Source: Amphiscolops sp. MND2022
Lineage: Eukaryota
Length of the DNA: 64,000 nucleotides
NCBI GenBank assembly: GCA_964187785.1
Contig: OZ076415.1
Location: 22,506,001-22,570,000, forward strand
Direction: 5' to 3'
This document shows positions 1-64,000 of this stretch, piece by piece (the stretch's first letter is position 1; every line of letters starts with the position of its first letter). Below the pieces are notes generated by a model, which worked only from the letters and a program-made list of their open reading frames with translations, had not been told where the DNA came from and made no database searches. A program made the translations under genes and the position numbers.

Positions 1-1163
1 AGCTTGTGATCATGTAACTAAATTGAGCACAAGTGTGAGTGAATTTAAATCTCAATCACCTGAAAAACCGAAGAAGTTCTCTGATTTTCGTCCAAAAAAA
101 AATAAAATTGTGAACCGGAACGACGGCAAAGAAAACCAAAATTTGAATCTTTTCCATGAACTATCCAGCAATTCAACCCCTTCTCACAATTATCGGATCA
201 TCTTCTCAACCAATCAAGTTCGAGGAGATTTTTAGTCGGATTGTAACTTGGCTTCATTTTGTAAAACTGACAAAAATAATTTATTTTTCAGCGTCTATTA
301 AATGGGGTTGATTTTGAAAATTCGCACAGATTTCAGTCCGAAAACTAAACGTTCCCAGTTTTTCTATATTTGCAGGGATCCATGAAAGCATTGTAACGGC
401 AAGCTGTTATCGGTCGCTTAACACGTTAACAGAGGTGGAGGAACCTGCAGAAATGGGTGAATCGCTCGGGACAGGCGCCCATCGCCACAGATCCATTTTG
501 CCTCCAGGGGTGAAATACGTCCCGGGGCCGCGGGTGCTTCGACGAATACTGTCCAACCGGTCCTAGTCTTTGATTGCTAATAGTAACGGGCATCTTTCTG
601 GCTCTCTAAAGACCACCGCTTAACTAGCATATAAAAACAATGCCAAGAATAAGGTAAGTTTCCAGTTCCAGGGTGACATGTGAATAAGATCTAAAATTGA
701 GGAATAAGATCTAAACTAGCGCTAGCGCTACTGAATAGAGCCAAAATCACTGAAAATACAGGAAAACAGGCACGAATATGGCAAACCACACAGCTAAAAA
801 GCTGGGGCGCAGGGACTCCAAGCACCAAACAAGATCTTTAGGCGAAAAGACTCATTTTTACGGTTTCCGCTACATAGGGTAGCATAATGCTGAAAATCGA
901 TAAAACCGGTGTTAGCACCTCAAAAAGAGTCTATTTTCGGATGTTCTTGCCGTCTCTGGCTTCTGTCATGGTGGCGCGCCCGTGTTTTTGCTCGTTCTTG
1001 CTCTTTGTTGTCGAAGTACCTGCCAATTTCGTGGAAACAGCGGAAAGAGCAATCACATGCTCAGTGCCACGTCACACATCGGATTAGAATTTTTGACAAA
1101 ATTTCTGAACATGTCAAAGTTGCAAAATCGGTTGATATTGCTGTACCAGAGCTTGCCGTTACA
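1..1163. repeat. Long direct repeat, copy 1 (runs off the left window edge)
   Basis: 1-1163 matches 6698-7860 at an offset of 6697, with about 4 substitutions seen by eye. Both copies end at ...AGCTTGCCGTTACA, after which the flanks diverge (tcactcc vs catggtg). Confidence 0.95.
392..1163 (-). mobile_element. 772-bp TGT...ACA unit with perfect 14-bp terminal inverted repeat (LTR-like or MITE-like), copy 1
   Basis: TGTAACGGCAAGCT at 392-405 and its reverse complement AGCTTGCCGTTACA at 1150-1163. On the minus strand a purine-rich PPT-like tract (aaagcccggggagtga) directly precedes the TGT start. Confidence 0.6.
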
Positions 1164-2290
1164 TCACTCCCCGGGCTTTATGCATGACGTCCCTGTCATG
1201 CGGAGAGGCTGGCATTGAATACATCGCCACATCATGAGTGCAATCCACGGGGGTCTCAAACTGATGTTGCAACGGTCCAGTGGCACTGTCATCTTTTGCT
1301 GATTGGGCAACCGTGAGGTCTTGCTTCTTGCCATCCAGAGAACCTGCATCGTCCAGAAACTGTTAAAACAGAGCTAGCTCGAGAGCTAGAAAACCAGTAT
1401 TCAAAAATGCACCTTGAAATTGATCAAATCCAAGATTCTATACATCAATCGAAAAAGCACCACTTTTGTAGCACGAGTTTTCTGCAAAATTCTGAATAGG
1501 ATCCTGCTAGCACTTTGGTTTTTGGACGTCTGAAATTTCTGTTACGGAGCGCTAACGCTCCAAAGCGCACGTGGTTCTCAGCAAAACATCTTTTCCACGG
1601 CAATAAAATTTCAGTTTGCAGCACAGTTAAAAGTTCTTTTCGCTAAAACTTCTTTTCAGCAGTGAAACCACTGTTTAAAAGGAAGACAAGCTGTTTCTTT
1701 GATACTTTTTTTACAGTTCGGCTTGGTTTGGGCAACACGCACTGATGTGCAGCTTCATACCTGTATAGAGTTCAGTAGCATCTGTCGAGGAGCGCATCAG
1801 AAGCAAACTACGAACTGCTCGGAAGAGTAAGCACTGGAGTAAAGCAGACAAAGGTAGATCAAATCCTGCCATTTGCAGATCAGGAGCGCGCGCGCTCCTT
1901 ATTTCTCCGGATATCACAATGGAATCTGGAGGAAACTTCTGGAAATCTTGAAAAAAAAAACAAAAATAGCACCTTTCGGGCGTTGCAATACATGTAGAGT
2001 TTTTGGGTTATTTATTGAATTAACAGAAGTATTTGAATTGAAACATCTCAAATAAAACTAAAACAAAAATGTCGCGACGTTTGTTTACATGACTACTAAA
2101 ATTAAGAAACAAAGTTGCAGAAAAAACTGCTCCAACAAGAACATCACGCTGCAAGGTATCCATTACCAAACGTAGTGATATCCTCCGGGCGTTATCCACT
2201 TGAGTTGATGAGTGTAGGGGTGTTTGTCTTCAACTGAGGCTCCCCGGGCCTTAGTTGACTCCCCGGGCCTTAGTCGTTGAGCACCCTCTT

Positions 2291-3271
2291 TCACATGAGG
2301 ATAGTGAGGAATGGACAAAATTGAATGCCTGACATAAAAATGCAGCAGGAAAGATTAAGCGTTAACGACACCTCCTTCCCCTTTGAAAGGAAGTGGAGTG
2401 TGGTTTGGACTGGATAGACATCACCATTCAATAGCAGCAGGACGTGGAACAAGCATGAAGCATCAGGAAATCCGATAAAGAAAACTGTGGAGACTGGGTC
2501 TGTCTCAAGACTGGAATAGTTGTTCGGAGGACGGCCACGCCTATGTCCCTTCGGTCAATGTGACCATGGTAGAACTTGGCGTGGTGGACGGCCACGGCGA
2601 CGTCCATCATAAAGGGACAACAGAACTTTTTGCCATGAGTGCTCAAAGTCTGTGCGCGGTGGTCGACCACGTCTATGACCAGTTGGTCGAGTTTTATCTG
2701 AACCACCAGGCAACCAATTGATAAAGACTGGCGGGTCAACCTGACTAAAATCCTGTAGCCCACGTTTAGCAGAATGTCGCTCCAAGGAGTCTTTCAGCAA
2801 ATTCGGCAGCAACTTCGTAGTTGATATTAGGGACTTTGTTCCAGGGAAGTGAGAGTTGCTTAAAGAATCATCCGATAAGGAAATGGAGGATGAGATAGAT
2901 ATTCGTTCAATCTTCGTATCACTTGAGTAGAGGTTGCGCTCGCGCAACCCATTATCACCGGCGTGATATTCAGGCAAAGTGTCAGCAACACCCATGGTTG
3001 TAGTGTCCAAAGATATTGGGTCCACCCCCATGTCTTTTGTTGGCTGTGTCAATGGTTCTGATTCGACGGCGTCTGAAATATTGATCTGCATTTGTGCTAG
3101 CGCTCGCGCTAGCGCTCGCGCTAGCAGTTTCTCCTGCCAAAGCGTGCTTTGTTCCAAAAAGTCTGAAATCTCATCCATCCAGAGTCCCGTAGTCCAGAGT
3201 GCGTCGAAGGCACGCAACACTGCTGACTTGAGCTGTTCAGGATCAAATTTCGAAGTCCCATAGGAGTCCAT
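2291..3271 (-). pseudogene. Putative AT-hook protein (3 x RRGRPP) with N-terminal H15/winged-helix-like segment, interrupted by one TGA at 2555-2557
   Basis: ORF 2555-3271 (238 aa) contains GHRRGRPPR (2654-2680) and GRRRGRPPR (2579-2605). In the same frame just past the stop lies a third GHRRGRPPN (2522-2548), and the frame stays open to a TGA at 2291-2293. Confidence 0.55.
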
Positions 3272-4439
3272 AATTTATGACTCCTGCCGGCAATTTTTTC
3301 GAACCGTGGGTTTTGCTTCGTTTGCACCCAGGAAGGTCTACTGGCCCCTTCCGTTGGAAAATGAAGGCTTTTTGGGTCTGCCTCCTGTACAGCGGAAGTA
3401 TTGAAGATTTACAATGATAGATTTTCTGGTGTTTTTTGAATTTTGTTCAAGACGTGCGTCTGAACACAGTCAAATTCAGTTTTATCAATCGTACTGGGTA
3501 CAAAATGACACAGCACAATTTGTCAGCCACACAAGTCAGAAAAATAACCTTTCGTAGCTGATAATTGCCTCCAGCTCCAAGCTAGAGCCTTTTTCACCGA
3601 TTTTTTGATTTTTCAACTGTTTTCGAAAATCACTCAGATGGCTTTTACAAGTGCTGGAAATGTGGTATCGGGCTCAGATCTGATACTGACGTTCCGTATC
3701 ACCGTGTCTCGATTGACACGATTTTTCACATGCAATCAAAGACTCTCGTCCACAGTGCTGAGCTCTCGAGCTCACTTTTTCAGCAACGGTGCACCAAATG
3801 ACACTAATAAGAATAGTCCAGGGCAATGTAATCCCAACTTCCCAATAAGGTGCGCCGATAGTTCCAAAAAATGATCCAATTCGTTACAATACACAGGATA
3901 TCACAACTTCAAGTAACAAGATGCTATGATCCAGCAAGGCAGCCCACTCGATACTGATCAAATATCACACGCACAGCAATGAACGAACTACTGGGAGTTC
4001 AAACTAGGGGTTTCCACAGGTTTCCAACACGTAGAAATGACTTTTTTCTCACTTTCCCAGTTTTCGTCTCGGTGAGACCTCTAACAGACACAATGAATAT
4101 GCACGTCCGAGAAGCGTCGAAATAAGTTCCAAGGGTTGTAGCGTGCTGGAAGGTATACAGCACTCCCGGATTGATGCACTGACCCCAAAAAGTGAGTCCA
4201 GAATCGGGGTATTAGGATCCAGTCACAGGTCAGAGATTTTTCAGGTATTTTTTGGGTTTTTCAGATTTACTTAAAAAAAACTCCAGAGGCTAGCGCTAAC
4301 GGTAGAAACGCAGGATCGGCTTCAAAATCAACCACAAAATCCCACGTATGTTGAGGTACACGGGAATAATACATGATTTGTGCTGAGATGACTAGGTGAA
4401 GTTTCAACACAGTATAGATTTTCGGTATCACTGTGTTCC

Positions 4440-5430
4440 AAGATGTACTGTTTTTCACGTGTCAACCCAGATTCTGGCGAACTGCAAAGAGCGCTCACGC
4501 TCGTTTTTTCGGCAAAAATACGATAAACTTGCACTGGTTACGATGGTGGGCAGCAATTTGGCCCCACTCTTTGAATAAGGTGTTCAGGTAATCCCACAAG
4601 ACTTCGTAGAATTCGCCTTCTTGCGCACCTTCTCGTGCAGTTTGTTTTAGTCACTTTCTCAACAGATACAGTACCAATTGACCCCAAACTTGGCAGGCGC
4701 TGCCAGTGGGCACCGACCACGCTGTTAGAATAGTAAAACAGACGCTGGTAGGCTTGCAGGGGGTCTCCTCAAGGATTTGGCCCTCTGCTCGTCTCGGTGA
4801 GGACTTAAGAAAATTGATGTTTTTCAACGTCCAAGATTTTTTAAAACACGTTCTAAGGCTCGTAGGCTGTTCAAAATTGCACCGCACTTTCCCACAAGCA
4901 CACTGGGCCAAAGAATCAACCTGGTTTAGGGCTAAAAGTCTTCAGTCACCCACAGGAAGAATTTCACAGAATTTTTGGATTTTCCAAAAATCGCACAACA
5001 ACTCTCCAGAGGCTCCTGTGTGCACTGGAAGCGCCGTATCCAGCCCAATATTGACCAGCAGATCTTAGGTACACGTAGGTTTACGAAAATGAACACAGAA
5101 TTGAGCTGCACCCCTTCTACAAAAATACACTGTACCAAAAAAATGTACCAAAATACACTGTTTTTCACGTCTTTTTCAAGATTGCGGTCCACTGGAAGGA
5201 GCTAGCAAGCTCAAAATCTCTGCAGCAACGTAGGAACTAGCACAAGTTACAATGGTGGGCTGCAATATAGCCCCACCCTTCGGCTGAGGTACCCGGGTTA
5301 CTTGGAAAAATTAAGAAAAAACTGCCTTTTTGCGCACTTTTTTGGGGGCCGCGTTTTTCCTATTTTCTCAACAAGTATCACACAAAGCGGCACCAAACTT
5401 GGTAGTTTATGCCAGTGGGCACCTACAATG
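4440..5430. repeat. Diverged internal duplication (offset about 709 bp) with GTGGG...CCCAC hairpins
   Basis: Shared blocks: actgtttttcacgt (near 4447/5157), ttacRatggtggg..caat..Rgccccac (near 4538/5247), ccaaacttgg....gccagtgggcacc (4684/5393). An inverted, further diverged hairpin copy lies near 5570-5620. Confidence 0.7.
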
Positions 5431-6697
5431 CCACTGATATGGTCGAATTGAAGCGCGAGCGCTTATTTGAGGTTTCGACCTACTATGTACGCTGTACACG
5501 AAAAAACACTGTTTTTGACGACTTTTTTCACAAATTGACCAAGAGGATCACCTCAGAAAGTGATACGGCGGGCAAAATGGGACCAACGTGTTGTCCCACT
5601 ATCCGTAGCACTGGGATAAACCCTCAATTGGTGGTGCCCACTAGGTGTAAGGCACTGACAGTCCTGCAGTTTTCGATTTTTTCGGTCCTTTTACGCTTCT
5701 CTGAAGTCGAAACGTCAGAGAGCTTTTCTCGACTTTGGTGAGCGATACGCACATCAAATTTTCGGCACTAACGTTAATTTTTGTGGTGGTTACGAAAATG
5801 CAACCACTTTTGGCTAGGGTTCAGGAATCGATGACCCGACCCTAGCTCAGAGACAGTCCGGTTTTGTGGAAAATTGATCAAATTCAGAGCGTTTTTCCAC
5901 TTTTCTCACTGAATGGGAGTTTTTACACGCAGTTTTCACCACCACGCGTTGTTTTTACTATAAAAAGAGAAAATGAGAGCGCGCGGGCTCCCAGGTCTCG
6001 AAAACACTGAGTGCCCCAGAGGTTTTAATGATGCACTTTGGCACTCCTGAAACTGGCCAAAAATCAAGGTTTTTCAACCTGTTCTCACCAAGAAAACAAT
6101 ACAAGCTCTCTTAAACCCTATTTTCGGTACTGTGGAGTGTGCCCCAAACTAATAGCAGCACGGAAGAGGCAATTACATCACAATCCAGCACTCTCCCAGT
6201 GGCATTTCGTAGTGGTTTTTTGCCAATTTCGCCAAAAACCGGGTTTTTTCATGCAAAATGTGTCTCAAAAAGGTCTCCAACGGCCTTTCTGGTTGTCGTT
6301 ACCTTATGTAGCATAACCCTCAAGGTTTTGGGCTGCTTTCTATTTATTATTGCAACTGCTGTGGCTAATACTTCGAGCGCTCGCGCTCGTACCAAGAAAA
6401 GTACTCAAAAATGCCAAAAATCACGTTTTTGCAACTTTTGCACTAAAAATCGCACTTTTTTCACTGAAAACAGGTGCAAAAGCACACACTCAGTTGCAAC
6501 AGGGTAAAACTAGCATGCACAAATGATTCCCGGTCAGAAAATACACAATCTAAATTTTTTTCATACCATACTCCAAAAAACTGATTCTGCAGATTTTCAC
6601 GGCTTCAAAAAAGCTTGTTAAAAGTCGAATACAACAAGAAGATATTTTCGCATAAACGTTTCCGCGTCGCGTTAAATTCTGTGGAGCCTAGTTCAGG

Positions 6698-7860
6698 AGC
6701 TTGTGATCATGTAACTAAATTGAGCACAAGTGTGAGTGAATTTAAATCTCAATCACCTGAAAAACCGAAGAAGTTCTCTGATTTTCGTCCAAAAAAAAAT
6801 AAAATTGTGAACCGGAACGACGGCAAAGAAAACCAAAATTTGAATCTTTTCCATGAACTATCCAGCAATTTAACCCCTTCTCACAATTATCGGATCATCT
6901 TCTCAACCAATCAAGTTCGAGGAGATTTTTAGTCGGATTGTAACTTGGCTTCATTTTGTAAAACTGACAAAAATAATTTATTTTTCAGCGTCTATTAAAT
7001 GGGGTTGATTTTGAAAATTCGCACAGATTTCAGTCCGAAAACTAAACGTTCCCAGTTTTTCTATATTTGCAGGGATCCATGAAAGCATTGTAACGGCAAG
7101 CTGTTATCGGTCGCTTAACACGTTAACAGAGGTGGAGGAACCTGCAGAAATGGGTGAATCGCTCGGGACAGGCGCCCATCGCCACAGATCCATTTTGCCT
7201 CCAGGGGTGAAATACGTCCCGGGGCCGCGGGTGCTTCGACGAATACTGTCCAACCGGTCCTAGTCTTTGATTGCTAATAGTAACGGGCATCTTTCTGGCT
7301 CTCTAAAGACCACCGCTTAACTAGCATATAAAAACAATGCCAAGAATAAGGTAAGTTTCCAGTTCCAGGGTGACATGTGAATAAGATCTAAAATTGAGGA
7401 ATAAGATCTAAACTAGCGCTAGCGCTACTGAATAGAGCCAAAATCACTGAAAATACAGGAAAACAGGCACGAATATGGCAAACCACACAGCTAAAAAGCT
7501 GGGGCGCAGGGACTCCAAGCACCAAACAAGATCTTTAGGCGAAAAGACTCATTTTTACGGTTTCCGCTACATAGGGTAGCATAATGCTGAAAATCGATAA
7601 AACCGGTGTTAGCACCTCAAAAAGAGTCTATTTTCGGATGTTCTTGCCGTCTCTGGCTTCTGTCATGGCGGCGCGCCCGTGTTTTTGCTCGTTCTTGCTC
7701 TTTGTTGTCGAAGTACCTGCCAATTCCGTGGAAACAGCGAAAAGAGCAATCACATGCTCAGTGCCACGTCACACATCGGATTAGAATTTTTGACAAAATT
7801 TCTGAACATGTCAAAGTTGCAAAATCGGTTGATATTGCTGTACCAGAGCTTGCCGTTACA
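6698..7860. repeat. Long direct repeat, copy 2 (contains 772-bp TIR unit 7089-7860)
   Basis: Match to 1-1163. In this copy the TIR unit is flanked by cat on both sides (7086-7088 and 7861-7863). Confidence 0.95.
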
Positions 7861-8156
7861 CATGGTGGCTCAATTTTTTAAAAAAATTGTTTGCTAGGTA
7901 AGCTCGTTTCAGGCCAAAATAATTTCATCTGTCACGAAAGAATGCATATCAATCTCAGAATGCACGCCGTGCCAAATTCATACAAACACGCAAGAAATGA
8001 AACACCGCTGAAACATATATTTAGATTATGTAACTACATACATACATACACCTTCATTATACTTTTATTATACTTGTGAAAAGCTCACTACAACCTTATC
8101 ACAAACTCTATTATTATTATTATAATTGAACCAATAAACTGGAATATTGAGAAATC

Positions 8157-8309
8157 ATGAAAACCAGAGTCTCAAAACCTCGCCGAGCTCTTTCTTTTGA
8201 CCTGAGCCGAAACTTGTACATCGACGAAAATGACCTTGAGAATTTGACCTTTATAGGTCACGGGTCATTTGGTCACGTGTGGAAAGCCGACTACAGAACT
8301 CAGGGAACT
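8157..8309 (+). CDS. Kinase-WD40 gene exon 1 (Gly-rich loop); donor uncertain
   Basis: MKTRVSKPRRALSFDLSRNLYIDENDLENLTFIGHGSFGHVWKADYRTQGT. Only a weak donor (GTTCTT at 8310) gives a sensible in-frame join. Confidence 0.6.
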
Positions 8310-11300
8310 GTTCTTTTCACTCTCCGGAAACGTTTTGAGAATTGGCATCTTCAGAAAAATGCAGAGCATAAACCATAAAACATTTTTATTTAAGAAAAAC
8401 AAAAAAACTGAAAAATTGACATTTAGATTGAACTTCCATAGTTTTGCTTTTCCGAACCTTAATTTCAGAAGCCATCAAATTTTCCGTATTTAGCTTTCCT
8501 TGAATTTGAAAAAAAAACAGGAAACTTCGGCTATTTTTGCTACAATGTATTCAAATTACACTTTCATAATGCAAAAGATATATATGTCGTCGAAAAACAA
8601 TCGACCAAAATCTGAACGGTCATTTTCTATATTCTGGTTATCAAGCAGCGAAAACTTCGAATTTTATTGGTGACTGAGTTCAAGCAACTTTGAAACGTAA
8701 GTAGACATTTTCGAAATGATGTTAAATGGGGAAAGTGAAAGCCAACGTGCAGGGAAAACCAGTGGCCGTGAAAAAGGTCAATGTCCCAATTGAGGAGGAA
8801 GGGATGATTCTGAACTCGGTGAACCACCCCAATGTTATTCAGTACTACGGAGTCATTCACAGCCCCCCTAACTATGCGCTGGTGATGGAATACGCAGAGA
8901 ACGGGTCACTGGCCGAATTCCTTCACAAAGAGCAGCAGGCGATAGACTTCGGGTGCAAAGAGTCGTTCATTCAGCAGATTTTGTCAGGTATGTTTCAGTT
9001 AGTTACCTTTAGAGAAATGTTTTTTTGGGGCGGTAAGTTAGGGTTGCTGTGGTATAAAGTTGTGTGGACCACAAGTCCTAATCAGAATGTGTTCTAAGGT
9101 GCATTATAACAAAATGAGCGCGACTGTTACCGTGGAAAGTTTTTTTCTTTCCTTTGTCAGAAAACAGAATATATGCGTAGTGGACACTTTTCCCAGAAAC
9201 TACTGGACTACTGGACAGGCTGCGGAAACGCATATAAGTTAGTGCAAAGGGTCACCCTTTTCATTTATTCCATTGGTAACGTAACATACAAAACCGGACG
9301 AGACTAAAGGGTCCCCATCTCGATATTTTTTCGGCACTGTAAGACTCTTTTTTGAGAATTTTTCAATGTCTGCAAAGGGTCCCCATTCAATTTGATATTG
9401 ATATTTTGCAACGAATTGGATGTTAAAAAGTCCCCAAGGGTCACCCTTTTACATTCTTCTTAATATATATCCATCAATAAATTTTTTGAATACAGTCCAA
9501 ATTTTTTACGCTATATCCGAACTATATTGCGTTTTACTAAGGAGGAAGTGGACGTTCGAAAATATTGCGCTATATCCGAATTATGACGTTATATTCAAAG
9601 TAAATTGCGTTTTACTAAGGAGAATGCCGAGGTGCGAAAGAAAGCGCTTCCATGTGGCCCAGCACACTATATCTGAACTTTTGAAGCGTTTTCGGAGCAT
9701 GAAAGGCAGCCTTTTGGTGTTTCAACACTTTTTTGTGAATTTTTCATTTAAAAAAGTGTTGAGCATAATTTTAAAACTTTGCGCAATTCGAGCCCTTAGT
9801 ATAGCGCCGACTTTAGACCTTCCCGTATTGTTGTTATTTTCCGCCCATATTTCATATGGGAAAGGAAAATATTTAAATCAAACGGGTTTTTTTTTTTTTT
9901 TTTTTTTACAAAATTTGCCAAGATTTTATTTATATTTAAATTTAAGGGTGTTACCCATAGAATTCAACCCACATAAATTTAGCTTCGTGCGATATGTATT
10001 TGTAGAGATTTTTGAAGTTTTTTTAAAAAATGACGAAAATGACGAAAATGACCCCTTAATGACAAAATGACCCCGAAAATGACAAAAATTCCCAAATTTC
10101 TCATTTTTAAACATTTTTATGCAATTTTTGCCATTTTTTGAGACACCGCGAATTAGAAAAATGGACAAGATGAATCGAAGCTTTCTTTTCTTCGAACTTC
10201 TCAGCGTTTTTATAGTGCATTAGTTATTCTTGAGCCTCAAATTTATGTAGTTGTAGAACAGTTCGGGGCGGAAAATATCCCGCTCCTCAGCGGGCGTCTT
10301 GTTCTTTCTTTTCCAGCAAAATTTTCCGAAACTACTGGCCAAAGTTGGAAAGTTCATTTCATTTGGCTTCGATATCAGCGCGTGTGTCTGGCGTTGTGAT
10401 TGGAGCTGGAAAGCAAGTAAAAGTGGGCTCAAATCCCGCGTTGTGATTGATTTTTTGTACACTACTGTTCAGGTAAGCCGTTGACAATGCGATATTCATT
10501 CGAACGAATGAATTGTCAATGGCTTGAGTATATGTATATTTGCAAAAGTGGAGAAGAGCAAATGGTTCCCACTTCAGCTTTTTAGACGGCTCAGTGCGTC
10601 TGTTTCAATTTTCAACAATTTGAGAAAGTATTGAGTGAAATCATTGTCACTATGGAGTTTTTCTGATTTCCAAAATGGGGCGATCGAGATATCCTGTTTG
10701 GTTGTTAAACTGGAATATATTTCTTATGAATTTGATGGCTATTGGAAAACCTTCTACTTTTCGGTAATTCTGCACAACTGGGGCGGCTCACTTGTGCATG
10801 TGTTCAACTTCAGGTATGACGTACTTACACCATGGTGCTAACTTCCCAATTGTCCATCGAGACTTGAAGCCACAAAACATCCTGTTAACGAACAACTTCA
10901 CAGTCACGAAGTTGGCCGACTTCGGATGCGCGAAGCTGATTGGAGACGAGACAATCTCGGGATCTAACAAGGGCAGTTTCCCATATATGGCACCTGAACT
11001 TATCCGACAAGAAGGAAAACTTTCCAGGGCAGCTGATGTTTATTCGTTCGGAGTCGTGGCGTGGGAAATTTTGACTCAGAAACGACCTTTTGCTGGTCAA
11101 ACTGAATATCAGATTATTTTTTACAAGGTAAGAAAATGGTAATAACTTGCGTTAGTTTCGCAATTTAGCTCATAAATGAATCATCGATGGCCCATCGACA
11201 TGAAAATCGATCTTTGGTTCTTTTTCTTTTTACCTGACACTCTATAAAAACGCAATCTTATCGAATTTATTTCACTAAAAAGTACTTTTCAACATTTCCT

Positions 11301-14300
11301 AAAACACTCTAATTCACATTACGCACATGATTTCATCCAAGCAGTTGTTATTTTTCTGACAGTTTTCCAGTATTTTTGCTTAATTTCAGGCATGTGGGGG
11401 GTCAATTTCCCCATTTTTAGGTCATTGGCTATCGATGGAAGTCTCATGGATTAACCATGAATGGATCGTCGATTGTCAACCCATGAAAAATTTCCCATGA
11501 AGAGAAGACTTTCCCTTCATGGTCAAAAACAGAATAATTGAGTTTTTTTCTTCAACAAATCTTGGTTTTGGCAAATTTGCCATCATTTGTCAGAACTAAG
11601 CTTTATTAAACAAATGAACATCACTTGTTATATTTTCCATTTAATGATTTACAGATAAATTTACGTATTAAACTTTAGTAAGAAAAACTAAATTTCTTTT
11701 CAAATTAACTCAACTGAATGTTATTCAATAGCAACAAATCTAATTTCTGTTACCAGGGAGAAGGCAAAACGTTGCCAATCGACAACGAAGCTAACGTGGT
11801 GGATCCTTTCAAGGAAATAATCCGCAAGTGTTTCGAACATGACCGCAAATTGAGACCCAACTTTAAAGACATTCACAAAGCTCTCAACACCAGTCCGAAC
11901 TTGACAAACACTGACACTTCTATTTTCAGGTTTCCAGTTTTCCTCATCTCAAATTTTAGTCGGCGCCTTTATGAACAAAAATGCGAATATTGTAGTGGCA
12001 TTTCGTCGTGGTTTGTTCCGTTTTTTTTTCGAACCAGTCCAAGTGACCATGAAATTCTACAAAAATCCGCATATTACCAAATTGATTGAAAGGATCCTCC
12101 CTTTCATATTTTGAGTTATTTGATTGAATTTTAAAAATTGAGGGTTATAACTTTTGGCATTAGTCGACTTTTTTTAAACAGAAATTTCAATTTTTCAACC
12201 CAGTCATGATCACATGACACAACTCAGGTCTGACATCAACTACTCAAGATCAAGATCAAGATCAAACCCGTTTCTTTTTCATATTTTTAGTTTGAAAAAA
12301 ATAAACATTTTAATTCCCGAGGTGTCCTCTTTTTGGCTTTTTGCGGCACGGTGAGATTGAGAATTTTTGCAAAACGATTCTTTGACGCGTTGAAGTACTT
12401 TTGCGCTTTTTTTTGTTTGCGCTTTTTGCACCGACTAATACCGTTCCCGACTTATTAATCAAATTGTCTGTTTGAAAAATGAAATTTACACCTCGTGAAA
12501 TTTGTACGTTTAAAAAAACGGTTTTTCATTTTTTATCTATTTCAATAGTTAACTAAAGTTTATAATATTTGATTCGTGTGTTGTGCAGGTTGAGCCCTGA
12601 TTTGGGCAACATTTCTGCCAGTGGGGACAACAGTCACCTTGCGTGGATTGTTTACCCGCCAGAGGTGAGGCCCAGGGGTCAATGGAACCCAGAGAATGGC
12701 GCCCAACTGGCTGCCAGCAAGGACGAAAACTCTCTGATTCTGTTCGATGTTAACTTCTTGACAACTGTGCCCACCGCTGGCGATGATAAAACACCTGCGC
12801 CCGATATAGGTAAAATTGTAATTCGATAATCATGATGAAACCTGACTCTAAAACATCTCAAATTACTTTGCTTGAAAATTCGTCTCCGAAGAATTCAGAA
12901 AAAAAACAGACAATCTAAAACGTGCAAAATAACACCTTACCATCAAGTGGAAGCAACTGAAATGTTAATTGTGTTCATGGTACAATATAAGCAGAAGGAG
13001 TGCAAAATCATTCGTTGCTAATCTCACTGTTTAGTCTAATGTTATTGTTATCAGCGAATCAAAAATTTGCATCATGAACCAAATACATGAGCGCAAACGT
13101 GTATGGGAATGCAATATGTGAGCTCTTCCGTCGAAAATTGCAGAGCCGAAAAAAATTCAATTTCATGACAAAAGAGTTCGTAAAAAATATATACTTGGCA
13201 TCCGAATATTTTCACACCTTGGATTCTTGGATAAGATCCTGCATTATAGAAATTCTCAGCAGAAAGTTGAGACATTGATTTCTCTCGACAGATCTTCGCA
13301 TTAGCTTTACTATTGGAAACTTTGAGCAATGGACGCTGTGAAGGTTTCTCCAGAAAACAAGTTGAGCCCATTAAAAAAGATCAATTTGAGGAATCCCACA
13401 AACATCCCGGTAAACTCTGTAAATCTTGACAATTTTTCCAGCTTAGATTTTGCCAAGAATTCCAAAATTCCAAAGTTGGGATTTCTTGGAATCCGTGAAA
13501 AATTATTCAATTCCATAGTTTAAAAATTTCTTTAATGAACTGATGATGCATCTCTTGTTCGAAGAAAGACGTTTTATATGGGCATTCCTGAAATTTCTTG
13601 AAATCTGTCATCTTTAGGCCCCGAGTTGCGACATAAAGACACCGTGACTTGTTTCGCGTGGGGCAGGAAGTGCCTTCTTGCGGGCACCAGTGACGGGCGG
13701 CTGTGGCTTTGGTCGCAAGAGGGCGTTCTTCTGCGCAGAATCATCATCAAGCACAAGAGACCCATTGTCAAGGTAACTCATCTATGGTTACGCATTTATA
13801 CACTCAACATACGAAAGGCGATTGTCTAATTATTTTAAACGTTTAAACGTTGAGGCCCTATGCATGTGATCGTTTCATGACAAAGTCGGTGTTTAGCCTG
13901 GAATTGTATGAACAATTTATGGCCATGCATGAAAATGACAGGAAGCAGAATCGCTAAAACATTTGGATAACAGTCGTATAACTCTGTTGACACATTTGGG
14001 AACATATAATCTTTTTGGATAGAGCCGACAAATTAGCAAAGTTTTCGATAAAAACATTCGAGAATTACAGAAGCGTCATTTTCAATTATGCATTTGCATT
14101 GAACACGAGAAAAGAGTTCATTACGACCCAAGAGGAGACTTCAAACATTTACCCTTTGTGACCATAAAAATCTTCACATAATTAATGTCTCACAAAAAGC
14201 AGTAAAGCTGAAGAATAAAACATAGAAAAGCCACTGTTAAGATTTCTAGGGGATGGTGGAACCTGATTTACGTTGGAGCTTTTGAAGAGATTCATAAAAG

Positions 14301-17300
14301 GGAAGAGTCGTACAAAATGCAAGTAGCATACCCGTTGTGTAACCATCATCGAGCCTTTCGTTAGCAGCTCACACTGCAACTTATAATTGAATGATCATCT
14401 TTCCAATAGCCGCGCTATTTCTAGTTTTCTAATTCTGCGCAATGATTGTAACCATCAACCGTTTAATTTTCGTGCTCATCTTGTAACCTTTTCTCCAAAA
14501 GGGGTTTCCATGTCTCTTGATTTTCCGCCCATAAGGAAAAAAATTACTAACCGAGCGTTTTCTTCATTCTTTTTCTTCCAAAGTTTGCCGTGTTTCAACG
14601 TCGAACCCAAATTCAAAGGGTTCACCCAAAGGAGTTTTTCGGATCTGTTTGGAATCCGCCAAACCGACCGCCAAAGTCATCAAAGCAGTCACAAAATTAT
14701 AAAATGTTCCAATCTTTGAGCCTTCTATGCATTTTTGTACAGTTTTCAAACATTTTTGTGGGTTAGAACATTCAAAAAACGAATTCGAATTAGCCAGCTA
14801 TCCAGGGTGCTTTCTGAAGACAACTACGAAAAGTTTGGATGAAAAAGTGTCAAAAGGTACATCAAAGTCGCTGAACATGAACAAAAAAAAATTGTTCAGT
14901 TGCTCTTCGTATTTTCGTGCGTTAAGCATCCCGAAACTTGCGAGACGAAAAGAACAACTATCCAAGATGCTTTTATGAAATCTAAAACTTTTGTACAGTT
15001 ATCGCAGATTTTTCTAAGTAACAATATCCAAAAAATCCAAGATGAAAAGTTTGCTACAGAACACACTTTACTGAAAGTTGGAAACGTTTTGTTGAAAAAG
15101 TGTGTCAAAATAATTTTTAAAATGAAACTTTTCATCATTTGAACCTTTTCACGCAATTTTTGTAGTTTTTGGACGTTTCGCCAGCATCGAAAAATGAGAT
15201 CATCTTGAGTGCTCAACACTTAACTAGTTAGCTCTCAAAAAAATCTTTNNNNNNNNNNNNNNNNNNNNNNNNNNNNNNNNNNNNNNNNNNNNNNNNNNNN
15301 NNNNNNNNNNNNNNNNNNNNNNNNNNNNNNNNNNNNNNNNNNNNNNNNNNNNNNNNNNNNNNNNNNNNNNNNNNNNNNNNNNNNNNNNNNNNNNNNNNNN
15401 NNNNNNNNNNNNNNNNNNNNNNNNNNNNNNNNNNNNNNNNNNNNNNNNAAAGGTGCGTTACAATTGTAAACGTAATCGGAATATGTGATAAATATAACTG
15501 TATAGCGTAAAGGAAACGAGTTCAAGTGAACAAAACTCCTTTTCCGGAGACGTCACTTGAGCTCAGCATTTTAACCAATCACGTTGCTTCATTTTGCTGT
15601 ATTAGTACTGCTTTGATTATATAGTGGCCGAGTATGGCCAATTGACTCAATATGTGTACCTTGATACACACTTCTGTCAAATGGCCTGTTCCGGCCATCT
15701 AAATGAAATATACTGTTTGCACTTGTAATTAACCATGCTAGTCAGAAATTACCGTAAATGTACCTCTAGTGATGAATGAAAACCTCTGTACCGCTCGATG
15801 GACTTAGTAGACCCAGTGCTAATTTAAAGGCCGAATAAGGCTTTTACCCTCTTTCATTTTAGTGCTGGATTAATAAACCGGATCTGACCATTTTCGGTCT
15901 TGTTAGAAAGTGTGTTGTTTTGATAGTGTAGTATTATTTTAAACAAGCTGGACAAGTAGTATTTGATTTTGTTCCAGCCCATGCTAAATAATAGACGTGT
16001 GGCAACGCATGTCGCAGTGACTTTCCAAAGGGATGCCTTTCACATTCCGTCAATAAGTATTGGTATTTGTTGACAAGATGATGATGATGATGTTTTCATA
16101 AATACGCTACTTGAAGTTGCGGCTTGTATACCCGTTAGAATGTTATTCATTCGATGTTGAATTCTCAGAAATTATCTGAATGTTAGGAATCTTCCCAATT
16201 GGGACTTTACCCACATATGTGCTTTAAAGTGATGAATACTTCACCCGTCACAATGACGATGTCTATCCCGTGACCCGTTAGGGCCACGATCATATGATGC
16301 TTTCTTAATCAAAGAATCCGTGGAATGTGCTCATCACCTTCTTGGGAGTATATATACCTGTGCTCCTGTAGGAGAGGTCACTAATTCACATCTCTGCTTT
16401 GATAAATATTGAATTAATATAACGATTTTCAGTTAGTTTTCCGGTTCAAATAATTGAACTACTTGACCCGGTTCTGTCTTGATGCCTACCACAAGAAAGC
16501 AAAAGAAAGCAAGGAAATCGAGAGGAATTGAGATGCTCTCAGATATGGAAAACCTAGACATCATGCTTGGTGAAAATCACTTTAGCAGAAATGAGAGAGA
16601 TGAAAGCATCAGTAGTAATCAGGCTAGAAGACCTGAAAGTGCTTCAGGAGATGAATGAAAACAACCATTTGGATATAGGGAGCTTTGGTCCTGGTACTAG
16701 TGCCAATCATGGCCAAAATTCAACAGGAGGTAATTCAAGTGCCGAGATCAATAAGTTGTCAAGTGAGTTGAACTGAAGATTGTCTAGAGAACTAGATGAA
16801 ATGATGAGTAGTGTCAACACCCAAATCCAAAGAGCAATTAGTGATGCGATTAATGGTCAGATTGTACCGCAGATCCAATCCGTCCTAAATGCTGAATCGG
16901 GACAATCGACACTAAATAAGTGGAACGTTTCGTCCGAGAGACCGGGGATGAATTCCCAAGAGACCTACGGTGAGAAAGCTAAGAAAAACAATAGTGAGCA
17001 GCGTTTTGATTACCAAAACGGTAGTCATCCTAACTTACGCACTTACGACACCACTAATTCGGACAATTTTCTGTTTGGAACATTCAAGATATTCAGACAC
17101 CCACCGAATTTAAAAACGAAGCAAAATGTTATCTGGTCTTTTACGACCAGCACTTTAAAGTTTCATATCAAAAATCGCTGAATCAAACCAGAAGAACAAA
17201 CATATCCAATATAGAACCAATATGTCAAGTTTTTTGTCCAGTTGTCTTGTCGAATTCAGGCGTTGAAAAACACAGGGAGTTCCACGTTGGCACAAACTAT

Positions 17301-20300
17301 CCAACAAGTGTTTGCAAGGAAGAAAATCGATGTTATTTTTTCAAAAATACAAAGATGTCTCCTAGAATATGAAACAATTCAGGATTCGATCGTTTCAAGG
17401 AAACTTCATCTAATATATTTTCCATGTGGTCTTTCATTCAACATAATTCAGAAAAAAAACGTTTCAGTAGATTAGGAGACTTTTTGATAGTTCAAAGGTT
17501 TGCACAAAGTAGCTCGGAAAACCTTTTTTTTCGTTTTGACCCCTCGCTGCGATTTTAGTCCGAAATTTGGTTTTTTGGTGCTTATTACTACGCACAGTGC
17601 TCAGCGATGAAAAAACACATCCATGTAGCTAACTATGTGGGACATGAACGTCTTTTGAAAAGACCCCAAAATGACTCCGAACGTGCAAAAAAATCAAAAC
17701 ATTTCAAATTTTGACTCTTAAGCATCAATTTTAGTACAATTTCAAACATTTTGGAAAGTTAACTATATCCAGATATTTGAACGACAAACAAAGCAACCAT
17801 TGAGTATGTTTTCAGAGAAAAATAGTTCATTTTTTTGGGAAAGTCTCGAAACGCCCACAAATGCCGGCTTTTCTCTAATTGAAATTGTGTCAACCAATTT
17901 CAACCAAGAAGTCCGTAGACTTTTGAACCTTTAGGTTGGTACTGATATCCGCAGCGTTCGAAAACACAATAATTACCTCTTTAGCAATTGGGTGACGATA
18001 TATGTATGATTTCCACAATTTGCTCAATCATAAGCGAAAACAGTATCTTTTTCTTGATTCTTTTCGTCACATGTTTTGTTGTATGAAATGCCATTGCATT
18101 CAATAACACAAAATCTGACTTCTAAACATACTTTATTTCGTTGAACATTCTTTGGGGCTTTTTCAAAACATTCTGAAGTCAATAGAAAGTTGTGGCAGTT
18201 TTCACCCTCACCCTGGCAAAATGTCCTAGCAAATTTGTTCGGGGCGGTAAATATCCCACTGCTCTTGCTTTCTGTTCTATTGGTGTCTTGGGAATTTTAA
18301 TAGTTCCTTGTAGTTTTTTCCGTTTTCCTCTTTTCTTTACCTTGTTAATTTCGATTGAGATCATGCAGACTGTTTTTTTGTTTTTGTTCAGATCAATTTG
18401 ATCTGCATGTTCTGAAATCCAGTCTATCTAGTCGCGAGAACAATTTTCAGTCAGGATACCCATTTTGACAATATCGCACATGTAGGAGCCTAGCGCTTGC
18501 ATTGGATCCAGTGAGCAGCATTGAATTTGAATGCAAAACAAGCTCTTTTTAAATTGTCTTCGTGAACGTTTCATTTTGATAACCCAAACTGTTTTATTAC
18601 TTTAGTCTTGTTACTTTTCGCCCACATAAATAGGGGAGGAAAATCATGATCTGTGTTCCTTTTTTTCCAAATTCTGCCAAATTTTTATAATCTAATGCTT
18701 ACAAAAGGAGATGCCATTCCATTTGTACCAGCGCATGCTCCCATTTGTACCAGCATGCTATAAACGAGCGTTTGACGTTCGAAGTGAATTTTGTTTTACT
18801 AAAGAGGAAGCGTAGGTTCGAAAATCCGAACTTTGACGTTATATCCGAAGTAAATTGCATTTTGCCAAGAGGTAAATTTTCGAATAAGCGTGTATTGCTA
18901 GTCAATTGAAGTGGAAAATATCCCGGTGCATAGGGGGCGTCTTGTTAATTCATTTGATGTAATGATTGTACATAATTCTGGCTATTTGACTGAGCGAACT
19001 TTTCCTTGCTTGTGAACAATGTTGAAATCACACTTTTACAACTGCCAAATTTGCGTTCACTTATTTTTCGTCCTCAAACAAAACTCATCAAAAGAATAAT
19101 TTACGCAAGACTTTAATGCAGTAACAACCCAGTGGAAAATATCTTGAAACTCTTGCCAAGAATCTTGCAGCAACTTCCTGAAAGCCTTGGTAAGAATCTT
19201 GACAAGATTCTTACCAAGAGCGCCAAGAATATGGACGACCTTGCAAGATCTTGCCAAGAACTTCAAGAAAAATGCCTAATTTTTTCGACTGAAAAAACGC
19301 ACAAAAAGGGTTTTTAGTACAAAAAACCTCTCGGGAAAAACCAAGAATCTTGTCAAGAAATCCAAGAAAATCCAAGAAATGCCGAGAATCTTGCCAAGAA
19401 ACCCGGGAAAATCCAAGAAAAAGGCCTTACCTTTCATTTATATTTAGTTATAGTTATGCTCTAAAACACCACTAAAGTAGAGAATTGGTGAACTGAAATT
19501 AGTATTCTGCATTAGTATACTACAGTTCCAGATCTAAAAAGACCATATGTCAATTGGTACCAAACTTTGTTTTGTGTTATTACAACGTTATCAATCTGAT
19601 TCGACAATTTGGCTCCAAAATACTTTGGGAGGTTTCCCTGATTTCATATTTGATATTTTTCCATATTTCCGCTGGAAATTTCAGTATAAACAAAATTCCT
19701 TCCATACAAACGCTCCTGGTTGGTGTTTGATGAAATACATAAATTATAACAGACTTGCTCAATGCAGTTCCACCTCCCAGATTTCTTGACAAGAATCTTG
19801 GCTAGATTCTTGTCAAGAATTTCAAGATTTTTCAACGGTCCAAGATAGTTCAAGATCTTATCAAGGGTTTCAAGAAGTAACGGGAATTTGCGGGAAAATC
19901 CAAGATCTTGGCAAGAGTTTCAAGATATTTTACACTGGGAAGGTATAGGTTACTTAAATATTTGAAATGAATGCGGAATTCAGATTGTTGCATAATGCAG
20001 AAGAATTGCACCACCCTGTATTATCGAACTTGACCTGTCAGTAAAGATGACTAATTTGCTATCATGTATTGTAATGTAAATACAATTTATTTTGTTTTTG
20101 GTAAATTTTGTTTATTATATTTGGTTTATTTTGTAAATGGTAAAGATTTGACATTATGAAACAACACTAGTTCGTTCAACATATCATTCATACTGTACAA
20201 TGCTTTAGTATTCATCAGAAGTCAAGATTACGGTGCGAACACAGTGACACAGATATCAATGCATGTCTCCTATCTGGCAATTAGAAGGCAGATTACCATC

Positions 20301-23300
20301 TGTCTTTAAAGATTTTATTTATAATTATGATTGTCATGTAAGATTATTTTTCTACAACCGAGGAAAAACTGGGCGCTATTATTAGCAGTTATATAATGAT
20401 GATTTTAGGATGATTCACTAAATTTGGTTGTCGAGTAACTAAAAATATGTTCCATAAACAAGAGTAAGAAATACATTCCTTCAGTCATTCTAAAAATGTA
20501 GCCACAAAGACCAGACTTTTTTAAACCTCCTTAAAACTTGTGCAATTTCCATTAAGTTTGCTCTAATTTCTGTATTTCATCATATTCAACATTGCCTTAT
20601 GATCAACTTCCTAAACTTTGTTTCAAATCTATATTATTGCACTTTCTTTATCTTTATTTATCCTAATTAGAATTCATCAATTCACTTTGACTGATCATGA
20701 GAAACAAAATAATCACAAGATCTAGAATGGGACAACCGCCCACGTTTTAACAATAGAGATAAGTGCTTCAGAAGCAGAAGCGTCACAAGGTAGTATGACT
20801 GTTACTGACCCTCTTAGTTACTTGGAGCAGTTAAATCAGCTGAGACCGAGAAGCAGACTTAAAGGAATTTGCACAAACTGAAAATGAGATTTGATAAAAG
20901 AAATGATAGAAAAAATACAGAGAATGATGCAAAAAATCAAGAGTGACAAAAACACACGATCACTCTCAAATAGGAAGAATTATGAGCACATTACATCGCA
21001 AATGGAAACGCCTAGTTTTGCACTGTACAAGGACGGTCAAATAAATGCATTCAATACGGATAATCAACAGGATAATTCTTTTAGACCCTTGGAGTTTAGT
21101 GATCTTAGCTCGCCGTTCAACCTGTGATTACTCTAAATTTCCATCTGGATGACACCGTAATTATAAATGAGGATCGTACAGGATATAAATGGTATCAGGG
21201 TTGATGTAAATAGTGTTCGTTCATGTAGATTGACTCTTTTGCTTTCGAATTTCCGCACGAAATTGTAATCACATTGAGATATCTTGCATGATACGGGGTG
21301 TGGTAGAGCACTTGTTGTACAGCTTGATAAAACAAAAGTGTGAAAATAATTAATTACACTATTTATTAACAACCTGTCAAAAATAGTAAAAGTGGCAAAA
21401 GAAAACAATCTGCCAATACAGACAGTTACGCCATACAATACAGTTTCTCACACTTCACCTTCTTTCGTATATCGAGTTCTTCAGCCTATTCAGCTAGACT
21501 ATAACATGGCGCTGCGCGCTGATGAAGATCATTCAAATTCCCCACTACCAGGACTGAATTACTTCTGGCAGGATGCTGAAAAGCCCCCTGGATACGACTG
21601 GGAGCAATGGATCCAATTGTTCGAGGTCGCAACATTGGCAAGACACTCAATCTCAGTGTCCGAAGTGTTAAGGGAGGCTGACCAACAGAATCCACGTGCG
21701 GCGGCTTTGATGGGAAATTTAGAAGAAATCCCTGCAAAAAGGAAAGTCGTAAGTCTACTCTACATCTCAATTGGTAAAAATGCAAGAAAAATGCTGATGG
21801 ACAAGTTCCCACGAATAAACACTCTACTGATCGAACTTCGGGAACTTATGCAAAATTGCGCAGAATGCTTCCAAATTCGACGTAACCGGACATTAGATCG
21901 TCACACGTTTCCTTCGAGAAAACAGAAACCGGCGGAGACACTAAATCAATTCTGGAATGCATTAAACGGACTCGCGGCGAGATGCAATTTCGGTGACCAA
22001 ACAGAAAGTCTAGTTCACGACATATTTGTTCTAAATATGGCAAATAAACAAGTGCAAGAAAAGCTTTGCACAGAACCGAAAGAAACGCCAGCTGAAGCTC
22101 TACAATTTGCGATAGCTTTTGAGGACGGGCTAAAACGCCAAAAATCGTATGGGTATATCAATCAAGAGCCCAAAGTAAAAGAAGAACCTATTTGCGCGAT
22201 TAGTAGCAACAACAACACAAGAGAATGCTGGAGATGCGGTGCGGGTAATTTTACCCTAGATCACTTGAAACGATGCAAGGCACCCGAAGCAATGTGTAAC
22301 TACTGCGGGCGAAAAGGCCATTTAGAACGAGTCTGCAATCAGAAGAAAAAGGACACTTACCCGAAAAATGGCAAACCCAGAAGATTTGGCAACAGATTGC
22401 AGTTGGTGGATCAGGAGGAAAGCGACAATGAAGACGAAGATAACTACATGGTGCTAAATGTTGAAGGAAACGAAAATGATTCAAAACCATTTTATATGGA
22501 AGGATTCATTAACGGCAACCGTTTCAAAACCATGATAGACACGGGTTCTCCTGTAACAATTTTCGGTCTGGACGAAATAAAATCAATCATGAAGAGGAAG
22601 GAGTTGCCAGTGCGGAAGATGATAGAAGGCGAGCGATACGTGGATTTCAATGGAAAACCACTGAAATTGCTGGGATATGTCTTTTGTGAACTACAGGTGA
22701 ATGACAGCTACATCAAAAAGGCGAGAATCCTAATTGCCCGAAGTGGATCAAAGTCGATAATTGGCAGAGAATGGCAAACAACACTCCGATACAAGCTACA
22801 ACCGCAAAAGGGTGAGTTAGAAGTAAATTCGATAGAGAAGAAAAGTGAACTAAGCGTAGAAACTAAGCAACTAGTCGCAGAATTTCCCGAACTATTCAGA
22901 AGGCAAGGTAAAGTAAATAATTACAAAATTAAAATAAACTTGAAGTCAGAAGCGGAAGTAAGTCAACAAAAAGGGAGACGAATCCCAATCCAACTGCAAA
23001 AAGCAGTGGATGAAGAAATTAGCCGTTTACTAAAGGAAGGTCATATCGAAAAAATTGACGAAATAAAGGATGACGTATTCATTCAGCCAACAGTCATCAC
23101 GGTCAAAAAGGACCGTTCAGTGAAAATTGCATTAGACGCCAGAGCGCTGAACAAAGCGATCGATAAAGATAGATACCAAATGCCAAATTTGGATAATTTA
23201 TTAGTTATGGTCGCAGAAAAATTGGATACCGAAGAAGGCGAAGCGTGGTTTTCATCAGTCGATATGACCTACGCATACAGCCAAGTCCCCTTACATCAAT

Positions 23301-26300
23301 TAACAGCAAAACATTGCAATTTCCAGATAATTGGTGGAGAATCCACTGGAACGTATCGATTCGTAACAGGTTTTTACGGTCTGTCGGTTATGCCAACAGA
23401 ATTTCAAAAAGTAATGGATAATTTATTAGCAAAGTTTAGAGAAGTGTTCGTATTCATTGATGACATTTTAATTGTAACTAAGGGAACAAAGCAAAACCAC
23501 ATAGAGAAAGTGCGGGAAATCCTAAAGACATTGGACGCGCCAAAATTACAGCTAAAGGCAGAAAAGTGTAATGTGGCAAAACAAGAAATTGAGTGGTTGG
23601 GGTTTAAATTGACAAGCAACAGAATTTCGCCGGTAAATTCAAAAGTACAAGGAATTACAGAAAAACTACGACCGACAAATTTGAAAGAACTACGGTCATT
23701 CCTTGGCGAAAAAAATCAATTTAACAAATTTATTCCCGATCTGGCGGCAATTTGCTTTTCATTTAGGTCCATATTAAAGAAAGACGCGATATGGAACTGG
23801 ACGGAAGAACATGAAAAAGCGTTTAAAAAAGTAAACGACGAAGTGAAAAAAGTAGCCGAGTTAACACATTTCAAAGAAATAAACCCCTTAGAATTATATG
23901 TGATGCGAGCAAACAAGGCTTGGGAGCTGTTTTACAGCAATGCGAAGAAAACAAATGGAAACCAATAGCATATGCGTCTAGATTTTTAACTGAATTGGAG
24001 TGTAAATATTCAATTAATGAGTTAGAACTATTGGCGGTAGTATGGTCAATAGAACATTTTAAAAATTACGTTTACGGAGTCGCATTCGGAATAGTGTCAG
24101 ACCATAAAGCCTTGCAAAGTGTGTTAAAATCAAACAAAAGTAACAAAACATTTTCCAGTAGGTTAACTAGATGAGTGGATAGGCTTTTACCCTTCGAAGT
24201 CTCAATTGTACATACCCCGGGAAGAACGCTAGGAATGGCGGATTACCTGTCACGGCATCCGTCAGAATACGAAAGATCGGTAGCAAAAGCGGAAGAATTA
24301 TTCAACGATTGGTTTACGGTGAATGTAGTCAAAAAGATTACGCCAGAAATGAAGCAATTGGCAGATCGGCGTAAGCCAATCAAATCGCAGGAAAATAAGA
24401 AAGTTCAGCATACGCAAGCAAACAAAGTTTTGTCAATTCAAGCGCATATGCAAATAGACAGCAAAATTGAAAGCGAGAAAGCAGTTGACAAACAATTAAT
24501 TGAAATGGCAGAAGCCAAAGATTTGACAAAATCGAAAATTAGCTCGGTCTACGTAAAAGCGATTGCTGAAAACGATCGGACAATTCAAAAAGTAATCAAT
24601 CTCGTCTTAAACAAAAACACAGCCGTAATTGCTCGATTACCCCCACCGTGGAGGGAAAAATTTAATTCCTTTTCTGTGGATTCAAACGGTCTTTTATATA
24701 TGGACCATCGCCTCGTTATCCCCAAAGATATGCGGGAGAATATGCTCCGGGCCATACATTTTGGCCACGCAGGACGTGACGCAATGCTGAGGGAGGCCTC
24801 AGACGTCTGGTGGCCTCGCATCCATAGAGAAATTATCGACAAGGCGAGAAATTGTAGCGAATGCCGAGAAGCAGGTAAGAATTTCAAGTGTATAAAATCT
24901 CAAAAAGAATTCGGAAAGTTACCACAGGCAAATCAGCCGAATGAGGAAGTTTCTCTTGATTTTGCCGGCCCCTTCCAAAACGCCAATTTAAAGAAAAAAA
25001 TACTTACTCGTATCAGTAGACAATCACTCGGGATGGCCGGATGCGCTATTTTTACCGAATCCCACGGCAGATAAGGTTATCGAATTTTTAGTAGAGTACA
25101 TATCAAAAAACGATATACCAAAAAGAATCCGAACAGACCCCGGAACCGCATTCAAAAGTGAAAAGTTCAAAACATTTTGTAAAGAAAAACTGATCGAACA
25201 TGTCATTTGCCCGGTAAGAGACCACCGGGGGAACGGAAAAGTGGAACGAATGATTAGAACAATAAATGAAAGGCTAAGAACGAACAGAAAAATATTAATC
25301 TCAAAAGACAAAAACGGCATTTCAAACATCTTGTTCGCATTAAGATCAGAAAAAGGACCAGATGGTAAATCTGCATTTGAAAAACAAAATGGAAGAAAAC
25401 CAAATACGGAAAAATCACGAATGATAGAAAAATGTATTTTAGAACAAGACCCACAAATCGAAATAGAACCCGAAGATTTTAGCGAAGAGGCAGACTCAAC
25501 TATCTTGGTCAGGGAGAGAGTCAGAGGGACCAAGCTAGAAGGCGCCTTCAAAAAGGTAAAGGGAAAGATTGTGGGAGAGTCAAGCCACACCATTACTGTT
25601 TTACCTAAAACAGGCCATCAAGTTATTTATTCAAAAAGAGACGTGGCAGCAGGAAGTAAGCTAGCAAGTCCAAGCAAGAAGGCAAACGCGAACAAAATGG
25701 CAAGTGGTAAAAGAGAAGCAAGCGAGACAAAAGAGGCAAAATCGAACAAAGTGGCGAAGAAGCTAAAAACAGCAATAGGCCAAGAGATGGGAATTAGCCA
25801 CCAAAAACAAGTTGAAGAAAACAAACCAAAACATCATGAAGAAGAAGAAAAAACAACAACAGCCTGTGAAGGAAGAACAGGACAACGAAGAAAGCATGAC
25901 CCACAAGGATCAAGAAGAACAAACCGCAACTGCAAACAGTGAAAACGAAACAAAAAGTGCCGAAAAGTCAACTCTGGAATCTACGCCAATCCAAGGCACA
26001 GTGAAATGGGAGAAATCCTGAACATCGTCCAGAGTAACAAAAAAGCCCGATAGATGGGGCAACAATGTCATGATAGCAAAGATCGAACCAGACTCTGCCA
26101 ATGAAGAAGAAAGCCTCCCCAGTGTGATGGAAATTCCGAACCCGAAGGAAAAACTGGCACAGAAAGCCGAAAACTTTTAAAAACAAACATTATCGTACTA
26201 ATCTTTTAAATACAGTTGGTTCTACTATTCAAATCAATAGGTTGTTCTTTTAGTTAAACTAGCCAAAATTGTACCCTTGAGCTAGTCGTTGCTTTTGTGT

Positions 26301-29300
26301 TTAATTTATAAACTGAGTGTGAGTACCATTAACTCTATGGCGCTATTTTGGAATTCTTGAAGTACTTTGTAAATCGTTCCCCCTTCACCTCCTATTCTAG
26401 AGAGGGGAGTGTGGTAGAGCACTTGTTGTACAGCTTGATAAAACAAAAGTGTGAAAATATTTAATTACACTATTTATTAACAACCTGTCAAAAATAGTAA
26501 AAGTGGCAAAAGAAAACAATCTGCCAATACAGACAGTTACGCCATACAATACAGTTTCTCACACTTCACCTTCTTTCGTATATCGAGTTCTTCAGCCTAT
26601 TCAGCTAGACTATAACACGGGGAATATAAACGTTCTGGGAAATATACAGATAAAACCCGTGGCTTTTGTTGCGTTTTCATTCGCTTGGAACGTCGAGACT
26701 GATTCTTCCTTAAAGTTCAATTCCCAGTTCAGTTCGGACTAGAACATGGCAAGATCTTGAAACAAATTCACAAATTCGGTGGCCATAGTCCTGGCCGTTA
26801 GCAGATTTCCTGATCGATGTTCGAAAAAAACGTCCAAAAACTAATTTATCGAATCAACCGCCTGATTGCGTAAGCAACGGAAAATATTATTGTATCATTA
26901 TGAAAAGTTATCTTAGGCCGAGATCTTCAAACATCTTACCAAGCAGAGATCTCATAAACGAGGGCCCCCAAGTCTAATGGGAGCATTTTTTCAGTGTGTC
27001 GCATTTGGGGAGCCTACGGTTAATAAGGTGACAACGGATAATTTGAGATCCCATATAGCACTTGATTGAAAACCCAGATTTGATCTACAATTGATGGGGA
27101 AATTAAGCTTGGTGATTTTTAATGGTATCAATTAAATTGATTTTTTACTATTCAGACTCATTTTTAGGCTTAAGCAGAACCCAGGTTGACCCTCTTACTA
27201 GCATCTTGGCTGTCTTGGCAAGATCTTTCCAAATTCTTACTACATCTTGGCAACCATGGATCCCATGGCAAGATTCTTATTAAGATTTTACTAAGATAAT
27301 ACATTATTCCAAGATCGTATCTTATCACGATGGACAGAATTCTAAGAATATAAAAAACACTATTTCTTCAGTACAAGCAGCCGAAACTCAATCTGAATGC
27401 TCATTTCACCCAACAACGACTATTTCTACCCGTTTTATTATCAAAATGCTTAAACCCGCTGAAAAATTTTTGCATGCAAAAATGCGTGAAAAATTACGAT
27501 AACGTATTCTGGCTTCCGAAATTTTGACGAAAATCCTAATAACTGCTCACGTGTTTAAGACTGGGAAATGCGAATGCACCAAATGAAAGCTCATTTCGAG
27601 GGCTTTCCAAAACTTGTAATTCATTACTCCTGTCTATTCCAGAGACGGAGAAAACTGCTCTGAAACGTCCAGAGCCACTATCGGAAAGTTACATAGGAAA
27701 CACCTAAAAATCCGGAAATTTTTGTGAAATCATATCTCTAGCTATCTTTCAGCAGCCTTATTACTGCTAGAAACGGCGGTCATTGCCCCAGTTTGGGTAA
27801 TGATTCGGCTCGAGGCTTATCTGACGACGTTGCTAGCGACAGTTTTGCAAGTGATAGAACAATGAAATCAGCGCATCCCTAAACAAAAAGCATATGGACT
27901 CTTCAATCAAGTTTTATAACTTGCTAACAGAAATTTTAATGTCTAACAATATAAATCTGCAAAAATGTTGATTTCTCTTGATAAGATCTTACCATGACAT
28001 CTTGCAATTCTTGGCAAGATCTTGCCAAGATCTTGGAAAAATCTTAGCTAAGATCTTGGCAAGATCTTGGAAAAATCTTAGCTAAGATCTTGCCAAGATC
28101 TTACTAAGATATCCATGGAGGGTCAACCCGGTAACTGATTATAGGAACTACGTGATAAGAGTATGTTTATTGAACTTGTTAAAATGAGTCCATTAAAAGT
28201 GATAGTAAATATTGCCTCTAAAACTATGCTGAAACGATTCTATTCAGTAGTGACTTTTAAGAATACTGAACAAGACGGGAACGATTAAAGTCGGCGCTAT
28301 ATCTAATTCTCAAAAAGCGCAGTTTTAAAATATGCGTAGGACGGTTTCATGAAAAACTCCTGTTTTCGAATCTCCACCTCCTCCCTAATAAAACGGAATA
28401 TAGTTCGGATATAACGTCAAAAGTTCGGGTATATCTCTTCTCTTCGAATATTAAGTAAAAAATTCGTATAGTATTGAAAAACACTTATTGAATATATATT
28501 GACAAAACCTAATACCACTCAAAAATGAGAATTTTGAAATAGTCTCATAGTGCCGAAAAATCTGAAAGAAGACCCTTTCGGATTTTTTAACATCCATTTT
28601 GTTGCAAAACATCAAAAAAAACTGGAAATGGGGGACTTTTTAGTCTCGTCTGGTTTTGTGGGTTACGTTAAAGGGCGACTAAGTTTCTACTAAGTTTTCT
28701 ACACTAAGTTTCTACTGGCCGGACTTGGCCTTAGTAGTTTTGGTAGTTACTGTAAAAAGTGGAACTTTCCGAGTGAGGTCTGTGGTCTTGGGAAAAAAGG
28801 TCACTGTAAAAAAGCGCGGTTTCACAAAAAGCGCCTACTAAAAAGAAGGTTAATATAAAATTTATTGGGCACATTTTTGGGAAAATTGAACAAAACAGGT
28901 TGGAAACGTAATAAAGGAAACCGGTTGAAGGTTTCAAAAATAACATAAAAAGGAGTAATTTGTAATGACGTCATACTTCATTCAGGTTGAGTGGAACTTG
29001 GACTGCAGTCTGATCGGAGTGCTGTGCAGAAGTGACACTCATGAGAGGGGCACTGACTTGTACGTAGTCACCCTAGAGACTGAATTCAGTGCCCTCCGCA
29101 TTCTCTCCTTCCCCTCTCCCACAACCACCCTCGTGTGGAGCAACAACAAAAACGACCTCCTTGGTGAGTGGGCCACTGTTTCGAAATATTTTGGGTTGTG
29201 CACAAAAAACCACAACCCACCCCATCTAAAAAAGTGTCAGACCTCATGGGTTCCTGGATAATGTCCTTCTGATTCGTAGTGGAGGTATTGTACCGAAATT

Positions 29301-32300
29301 TTAAATACTCCCATCTGTGATGAATTCCCTTGAACTTTGCATCTTGAAATGAGGAGCTTTGGCGGCTAATCAATCCATGTCTATTTGCTTTAATCGGTGC
29401 AAGACGTCTTGAATATCTACGAGACTCTGTGTTTCGAATATGCAAGAAATTGGTAGGAGGAAAGGGCGTCCAAGTCTGTTTTGGTATTAAAGTCCAAAAA
29501 AAGACTTTGAAAAAAATGATCTGAAAGTAAAAACCGATTTAAAAACTTGTTGTATGATTTAGAGCACTCGAGGTTGGCTTTCATAAAAGTCAGCCGCATC
29601 TATGGCATTAGACTCTAAGATTTTTGTATTTTTTTCAGTACAGAAAAAACAGTATTTTATTAGACAATGTAAGGTGACACTTCGTATTTTTTATTCAAAG
29701 TTTTTAAATCTAAAATTTTCAGAAAGACCATTGATTGTATGTTGATCTTTTTATGTATGCAGCCTGCTGCGAAGGTCACAGAGTTCATATCTTCAAGAAC
29801 GACGACTTCTCTTTGTCTGCCCCGAAAACAGGCCACCAATCGGAGATTGTGAGTGCAATCTGGTCACACAAGAGCAACTTCTTGGCTCTCGCCTCAAAAA
29901 CCATTCTGCAGATATTCTCAGTGGACTACACTGAAGACTCCAAAATGAAGGTACGTACACATATTGGTGTATATTGGTGTATATTGGCATTGAAAACCAA
30001 GGGGTGAAAGGTAGGTGATACATTTACCAAAAACATCGTGCCAAAAATCCTTTAAAAAACTGCTACGAGGGCAAAAACTTGGGTTTTTTTGTTACAAAAT
30101 ATCTGTCGTATATGTTCTGAATGAATGATTCGTACATGATTGATTATCACACAATTTTGATTCATTTTGATGCTTTTCTGGATACATCTCTACGAGATCA
30201 ATTAACCAAACGAGTTCGAGAGCTTCGCATAAGAGATCGATTACTTCAAGATAACCCTTCTCTGAAAGTATGTTTAAAAATTGCTAAACGAATGGACGCG
30301 GGATTTCTACATCTGCCCTACTCAAAAATACGAAATTCACTGAAACTGTGCTTGGTATTACTCACACTGTACAGCGGTTTAAATCGAAGTTCAGTCAACA
30401 AACGTCAAAATCTACTGCTAAAAATAGCCATTACGTTTTCGTTCTGGATCTAAACTACATTTTGCTAACAGTAAAGATTGTCCTGTTACGGACAAGAAAT
30501 GCAAAAACTGCAAAAAAATTGGTCATCTTGCAAAAGTGTGCAGTGATGCGAGTTCAAATGTCGTTGTTACAAACTCTCTGGAAGAAAATTTTTCTAAACC
30601 CGTTACCCTTACTGTGAATAGTCTTTGTAATTCGATTCTTCCGGAATTTTTCAAGTAATCCTTACAGTTGGACAACACAAGTGCTGTATTTGTTGTTGAC
30701 AGTTTAGCCAAGGCATCAACTTTTTCTTAAAGATACATTTGACAAATTATTTCATAACAAAAAGTGCACTAAAAACCAATAAAAACATTCTGGTTATGGT
30801 GGTTCTGCAATTGATGCTCATGGAATTTTTAATTTCGAATCAATGAGTGGTTCTTTGTCATTCAGACATGACTTTTATGTAGCTCATGGAAATTCTTCGA
30901 TTGGCTTCGACATTCCAGACAAACTAAAACTTGCAATATTGATAAACGATACACGCTTGAGTCGTGTACATACTTGCATACGAAAAACCGGCCCAGAGTG
31001 TATCCTCAAACAGAAGTTTCCGAAATTGTTTGATTCTGATACTCTTGGTCATGCAGAGAATTTTGTTTTGTCTTCAGCAAACGATGAACCAATTAGTCCC
31101 AATAATTCGAAAGCTCGTTTTCTTCCTTTTGCAATGGAAGACCATATCGAGAAGGAATGTAAAAAAGTTTGTTCACTGGGTGTCCTTCAACCGTGTACCA
31201 ATGCTGATAATGATTGGGCTAGTCCTCATGTTGTTTCATGGAGAAAAAACGGCAGTCTTCGGCTTTGCTGTGACTTGCCAGAAGTGAACAAAGCGATAAA
31301 AAATCCTTAACCTTTACCTAACATTGACTCTACAAAAAATTCAATACCCAATGCAAAAGTTTATTCAAAAATAGACTTATCCAATGCTTACCATCCACTT
31401 CCAGTCGATTCAAACACTCAACGTCTGCTTGGCTTAATTTCACCCTGTGAACTTTAAAAAGTTCTCAAAGCACAATTTGGGTTTCGAGACGTTCCTCCAA
31501 AATTCCGAAAAATGATGGACATATTCCTAGCTGACTTGAAAAGTTGTTTCAGCTTGCTTGACGACATCATTGTTTATGGTTTTACAAAGGAAGAACATGA
31601 TGAAAGATTAAATTATGCATTGACTAGATTGCAATCCAATGGATTTGTAGCTAATTATGACAAATATGAGTTTGAGAAAACGAACAACGAATGGTTTGGC
31701 CTCAAACTGGGTCTGAATGTATTTGCTTTTCTTGAGAATAATTTGACTTCAATTTGCTGAAATTAAACTTCCTTACAATAAACAATCTTCAGCTTTTTCT
31801 CTAGGATTACTAAGTCACAATCAAGTAAATTTTTGTGTACTAATTATTCTTCTGAAGCTGCCGATTTGTTTAAATTACTTCTTTAAAATGTTGTCTTCAA
31901 GTGGACAGAATGTCATACAGAAGGTATCAAAGGCTTTCTAAAAAATTTTAATTCGTGCTAAACCTTTGGCAATAAATAATCTTTTAGCAAAACGATTGTT
32001 ACATGTGAAGCTTCCAAAGTTAGAATCGCTGGTGAATTATCAAGGCTGCAAAAAATATCGAAAACAAAACAGATTTATTTTTCTCTCGTTCGTTACACGA
32101 ATTTGAAAAAAAGTATAGCGTTCCTGAATTGGAATTAATAGCTTGAATTTGTACTTGTGAACAATTCGAAAGATTCTTGTGGGGTGAACACTTCACATTG
32201 AAGACTGACTATAAATCTCTACTGCATCTTATAAATTGTGAAATTGGGGACGGTGTTCGTCCACTGAGAATTGCACGTACGTTGGTCTGCCAGGTTATTA

Positions 32301-35300
32301 GGCTACAATTTTAGTATAGTACACAAACCTGTAAAAGACAAAACTGTGGCTGATGCACTTTCGCAATTACCTGTCAATCGTTCATCTAGTGATGATGATT
32401 CGTTTGTTATAAATGCCCTTTTAGTGACTTGTCTGCTTTCACAGTAGAGGAAGTCGACTATGCTTTCAAACAGGACAAAGTTTTAGTCAAAGTGTGCAAT
32501 TTTTTTACTTGGTTAGTCCAGACGGAATGTGATGGATGAAATGTTACTACTTCATTTTGCAGTTCGTAATAAAGTTTATTGATGGGCTAAATACAGTGTA
32601 GGCCGAGGTGCAACCATTGTAATGCCTGAAAGGTTATATTAAAAATTGTGGGAACAGATGGTCAAAAGTTGTCCAGCTTGTTGTAAGACTGATAAAGCAC
32701 AAGTTCGTTGAGATGTTCCGCATGCAAAAATCATTACAGCAGATGAAAAATTTGCAACGATCAATATGGATTTTAGTAGTCCTTAAAACGATGCACCGAG
32801 TAACTTTATGTAGTTACTTCTTGTTGTTGATGAATACTCGAGATGGCCTGACAACTGTGCGCTTCCTAACACACAAGCGAAACAAGTAGTTGTGTCTTTA
32901 AAAGATTATTTTTCTCGTTTTAGGATACCTGAGTGTAATTCGCTGTGATGAAAGTTCTTCATTCACCAGCGCGGAGTTCAAAATGTTTTATCATTCATCA
33001 AGGTGATGCCTTGAAGTATAGTCCATAGTATTGCCCTCGCAAAAATGGTCTCGTTGAACGATTCAATCAAACCATACGAAATTTGTTGCAAACCAGTTTT
33101 GAAGATTCACACAGCTGGTACAATACATTGAATTCCGTGTTACAAACTTATCGAAGTATAATTCATCACGCATTGGGAAAATCCCCGTATGAAATGGTTT
33201 ACGGGAAAATGAGATCGAAGTGTACAGGTCTTATGGCAAAGCTTCCATCCAAGTAATTAAATATTAAAAATGTTTTCCCAGGTCTATCGACGCAGAAACA
33301 AAATCATTTCAAAAAATTCCATGTCGGTGGTTGGGTTCGAGTGAAAGACCCGATTCGACAAAAAGGAAAACTGCATTACAAGTTCTTCAAACCACAGAAA
33401 ATACTTGAACGAAAAAAACTACTGTTACACTTGATGATGGTCGAACATGGAGTTTATCGCAAGTTGCCCCTGCCTCAACTAAAAGAATTGAAGATCTCAA
33501 CTATTTTGATGATCTGGAGTTGTCTCCTTCCGATAAGACGCAATCGGATAATCATGCCTCCGATGTTCCAATAAGACGGTATCCTCTCAGGAATACAACG
33601 AAACAAATAACTTTCAAGCGAGACAATGAAATGTTAACGTATAGTCTAATATGTTCATACGTTTCTCTTATATGTTATTCCTTGAAATCTTCTTACGACT
33701 AGTATTCAAAGAGGAGGGGATGTGGTATATGTTCTGAATGAATGATTCATACATTATTGATTATCACGAAATTTTGATTCATAATTGACTGAAAAAGTTA
33801 CGAAGGTTTTCCCGCAGTCCAAAATATGAAAAAATCCTCCCAAACTAAAAACAGCGTAATAATGTAATTTCAAATCTTTTTGAGCTGAGTTAACTTTATC
33901 TCTTTACTCTTCTGACGGGGGACTACTGGTTTGTTGTAGGTAAGGTCAAAAACAGCCATGTCCAAACTGGGTGAGATAGAATCCGTGGCGTGGCACCCGT
34001 CTGTGGCTGAAGAGTTGTTTGTGAGCAACTTCTCGGAAGTGTTTCTCATGAACATCGTCAAGAAGACGCATCTGAAAGTGTTCACTGCGCCCCAAGAACA
34101 CACCCTCGGCACATTTTCACTCAACCCCAACGGGGAAGCCATGGGTTGGTTTGTATTAAATAATATGAAAGATAATATAATTACGATTGAATTTTTTCTG
34201 GAACATTACTTTATTACCCAATTTTTGAAGACATTTTATAACTCTTGTTAACAACCATGGTAAAACATGGTAAAACATCTAGCTATCTTTGCTAAATCTT
34301 AGACACACCAAAGCCAAAAAATGGTTCATGTTTTGCAATGACCTTGACCATGAGATCTAATGTCCTGACAAGTTACTCTGATCCAAACTACGTAATTTTC
34401 AGAAATTGCAGCACTTTCGTTTTCACTAATACTCAGGGGGACGACCAAAACAGACACCAAAAAACGTAAAATAAATTTGGCCGTACAAAAATAAAATCGG
34501 TAAACATCAAAATCATCATTAGCAAAATATAAATTCAGCAGAATAATGTTTCCCATTCCAAATCTTTATTCCATATCGTAGATATTAATACTATGTTCGC
34601 GAATTAGATTTTTAAAATAATATTTGTGGCCTTTTTTCCAATTTCACTGCCCATATAAAAAAAGCTCCATAATTTTACTGTAAGAACAAAACACATCCGA
34701 AGAATGTTTTGATTTAATTTTTGACATTGCACTCATGATGAGAACCATGCATAAACATGGCAAACGCTCCATGTCTTCGGAAAAGAGTATGAAGATACTA
34801 CTTTGTTTGCCATTTTTTCGGCAAGATCGATTTATCTTATTGCAAGAAATACCTTTGCTTTCAAGAAGCTTTATCTGGAAGATAATTATGCTAACTATCA
34901 TTCCAGTAGTGCTGATTTCAGAGGTTCCAAATCAAATTCGAACAAAACTTTCTCGAAATTAGGATAGAGTTTCCATTTTGGATTACTTGAAGCAACGTTT
35001 TTAGGCAAAGCGAAGGCTACCGCCATTCAATTTTGAAAGGCAAATTCCATGTTTGTTTGTCAAAAAAATGTGACATTGACCAACTTCGTCAACTTTGAGC
35101 CCTTATTTCTGGTCATCTATGATCGGTATGCGTTTTGTTTCCCCAACAAAATACACGACTTTGAACTACTTTCCAATAGAAAAAGTTTTGTCAACGGATG
35201 TTCCAGCATAGACGTTTCCCGTTAAAAAACTGATAGATCGAATACGAACACCAGTTTATAATCAGTTCGCTGCTATTATCATCGGAACCATTCAAGCTAC

Positions 35301-38072
35301 TGGCATGATGCATATAAATTTTTTCATTGACTTTTTCATAGAACAAATTTCATCCCGCTCCTTCGTGCATTTATTCAAAGAAAATGTTCCCTGATCAAAG
35401 GCGATATTTAACGTTATTTGGTTTTCTGAGGGATATATCTTCGAGGGTAATTGGGATGCAGTTAAAATTCTTCCTCCGAAAGATGACCGATGAAATTACA
35501 CATGTTCAATGTAGTGCCCGAGTGTTCAACCAGAGCGGGCTCCGTCATAGTTTCAATTCGTGAGTATGTTTGCTCGGTTGAATTTGAAATCCCATTTCCA
35601 GCCAGTTGACTATTAAAATATCAGAAACCATTGGAGTCACTGGCATATATAGATATTTTTCATGGCGCATCAGTGGAATTTTTTCATGGATGTAACTACT
35701 TGGTGCATTGTTTGACAAAACTTGATCATTGATCAAATAGACTTTTATCCAATCTAGTTTTCTAATGCCTATCTTCCAGACTATTCGCAATACAGATAAT
35801 TTGTATCCTGGATTCATTTGGGGTCACAGTAGTATTCGTCGCAAGCCTTGCGTTAAGCACCGTTCGCCTATATTTTCCCATTGGTCCAAATCATTTCTCG
35901 AAAGTCAAGTTTAATCCAAGGTCTATGAAATGTGCATTGAATCAAATGAAACAGATCGGCCCAATTTTGTGTAATTGTTAAATTGTTTCTTGGATTGCTG
36001 AGAAACTTTAGCCCTAAATGGACTATTGGGACGAATTCGTACCAATTAGTTTCTGAAAAGTTTGAAGGCACTAGCTGACCGTATGGTAAAGAAAACCCTT
36101 GAATAGGAGTTTTAGACAACATTACATAGCATTGCACGCATTTTCACGAAATATTGACTTGATATCTCTGAAATCAAGAAACGGGACCAAAAAATGAAGC
36201 AAAAAAACAGAGGACAGGTGTTCGGTTTTTCCAGTCTCCGTTTGTGGCAATTTCCCACTGGTATCATGGTTGGGTCGCAGCAACTCTTGGGGACAAAGTC
36301 GTGAGTCAGTTTGGTGAAGCCGTTCAGAAATCAATTTGAAAACCCTGATTGTCTTCCTTCGAACGCGCTATAAATCGTTCGTCGGAGTTGAATAGTTTAG
36401 GAGATATTGCGGTTGAAAGTTTAAGCACCATGGTTATGGATGTCTCCCGAAAATTCCTCGTCTATTCAGGGTTAATGGTTTTTAGAAAAAGTAGAGATTT
36501 TTAGCCAATGGAAAACTTCCCCGTTTGAAGCATCATGCTTCAGGCGAGCTGGAATAACGTACGTCCCAGGAATAACGTCTAAAGCATGTCATGCTCATTC
36601 CCAATCTTAATACATTGAGTTTAAGATGTTATTACTTAAAATGTTATTCGCGCCTCTACAACTTTTAGACTAGCAATAAATTCCTTCGCCAAGCAAAAAT
36701 TATCAAAAAAACAGTTCCCACGGCTGTGTGCACTTCTTGCCTCTGATGCTTCATGAGATTGTTATCAAATTTAGACATTTTTGCAGGTTTGCTCGAAAAA
36801 ATAGTAGTTCCCCTTTAGGTCTTGACTTTTTTTAATTCGACTCATTGAGTATAAAAAAACTTTGGACATTCATTTACATTGATAATGATGTCGGTTGTCT
36901 CTTTAACTTATCTCTTTGCCATTACGTAATAATGTGATTAACCATTTGGCTTATCAAATGTGACGTAAGAGGCTAATTCTTCAGTCATCTCTGTCTGATG
37001 CAATTAAATAACTCAACAGCAGTTGGTGCCTTAATTTCATGCTGCGCCCATTCATGACCATCGATGCTACATGAATACTACCATTCAAACTTGCAAGAAT
37101 CTGAATGGTGACAGTAGTCTCAGATGGCTATGCAATCCCCTCGCTTTTGACAGCATAGGCACCTACGGGGCACAGGCGGTAAAAACAGGCAGGTACAAAG
37201 ACAGGTACGTCTGCTTTGACCTCTAACCGAGCACAAATTATTGCGCAGTTGAGCTCAGGTAGCATTCAGGAAGCAGCAGTCTAATGTCTTGTATAATCGA
37301 CTTCCAAAAATTAACCGAGAATGCAAGGCAAAGGAAAAAATGAAGTCATGTTGGCTATAGCAATAATGTGGTATGCAAAAAAAAGAAAACAAAAAATTTC
37401 CAAGTTCATGCTTTAACCATCGCATAAAAAAGTTGACAATCAGTAATGAAAGTTTTATATTGATCACATATGCAAATGATATCTACAAATATTAGCAAAT
37501 TTTAACCATGTATGTATATAGCTATTTTTCAGGACGTGAAAATAACTTGCGAAATTTAAAAGAAACACTTTCGGAGCAATCTTTTGTTCTCATCAAATTC
37601 TGATTTTGAAAAAGGTACTTAAATTAACAATTTACATAAATGTTGAATACACAGGGCTTCAATCACCAAGTAAAGTTTTATTTACGGTTCACTTTTTCTA
37701 ATTTAAAAGAAATACAAGAAAAAAAGAAAAAATTTCATTTCAGCAATCTTTGAAGTGGAAACGTGGACGCTACACCTCATCAACTTGAAAAACTCTTCCA
37801 CAAAAAGCGAAGATGAAAGACCTACCCATGTTTCCAAAATTCAACTCATGAAAAACGACCAGCTTCTGAGTAAACCCGTATGGAGTACGGATGGAAGCAA
37901 ACTTTGCGTAGCAGTAGAGTATGCCAAGAATAACATGAACCTTTTCGATTACTCGTTGCTCATTGTGGATCTGCAGAAAGCATTTCATCTCACCTGTTTA
38001 TTGCTGGTTAAACCCAAAAATGTGTCCAATTTGGTCAAAGTTTCAGCTGCTAATCGAACATCCACTATGTAA
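8157..38072 (+). CDS. TKL (MLK/ZAK/TAK1-like) Ser/Thr kinase fused to C-terminal TBL1-like WD40 propeller, 10 exons, about 716 aa
   Basis: Exons 8157-about 8309 (tentative), 8753-8987, 10814-11127, 11757-11929, 12589-12809, 13618-13772, 28986-29163, 29763-29950, 33940-34144, 37744-38072. Junction phases from exon 2 onward are 1,0,2,1,0,1,0,1 and all match. Kinase motifs: GHGSFG, VAVKK, HPNVIQYYG, HRDLKPQN, DFG, YMAPE, DVYSFG, RPNF. WD-like blades follow. Confidence 0.8.
8753..8987 (+). CDS. Kinase-WD40 gene exon 2 (kinase subdomains II-VIa); acceptor uncertain
   Basis: GKPVAVKKVNVPIEEEGMILNSVNHPNVIQYYG...LVMEYAENGSL...QQILS; donor gtatgt at 8988. Confidence 0.85.
10814..11127 (+). CDS. Kinase-WD40 gene exon 3 (catalytic loop to subdomain IX)
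   Basis: Acceptor ttcaacttcag; GMTYLH...HRDLKPQNILL...KLADFGCAK...GSFPYMAPE...DVYSFGVVAWEILTQKRPF; donor gtaaga. Confidence 0.92.
11757..11929 (+). CDS. Kinase-WD40 gene exon 4 (kinase subdomains X-XI)
   Basis: Acceptor ctgttaccag; GEGKTLPID...IIRKCFEHDRKLRPNFKDIHKAL; phase-2 donor gtttcc. Confidence 0.85.
12589..12809 (+). CDS. Kinase-WD40 gene exon 5 (first WD40 blade)
   Basis: Acceptor tgttgtgcag; (R)LSPDLGN...GQWNPENGAQLAASKDENSLILFDV; phase 2 in, phase 1 out; donor gtaaaa. Confidence 0.8.
13618..13772 (+). CDS. Kinase-WD40 gene exon 6 (WD40)
   Basis: Acceptor tcatctttag; HKDTVTCFAWGRKCLLAGTSDGRLWLWSQEG...HKRPIVK; donor gtaact. Confidence 0.88.
15249..15448. other. Assembly gap (200 N) inside intron 6
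   Basis: Run of N characters. Confidence 0.99.
15449..17050 (+). mobile_element. Probable LTR-retrotransposon remnant or long solo LTR carrying a decayed gag-like ORF (16482-17050)
   Basis: MPTTRKQKKARKSRG...SGDE*, then after a frameshift and a stop ...EINKLSSELN*RLSRELDEMMSSVNTQIQRAISDAIN...NLRTYD, ending at ...TACGACA with an abrupt switch to AT-rich repeat DNA. The family assignment is inference. Confidence 0.4.
19128..19939. mobile_element. MITE-like non-autonomous DNA transposon (family A), 812 bp
   Basis: About 34-bp TIR cccagtg[g/t]aaaatatcttgaaactcttgccaaga with 1 mismatch; subterminal arrays of CAAGA(A)TCTTG; no coding capacity. Confidence 0.8.
21299..26617 (+). mobile_element. Ty3/gypsy LTR retrotransposon 1, full length, young but coding-defective
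   Basis: 208-bp LTRs 21299-21506 and 26410-26617 (1 mismatch), 5-bp TSD CGGGG, PBS TGGCGCTGCG at 21507, PPT AGAGGGGAG at 26401-26409. Domain order gag(CCHC)-PR(DTGS)-RT(FIDD)-RH(CDAS)-IN. Confidence 0.97.
21506..26101 (+). pseudogene. gag-pol of gypsy element 1 (frameshifts near 23875 and 24990, TGA at 24172-24174)
   Basis: MALRADE...; CWRCG..H..C and CNYCGRKGHLERVC knuckles; IDTGSP; VFIDDILI; ELELLAVVW, DHKAL; HFGHAG..CSEC; LDFAGPF; TDPG; GNGKVERMIRT. The 3' end is approximate. Confidence 0.93.
27179..28132. mobile_element. MITE-like element (family B), about 954 bp
   Basis: TIR acccaggttgaccctc / gagggtcaacccggt; CAAGATCTTG subterminal tandem arrays (about 28015-28110); homologous second copy at 40149-40830. 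Confidence 0.75.
28540..28660 (-). repeat. Dispersed repeat family C (cc[a/g]gacgagactaaaggg...ttttcggcact module)
   Basis: The same module is seen at about 9293-9350 (+), 48660-48910 (+), 54590-54740 (-) and 55040-55150 (-). A companion module (tccgaa.ta.attgcgttttactaa) occurs near 9520-9640, 18780-18900, 28370-28450 and 54350-54445. Confidence 0.65.
28986..29163 (+). CDS. Kinase-WD40 gene exon 7 (WD40)
   Basis: Acceptor cttcattcag; VEWNLDCSLIGVL...SFPSPTTTLVWSNNKNDLL; donor gtgagt. Confidence 0.85.
29763..29950 (+). CDS. Kinase-WD40 gene exon 8 (WD40)
   Basis: Acceptor tatgtatgcag; ACCEGHRVHIF...TGHQSEIVSAIWSHKSNFLALASKTILQIFSV; donor gtacgt. Confidence 0.85.
30104..33781 (+). mobile_element. 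Degenerate Ty3/gypsy element (different family) in intron 8
   Basis: 61-bp LTR-like matches at 30104-30164 and 33721-33781 (5 mismatches); PPT aaagaggagggga before 33721. Remnants of gag (LRDQL..IRDRLLQ, CKNCKKIGHLAKVC), RT (WASPHVV, KNGSLRLCCD, LDDIIVYG), RH and IN (NGLVERFNQT), with many stops and frameshifts. Confidence 0.85.
33940..34144 (+). CDS. Kinase-WD40 gene exon 9 (WD40)
   Basis: Acceptor ttgttgtag; VRSKTAMSKLGEIESVAWHPSVAEELFVS...TFSLNPNGEAM; donor gttggt. Confidence 0.83.
37744..38072 (+). CDS. Kinase-WD40 gene exon 10 (last WD40 blade and stop)
   Basis: Acceptor atttcatttcag; AIFEVETW...KPVWSTDGSKLCVAVE...LLIVDLQKA...TSTM*. Confidence 0.82.
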
Positions 38073-38959
38073 CAGTTGCATGGTTGTTAAAATGATGTAT
38101 TTTTATTGTTATGCTGGTTTTAGTCAAGTGTTTATAAATATATTAAACTACCGATACTCGATTATTTCATCAGAAAATGAACAATACAGTTTTAAATATT
38201 CATTCCATGAAAAAAATTCATTTATTCAGCCGGAAAGATGGCTGATACGTTACATTAACGATACTGAATCACTCTTTTAGCGCAATTTTAGCAAAATTAG
38301 AGGCCCCAGCTTAATCAAATTTTTCGACAAAGACGACTTCATAAAGCATATGAAGAGAAAACAGTGTAGTGAAAAATATGAATCAAACTTGCCGTTTTCC
38401 ATAGCCCAATGGATATTTTTATTGGAATGTTTTCTCAATCGTTTTCTGCTCAGTTGACTCCTTACTCCATGTCATTGTCACCCCAGTGATACCAAAAGTC
38501 CAGAGTGACCAGCCAGTGTTTAGCAACGGCTTTTAAATACTGGTTAGCTAGATAAAATAGATTAAAACCAGGGAGTAACGATTGTAAGGGAAAGGGAAAA
38601 CAGGGTGCAGTGACACTTCTACATTTTTCAAATACTGGTACAAAAAAATTTTTGAAAAAATTGTGGCGAGACTAAATTTTTATGAAATGAAATATTCATT
38701 TCAAGGAAAAGTGAGTGAAGAATCCATGAAGAATAAATTAATCTACAGTGTTCGAGGCTAGTACATGAATCATAATTAGGGTGCGGATAATTAGATTTTC
38801 AATGCTTCTGACCATTTCACCTTTTTGAGGCGCTTGGAGATTTCACCTAATCATATTTTTGGGGATATTTTGAGCGGGAAAGCTTCAATTTGACCAAAAT
38901 TTTGCCTAATTTGTTTGAAACGCGGTACCAACTGACGAAAGCGTGGTGTTAAAAATCCC

Positions 38960-39115
38960 ATGATGCCCAACATATTGAATATACGTTTGTTCATGTGCGA
39001 GCCTCTGGTGTCAACGGAGGTGGAGCGAATTTTCAGCGTCATGCAAGCCAAGGACGTTCACCCAGGCAACGCTGAGTGCAAAAGTTCGAAAAAATCTGTT
39101 TCGCAAACATTTATA
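38960..39115 (+). pseudogene. hAT-type transposase C-terminal dimerisation-domain fragment
   Basis: MPNILNIRLFMCEPLVSTEVERIFSVM resembles the P-x-L...P-x-S-x-x-x-ER-x-FS pattern of hAT dimerisation domains; no upstream ORF. Confidence 0.4.
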
Positions 39116-40148
39116 ATCATCTTTTTTCCCTAATTTAATTTCTTTGACCATGTATCGAGGTGCTTTTCAATAATTTAAAACACCAAATAATCAGGTATAC
39201 AATAAAAATACTTCTAGTACAAAGAATTAAAATACGTGGCACAAGAACCCGTGTTTCACTTTTTCGAAAAAAAAAATCGTTAGAAACGCTCGGCAAAAAG
39301 GTCAGTTCCAAAAATCGGAGAAGTTGAAGCCGCTATTGCTGCGATTTGTACGCCTTCGGGCAACAAAATTTATTACCTTTCTTCTCTCTTTTTGTCAAGT
39401 CAATAACACAGAAGTCGGAGATAGCGACAACATTTTTCCTAAGTCGAGACTACTCGAACTTTTTACATGCTACAGGAATGCATGCAGGGTTACCTTTTAT
39501 GAAACCTCGAAAATTCAGTAAGCTTCAAGTGGTAAATTCGATAGGATTACACTGCACTTTACACTATTGCAAATAAAATTGAAAATAATTTCTTCTTCGT
39601 TGCCGACACAATTACATTGTATTCACACTTCGTTTTTATAACTACTCATCACATGTGATGACCGCTTCTCAAATAGCAGGCTAAACATGACCATAATTTG
39701 CAGTTGATTACGTGACTAAGTTATTTTGCATTAAAATGGCCGTCAAACTGATAGCAATTCAGTTGCATATAAAATTAAAACTGTTTCCTAATGAAACTCG
39801 CAAAACTGCAAGGCCTAAAACTGCCGCCAGATTTGCGGTGCTTTTTGCAAGCAGCTTGATAAAAGTCGAATTCAACAGGGAATCATTTTAGCTCGAAAGT
39901 TTCCGTGATAGTTTTGAAAAACCATAATAAATGTTTTAAAGTGCATGGAAACTTTAAAGTGCATGTAAAAAAAGTCAAGCACTTACAACAAAAGTTGTCT
40001 TCACATGCCTGAACAAAAATTGAACGAAAAACGGATATAAGCTCAATCCAAGTTAAAACCGTCATTGCACTTAATCGCAGAAGACGAATCAGCTAAATGA
40101 CCTGTAAAGTAGTAAAGAAAACTATTAGCAACGCACACTATGATACCG

Positions 40149-40830
40149 ACCCGAGTTGACCCTCTTACTAGCATCTTGGCTGTCTTGGCAAGATCTTGCC
40201 AAATTCTTACTATATCTTGCAACCATGGTTCCCGTGGCAAGATTCTTACTAAGATTTTACTAAGATAATACATTATTCCAAGATCGTATCTTATCACGAT
40301 GTACAAAATTCTAAGATTATAAAGAACACTATACCTTCAGTACAAGCAGCTGAGACTCAATCTGAAGGCTCATTTCATCCAACAACGACTATCTCTACTC
40401 GTTATCATATTCAAAATGCTCCAACCTGCTGAAAAAATTTTGTATGCAAAATAATGCGAAAAATTACGAAAACGTATTCTTATTTCCGAAATTCTGACAA
40501 GAAACCTAATACCTTCTTACCTGTTTAAGACTGAAAAATGCCGAATGTACCAAATGAAAGGTATTTTCAAGGGCTTTTTAAAACTTGTAGTTTATCACTC
40601 CTGTCGATTCCAGAGACGGAGAAAAATGCTCCCAAACGTCCAGAGCCACGATCGGAAAGTTACACAGGAAACAACTAAAAATCCGAAATTTTTGTAAAAT
40701 CATATCTTCAGCTTTCTATGAGCCTCTTTCAGCGGCCTTATTACTGCTAGAAACCGCGATCATAGTCCCAGCTTGGGTTATGATTCAGCTCGAGGCTTAT
40801 CTGACGCCGTTATTGGCGACAGTTTTGCAA
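40149..40830. mobile_element. Truncated second copy of MITE family B
   Basis: acccgagttgaccctcttactagcatcttggctgtcttggcaagatctt... aligns with about 27179-27850; the right TIR is missing. Confidence 0.8.
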
Positions 40831-41199
40831 CTATTGATGTCCACCAGTGACAATCAGGCAATTATCGGTGGCCACCGATGGAACAATTGGAGAGCCACAT
40901 ACGTAGTCAAAGTTTTTCCACAGGTGATCACCGCAATAGCTGAATATGTCACGATCGAGCATAGGTGACCGCAGCTCAATCACTTGGTTGTCATCCCTAC
41001 TTGATTTGTTTTATTTTTGTTTGGGGCACGAGCTTTGCGAGATGCCCATATGGTGGCGTTTTTTGGGGCACGAGCTTTGTGAGATGCCCATATGGTGACG
41101 TTTTTTTCGCAGATTTCGAGACATGTGCCACATTTTCAAACTTGTGAGGCTAATTTCTCAAAACCCAGAACAGACACGGACACATGTCTTCGCTAAAAC

Positions 41200-41900
41200 T
41201 TGCGCAGGGTCCTAGGCTACATTTTCGCCGAAAAACAATTTCGAAAAAAATCGGCTTCATGGTTTTTTTTCAAAAGAACTTTTCAAAAAACGCTATTTTT
41301 GACTATTTTTAATCTTTGATCCCCTATATCTCAAAACTGAGACCGAATACAGGGTCCATGGTTTCGAAATTGTACAAGCGTTTTATAGGCTACATTTTGG
41401 CCTAAAAATGACGTCAAAATTTTTTTCATACTTGGTGTTTTCGGGCAAAAAAGAGGACAAAAAAATTTTCGAAAAATTGTTTCTCATTCGTAGGTCATAT
41501 TTCTCAAAACTGATAAAAGATACAGAAACCGTTCTCTTTCGAGAAGAACAGCATAGATATATGCTACTTTTTGGACCAACAAAGTTACCGGCATCAAGTG
41601 TGACGCCTTCGTTTTCCTGCCAAAAAAACTTCATTTTTTTTCGAAAAAATTTCTTGGTTTTTTTACTTGAGCTCGTATATCTCATGATCGAGACCAAATA
41701 TGGGGTTCATGGTTTCGTTAATTTTACGAAGCTTATGTAAGCTACGTTTTAGGCTAAAAATGATGTCGAAATGTTTTTTCGCTCTGGATTTTTTAGCAAA
41801 AAAATGAAAAATTTTTTCTGAATTTTTTCATTTTTTTTTCAATTTGTAGCTGATTTTCCTCAGAACTGAATATAGGTACGAAAACCATTCTTCCTCACAA
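41200..41900. repeat. Diverged tandem duplication, period about 350 bp
   Basis: gagacc[g/a]aat...catggtttcg...gctac.tttt.g.ctaaaaatga.gtc near 41340 and 41690; a second block near 41490 and 41846. Confidence 0.6.
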
Positions 41901-42544
41901 AGTGAGGCAACTATGTAGGCTACTTGTTGTACTATCAAAGTTTCCGTTATGATGTATGACGCCTTCGGGTTTCTGCTAAAAATACATTTTTTCAGTAAAA
42001 AAATTCGTCATCGTTTTAGTTCTTTCATCAAAATATCCTCATCTGAGACTGGATAAGTTCACAAGGTTGTGGGCACTGGAACACAAAGAATTTGTAACAC
42101 CTTCTGCAGACCATTGAACGTTTCTGCTCGTGCCCAAGCGCGACATGCCGTCGCGCCTGTTTTTTTGGTTCTTTTAATTCATTCAAATTTTAGACACTTT
42201 TTGTCCGAAAACTTATGAAAAGGCACGTAGAAGCCATTCGAGAAAACGCTTGCAATCACAATCGGCTTGGAATGATCCCAAACTTCTTATAAGTCATGCT
42301 TTTTTTGTCCTGTACATTTTTAGGAAAATTAGCCGACTCATTTCAGTCAGTGCCTTTCTTAGAAAAAGAGTCGATTATAGTCATGACTTTTTGTCAGTTT
42401 TTTATTTTTCCATACACCTGAACTGTTCAAAAAAAGATCTACCAATAGTTATACTCTTAAAGTTTGAGCCATTTTTTGAATACTACCTTTGAACAGTAAA
42501 GGAGTGCCCTTCGACAAAAACACAACCCTTACCGGATTTAACGA

Positions 42545-45500
42545 TGTAATGGAAATCTTTGAATAACTTGTGACGTGCAATAATAGTTAGTGTCAAAACT
42601 TGAATAAATAAAGTAATTCATCAACGTCAAGAGTTTTGACCCCTTTGTAAAGTAAGATAATTCCATTTTTGTTCTACATTTTTTTGATGAACCCCTTCGA
42701 TGATTTTGAGTGAAAATGTCCCAGACAAATTCAATAACCACAATGAAGGAAAAACGTTACATTGCAAAAACTAAAATGGAATCGGTGTTAACCAGTTTTT
42801 CGAAAGAAAAACAGTAAGAAAACCCAAACTTTGTTACCATTAGGCGAAACCAAAACACTATAAAACAAAGACTTGAAGACTTAGACCAGAAAACTTTTGA
42901 TGCAAATGACGAAATCCAGCAAGAGCTGATCCGCCAACTCTCTCAATTTAAGCTACAAGTTGATGAACTCTCACAAAAAACATGCATATCAGTGAAACAC
43001 AGGCAAACATAACGCCAACGTCCACTTCCCAAACCATGAAAGCTAATCAGGATGTCGAAGTTGCTAACATTCGAAGAGGACATGCAGCCAACGTGTCTTT
43101 CGACGTAACCAACTATGAAGACGACCACAGACGAAAACAGACCCAACTGAACAAGAGCAAGTCAACCTCAGTGACTATCAACAATCATCAAGCAAATGCA
43201 GTAGCCAATCAAGAGGATCGACAAAAATTATTGCCAGCAGCATCCGAGTCCAAAAAGCTACTATTGCCACAGCAGATGACTATGGAGTACCGTATAACAA
43301 GACATTCGGTTCCTACTTGAACAAAACGCCGAAGCTGAACATTGAGTCTCACACTAGAACAAACCCAGAGGGTGAATTGATTGGCAACATTTTTTGGCTT
43401 TTTGTCAATTTCGGTATTAATTTGACACATTTTCATTTGGAAAACAGCATTTATCTTTTTATAGAAGCCTACTGGACAACACATTCTTTCCCTGTTTACC
43501 CTTGTTAACATTCCAATCCATGAAGTCTGTCGAAAATTTAACAATAAATGTATGAAAACTCTGAAAATTGCATAATTTTAGGACTTTTGTCAATTTCGGG
43601 CTCAATTTGAGACATTCTTCATGCGGAAAACTGCAACTATCTCTTCATAGAAGCCTACTGGACAACGCATTGGTGCCTTGTTGAACGTTTTGAAGAGTCT
43701 AATTCACGATATCTATCGAAAAATCGACAAAATTGCATTGAAACATCAGAAATTGAACTTTTCTGCAGTTTTTACAAGTTTTGGTGTCATTTTTGTTTCA
43801 TTCTGGTTTCCTTAAGGTCAACTGAAAAGGTCCAGAAAATTCCACAAAATCATATCGCACGGAACTAAATTTATGTGAGTTGAATTATATGGGTAACACT
43901 CTTTAAGTTAAATATAAATTTGGTGCTTTGCAATTTTTGTTGAAAAAATCCGTTTGTTTTAAATATTTCCCTTTCCCATATGAAATCATGTCGATAGGGC
44001 AATATGCCTCTCAACCACAGCCAGTAGATTGCGTATATACAAGGATTAGTAACTGGAAAAGCAAAGACGGCATCCTTTGCACTGCAATGGACAATTCTAC
44101 AATGATGCCCTGCTAAAACTCAAAATAAAGGTTGAAAACGTTTGACAAATGTCAATGCGTACAAATAACATTTCTAGGACTACCAACCTTAAATCAAAGG
44201 CCTCCCTGAATCATTTAACAACTACACGACATTATTCCGAGGATTAATCCGTACCTTGCTGTATTTAAAACACAAATCATCTTTAAAAAACAACAAACTT
44301 GCTACAAGCCAACAAGTGATTATAAACCTCTGACCTTATACAATTACAACAATACAAGGTCAACCGCCGCATCGAACAACCCAATCTGATATCCTTCTGC
44401 GACTGATTGAAACCGATAGCAGAAGCATACTATCTACTAACGGACAATGACAAAACCAACAGCTGGATACACAAAAGATAATTAACAGCATAGGATCAAC
44501 AAGTCAAACAGCCACAACTTGTTCTCTAGGATATGGATGACACCGAAGTACAAATGCCTACTTTTCATTGTAGATGACTACAAGAAAGAGGTGTCTCTGT
44601 TTCAACTTAGTGAACAAAGACCACCTTTTCGCCAACTGCCCCCCTCAAAGAACAACTGCCAACACAGCAGCTGAAAACACGACACAACGCCTTACTTCAT
44701 GGAGACCTTCGATTAGATAGCAATTCATCACACCTCACCGGAGGACAAGTATACATATCAGTCAACAAAAATCAGCCATCGAAAGCATCTAATAAAAAAC
44801 ACCCGAACAAGAGAGAACAAACTGCATATGTTCACCTGACACAAATGAATCGAGGAACCACTGTCTTCAAAGGCACAAAAAAGTTGAAGACTACAGAATA
44901 GAAACTCATCAACTTTGCAGATCTTTCCAAACTTCCAATCAACTTGCACAATCAACACCTCTCTACAGCAGCGTATGCTTTAGAACAGCAGAATTACGTC
45001 AAGCTTTCACACAAAGAAACTCATACCGAAGTCAACAACGACACTGAAAAATTAAGAATTCAACGCAACGCAGACAATGAACAGTACCGTAGTTGACCTG
45101 CAACATTCTGGTATCGAAAACAGAGAAACACATAAATGAAATAATGTCTCCGTAATCGACTGCGATCAAATGTCAGCAGTCAAAGAACACCCAAAACAGA
45201 TAGCCGACAAATATGGTCATCTCAGCTCATAATGACACAGCTCAACAACCTGAAAGTAGAAGCACTCTTGATTGTGACATGTATGCTTTAATCATAGATA
45301 GAAATGCATGGACCGTTGCTCAACCGATTTGCAATATTTGCCAAACCTGTGAAAGCAACGATCAACAACTGTTTGAAGGCGTCAAAACTTGTGGAATGTG
45401 GAAAGCTTACGGAACCAAAACACCAACCAAACACCCAAGGAATAACGACGACGACAAAGCACTCCGAAAATTGGCTGGCACGAACAGGAAACTGGCGGGA

Positions 45501-47497
45501 AACAGATGACCGACGATTCGAAACACGAGTTCTGTCGACGTCAACTGGAGAACTACTAAACTTTCGCATTTACGCCGAAATCCATTTGAATGTTTAACAG
45601 AGGAAATTCCGAGATGACGATTTTGCATAACTCTACAGAAAACACATACAGAAAGATTCAGACAAAGGATACATAAAAAAACAGAGAACAGGAAGGAGAA
45701 CTCCCAGTGGTTTCTACCACACAATGGAATTGTCAGCCCGGCGACACCTGAAGATTCATCGCATTGCCAACGCCGCTGCTGTCGTCAATGGAACATGCCT
45801 CAACGACCATCTTCCACCTTGGCTAGACCTACTGAACGACTTAGTTGGAATCAGACTACGCAGCCGTGGGATGCCAAAAATTCATCACCGCCGACGTAGA
45901 AGGTTTTTGATGTGAAGTGGAGTCCAAAAAGAAGATATCAAGTTTTTGGGATTTTTGCGGTATGAAGAGTTCTACAAACCAGAAAAGGAATTGGAGTACC
46001 AACGAAACAAATTTGGCGCAAGAGATTCACTCGCGTGCGCAATCTACGCTTCAGAACAAGCAGCCAGAGACAACGTTGAGAACTATCCCGAATTGATCTC
46101 GATATAGTGACAACCGACTTTTAGATGGAGGACTTTGTAATGTCCGTTGGATCAACAGAAGAAGCACTACAACTACATCAACAACTAAGAAACGTTTTCC
46201 TTCATTCGCATCAGGTGGTGTAGCAATTCCCGAACTTTCTGCAATGAACTAGATGAAATCCTTTTAGCGAACAGTGAAAGACGAAATCTTCACAAAGAAC
46301 AACAAACAAAATGTACTGGGAGTTTCCTTGTTCCCACTCACCGACACGTTTGCAGTTCACATAAACAAGCAAAACCCGGAAATCTTCCAGAAACGGACGC
46401 AACGCAAACTGTTAGGTTTTATTTCACGACTTTTTGACCCACTGGGAAGAACAACACCTGTCACAATTGTCATGAAGATAAAGTTGCAGGAGACTTGGCG
46501 AGTTGGACTTCACTGGGCACTGGGACGAAGAACTACAGCAAGTTACGTAGAGTGGACAACTAGAAAAGCAAAATTGAATGAAACACAAATTTTTTGATAA
46601 TATAGTTTGCCAACAGCTCAGCCAATTGATATAAACGTCTTCTGCGATACCTCAATTCAGGCCGTGATAACAATCTTTTTCATCAGTTTCACTGACAAAA
46701 CAGTCTACAGTTCGAAATTCGTCACAGGAAAAACAAGAGTCGCTCCACATTCCACGCAGCCATGACCTGGGAAAGATAGAAGAACAACTAGGATCCTAAC
46801 AAATTGACTGAAAGTTTATACCTTCTGGAACTCCACATCAAGAAGGAGCTTCAGAACAAATATTCAGAATAGCGAAAAAACATTCCACTCAATGTCTGGA
46901 ACCAACAGTGGCTCAATACGCTCATTTGCCAAGTGGAAGCATCTATGAATTGCAGACCCCCGACAAAAACTTCAGCAGATATTATTGACATAGAATGCCT
47001 CACGAACGACAATTTCATCATCCCACGACGCTGCAACGTGGCACCGACAACAATGGAAGCGAACAAACACCGATAAACTCATTCGATTGAATAGACTGTG
47101 CGAGACAAATGCCACACAATTCTGGACAAGACTCATGAAGGGGTAATAGCCTACACTCAGGCCCCAATCATAGTGGCATAGGTTTGAAGATGCAATCAAG
47201 GGAGGTCAACTAGTGTGGATTCATGAGACCAACTCGCCCAGAGGACTAAGGCCCTTTATTCTGGTGACAGAAGTTTATCCAGGATAGGACAACTTTGTTC
47301 GAAAGTATGAACTCGAAACCAAGACCGGCGAAACTTCTGTGTGCCCATCAGTTATGCTCCCTGGAGTGTAATGGAAGTCTTTGAAGAATTTGTCACGTGC
47401 CATAATTAGTCATTGTCAAAATTTGAATGAAGTGATTCATCAACGTCAATTGTTTCGATCCCCATCTGAAGTAAAATAATTTCAAGTTTCTTCAACA
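42545..47497 (+). mobile_element. Old, heavily decayed BEL/Pao LTR retrotransposon
   Basis: Homologous TGTAATGGAA...ACA LTRs at 42545-42678 and 47367-47497, roughly a quarter diverged by eye. BEL-type remnants: KIHRIANAAAVVNGTCLNDHL...DLLNDLVGI (RT), DPLG..PVTI..KI.LQE.W, VFCDTS and KTRVAP (RH), GQLVWIHETNSPRG...EVYPG.DN.VR (post-integrase). Confidence 0.85.
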
Positions 47498-48929
47498 AAA
47501 GCAGACCGGAAACATCTAATTCGGCATTTAACGTATGCCGGATATAACAATTTTTGCAGATTTTTTCAATGTTACAAAAAGATTACCTTTCGATTTTTAG
47601 TATCTTTAGAATTGACTCAAACTCATTTGGAGCCAAAAAAGTCATTTTGTATCATACTTTGGTAAACTGTTTCTGGCTCTGCGCGTTTTTTTTCGAGACT
47701 TATTTAGTCAAAGGGTACCCTCCCGCTTGGCGCTCAAATGATCGGAATGCGCCCCTCAATGATAGGTCTAGAAACCATTTCGTTGTGTTTAATCGCAAGC
47801 GGTGCGCGTCCTGGGTTGTTCCCGGTTTGCTAAGTGCCGTTCTAGCGTGAATGAGCTGAAAACATTATCACCATCAGGAAAAAAATTGACTTACAGCTGG
47901 CAACATTTATAAAACAACAAAATTACCGAAAAACATAAAAACTGTATTTATTGTTCGTAGTGTAGACTGACACAAATTCCATTGGAAACGAATCAATTGC
48001 ACCACGATACAGTTTATAAATAACTAGCGAAAATGAAGCCTCCTTCAACAGGGAAATTGGTTCCAATTATGTTACTTAATGAGCAAAGCCCAGATTTTCA
48101 TGCGTTGAAAACACATGAAAAAGGCATCAAAGGCATGGGTTGGAAGTTGACGAATACGCGTGAAAACATGCTTAAAGTCTGCAGTGAATCCATCTTTACT
48201 TTTGGTAAAACATGTGTATGCAAATCAAACTTTGCAATATGATTGCACACAGCATTGAACGAACAGATTATTAAAGGATGTTTAAGATGTTCAAATGTAA
48301 AACTCATCCTCTGAGGAGCCAACACTTCGCCCATGATCGAAAACACCATCTCAGGTTCTTCAGAAACCAAAGGGCCTTTTTGTAGACTCAGGCTATCAAT
48401 TGATCAATCGACGTTTCAAAAATTCTTTCTCCAAAAAACGTATATTCGTGCATTTTATAGATATGTGGGATTCTCTTCAGAATTGACTCGTGGTTTTAGT
48501 CGGCGCCGCATGAAGTGAAACGCGACTGTTTTAGTGACTCTTTTTTTCAACCCACACGAAGTGTTCAAAATAGTTCTACGAAAATTTATTGTGCTAAATT
48601 GAAACATTTGGCTTAGCGAACTGAACCAAAAAAGTTTTTCGGTTTTTCTGCGTAACATACAATACCAGGAGAGACTAAAGGGCCCCCTTTCAGATTTTTT
48701 CGGCATAGTGACAGTTTTTCTTGAAAAATATTTTTATCATGACAGGATGCCTCCTTCATTTTTTTGATGTTTTGCAACAATGGATGTTGAAAATCCGAAA
48801 GGATTTTCAGGTACTGAATATTTGTAAAGTAAGGAATTCTTGAAAATTTGAAGTCTTTTTGCTATTTCTGAGCCTCAGACATGGCGCCTACTCATGCCGT
48901 TCCCGGCTTGTTCTTGTACTGTTCAACAA

Positions 48930-49680
48930 TTACATTAGATAAAACTTTGTCTAACAACTCAAACTCTTTCAACATTGGCAATCGCCCCTGTATTTCTGTT
49001 ATAACTTGAGCTAAAAACTGGAAAGTAGCTGGAGTAAATCTTAAATATTGGCGCAAATCAAATTGTTGCATGATTTCCTGTAATTACTTCTCAATTACTT
49101 TGTTTTTTGATTCTTTTCCAGATAAGTACTCCAATGCTGTTGAAACTCATCATAGTGCTCAGTGTAAACCTTTCCATGAAATACTTCCAGTAGTGTCGAA
49201 TACAATATCTACACTATTGCAACAGCATCGGTCTTTTCGGTTTCTATGACGTAACAGTCTCTACCGGTCCTTTGTTCTAAATATGTTGATTAACTTCTTA
49301 TATTGTTCCGGGAAGTACCTGTTTTGCTAATTGTGGACACGTCCGGTAGGCTTATGGCTGTCCATTTCTCGAAAAATTACTTGAAATTTTCATTTTGCAG
49401 TTTGTCCATTGAGACGTTGGCAGCTATGAAGCATTCTGTTCCCTCATAAAACATGTTACTTTGCTGATCAGTGAAGTACAATGAGGACTGCGTCCGTGAA
49501 TGTTACGTGATTTGTTTCTTATGTTTTTCGCTCTAAATGTGTTGTTTACCAGAAAACCTAACGTTTGTCGCACTATAATCGAATCCAACAATGCAGATTG
49601 TCCAATTAATTTTCTCGGACTCTTGCTGATATGTCCAATTCGAGGCACTACCCTGTAACGTTTTATTAAACTCAAACAGA
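48930..49680 (-). pseudogene. Internally deleted CGGBP1-like hAT transposase remnant
   Basis: Pieces across frames: ICIVG...RFSGKQHI*SEKHK (Zn-finger-like), CFIAANVSMDKLQNENFK*FFEKWT...PDVSTISK, YFPEQY, and a C-terminal helical segment. The order matches the CGGBP1/hAT pattern as recalled. Confidence 0.55.
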
Positions 49681-51167
49681 TCCAAGCAATCGGCATACTC
49701 AAATGCAAAACGCCTAATGAAAGAAAGTCAATGAAACCAAGTAAAACCACGGAAAGTGATGCTAATTTGCAAAGCAGCTGAGGTGATTTGCAAAGAAGCT
49801 GTGGTGATTTGCAAAGCATTTGAGTCAAATCAAACTAACAGCGAATAAATTTCCAGGACCGTGTCGTTCTCTTAGTCCATTCACTCTAATCAAAACGACG
49901 TATGCGTATAAAGACGCCAAACATGTTAAAATGCGTTGTTCACTTTGCATGGAAATCCGGGCCTTGTTAATAAAGAAGGTTTGGCAATTACTTCAGAGGA
50001 AGTGTTAGTGAAGCACTTTTTTGTGCTTTGCAATGTACTCCGGAAAGTTTGTAAATCAAGTTAATTTTAGCAGTCTGCAAAGCATTGCTATATCTTTGGC
50101 AAAGTGCTCGTTCGAATGGCCTGTTTTTCCGCTTACGCAAGATGTAAGCTGTATGTGCTCTTAAAATGCTGCCTCAATATTGCATTTTCTCAGAATTAAT
50201 ATGAATTGAAATTAAAATTTTTTGGAATTAAAATGAACACTGAATATTGAATGCTTATAAACATGGTGTAAGTTTGTCAGACTTTGACCACGCTCCACTT
50301 TTTGCTAATTACGGATCGCTATACTTGTAAAAAGTGGAAGTTAGTCAAAGTTTGTCTGAATTACGGAAAAGTGTATTTTTGGAGCAACTTCCACTTTTCA
50401 CTAACTACGAGCCTTGACTAGTTTCCATTACGCGCGTTGTCACAGCTACACCTTCCAGGAGTAGACCGTCTTAACTAACTCACGCTGTATGACTACTTTA
50501 CGGAATACAAAGATTACGCTGCGTGACTGAAATCCATTTCACCGAGATATGTCCTGTAATGCGGACAAACAAAAAAATACCGAAACTGAACCTCATTGAG
50601 CCTTATCGCCATTGTTTTTTCAAAATTGGATCCGGTTTTCAAATTGGGTTTCACTACGCGGGTGCAATTGTTCTATTTCGTGTTCAGCATTTCGAATTGT
50701 TAAAATTGGGGAAAGCACTGATTCCTCTGACGTTTACTATGTTGATGTTTGTTTGTTTATTTGTTGTAGATTTCATGTTCATCGATAACCTCAATCTCTG
50801 AAAATTAGTTCATGAACTCTCAAGTCTAATTTTATTCTGAGTTATTTGAAACCCCAAACTCGTTTGAGGTCCATTGTAATAATTTCGAGTTTTTTAAAGA
50901 AGGAAAACTATAGGAAACGGATTGAAATTTGATGTAGTCACAAAATAGTTTCAATTTCTCAAATTTTAACATATCTGTTCGATTTGCAGTCTATTTCTTC
51001 TTTTCAACACACTTCGTTCACTTTCACAGAGCTATGAGAGTATCTTTCTATAAATCAATGCTCAATGGCAATTTTCAAAATATACTAATTCTTTTTGTGT
51101 GCAAGCGAGCGAAGTGCGTCTTCAGTTGATATGTGGTAATTGAGCGAAGTCTACTAAGTCAGTTTAA

Positions 51168-52856
51168 TCACGAAGCAGCTACTTGGGCAGCAGAAAGCTT
51201 TCTCATCATTCCAGTCGTGCTTCTGATCGGAACCAAATTCGGCACAACCTCTGGCACGTATTTAGAGAGAGCACTGGACCCAGTTCTGGCAGCGCCAGTG
51301 TATAACTCTGGAACTATATCCGGAGTCCTTGGCAACCGGATATGGCGCATCAAGCTAGTCTGATCGTTTCCGCCAAACTTTTCCCGGAATTCGTCCGTTT
51401 TAGGGTGAGCTCTGTCGTGGATCTGAAGACCATGTGGATGCTTTCTGACGTCATAGTTCCCTATATTAGGGTCGCTTTTTTCCCGCCTTATGAAAGGTCG
51501 CAACTGGACCATCCTCCTTTTGGGGTCATTTTCGGAGATCTGTTCTTCAGTCATTGAAATTAACCTGCTCTGGCGTTTAAGCATTTCATAGTCATTTATT
51601 TCTGTGTTTATATTATCATCGTTATATTGATGCTTGCCACAGTACCACGCAACCGCCTGTCCATTCGGTTTAGTTAGAACCGTGATACATTCCAGCCCAT
51701 AGCCACATTTGAACTGGTTTTTCCATATATAGTCATACGGTGGAAAGTCCCGTGCTTCCGGAACCGAGCATGCCCAAATGTTCAACTTACAACCGGCTGG
51801 TAACTTGGCACGGATAGGAAACCGGAAGGAAGCAACTGTTTTCCCGCCAATTTTCTGCTGCAGAACGTATAACCCAATTAGTTCATCTGTATCCGGACTC
51901 GCGTTTCTCAATGTAATGAAGTTTCCTTCTTTGTGGATGTTGTCTATTCTCAAACTTCCAATTGAGCTTGTAACAAATCCATTGGTCAGAAGCATTTGAT
52001 TGGCCAAAGTCAGAAATTTGGGTTCGTTGAACATCTCTTCGAAAAAATCTTCACCTGTGCCCAAAGTTTTTGTCACATGGGCGGAAGAATGTCTAGAAGC
52101 TACGGAAATATTTTGGCTCTTTTTTCGCTCTTTAATTGAATCTTCTGTCATCTTGTCAGCTTTTGCCTTCTCTATGTGATATTCGCTCACAATTTGCTGC
52201 AACTTTGAAATTTTGTCTTGTTCTATTTCCAACTGCTCTTTCAGAAGATCGATTTGACTTGAAAGTGAGAGTTTTTCACCTTCAAACAAACTTTTCATTC
52301 TCTCGATTCTTTGCTCGAAATTGGGAACTTCTAATTCGGCAACTACGGGATGTGGGTCTTCAACTGGTTCATGGTTTTGCTCATCTTCAGCGGCATCTTC
52401 GGTCTCATTCTCAAGGTCCGGGTTTGAATCATCCACGGGTCTCTTTTTTCTCAGTTTGATACTCAAGTCTTTGGCGCAGTTTTCAGCTTTGTGACGTAAT
52501 ATTTGTTCCTCTTGGTACAAATCGGAAAGTTCCAGACATTTTTGTCGTTGGTCCTCGCAATTGGATTCCAGTTGTGCTATTCTGGAAAGATGTTTTTCTC
52601 TATCGGCTAGCAAATCATTGATATCAGAGACATACTTATCGTTGAAAGTATCAAGCTTTTGCAATAATCGCGACACTCGATTTTCCCAGACTCGTTCCGA
52701 TTCAGAACTTGGCAAATTTGGGTCGTCTGCGCTGGTTTTTAAAGAATTGGCTTTAGTTCTGACTTGTGCAATCAATTCTTTAAGCATGCTTTTACTTTCA
52801 AGTCTGTGTAAGTATACACCACCCAAATTTCTCTCTGGGTAATTTTCAGTCGCCAT
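51168..52856 (-). CDS. Intronless coiled-coil plus lamin-tail-domain protein (LMNTD1/IFLTD1-like), 562 aa from MATENY
   Basis: Single open frame (ORF track 51168-52955; first ATG at 52856). Heptad- and charge-rich N-terminal half. LTD at about 51640-51970: GSLRIDNIHKEGNFITLRN...YVLQQKIGG..VASFRFP...AG..LNIWA...PPYDYIWKNQ..G.G.EC.TVL.KPNGQ.VAWY. No CaaX (ends QVAAS). Confidence 0.85.
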   Translation of the reverse strand: MATENYPERNLGGVYLHRLESKSMLKELIAQVRTKANSLKTSADDPNLPSSESERVWENRVSRLLQKLDTFNDKYVSDINDLLADREKHLSRIAQLESNCEDQRQKCLELSDLYQEEQILRHKAENCAKDLSIKLRKKRPVDDSNPDLENETEDAAEDEQNHEPVEDPHPVVAELEVPNFEQRIERMKSLFEGEKLSLSSQIDLLKEQLEIEQDKISKLQQIVSEYHIEKAKADKMTEDSIKERKKSQNISVASRHSSAHVTKTLGTGEDFFEEMFNEPKFLTLANQMLLTNGFVTSSIGSLRIDNIHKEGNFITLRNASPDTDELIGLYVLQQKIGGKTVASFRFPIRAKLPAGCKLNIWACSVPEARDFPPYDYIWKNQFKCGYGLECITVLTKPNGQAVAWYCGKHQYNDDNINTEINDYEMLKRQSRLISMTEEQISENDPKRRMVQLRPFIRREKSDPNIGNYDVRKHPHGLQIHDRAHPKTDEFREKFGGNDQTSLMRHIRLPRTPDIVPELYTGAARTGSSALSKYVPEVVPNLVPIRSTTGMMRKLSAAQVAAS

Positions 52857-55778
52857 TTTCTTCGTCCTTGACAACCAATATGATGACAAAAACACGCAGA
52901 TTCCAACTAATTGTAAACAAACAAAAAGTAACAAAATACGAACAAATAACTGCAAAAATACTTGGTTTCGATTAATTAATGATGCATTGTCTCGACGGTT
53001 TTAGCAACCGTAAAGATGTGGTGTTTGGATAGCTTCAAAAGCTGCGTTGTTTAGAAATGACTACAATTTGTATTTTTGTCTGCGTGAAAAATGTGAACGC
53101 TGTTTCAGTCAATGAGAATGATAAAAACACGCACGTCTCTTTTTTTTCTGCTTCAATCTGCTTCAATCTGCTCCAAGCTTCAGCAGCGGCGCCGTTGGCC
53201 AAAAACTACAAACACCAAGAAAAAATTTTTCGTAAGCTAAGTTTTTAAGGCGAGTTTCGGCCGTATAAATTCACATTTTGCGTGAGTAGCATTAATTTTT
53301 TATACTTTGAAAGACGAGCTAAAATAGTGTATTTGAATAAAGAATAAAATTATTGTCTTTTCATACAATGATGTTCGAGCCAAACGTATATGATGTGTAC
53401 CAACTGAATTTTTATTCCTTCTCGAATTAAAAGCTTCAATAAAATTATGATATCTTATTCTGTGCGATATTTCTGTGCACAGAAAAATATTAAATAATAC
53501 TAATTTATTTGAGAGGGCTTATGAACGTGCGGGCGAAAAACTCAACTTTAAGTGTCTCCAAAGTAAACCTCTTCAATTCAATTTAAAGACATCAATTTTG
53601 TTAAATTCGGCACTTGTTGTTTTTAACCGATGAAAGTGTACTAGAGCTATCATCGGGACTGCTAGTTTAATTCGTTTCGAGAACTTTCATATCACGTTTA
53701 TCCACTTGATCTTTTGATTGAACCAATTAAGCAACTTGGGTTTATCAAGCAGAGGTTCAACCGCTCAGTCGAGTATGCGACCTCTTTAACAAAAACTGAA
53801 GTATCAACGATGCTGCGATTCAAACACTTCTGCAGAGAGTTATGAGCAAATTGTTCCATTTTTGAAGCTGTTCCTTGCAATTAGAGCATTCAAAAAAATT
53901 GTTTTTGATTCAATTAAATTAGCGATTCTTTGAACATAAAAGTTTAAAACCGATCGTAATTTCTTTTTCGACCCCAATTAGGATTTCCAGTCAAACTCCA
54001 CTCCAATTAACGTTTGACATCGCATGTCGACTGACCTCGTCAAAAAACACAGAAACAGCAGCTTTTTGTGATTTTTATGCTCGTTGGTATGATTTTTGAA
54101 AGTCTTATGCGTAACAAGATAGAGTTGAAAACATGACTATTACTTAGCGTATTTTTGGTGCAGAGAAGTACAGTTTTTTAGAGAAAGGTCTAGAAAAATC
54201 AAGCCTCAAGTCGGGGCCCACTCTAAGGCTCAAAAGCGCAAAGTTTTCAAAACATGCTTGGGTTTTTTATGAAATACTCGCAAAAAAGTGTCGAAGCACC
54301 CAAATGGTGCTTTTTATGCTCAAAAAACACTTCGAACATTCGAACGTAGCGTGCTGGGCTACATGGGAGCGCTTTTTTCGAATCTAGGCCTCCACTTTAT
54401 TAAAACACATTTTATTTCGGATATAACGTCAAAATTCGGATATAGATTGCTGGGAGCAATGGAAGCGCTTGTTTTTGAACCTCCGTCGCCTCCTCGCTGA
54501 AACGCAGCCTTCTTCGAAAATATTGTCAAGAATTTTGATAGTACTGAACAAAGTATTGGTGGATATAAAAAGAGAAAACCTAACTTCAGACCAAAAATGA
54601 GAATTTTGAAACAGTCTCATAGTGCCAGAAAAATGTAAAAAGGGGACCTCTCAGAGACAAAAAAGATTTTTGAAAAAAGTGTCAGTGCCGAAAAAAATTG
54701 AACGGGGTGACCCTGTGGTCCCGTCCGGTTTTGTATGTTACGTGAAAAAGGGCGAAATGTAAGGGGGATCCTTTGCACTAACTTATATCGATGCGTTTCC
54801 CAGATATTTTTAGTTGAACAAACTGAACTAAAATTTCGTCACATTCGAGCCTATCTTCAAGAAAAACAAACAAGCCGGGAACGGCCCAAGTCGGCTTTGT
54901 ATCTAAGGTTCCAAAATAGCAAAAAGACTTCAAAGTGTCAAGTATTCTCTTCTAAAATACCCGGAAAATCCAAAACTTGCCCAAAAGTCACCCTAATATA
55001 CCCAACCGCATTGGCGCGCCCTTTTGGAGTTTTTAACAGCCATTCTGTTGCAAAATATCAAAAACAATGAAGGGGGACCCTTTGAAGCAGAGAAAATTTC
55101 AAAAAAAGTCGCATAGTGCCGAAAAAAATCGAGAAAGGGGACCTTCAGGACTCGGACCTGTGACCGCTGGATTCCACGCAAATCGATTAAAATCTGTACA
55201 AAAAAGTGGTACATACAGGGTGAGGTCTGTGGTCTGACGAAAAAAACTAGCCACTGTATTAGTCGGGCACATTTCACTCGAAAAGCGGCGCGACCAAAAA
55301 CGCGAGTTACTGTAAAAGAAAGTGTAATTGTTCCATGTGTCTCTATCAGCAATTATTGAGAAAATACTGGACGGTTTTGTTATTACGAGTCTCCACATAA
55401 TTTTGTACAAAAACCGTCGTCTACTGATTATATTCTCAATTTAAAAAGTTTCATGAATGTTTCAAAAGGGACAGAAATAATCAAAGGATGTCAGAAATCT
55501 CAAATTTCGACTGTTCCTTGCAATTTTTCGAACAATGTTCTGACGTTTTTTGGTGTAAAAGGTGTTAAACGGTTGTACTGTTATAACTTTTGCATTTGCA
55601 TAACTCTTTATATTTTAGGTCAATATTTCTCGACATCTACAACTCTCAGCACAAGTAGCAATCATTAGACATTTGAATGATAGGGTTTGGAAAAATACTT
55701 GAGCAAATTTTTGAAATTCTTTCAAAGCCTACATTTGACTGAGGAACATTTCCCGAAGTAAATTCCCATTTTGGGCCA

Positions 55779-58700
55779 TGTAGTAGAGCGATGAATTGAT
55801 TCAGACAATATGTATGTAAACAAGTACTAGTAACATTGTCTAACTCTAACATTTACTACGCCTCAGTGCGTTCAAGCCTAAGTTCAAAAGACAGTTTGTT
55901 AAAAGTCTAAATTCATCATCAATTCACATCTACCCCTCAATTCTTTTCATTCTAATTGAGTTCCACGTCAACATGGCGCTGCGAGCTGAAAATTCTAAGG
56001 CGTCATCTTCTTCATCGTCACATCTTGCTGGACTGCCAGTGTTCTGGAGCGATGCGACCACGAACCCTACGATGGAATGGGACAAGTGGTTCGATCTCTT
56101 CCAAGTTGCCATGATTGCAAAATATTCCATCTCAATCTCCGAGTTGACACGTGAGACGACACAGCAAAATCCCAGGGTTCGTACGTTGTTGGGGGACTTT
56201 GATGAAGATCCTGCAAATAAGAAAGCTATTAGTATTCTGTACTTGTCATTGGGTGATGCGGCGAGGAAGCAATTCATGGATAAGTATCCGCATAAAGCCC
56301 TGTGGGATTTGAAAGCCCTAGAATTAATCAACTTATGCATCGACTGCTTCCGAAAGAAGCGGAACCGAACCCTCGACAGACATCGATTTTTCTCCAGACT
56401 CCAACAGCCCGGCGAAACCCTATTTCAATTCTGGCACGCCTTAAACGGATTAGCAGCTTTATGTGATTTAGGGGAAATAACTTCGACCCTAGTTTTGGAT
56501 ATGTTCATTCTTCACATGAATAGTAAGAAGGTGCAAGAAAAGTTGTGCACGGAAACTAAGGAGCCCGACCAAGCACTGGAACTTGCCATTGCTTTTGAAG
56601 AAGGAGTGAAGCGACAGAAGGCGTACGGCACACAAGCACCCGAACCAACAAAGTCGGTCGTGAAAGGCGAACCGGTCTATGCGATAGATAAAACTAACCC
56701 CCGGGAGTGTTATAGATGTGGGGCAGCAAACTTCACGATGAAACACGTCAACTTCTGCATGGCTACCAATCATCGTTGTAAATTCTGTAAAATTGTGGGG
56801 CATGTAGAAAAATGATGCAATAAGAAGTTTCCTCAGAGACAGAAAGAGATGATGCAGCGACTGAAGAATCGCGATAACGAAAAAAGTATGCGAAGAGTAA
56901 ACTACATCGAAGAGTCAGATGAGGAATCTGAAGAAGACGACGAAGAGCAACTAGTATTACGTGTGGATGGTGATGGCTGCAAACCGTTCTATATGGAAGG
57001 AACAATGTGTGGCAATTATTTTAAAGCAATTATTGACACTGGGTCACCAGTTTTCATTTTTACAAAACGGGACTTTCAGAAAATTGTGGGGGAACGAAAA
57101 GTTGTGATCAGGGATATGATTGAAGGAGAACGCTACATTGATTACAATAAAAAGCCCTTGGAATTACTTGGCTACCAATTCGTACGACTCGAGGTCGCAG
57201 GAGTAACGGTGTCAAAAGCCCGAGTCCTCATAGCACCTAATTCAGGAAAATCAATCGTGGGCCGTGATTGGCTAGTTGCTCTCCGCTACAAAATTACGCA
57301 GTCGATAGAAAGAGGTGAGTGTAAACTAAATAAACAATTTGTAATTTGTAAAGAATCAGTCTGTGAGATAAGTCCCGAGAAAAACAAAATCCCCAGGTTC
57401 AGTAATTAGTGAGGGAATTTCAAAAAACGTTCTGTCGAAAAAGACGTGTGAAGAATTACGAAAATAAAATTAAAATGAAAAACGATGCGAAAATTACCCA
57501 ACAGAAGGGACGCCGAGTGCCAATTCAGCTACAAAATCAAGTAGATAAAGAGATTGACAAACTATTAAAAGAGGGACATTTTGAGAAAGTTGATAAAATC
57601 CAAGATGATGTGTTTATTCAGCCAACAGTAATAACCGTCAAAAAGGACAAGTCCGTGAAAATTGCCTTAGACGCGAGAGCGTTAAACCAATCTATAGCAA
57701 AAGACAAATACCAAATGCCTAACCTAGATAAATTTAATCGACATGATTGCAGAGAAGTTAGATGAAAAAGAAGGGGAGGCATGGTATTCGTCAGTAGATA
57801 TGACTTATGCTTACGGACAAATCCCGTTACAAGAATTAACAAAAAGGCATTGCAATTTCCAAATTGTAGGGGGAAAATCTACAGGCACTTATCGATTTAC
57901 AACGGGATTTTATGGCCTTACAGTAATGCCAACAGAATTTCAAAAGTTAATGGACATCACTTTGGCAAATGTAAATAGTGTATTTGTGTATATAGACGAC
58001 ATATTGATTGTAACTAAAGGAACCAAGCAGGATCATTTGAACAAAGTGAGAGAAATAAAGAAAATTCTGGACGAAGCGAATTTGCAGTTGAAGGCAGAAA
58101 AATGCATAATAGCACAAGAAAGCATAGAATGGTTGGGGTTCAAACTAACAAGAACGGGCATTTCCCCAATCAATGCAAAAGCCCAGGGAATAAGCGATAG
58201 ATTGAGACCGACAAATTTGAAACAATTACGCTCATTTCTCGGAGCAGTTAACCAATTCAACAAATTCATACCTAATTTGGCAAGTATCAGTTTTCCATTT
58301 AGATCAATTCTGAAAAAGGACGCGGACTGGATATGGAATGCCGAGCATGAAAAGGCGTTTGTGAAAATTAATGACGAAATTAAAGAAGTAGTAGAATTGT
58401 CTCATTTTAAAAGAAACCAAGAAATTAGAATCATTTGCGATGCAAGCAAACAAGGCTTAGGCGCAGTCTTACAACAAAGTCAAACCAAAGGGGAGTGGAG
58501 ACCAATCTGCTTCGCTTCTAGGTTTTTATCGGATTTTGAGTCAAAATATTCTATAAATGAATTAGAGTTATTAGCAATTGTGTGGGCGGTAGAACATTTT
58601 GAAAATTATGTATGTGGTGTACTTTTTAAAATAATTTCTGATCACAAAGCATTAATGTCTGTACTAAAGCCAAATAGGGGAAACAAAACATTTTCCAGTA

Positions 58701-60958
58701 GATTAACGAGATGGGTAGATAGATTACTCCCATTTGATTTTGAAGTTGTGCACGTGGCAGGTAGAACACTAGGAATGGCAGATTATCTGTCGAGACACCC
58801 AACAGAGCTACAGGGATCATCGGTGAAAGCAGAAACCCTGTGGAATGAATGGTTCACGGTAAATAGCGTAATTAGCCTGAATGATGTTTTAGACAACAGC
58901 GAAGCAAGCAGCGTGAAAAGCAGGCCGGCGGAAAGTGCGAATGAAGCAAATACAGTCAATCACATTAATCAAGCAAAACGACGACAGCCAATCAAAATGC
59001 AGGACGAACGTAATTCGCGGGAAACAAGTAAGACTCATTGTAGCAATACCGCACGTACTCGCAAGATGAATCAAAGTCCGTCAATAAAAGCTTTAAACGA
59101 AAAACTCTTGCCGGCTAATTACAGCGCTGGCAAACTAATTCAGCGAGTCATCCGTTTAGTAAAAAATTATAATAAAACCGGCGTTACCCGCTTGCCGTCT
59201 CCTTGGCGAGAGAAATTTCAAGCTTTCTCTCTAGACGAACGGGAATTCCTTTACATGGATAACCGATTAGTTATTCCGCAAGCCATGAGACCGATGATCA
59301 TGTGTTCCCTCCATTATGGCCATCCTGGTCGAGATGCAATGCTCGCCATGATCGAGGATATTTGGTGGCCTCGCATTCACCGTGAGGTGATTGACCAGGC
59401 ACGACTATGCGAACAATGTCTCGAATCAGGTAAGAACCTAAAATACCTTTTGAAACAAAAGCAAATAGGAAAATTGCCTGAAGCGAAAGAGCAAAACGAA
59501 GAGGTGGCCCTAGATTTTGCTGGACCCTTCCAAAACGCTAAAAAAGGAAAAAACTATTTGTTAGTATCGGCGGACCATTTTTCGGGATGGCCAGACGCAA
59601 AATTTTTACACAGTCCAACAACTAGAAAAGTAATCGAATTTTTAAAACAATATATTGCACAATCGGCGTACCGAAGAAAATACGTACGGACCCGGGTACC
59701 GTATTCGTAAGTGAAGCGTTTAAGCAGTTTTGCGAGAAATTTGGAATAGACCACGTAATTTGTCCAATTAGAGATCACAGGGGAAATGGAAAAATTGAAA
59801 GATTAATCCGTACGATAAATGACCGACTACGGACGAATAAGCAAATCGTTCTGAGTAAGGATAAGTCCGGATTATCGGAAATCTTATACTCTCTGAGAAT
59901 AAGTAAGAAAAAAGACGGGAAATCGCCATTTGAAAAGCACATGGGGAAGGAGCCAAACACTGTAAAAGCAAACTTAGTGGGAAAGTTTCGAAATATTTTA
60001 GCTCAAGACTCGCAGGTGGAATTTCAACCCTCGGACTTCCATGGTGATACCGACTCAACGATACTGGTTCGTGAGAGAACAAAAGGGTCCAAATTGGAAT
60101 CAACCTTTGCAAGAAAGACGGGGAAAGTGCTAAGAGAGAAAGACCATACCATAGCGATACTCCCCGAAAACACCAAGCGACCAAAGACAGTCGAAGGTGC
60201 TCAAGAAAGTGGGACGACGAGCCCAAATTAACGATACCTCCAGTTCGAGTGAGCCCGAACAACCAGCCCCTAAAAAGGGAAAGGTAACAAAGCGGGGAGA
60301 AGCGAAAACCCCTGAAGTCGCCATTGAGTTCGAGGAAGAAAGACCCCCGTCCATAATTGATATCTCGTCAAATACTACAGAGAGCGAGGTCCAACCCAAA
60401 GGTCCTGTCAACCAAGGCGAAATGCAATACAAGACGGAAAGCAAAGCCCCGGGCGAAAAGAAAAGAGTTGAGAAATAAACTGTCCCTGTGAAAGCAACAA
60501 CTTCCTGGCAAGTTGAGAAAAGATCATCGGAGAGAAAACATGTTCCCCCCAAACGATACGGTATCGATCTGGTGATGAAGCACCCGAACGAGCCGCAAAA
60601 GAAAGGGGAAAACGCCATTGAAGAAAATTTGGTATGAATCCTAAAGGCACCAAACAGTTTGAGTTTCTAGTGCTGGCTATAACCTAGCGAACTATTTAAA
60701 CTGCTTACTGTTTTTAATTTGAGTTACATTTTAAAGCTGTATGTTATGCCCAAAAAGGGGGAGTGTAGTAGAGCGATGAATTGATTCAAACATTATGTAT
60801 GTAAACAAGTACCAGTAACATTGTCTAACTCTAACATTTACTACGCCTCAGTGCGTTCAAGCCTAAGTTCAAAAGACAGTTCGTTAAAAGTCTAAATTCA
60901 TCATCAATTCACATCTATCCCTCAATTCTTTTCATTCTAATTGAGTTCCACGTCAACA
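55779..60958 (+). mobile_element. Ty3/gypsy LTR retrotransposon 2, full length, related to element 1
   Basis: 195-bp LTRs 55779-55973 and 60764-60958 (5 mismatches), TSD GGCCA/GGTCA, PBS TGGCGCTGCGAGC at 55974, PPT aaaaagggggag. gag-PR(IDTGS)-RT(YIDD)-RH(CDAS)-IN. Confidence 0.97.
55973..60620 (+). pseudogene. gag-pol of gypsy element 2 (TGA at 56813-56815 and several frameshifts)
   Basis: ORF pieces 55973-56815, 56849-57409, 57409-57765, 57743-59710, 59941-60231 and 60197-60478 are collinear with element 1. The 3' end is approximate. Confidence 0.93.
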
Positions 60959-61693
60959 GGTCATTCCAAAAAACAAACAACGTTTCTCGAAAACGTTGTT
61001 TTTTCCGTGATTCTGTGGAAATCACTTCCACAAACACAAAACAGAAGTGGCCCAAATTGGCATGAAATGGTCGAATCGAAAAATTTCAGTTTTACTACTT
61101 TCATGGCATTTTCTAAACAAACTTCAGGTTTAGCCAAGAAAAGTTTGCTACCATGACAAATATTTCGTCTTCATCTGTGATAATTTTAATGACCACAAAA
61201 ACCATCGAAATCTGAAAAACACGCGCAATACGGTCAAAATATGAGTTTCAAGTAGTTTTGGAGTTTTCAACAAAAACCTTCGGAATTAATTTGAGATTTA
61301 TTTGTTTCTAATTGTCTGATCGTTGCACGCTGGAGTTTCTTGCGAAACATTCGAGCACTTTTCAAGAATGTGTAAAACGTACAAAAAAGCCGAATTGAGG
61401 TCCCTTTTGGTGCATTCAGAGATATTTCTTGGTTAGTGTTTTAGTAAGAGGGTAACTTGATAAAGCTCAAGTTCGAGTAAAGCTAATGCGAAATTCTGTT
61501 CCAGATGCAATATGGAAAACAATGCTAAATTTCAAGAAAGACCATATGGTGACTGATGCGACCTCTAATTTAGTGGTCAATACTTTTACAGGTATTTAGT
61601 AGAACATATGCGTCAATTTGAATTTTAGTAATATAAAAGCAATGTTTGTAATTGTTGTATTTTGTTAGAATACTTGTTGAAAAGAGTGTATCA

Positions 61694-62160
61694 TGTAAAA
61701 TTCAACTATACTCTAGCTCTGTTCTTTTTGTATTAATGTGTAGGAGAGAACATCATCTGCACTTATGTGGCAGGCAGGTACATACTATAAATAGCATGAT
61801 TGTCGATATAGACAATAAATAGAAACAAGGCAGACAAATTAGTTTCTAAATTCAGTTCGTCTGTCCTCCACATTACCCCTTCTACAATTGGTTGGTGTTT
61901 GGCCAATGGGGGTGTTGTATTTCCTGTTGTGGTGGCTATTCCTCCACTGGTCCAATGTATGGTGGACGGTTGACCGTTCCTGGCAATTTTGTCCATTCCA
62001 GTTCAGTTGTTTATTGGCCGTAACGTCTGGATGTTTGTTTTTGACCGGTCTAGAGATCGTCTTCTGTCCCCTCCGGTTGTCCAGTTGGTTGATTTGGTGT
62101 TGTTTCCGAATTCAGTCTTCTTACGGTTGTACTGACCTACATTAATAACCAATAGTATTT
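61694..62160 (-). mobile_element. 3' end of another LTR element (integrase tail, PPT, 179-bp LTR 61694-61872)
   Basis: On the minus strand the PPT-like agaaggggtaa directly precedes TGTGGAGGAC...TTTTACA. The upstream remnant reads QTSRRYGQ*TTELEW...RPPY. Confidence 0.55.
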
Positions 62161-62168
62161 AGATGTTT

Positions 62169-64000
62169 ATAATAGCACAAGAAAGCATAGAATGGTTGGA
62201 GTTCAAACTAACAAGAACGGGCATTTCCCCAATCAATGTATAAGCCCAGGGAATAAGCGATAGATTGAGACCGACAAATTTGAAGCAATTACGCTCATTT
62301 TTCGGAGCAGTTAACCAATTCAACAAATTCATACCTAATTTGGCAAGTATCAGTTTTCCATTTAGATCAATTCTGAAAAAGGACGCGGACTGGATATGGA
62401 ATGCCGAGCATGAAAAGGCGTTTGTGAAAATTAATGACGAAATTAAAGAAGTAGTAGAATTGTCTCATTTTAAAAGAAACCAAGAAATTAGAATCATTTG
62501 CGATGCAAGCAAACAAGGCTTAGGCGCAGTCTTACAACAAAGTCAAACCAAAGGGGAGTGGAGACCAATCTGCTTCGCTTCTAGGTTTTTATCGGATTTT
62601 GAGTCAAAATATTCTATAAATGAATTAGAGTTATTAGCAATTGTGTGGGCGGTAGAACATTTTGAAAATTATGTATGTGGTGTACTTTTTAAAATAATTT
62701 CTGATCACAAAGCATTAATGTCTGTACTAAAGCCAAATAGGGGAAACAAAACATTTTCCAGTAGATTAACGAGATGGGTAGATAGAATACTCCCATTTGT
62801 TTTTGAAGTTGTGCACGTGGCAGGTAGAACACTAGGAATGGCAGATTATCTGCCGAGACACCCAACAGAGCTACAGGGATCATCGGTGAAAGCAGAAACC
62901 CTGTGGAATGAATGGTTCACGGTAAATAGCGTAATTAGCGTGAATGATGTTTTAGACAACAGCGAAGCAAGCAGCGTGAAAAGCAGGCCGGCGGAAAGTG
63001 CGAATGAAGCAAATACAGTCAATCGCATTAATCAAGCAAAACGACGACAGCCAATCAAAATGCAGGACGAACGTAATTCGCGGGAAACAAGTAAGACTCA
63101 TTGTAGCAATACCGCACGTACTCGCAAGATGAATCAAAGTCCGTCAATAAAAGCTCTAAACGAAAAACTCTTGCCGGCTAATTACAGCGCTGGCAAACTA
63201 ATTCAGCGAGTCATCCGTTTAGTAAAAAATTATAATAAAACCGGCGTTACCCGCTTGCCGTCTCCTTGGCGAGAGAAATTTCAAGCTTTCTCTCTAGACA
63301 AACGGGAATTCCTTTACATGGATAACCGATTAGTTATTCCGCAAGCCATGAGGCCGATGATCATGTGTTCCCTCCATTATGGCCATCCTGGTCGAGATGC
63401 AATGCTCGCCATGATCGAGGATATTTGGTGGCCTCGCATTCACCGTGAGGTGATTGACCAGGCACGACTATGCGAACAATGTCTCGAATCAGGTAAGAAC
63501 CTAAAATTCATTTTGAAACAAAAGCAAATAGGAAAATTGCCTGAAGCGACAGAGCAAAACGAAGAGGTGGCCCTAGATTTTGCGGGACCCTTCCAAAACG
63601 CTAAAAAAGGAAAAAACTATTTGTTAGTATCGGCGGACCATTTTTCGGGATGGCCAGACGCAAAATTTTTACACAGTCCAACAACTAGAAAAGTAATCGA
63701 ATTTTTAAAACAATATATTGCACAAAACGGCGTACCGAAGAAAATACGTACGGACCCGGGTACCGTATTCGTAAGTGAAGCGTTTAAGCAGTTTTGCGAG
63801 AAATTTGGAATAGACCACGTAATTTGTCCAATTAGAGATCACAGGGGAAATGGAAAAATTGAAAGATTAATCCGTACGATAAATGACCGACTACGGACGA
63901 ATAAGCAAATCGTTTTGAGTAAGGATAAGTCCGGATTATCGGAAATCTTATACTCTCTGAGAATAAGTAAGAAAAAGGACGGGAAATCGCCATTTGAAAA
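62169..64000 (+). mobile_element. 5'-truncated pol copy of the gypsy 2 family (RT end-RH-IN), running off the window
   Basis: Near-identical to 58106-59936 (offset 4063-4064), with an early TAA (GTA TAA vs GCA AAA) but an intact frame at AQNGVPKK. Confidence 0.95.

Follow-up and report, generated by a model that had tools for sequence, protein, structure and literature searches.

Non-autonomous LTR elements with Gag remnants and LTR elements with accessory ORFs of unknown origin are already known, as stated in the accessible portions of PMC13570524 and PMC7264820, respectively. TR-GAG and other gag-keeping non-autonomous elements resemble the element reported here in having LTRs, a primer site and a purine tract, and in the loss of the enzymes; their single ORF also takes the place of gag, and a helper mobilises them (accessible text of PMC13570524). 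Those elements are from plants, while our host is an animal; moreover, capsid and zinc knuckle are gone here and only the N-terminal leader appears to be kept, fused to AT-hook-like motifs that seem to be under selection. A TR-GAG has a Gag ORF that includes the capsid region; in our ORF the homology stops at the capsid start. LARDs are likewise over 4 kb long, non-autonomous and present in high copy, but in the available part of PMC13570524 they are described as non-coding, whereas the ORF studied here is apparently in part under purifying selection. Finally, Grande gene23 and the additional ORFs of RIRE2 and Retand, as presented in the accessible part of PMC7264820, encode an element-borne accessory protein with a proposed regulatory role, as here; in those plant elements the ORF lies beside an intact gag-pol and is often antisense, whereas ours is in sense, replaces gag-pol and seems traceable to it.

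By analogy, any likeness in working of the protein encoded by our ORF would be to a multi-hook binder of the HMGA type. Its length is three to four times that of animal HMGA; plant GH1-HMGA proteins likewise have G-R-P cores with basic flanks, together with a GH1 globular domain. HMGA1 shares with it three G-R-P cores, basic flanks and a disordered chain (PMC4615771, in the part available). Differently from HMGA1 and GH1-HMGA, the ORF lacks a globular GH1 domain and has Pro-Pro after the cores; no sequence relation was found, nor any HMGA homology beyond the core motif in the PDB (under E 0.2), in the Atlas or among the listed matches that were inspected. A further parallel is offered by LEDGF/p75 and the Ty5 tails, in which AT-hooks or a post-integrase tail reach chromatin (PMC4176367, in its accessible part); unlike there, the hooks are here encoded by the element, both in the pol tail of a helper and in a stand-alone derivative without integrase. 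The features tested place the ORF outside GH1, HMGA, TR-GAG and LARD, and a capsid-less Gag leader fused to hooks was not found in the literature searched on AT-hooks with LTR elements and on deleted gag-bearing elements, which covered few subscription papers.

The carrier element

The ORF lies in a stretch of 64,000 nucleotides of Amphiscolops sp. MND2022 (contig OZ076415.1), which was analysed as a whole and is called here the window. A preliminary description, made from the letters alone, had proposed that the ORF is carried by a mobile element, and an LTR element was in fact found around it:

392..7860, minus strand: whole non-autonomous LTR element, 7469 bp, without capsid, protease, RT, RNase H and integrase
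7089..7860, minus strand: 5' LTR, 772 bp, with TG...CA ends and 3 differences from the 3' LTR
6587..7088, no strand: 502 bp that repeat the outer flank of the 3' LTR, occupying the primer-binding-site position of other copies
3272..6586, minus strand: long 5' internal leader, mostly common to helper elements, without a long ORF
1164..1175, minus strand: purine-rich tract ahead of the 3' LTR, identical in other copies
392..1163, minus strand: 3' LTR, 772 bp
389..391, no strand: 3-bp target-site duplication, partner of 7861-7863
7861..7863, no strand: 3-bp target-site duplication, partner of 389-391

Paired TG...CA LTRs, primer site, purine tract and target duplication, by which a non-autonomous LTR element is recognised, were all found in the family, and the element has no gene besides the ORF. 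Of 17 further copies fetched with their flanks, those resolved measure 7.6-9.4 kb and have LTR pairs with 96-100% identity, so that the family is young. In the window copy, the duplicate at 6587-7088, 99.8% identical to the true flank, may be due to conversion, rearrangement or an assembly artefact; as it stands in for the primer-binding site, this copy is likely immobile. A tandem satellite was also considered and rejected: the 6.7-kb repeat seen at first is the LTR pair with the duplicated flank.

Elsewhere in the window, 21295-26620 and 55779-60958 are occupied by Ty3/Gypsy elements of an ordinary kind, unrelated to the family, each with a broken pol and LTRs that measure about 200 bp, and part of the latter is duplicated, with 98.9% identity, at 62169-64000. 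An uninterrupted frame of 610 codons with a coiled coil occupies 51168-53000 on the minus strand; it has no Pfam match at E<=0.1, and one region of it resembles a lamin-tail domain.

The primer site of the family, which begins about 10-19 nt inside the element and not at the LTR end (L097-L126), has 2,000 exact 21-mer and 3,473 14-mer matches in the genome. Of the first 41 matches on contig 1, all but a known open copy of the ORF were retrieved. In this position-ordered sample of 40, 27 loci contained gag or pol, one was a gag-pol/ORF chimera, six had the ORF with hooks and no pol (three of them fully open), one had the front part of the ORF, and five showed neither gag/pol nor ORF inside 10 kb. 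The sample suggests that copies of the ORF number hundreds in the genome; a first look had given 1,022-2,090 candidates.

The ORF and its three AT-hook-like motifs

The ORF of the window is a 326-codon frame running from 3271 to 2291 on the minus strand, and the three RRGRPP motifs that the preliminary description had placed in one frame were confirmed at codons 200-205, 225-230 and 244-249:

2291..3271, minus strand: ORF, 326 codons, broken at 2555-2557 in the window copy
2657..2674, minus strand: AT-hook-like motif 1
2582..2599, minus strand: AT-hook-like motif 2
2525..2542, minus strand: AT-hook-like motif 3, beyond the stop in the window copy

Two or more RGRP were obtained in 0 of 20,000 codon shuffles of the ORF, and chance is excluded as the source of the repeats. 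As defined in the accessible part of PMC4615771, an AT-hook is a G-R-P core with flanking basic residues. All three RRGRPP have such a core and basic flank, with an Arg following two of them. The Pfam AT_hook model PF02178 found no match in the ORF at E<=1, and the hook of the helper reached 11.5 bits with it, below the cut-off of 17.4; the name AT-hook-like is therefore given to the motifs solely for the G-R-P core and its basic flank.

The third motif had been reported to lie just past a stop that was taken for a lesion of this copy, and this was borne out. The sole in-frame stop of the window ORF (2555-2557, codon 239) is present in 2 of 60 close copies, and in 41 of them a single open frame links the upstream part to all three RGRP cores; these 60 are the best-scoring 30 from each of two genome searches, a choice biased toward intact copies. 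The stop is a lesion of single copies and is not fixed.

In other subfamilies the ORF measures from 376 to about 470 codons, its N-termini and tails varying freely in frame and length across copies. Of 394 protein matches to the ORF, the 120 listed are all unnamed ENA proteins with 65-95% identity. Older, decayed relatives (L212-L231, P0223, P0230) have just two hooks, which suggests that the middle hook is a later addition. An Env-like ORF was considered and discarded: the hydrophobic tail shifts frame between subfamilies, with dN/dS of 1.35-1.7, and the Leu/Thr run that opens the long frames precedes the first conserved Met.

Origin of the front part

Three stretches of the front part are relevant to its origin:

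3189..3271, minus strand: codons 1-28, upstream leader DNA, deletion-joined in the window subfamily; first helix of the preliminary description
3086..3178, minus strand: codons 32-62, part of a long predicted coiled-coil helix of the Gag leader; second and third helices of the preliminary description
2894..3058, minus strand: codons 72-126, end of the Gag leader, 55% identical to the stretch that directly precedes the capsid region in the gag-pol element L256

A long form of the ORF (P0053) aligns at aa 24-258 with the N-terminus of the gag-pol element L256, with 38% identity over 237 aa (E 4e-32), and the match of the window ORF at aa 72-126 extends over 55 aa (E 4e-13). L256 continues into capsid and pol, and the match to the ORF ends where the capsid region begins. 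All 8 comparisons with distant helpers gave collinear matches, with z 2.8-7.7. When 1.8 billion representatives were searched with a profile, 186 matches were obtained, and the 38 inspected were all family members or Gag leaders; one Gag-leader match (P0196) runs into the capsid start, and the Gag-leader lineage from this search is present in the source genome. An HMM of the ORF searched against the distant helpers alone gave at best 9.8 bits, equalled by 1 of 20 shuffles and not significant, and significance was reached only after closer Gag leaders had been found; the coil-to-coil profile match was weak (E 0.002), and Pfam revealed no Gag family in the ORF. The ORF occupies the gag start position of the closest helpers, and its long forms retain the Gag start region. 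On the basis of these alignments, the front part of the ORF very probably derives from the N-terminal Gag leader of the helper lineage.

The preliminary description had instead assigned an H15/GH1 winged helix to aa 10-75, on account of a three-helix spacing, and a GH1-HMGA layout to the protein, and had pointed to Pfam and AlphaFold/Foldseek as checks; neither assignment was confirmed. No Pfam family matched the window ORF or the open copy L002 at E<=1, PF00538 and PF02178 included, although the PF00538 model finds 14 loci in the same genome with 36-86 bits; compared with two of these linker-histone loci, the window ORF gave no match (best E 30). The GH1/H15 of linker histones is a contiguous basic domain, in which three helices and a beta-hairpin wing form one compact fold, and aa 1-75 of the ORF are acidic, with 6 K/R vs 12 D/E. 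For the 326-aa form, AlphaFold predicted three helices at aa 11-60 and no strand, in a model of low confidence (pLDDT 44.7); Foldseek gave no match to it at E<=0.001, VIA-align no linker histone among the 50 rows listed (best Z 5.1, to generic three-helix chains), the PDB sequences no match to the ORF under E 0.2, and the ESM Atlas none. As far as sequence comparison and models can tell, the three-helix pattern is explained by the subfamilies with longer proteins (376 to about 470 aa). In these long forms the DNA of codons 1-28 lies about 870 nt upstream of the rest, to which it is joined by deletion in the window subfamily, and the other two helices fall in the middle of a single predicted helix of 68 residues (127-194, pLDDT 85-90). 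Of the idea of an element spreading an H1/HMGA-like protein, the spread of a three-hook protein holds, and the captured chromatin gene does not: no sign of one was seen, and the parts that could be traced point to the element's own Ty3/Gypsy relatives.

Origin of the hook part and of the tail

A short motif upstream of the hooks served as anchor:

2789..2863, minus strand: codons 137-161, anchor motif, with its best match in the helper polyprotein 63-96 aa before the helper's own hook

Among 76 related long-tailed pol proteins, 60 have RGRP or GRPP within 650 aa past the integrase core; in the helpers it is found about 370-480 aa behind the core, and the more distant proteins listed are without it. 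With the hook-free anchor (25 aa, located 60 aa before hook 1), the linker ranked first in six of seven gag-pol proteins and second in the other, the anchor having been chosen after the likeness was noticed and the helpers compared being related to one another. Direct alignments of the hook half to helpers gave z 0.8-5.0, those of subfamily B to 11 non-chimeric helpers z from -1.1 to 3.0, and the profile match of the hook half had an E of 0.004-0.047. These data, weaker than those for the front part, indicate that the hooks probably derive from the hook-bearing linker behind the integrase of the helper. A derivation of the tail from the end of pol was dropped (profile E 0.55); in L151 and L162 the tail of the ORF matches untranslated DNA directly past the pol stop.

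The helper lineage

The helper belongs to Ty3/Gypsy by its domain order, protease, RT, RNase H, integrase (L133, L252). Helper elements reach 18 kb and have the same primer site and the same 3-bp target duplication as the non-autonomous element, and these two shared features tie the parasite to the helper. Exact 3-bp duplications were found at 17 of 17 resolved elements, and none of 4 or 5 bp, in a count made by one script on 33 elements, 16 of which were without resolved ends and the window copy being among the 17. The same duplication is present at the helper L131 (18,075 bp, with identical LTRs) and at the copies L266 and L270, and is not seen at L264. To our knowledge, a 3-bp target duplication is unusual for LTR elements, and no case was found in the literature searched, outside which most subscription papers fall. 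The available text of PMC10741241 names 3-bp duplications for CACTA and PIF/Harbinger.

Giant helpers (L133+L168, L145+L170, L131+L167) have a gag-pol of 3,200-3,300 aa and a second sense ORF of 1,430-1,550 aa without Pfam match. In one of them (L168:3-2225), the integrase core is followed by a tail of about 900 aa, in which the hook linker and a CxxC-x-x-C-x-C cluster precede a terminal region that has no Pfam match and may be macrodomain-like. An autonomous subfamily is chimeric (L252:3570-12725, L254, L162, L151), with about 3,050 aa and without the second ORF. In the open gag-pol of these chimeric helpers, about 300 aa from the start of the long ORF come first and a second Gag leader next, and the hooks of the ORF are lost. 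Parasite and helper appear to exchange modules in both directions.

Selection on the protein

The preliminary description had asked for dN/dS among copies and had named neutral substitution patterns as counting against its reading. Among the 60 close copies dN/dS was about 1.0-1.1 in every frequency class, and between subfamilies the whole-region values were 0.61 for A-B, 0.63 for B-C and 0.98 for A-C (1.0-1.1 in a separate estimate). Coil and leader (0.62-0.87) and anchor and spacer (0.73-1.84) gave no significant deviation; among shared insertions and deletions, those in multiples of three were 7 of 19 inside the ORF, against 6 of 38 upstream and 20 of 88 downstream, in a noisy alignment. 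Most of the protein outside the hooks drifts near neutrality.

The hooks behave differently. The test was performed on 27 hook-core codons, a region named beforehand, in subfamilies A, B and C, the frame filter being passed by 50 of 60, 8 of 25 and 3 of 4 copies, respectively. Silent and replacement changes were 6 and 0 for A-B (p 0.001), 6 and 1 for B-C (p 0.006), and 3 and 1 for A-C (p 0.10); the three comparisons share branches, are not independent and rely on small numbers, subfamily B was found with an ORF-derived protein, and C consists of 3-5 copies from the position-ordered sample. When copies chosen and aligned by DNA alone are compared without the filter (20 of A, all 25 of B, 5 of C), the majority residue is the same at every RRGRPP position. 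No majority stop occurs in any subfamily, where 3.8-7.2 were expected per pair. Over most of the protein dN/dS is near 1, and the proposed selection on the hooks is supported by their silent-biased codons. Since the silent sites of the hooks change at the background rate, the constraint appears to act at the level of the protein and not of the RNA and, as A, B and C are all without pol, it would have acted in the non-autonomous state. There are good grounds, from sequence comparison, to consider the protein as made and selected.

Possible role of the protein and alternative explanations

The reading that we favour, with moderate confidence, is that a Gag leader and the hooks of the post-integrase linker were fused into a cis-acting adaptor protein of a non-autonomous, Ty3/Gypsy-derived element. 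In the simplest history, a single in-frame deletion in gag-pol would have taken out capsid, protease, RT, RNase H and integrase, and a later duplication would have raised the hooks to three. Since the ORF sits at the gag start and the Gag start region is retained, translation like that of Gag is expected, and the protein is predicted to be made from the gag position. Its coil would dock on the Gag leader of the helper and its hooks would grip the element's own RNA or cDNA, by which the parasite would be packaged or integrated more often; this mechanism is put forward tentatively. Selection for a protein in a multicopy retroelement is kept most easily if the protein favours its own RNA. Besides DNA, several AT-hooks are able to bind RNA (available part of PMC4615771), and these two arguments together favour the adaptor. 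On the other hand, the sequence outside the hooks is near neutral, where a docking coil should be more constrained, and N-termini and tails are free to vary in frame and length. An extended version, which we regard as rather speculative, is a hijack protein built from both ends of the helper polyprotein, with the Gag-leader coil entering the particle and the amplified hooks loading the parasite genome, in a giant Gypsy lineage with 3-bp duplications and an AT-hook tail on its integrase that swaps modules with the parasite.

The main rival to the adaptor is a nuclear role, similar to that of LEDGF or of integrase tails, for a protein of the same origin: a coiled-coil dimer, with its AT-hooks on A/T tracts of LTR and leader or on chromatin, would boost transcription, resist silencing or tether integration in an HMGA- or LEDGF-like manner. 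The hooks are the only clearly selected part, those of the helper are located behind the integrase, and minor-groove DNA binding is the classic activity of AT-hooks (PMC4615771, accessible part); in the portion available of PMC4176367, the AT-hooks of LEDGF hold integrase on chromatin, and C-terminal integrase tails steer Ty5. We nevertheless consider this role unlikely, because it leaves unexplained the retention of the Gag leader in every hook-bearing subfamily and because, as a general argument, a freely diffusing factor is hard to keep selected among hundreds of copies.

The frame could also stay open since translation itself helps the RNA, through stability, export or delivery to assembly sites, the basic motifs being a localisation signal or a ribosome contact without any partner. 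This would fit the absence of fixed stops in a protein that has, for the most part, a dN/dS near 1, as well as the many different in-frame N-termini, but zero replacements in three G-R-P cores, prolines included, alongside silent changes at the background rate, are stricter than a basic signal needs, and the explanation is improbable. Still less credit is given to a dead gag-pol remnant under neutral drift, with openness and hook conservation produced by chance and by the choice of copies. An overall dN/dS of 0.98-1.1, for A-C and for close copies, and the fact that only half of the hook-bearing position-ordered copies (3 of 6) are fully open would agree with it; it is opposed by the hook test (p 0.001, region named beforehand), by the absence of a majority stop in any subfamily, by the derivation of subfamily C from the position-ordered sample and not from a protein search, and by the fast decay that CpG-rich hooks should undergo. 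The capture of a plant-type GH1-HMGA or linker-histone gene, which could invoke the three hooks and the three helices (aa 11-60) of the 326-aa model, is practically dismissed, being refuted by the Gag-leader homology and by the deletion that joined the foreign DNA of helix 1, and further opposed by the missing PF00538 match where that model finds 14 loci, the missing match to two of these (best E 30), the acidic aa 1-75 (6 K/R vs 12 D/E), the absence of a strand and the single helix of the long form.

Implications

Element-encoded AT-hooks behind an integrase, together with exact 3-bp target duplications, bear on the geometry of this integrase. LTR finders set to target duplications of 4-6 bp would overlook this family, although its primer site has over 3,000 matches in the genome. 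Non-autonomous LTR elements are usually seen as passive RNA passengers or as keepers of the capsid; the loss of the capsid, while short nucleic-acid-binding motifs appear to have been selected, points to an active, protein-based exploitation of the helper, for which the coil and the hooks would represent a small, testable module.

Follow-up and report, generated by a model that had tools for sequence, protein, structure and literature searches.

A probable single gene joining a MAP3K-like kinase to a divergent, partly WD40-like propeller region

Introduction

In the window, that is, the whole 64,000-nucleotide stretch of DNA analysed here, exons encoding a protein kinase are followed on the same strand by exons whose translation in part resembles a WD40 propeller. 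This raises the question of whether the two sets of exons belong to one gene and, if so, what kind of propeller the kinase carries. An earlier note on this sequence had read the locus as a TKL kinase fused to a complete TBL1/ebi-like propeller. We have compared the locus with its counterparts in other assemblies and have examined each half of the predicted product separately.

Results

The spliced model comprises ten forward-strand exons between positions 8157 and 38072 (Table 1), which join into one reading frame for a product of 716 amino acids. Their lengths add up to 2151 nt, equal to 716 codons plus the stop codon, with zero internal stops, and GT-AG splice sites are present at every exon border apart from the start and stop ends. 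Residues 1–291 constitute the protein kinase and residues 293–716 (about 420 amino acids) a β-rich, in part WD40-like region. An in-frame stop lies two codons 5' of the ATG at 8157, and similarity to the orthologs starts exactly at this ATG. The donor of K1 (GT at 8310) is a weak site; the K1/K2 intron is missing in several orthologs, and compared with these the window product has two additional residues.

Table 1. Features of the kinase–propeller locus (positions in the window)
Feature	Position	Strand	Content or remark
Exon K1	8157..8309	+	Start codon, short N-terminus, glycine-rich loop (GHGSFG)
Exon K2	8753..8987	+	VAVKK lysine, αC glutamate, hinge; phase 0 to phase 1
Exon K3	10814..11127	+	HRDLKPQN catalytic loop, DFG, APE
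Exon K4	11757..11929	+	End of kinase domain, Ser/Thr-rich linker; ends AG|GT, phase 2
Junction intron	11930..12588	+	Kinase to propeller half; 659 nt
Exon W1	12589..12809	+	Linker, first propeller-like blade (ISASGDNSHLAW...WNP)
Exon W2	13618..13772	+	Clearest WD40 blade (LLAGTSDGRLWLW); ends in phase 0
Assembly gap	15249-15448		200 N, within the W2-W3 intron
LTR retrotransposon	21295..26620	+	Inserted in the W2-W3 intron
Exon W3	28986..29163	+	Propeller-like blades (VEWN...LIGVLC...VVTLETEF); starts in phase 0
Exon W4	29763..29950	+	Blades containing GHQSEIVSAIWS
Degraded retroelement	30783..33700	+	RT/integrase-like ORF fragments, in the W4-W5 intron
Exon W5	33940..34144	+	
Exon W6	37744..38072	+	Final propeller-like segment, stop codon

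The phase-2 junction between the two halves (11929|12589) was read correctly in the earlier note: K4 ends in AG followed by a GT donor, and W1 starts with G after an AG acceptor. The later junctions likewise remain in phase up to the stop codon, as the exons concatenate without an internal stop. The four sequencing runs listed contain 99% of the sampled words, introns included, and are probably DNA runs of the assembled sample; RNA runs were not among them. We tested the fusion by comparing the window with five other assemblies, giving six loci. The related genomes in which the same fusion was to be sought did contain it, with kinase exons followed by propeller exons in each of the five (L005, L006/L008, L007, L009 and ENA contig ctg87688). 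Exon order, strand and the phase-2 junction are common to all six loci. The closest counterpart, on ctg87688, has ten coding segments in the order and on the strand seen in the window, an ORF of 714 amino acids, and propeller exons identical in length to those of the window.

These data bear on the possibility that the model joins two syntenic neighbours, a kinase gene ending near 11929–12087 and a propeller gene with an unrecognised first exon. Such an arrangement would fit the stop at 12087 that the kinase frame meets when the junction intron is retained, and the distance of 26.5 kb, including an LTR element, that separates the halves in the nearest ortholog. However, the junction intron (659 nt in the window, 5.6 kb in L006, about 0.4–0.65 kb in L009 and L007) shrinks in L005 to 55 nt between K4 donor and W1 acceptor, too short a distance to accommodate either a second promoter or another first exon. 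The open frame of W1 holds no methionine in either the window or L005. The junction intron of the window has no similarity to any ortholog, conserved sequence between K4 and W1 is absent in all pairs, and the sequence 3' of the K4 donor is unrelated among species, whereas all six loci keep the donor at an identical codon position. Given also that K4 donor (AG|GT) and W1 acceptor are in phase 2 in six out of six loci, two separate neighbours are a very unlikely explanation. Judged from these comparisons, the kinase and propeller exons probably form one gene, and the fusion is probably old within its clade. In L006, L007 and L009 a methionine directly precedes the conserved ISA(S/G)GD motif, and a propeller-only isoform may therefore exist in these species.

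The W2-W3 intron, with its 200 N and about 15 kb rich in transposons, raises the further possibility that the locus is a decaying pseudogene or was mis-assembled by wrongly joining the two sides of the gap. Against this, the ORF is intact in both window and ortholog, dN is far below saturated dS, and the exons flanking the gap are consecutive ones of the same gene, with order and strand both correct, an arrangement shared by four other loci; we regard decay or mis-assembly as exceedingly improbable. In the orthologs W2 and W3 are spaced by 0.5–3.2 kb (a 515-nt intron in the nearest one) with no detectable exon between them, and exon lengths match, so the reading frame does not depend on the letters hidden by the gap. 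The LTR retrotransposon in this intron consists of two direct repeats of 215 nt, 99% identical and 5111 nt apart, and contains an 858-aa ORF with RVT_1. The ORF fragments of the degraded element in the W4-W5 intron weakly resemble the pol of the LTR element that the ortholog contig carries.

The single-gene model is further consolidated by intron positions. The window introns K1/K2, K3/K4 and W4/W5 are absent from ctg87688, where the exons concerned are contiguous, and these three joins are thereby proven. Of the orthologs examined, several or all lack introns K1/K2 and K3/K4, and the nearest one lacks W4/W5; other orthologs possess an intron inside K2 that is absent from the window. The locus shows marked intron turnover. 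A check for introner-like repeats, covering the window and the orthologous loci, revealed no further copy of the window-specific introns.

The protein is 87% identical to its closest ortholog, and synonymous sites are saturated. dN amounts to 0.074 in the kinase half and 0.097 in the propeller half; such low values combined with saturated dS indicate strong purifying selection on each of them. Amino acid identity to the ortholog is 80% for K1 from the ATG on, 83% for K2 over the tblastn match, 94–95% for K3 (to both P0006 and the ortholog), 81–82% for W3, 91–94% for W4 and 90% for W5. The last 64 residues of W6 are the best-conserved stretch in the C-terminal half (95% for W6b), and W6 is 50% identical in L009.

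Searching representative proteins with exon K3 yielded predominantly multi-kinase proteins; one match, P0006, led to all orthologous contigs, and 0 of the 150 matches carried the propeller exons. Profile searches with W6b and W4-W5 recovered orthologous ORF fragments only and no named relative, within single-exon protein searches whose length filter leaves out full-length eukaryotic proteins. As sampled by these searches, the kinase–propeller family is lineage-restricted, with members in only a few related animal assemblies.

The kinase half contains all catalytic motifs, as the earlier note had stated: GHGSFG, VAVKK, EEEG, HRDLKPQN, DFG and APE are read in the spliced model and conserved in all orthologs. 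The domain begins at about residue 26, and Pfam Pkinase or PK_Tyr_Ser-Thr was matched on exons K2–K4, best at E = 4e-28 (Pkinase: 1e-10 on K2, 4e-28 on K3). The best phmmer matches in the PDB were ZAK/MLT (5e-25), CTR1, DLK, MLK4, MLK1 and TAK1, together with one EGFR entry; these E-values (5e-25 to 7e-21) refer to the C-lobe half. Placed by best match rather than by phylogeny, the kinase is an MLK-like member of the TKL group, and its motifs suggest an active Ser/Thr-type enzyme. The accessory regions of MLKs (SH3, leucine zipper, CRIB, SAM) gave no Pfam match on any exon, nor did ROC GTPase or COR domains. What stands of the original reading is a TKL/MLK-type kinase with a C-terminal β-propeller-like region encoded in a single gene, a fusion kept in five other assemblies.

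For the propeller half, alignments were built per exon (A1 for W2, A2 for W1, A3 for W3, A5 for W6), in addition to the three-species profile A4. The A1 profile matched dozens of WD40 proteins at E-values of 1e-12 to 1e-3; its PDB matches comprise RACK1 (2.6e-12), SIF2 (5.4e-7) and TBL1XR1 (2.5e-3), include IFT140, WDR1, SEC13 and CDH1, and extend weakly to the WD40 domain of LRRK2 (0.045). W4-W5 matched CIAO1 best (1e-6 / 2e-5), and SEC13 and CIA1 too. W1, W3 and W6 had no significant match among all PDB sequences in profile or single-sequence searches. Pfam WD40 (PF00400) stayed under threshold on every exon, the best E-value being 0.04 on W2; W1 had no Pfam match, and hhalign comparisons between exon profiles gave no significant internal repeats. 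An AF2 model of a 134-residue piece of W4-W5 shows two four-stranded sheets (core pLDDT 70–80), which Foldseek matched to WD40 propellers with a probability of 0.99–1.00 and a TMq of about 0.55; this piece is consistent with a closed propeller of 7–8 four-stranded blades. The AF2 model of W6 is of low confidence and partly helical, and Atlas look-ups returned only generic β-propeller neighbours. At least three blades are of WD40 character. From spacing and the partial models we infer a closed, complete propeller, for which manual parsing of the product allows about eight blades.

Is this propeller that of TBL1/ebi? The claim that a complete TBL1/ebi-like propeller is present conflicts with three of the six propeller exons matching nothing in the PDB, and TBL1 is not the closest match either: CIAO1, SEC13, RACK1 and SIF2 all outscore TBL1XR1 (E = 0.0025–0.23), and with the W2 profile about twenty distinct natural proteins rank above it. 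The proposed collinearity of the blades with those of TBL1 survives in part. Two weak TBL1XR1 matches are in register (blade 2 and blade 5), but several of the residues that the earlier note had aligned to TBL1 (WNP, HK-P, GH-) are not conserved in more distant orthologs. The LisH and F-box-like region is absent, the product running from the ATG straight into the kinase, and no exon is conserved 5' of 8157.

One could nevertheless imagine that the propeller descends from TBL1/ebi/SIF2, its LisH plus F-box-like head having been swapped for a kinase while the docking surface was kept. SIF2 is the yeast homologue of TBL1, and the W2 profile matches it in a single segment that spans blade 2 and extends into the beginning of blade 3. 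The TBL1XR1 matches at 112–145 (W2) and 208–266 (the W4 piece, E = 0.23) are spaced as expected for blades 2 and 5, and the Sif2p propeller is eight-bladed, in line with the manual parse. Yet TBL1XR1 scores of 15–21 bits fall short of those of CIAO1, SEC13, RACK1, IFT140, WDR1, CDH1 and Notchless with the same queries, and the match is lost with the A4 profile. W1, W3 and W6 lack a TBL1 match at E-values up to 10, W5 likewise gave none, TBL1 is absent among the 50 Foldseek matches listed for the W4-W5 model, and the residues aligned to TBL1 vary between orthologs. Moreover, animal TBL1 propellers are very conserved, and a derivative of recent origin would be expected to give much higher scores. 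Descent from TBL1 therefore appears unlikely, and the propeller is, by these comparisons, not a recognisable TBL1/ebi orthologue. A very remote relationship may exist, because the weak matches are collinear and SIF2 is a TBL1 homologue. Nor do the data support the suggested link of the kinase to the NCoR/SMRT-HDAC3 corepressor.

Discussion

The combination of a kinase with WD40 repeats is known, and to call it an unrecognised architecture, as the earlier note had done, was too strong: it occurs in LRRK2, in Dictyostelium TKL kinases of the CZAK type and in alpha kinases (PMC1420674). WD40 repeats have been described in 14 Dictyostelium kinases, the TKL family CZAK among them (PMC1420674). The present gene is a lineage-restricted variant with an MLK-like kinase.

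The closest solved kinase domains are those of MLK-family MAP3Ks (ZAK/MAP3K20, DLK/MAP3K12, MLK1/4, TAK1/MAP3K7) and of plant CTR1. With the MLK family the window kinase shares the HRDLKPQN Ser/Thr-type catalytic loop and intact motifs; unlike its members, it starts about 25 residues into the protein, lacks SH3, leucine zipper, SAM and TAB-binding regions, and is followed by a β-propeller-like region. CZAK, the myosin heavy-chain kinases MHCK A-D and LRRK2 have the same layout of kinase and C-terminal WD40 region; no sequence evidence for common descent with them was found. LRRK2 possesses ROC-COR, ankyrin and LRR domains, none of which is present in the window protein, and the MHCKs are alpha kinases, unlike the window kinase. 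TBL1, TBL1XR1, ebi and SIF2 resemble the window protein in their C-terminal WD40-type propeller, which in the latter might have about eight blades, and differ from it by their LisH plus F-box-like region; the similarity is no better than that to unrelated WD40 proteins. CIAO1, SEC13 and RACK1 provide the best matches for W4-W5 and W2, and the modelled blades have WD40 topology. The blades matched differ from one protein to the next and show no collinear order, so that these matches point to the type of repeat and not to orthology.

Beyond the observed gene structure, conservation, selection and kinase class, the layout invites a functional proposal. One protein would combine a MAP3K-like kinase near the N-terminus, a short Ser/Thr-rich linker and a divergent WD40-type propeller serving as a built-in docking or regulatory module. 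By analogy to the WD40 domains of LRRK2 and the Dictyostelium myosin heavy-chain kinases, the propeller might bring the kinase to a substrate or an upstream partner, or gate its activity. More specific versions are less probable. It is doubtful that the propeller of this clade-restricted MAP3K-like family descends from the TBL1/SIF2 type and tethers the kinase to corepressor-type partners. There is likewise only a slim chance that the broader form applies, in which a hard-wired kinase–sensor module, analogous to ZAK with its C-terminal sensor domains, would have arisen when exons were shuffled once, long ago, at a phase-2 boundary.

Our study adds a conserved and selected case of domain shuffling to the expansion of TKL kinases in animals, in which the catalytic domain is MLK-like and permanently attached to a β-propeller that evolves fast. 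Finding a partner of this propeller would reveal a new route by which MAP3K-like signalling in this clade receives its input or reaches a substrate.

Structure of the probable fusion gene

The DNA of the window is AT-rich (GC about 0.37) and eukaryotic, with long introns and numerous retroelements. On the plus strand, ten open segments with canonical AG acceptors and GT donors join into 2151 nt, or 716 codons plus stop, without any internal stop. An in-frame stop lies two codons before the start codon at 8157, and therefore no upstream exon adds a LisH or other domain; the gene itself contains no LisH or F-box-like part. Exon K4, the last of the kinase half, ends with the bases AG followed by a GT donor, and W1, the first exon of the propeller half, begins with a single G; its AG acceptor follows a pyrimidine-rich tract. 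The phase 2 kinase/WD40 junction described in the earlier note was thus confirmed.

The assembly gap falls within the W2-W3 intron, which spans 15 kb. W2 ends and W3 starts in phase 0, all propeller exons are identical in length to those of the nearest ortholog (ctg87688), and W2 and W3 are spaced there by 515 nt with no coding sequence between them; the reading frame is therefore independent of the unread letters. Both exons are also consecutive in the other loci that carry them, and the scaffold join is consistent with gene order elsewhere.

Exons, ortholog contigs and neighbouring elements (positions refer to the window)
Feature	Location or accession	Strand	Description
K1	8157-8309	+	exon
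K2	8753-8987	+	exon
K3	10814-11127	+	exon
K4	11757-11929	+	exon
W1	12589-12809	+	exon
W2	13618-13772	+	exon
W3	28986-29163	+	exon
W4	29763-29950	+	exon
W5	33940-34144	+	exon
W6	37744-38072	+	exon
L005	NCBI assembly GCA_013332895.1		ortholog contig
L006/L008	ERZ25071359		ortholog contig
L007	ERZ25878734		ortholog contig
L009	ERZ25071366		ortholog contig
Direct repeat	1-1200, 6698-7900		spacing 6697 nt, just 5' of gene
Dispersed repeat	9224-10012		copies near 18780-18869, 28269-28670, 43836-43986, 48651-48802, 54205-55143
Assembly gap	15249-15448		N run
LTR retrotransposon	21295-26620		in W2-W3 intron
609-aa open frame	51171-53000	-	
Ty3/gypsy-type element	55850-60500		near full-length LTR retrotransposon (gag, protease, RT, RNase H, integrase)
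Second Ty3/gypsy-type copy	62244-63998		partial, nearly identical

Comparison across loci

The fusion was judged by comparison of ortholog loci rather than by transcripts. A representative search using exon K3 identified P0006, a 172-aa ORF (95% identity) that led to the 301-kb ENA contig ctg87688 (ERZ26859043). This contig contains all ten coding segments in unchanged order and strand with 75-94% amino-acid identity, and its introns cannot be aligned with those of the window. Introns K1/K2, K3/K4 and W4/W5 are missing there, which proves these three joins at base level; the resulting model comprises 7 exons and 714 aa in one ORF. Searches with P0006 and with a W4-W5 profile yielded three more relatives and one further relative, respectively. 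Kinase and then propeller exons follow each other on the same strand in L005, L006/L008, L007 and L009, the last of which holds the complete gene within 7.8 kb.

In all six loci K4 ends with ...FR and AG/GT, and W1 starts one base ahead of a conserved (L/F)(S/G)(P/S) codon run; hence phase 2 is kept throughout, and the fusion proposed in the earlier note recurs in the related genomes of five other assemblies. Sequences behind the K4 donor are unrelated between species. The K4/W1 intron measures 55 nt in L005, about 0.4-0.65 kb in L009 and L007, 659 nt in the window and 5.6 kb in L006; in ctg87688 it reaches 26.5 kb and contains an LTR element. An intron of 55 nt cannot accommodate a promoter and a first exon, and neither the window nor L005 has a methionine in the W1 frame. 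Taken on this comparative evidence, the two halves very likely form one fused gene.

Relative to ctg87688 the protein is 87% and the DNA 77% identical. dN is 0.074 for the kinase half and 0.097 for the propeller half, with dS above 2 or undefined as synonymous sites are saturated. By this comparison, both halves are under strong purifying selection. The best-conserved stretch of the C-terminal half is formed by the final 64 residues (95% identity).

The kinase half

Pfam recognised Pkinase/PK_Tyr_Ser-Thr on K2-K4. The catalytic motifs, all of which had been noticed previously, are present in the spliced model (GHGSFG, VAVKK, EEEG, HRDLKPQN, DFG and APE) and retained in all orthologs. The closest solved kinases are ZAK/MLT (5e-25), followed by CTR1, DLK, MLK4, MLK1 and TAK1, and for this reason "TKL group, MLK-like" is a fair description, based on best matches rather than on a tree.

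The C-terminal half and its relation to TBL1

The C-terminal half is beta-rich, partly WD40-like and divergent. Similarity was searched with single exons or the W4-W5 segment rather than with the whole spliced protein. Pfam gave only sub-threshold matches to assorted propeller families (PF00400 on W2, E 0.04). A four-species W2 profile matched many WD40 proteins in the PDB, including RACK1 (2.6e-12), SIF2 (5.4e-7), then IFT140, WDR1, CIA1, SEC13, CDH1 and Notchless, as well as TBL1XR1 (2.5e-3) and LRRK2 (0.045). W4-W5, contiguous in the ctg87688 ortholog, matched CIAO1 (1.3e-6), SEC13, CIA1 and TBL1XR1 (0.23), and CIAO1 was the sole match remaining with a three-species profile. Profiles of W1, W3 and W6 gave no meaningful match. 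AlphaFold modelled the 134-residue W4-W5 piece as two four-stranded antiparallel sheets (core pLDDT 70-80), which Foldseek matched to WDR26, WDR91, COP1, ERCC8, RACK1 and others, with TBL1 absent among the 50 matches listed; the W6 model was unreliable. Language-model neighbours were generic propellers, and hhalign revealed no significant internal repeats. Parsed manually rather than by a test, the 424-residue region comprises about eight strand quartets.

These matches do not sustain the earlier claim of a complete TBL1/ebi-like propeller. The alignment behind that claim uses residues found in WD40 blades generally, and several of these vary among distant orthologs, with WNP replaced by WSP, HK-P by RN-QP, and GHQ by SHQ or HHQ. 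The weak matches to TBL1XR1, two in number, nevertheless fall on blades 2 and 5 with correct spacing, and in one stretch the best natural match of W2 is SIF2, the yeast TBL1 homologue, so that a very remote relationship to TBL1/SIF2 is conceivable. We consider it improbable.

Intron turnover and neighbouring elements

None of the five other loci has the K3/K4 intron (11128-11756), and at least ctg87688 and L006 lack the K1/K2 intron (8310-8752); stretches 9999-10485 and 8810-9202 of L001 were set beside these window introns. Neither of the two window-specific introns was found a second time, whether in the window or at orthologous loci. The W4/W5 intron, missing in ctg87688, is present in L008 and L009, and L005, L007 and L009 have an intron within K2 that the window lacks. 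The strongly differing positions point to recent gain at AAG/G-type sites or to repeated loss.

The LTR retrotransposon in the W2-W3 intron is young: its terminal direct repeats of 215 nt are 99% identical, and its gag-pol-like ORF of 858 aa carries RVT_1. A complete LTR retrotransposon also occupies the 26.5-kb intron of ctg87688, flanked by two copies of one region (L002 4372-5451 and 18931-20010), each with an opposite-strand 359-aa ORF; these are probably long LTRs bearing an ORF. The direct repeat 5' of the gene shows 100% identity for at least 300 nt, with the same ORF fragments recurring to about 1.2 kb; it probably represents either the LTR pair of one large element or a tandem duplication of recent date. 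Copies of the dispersed repeat, a few hundred bases long with 68-85% identity, lie within several introns as well as between genes. An ortholog contig also has a 41-nt core of it at 90% identity (L004 7725-7765), and the repeat is possibly a SINE- or MITE-like element common to different species. The 609-aa frame, closest to lamin-tail-domain Atlas clusters (LMNTD1/2-like, score 0.93) and without a Pfam match at E 0.001, is an animal-type gene unconnected with the kinase-propeller gene.

Comparison with known kinases and proposed function

The WD40 domain of LRRK2 is a docking or regulatory platform, and the WD40 repeats of Dictyostelium MHCKs direct these kinases to myosin. LRRK2 is an animal example of the arrangement of the present gene, a kinase with C-terminal WD40 repeats. 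The arrangement is also shared by the TKL family CZAK, which is included in the 14 Dictyostelium kinases with WD40 repeats (PMC1420674); an architecture that the earlier note did not recognise was therefore already known. We found no description of the present family, and the sole matches in database searches were ORF fragments without annotation in five other assemblies. By analogy, the protein would most likely be a cytoplasmic MAP3K-like Ser/Thr kinase whose Ser/Thr-rich linker between the halves may be a region of autophosphorylation and whose C-terminal propeller would serve as its own docking or regulatory platform.
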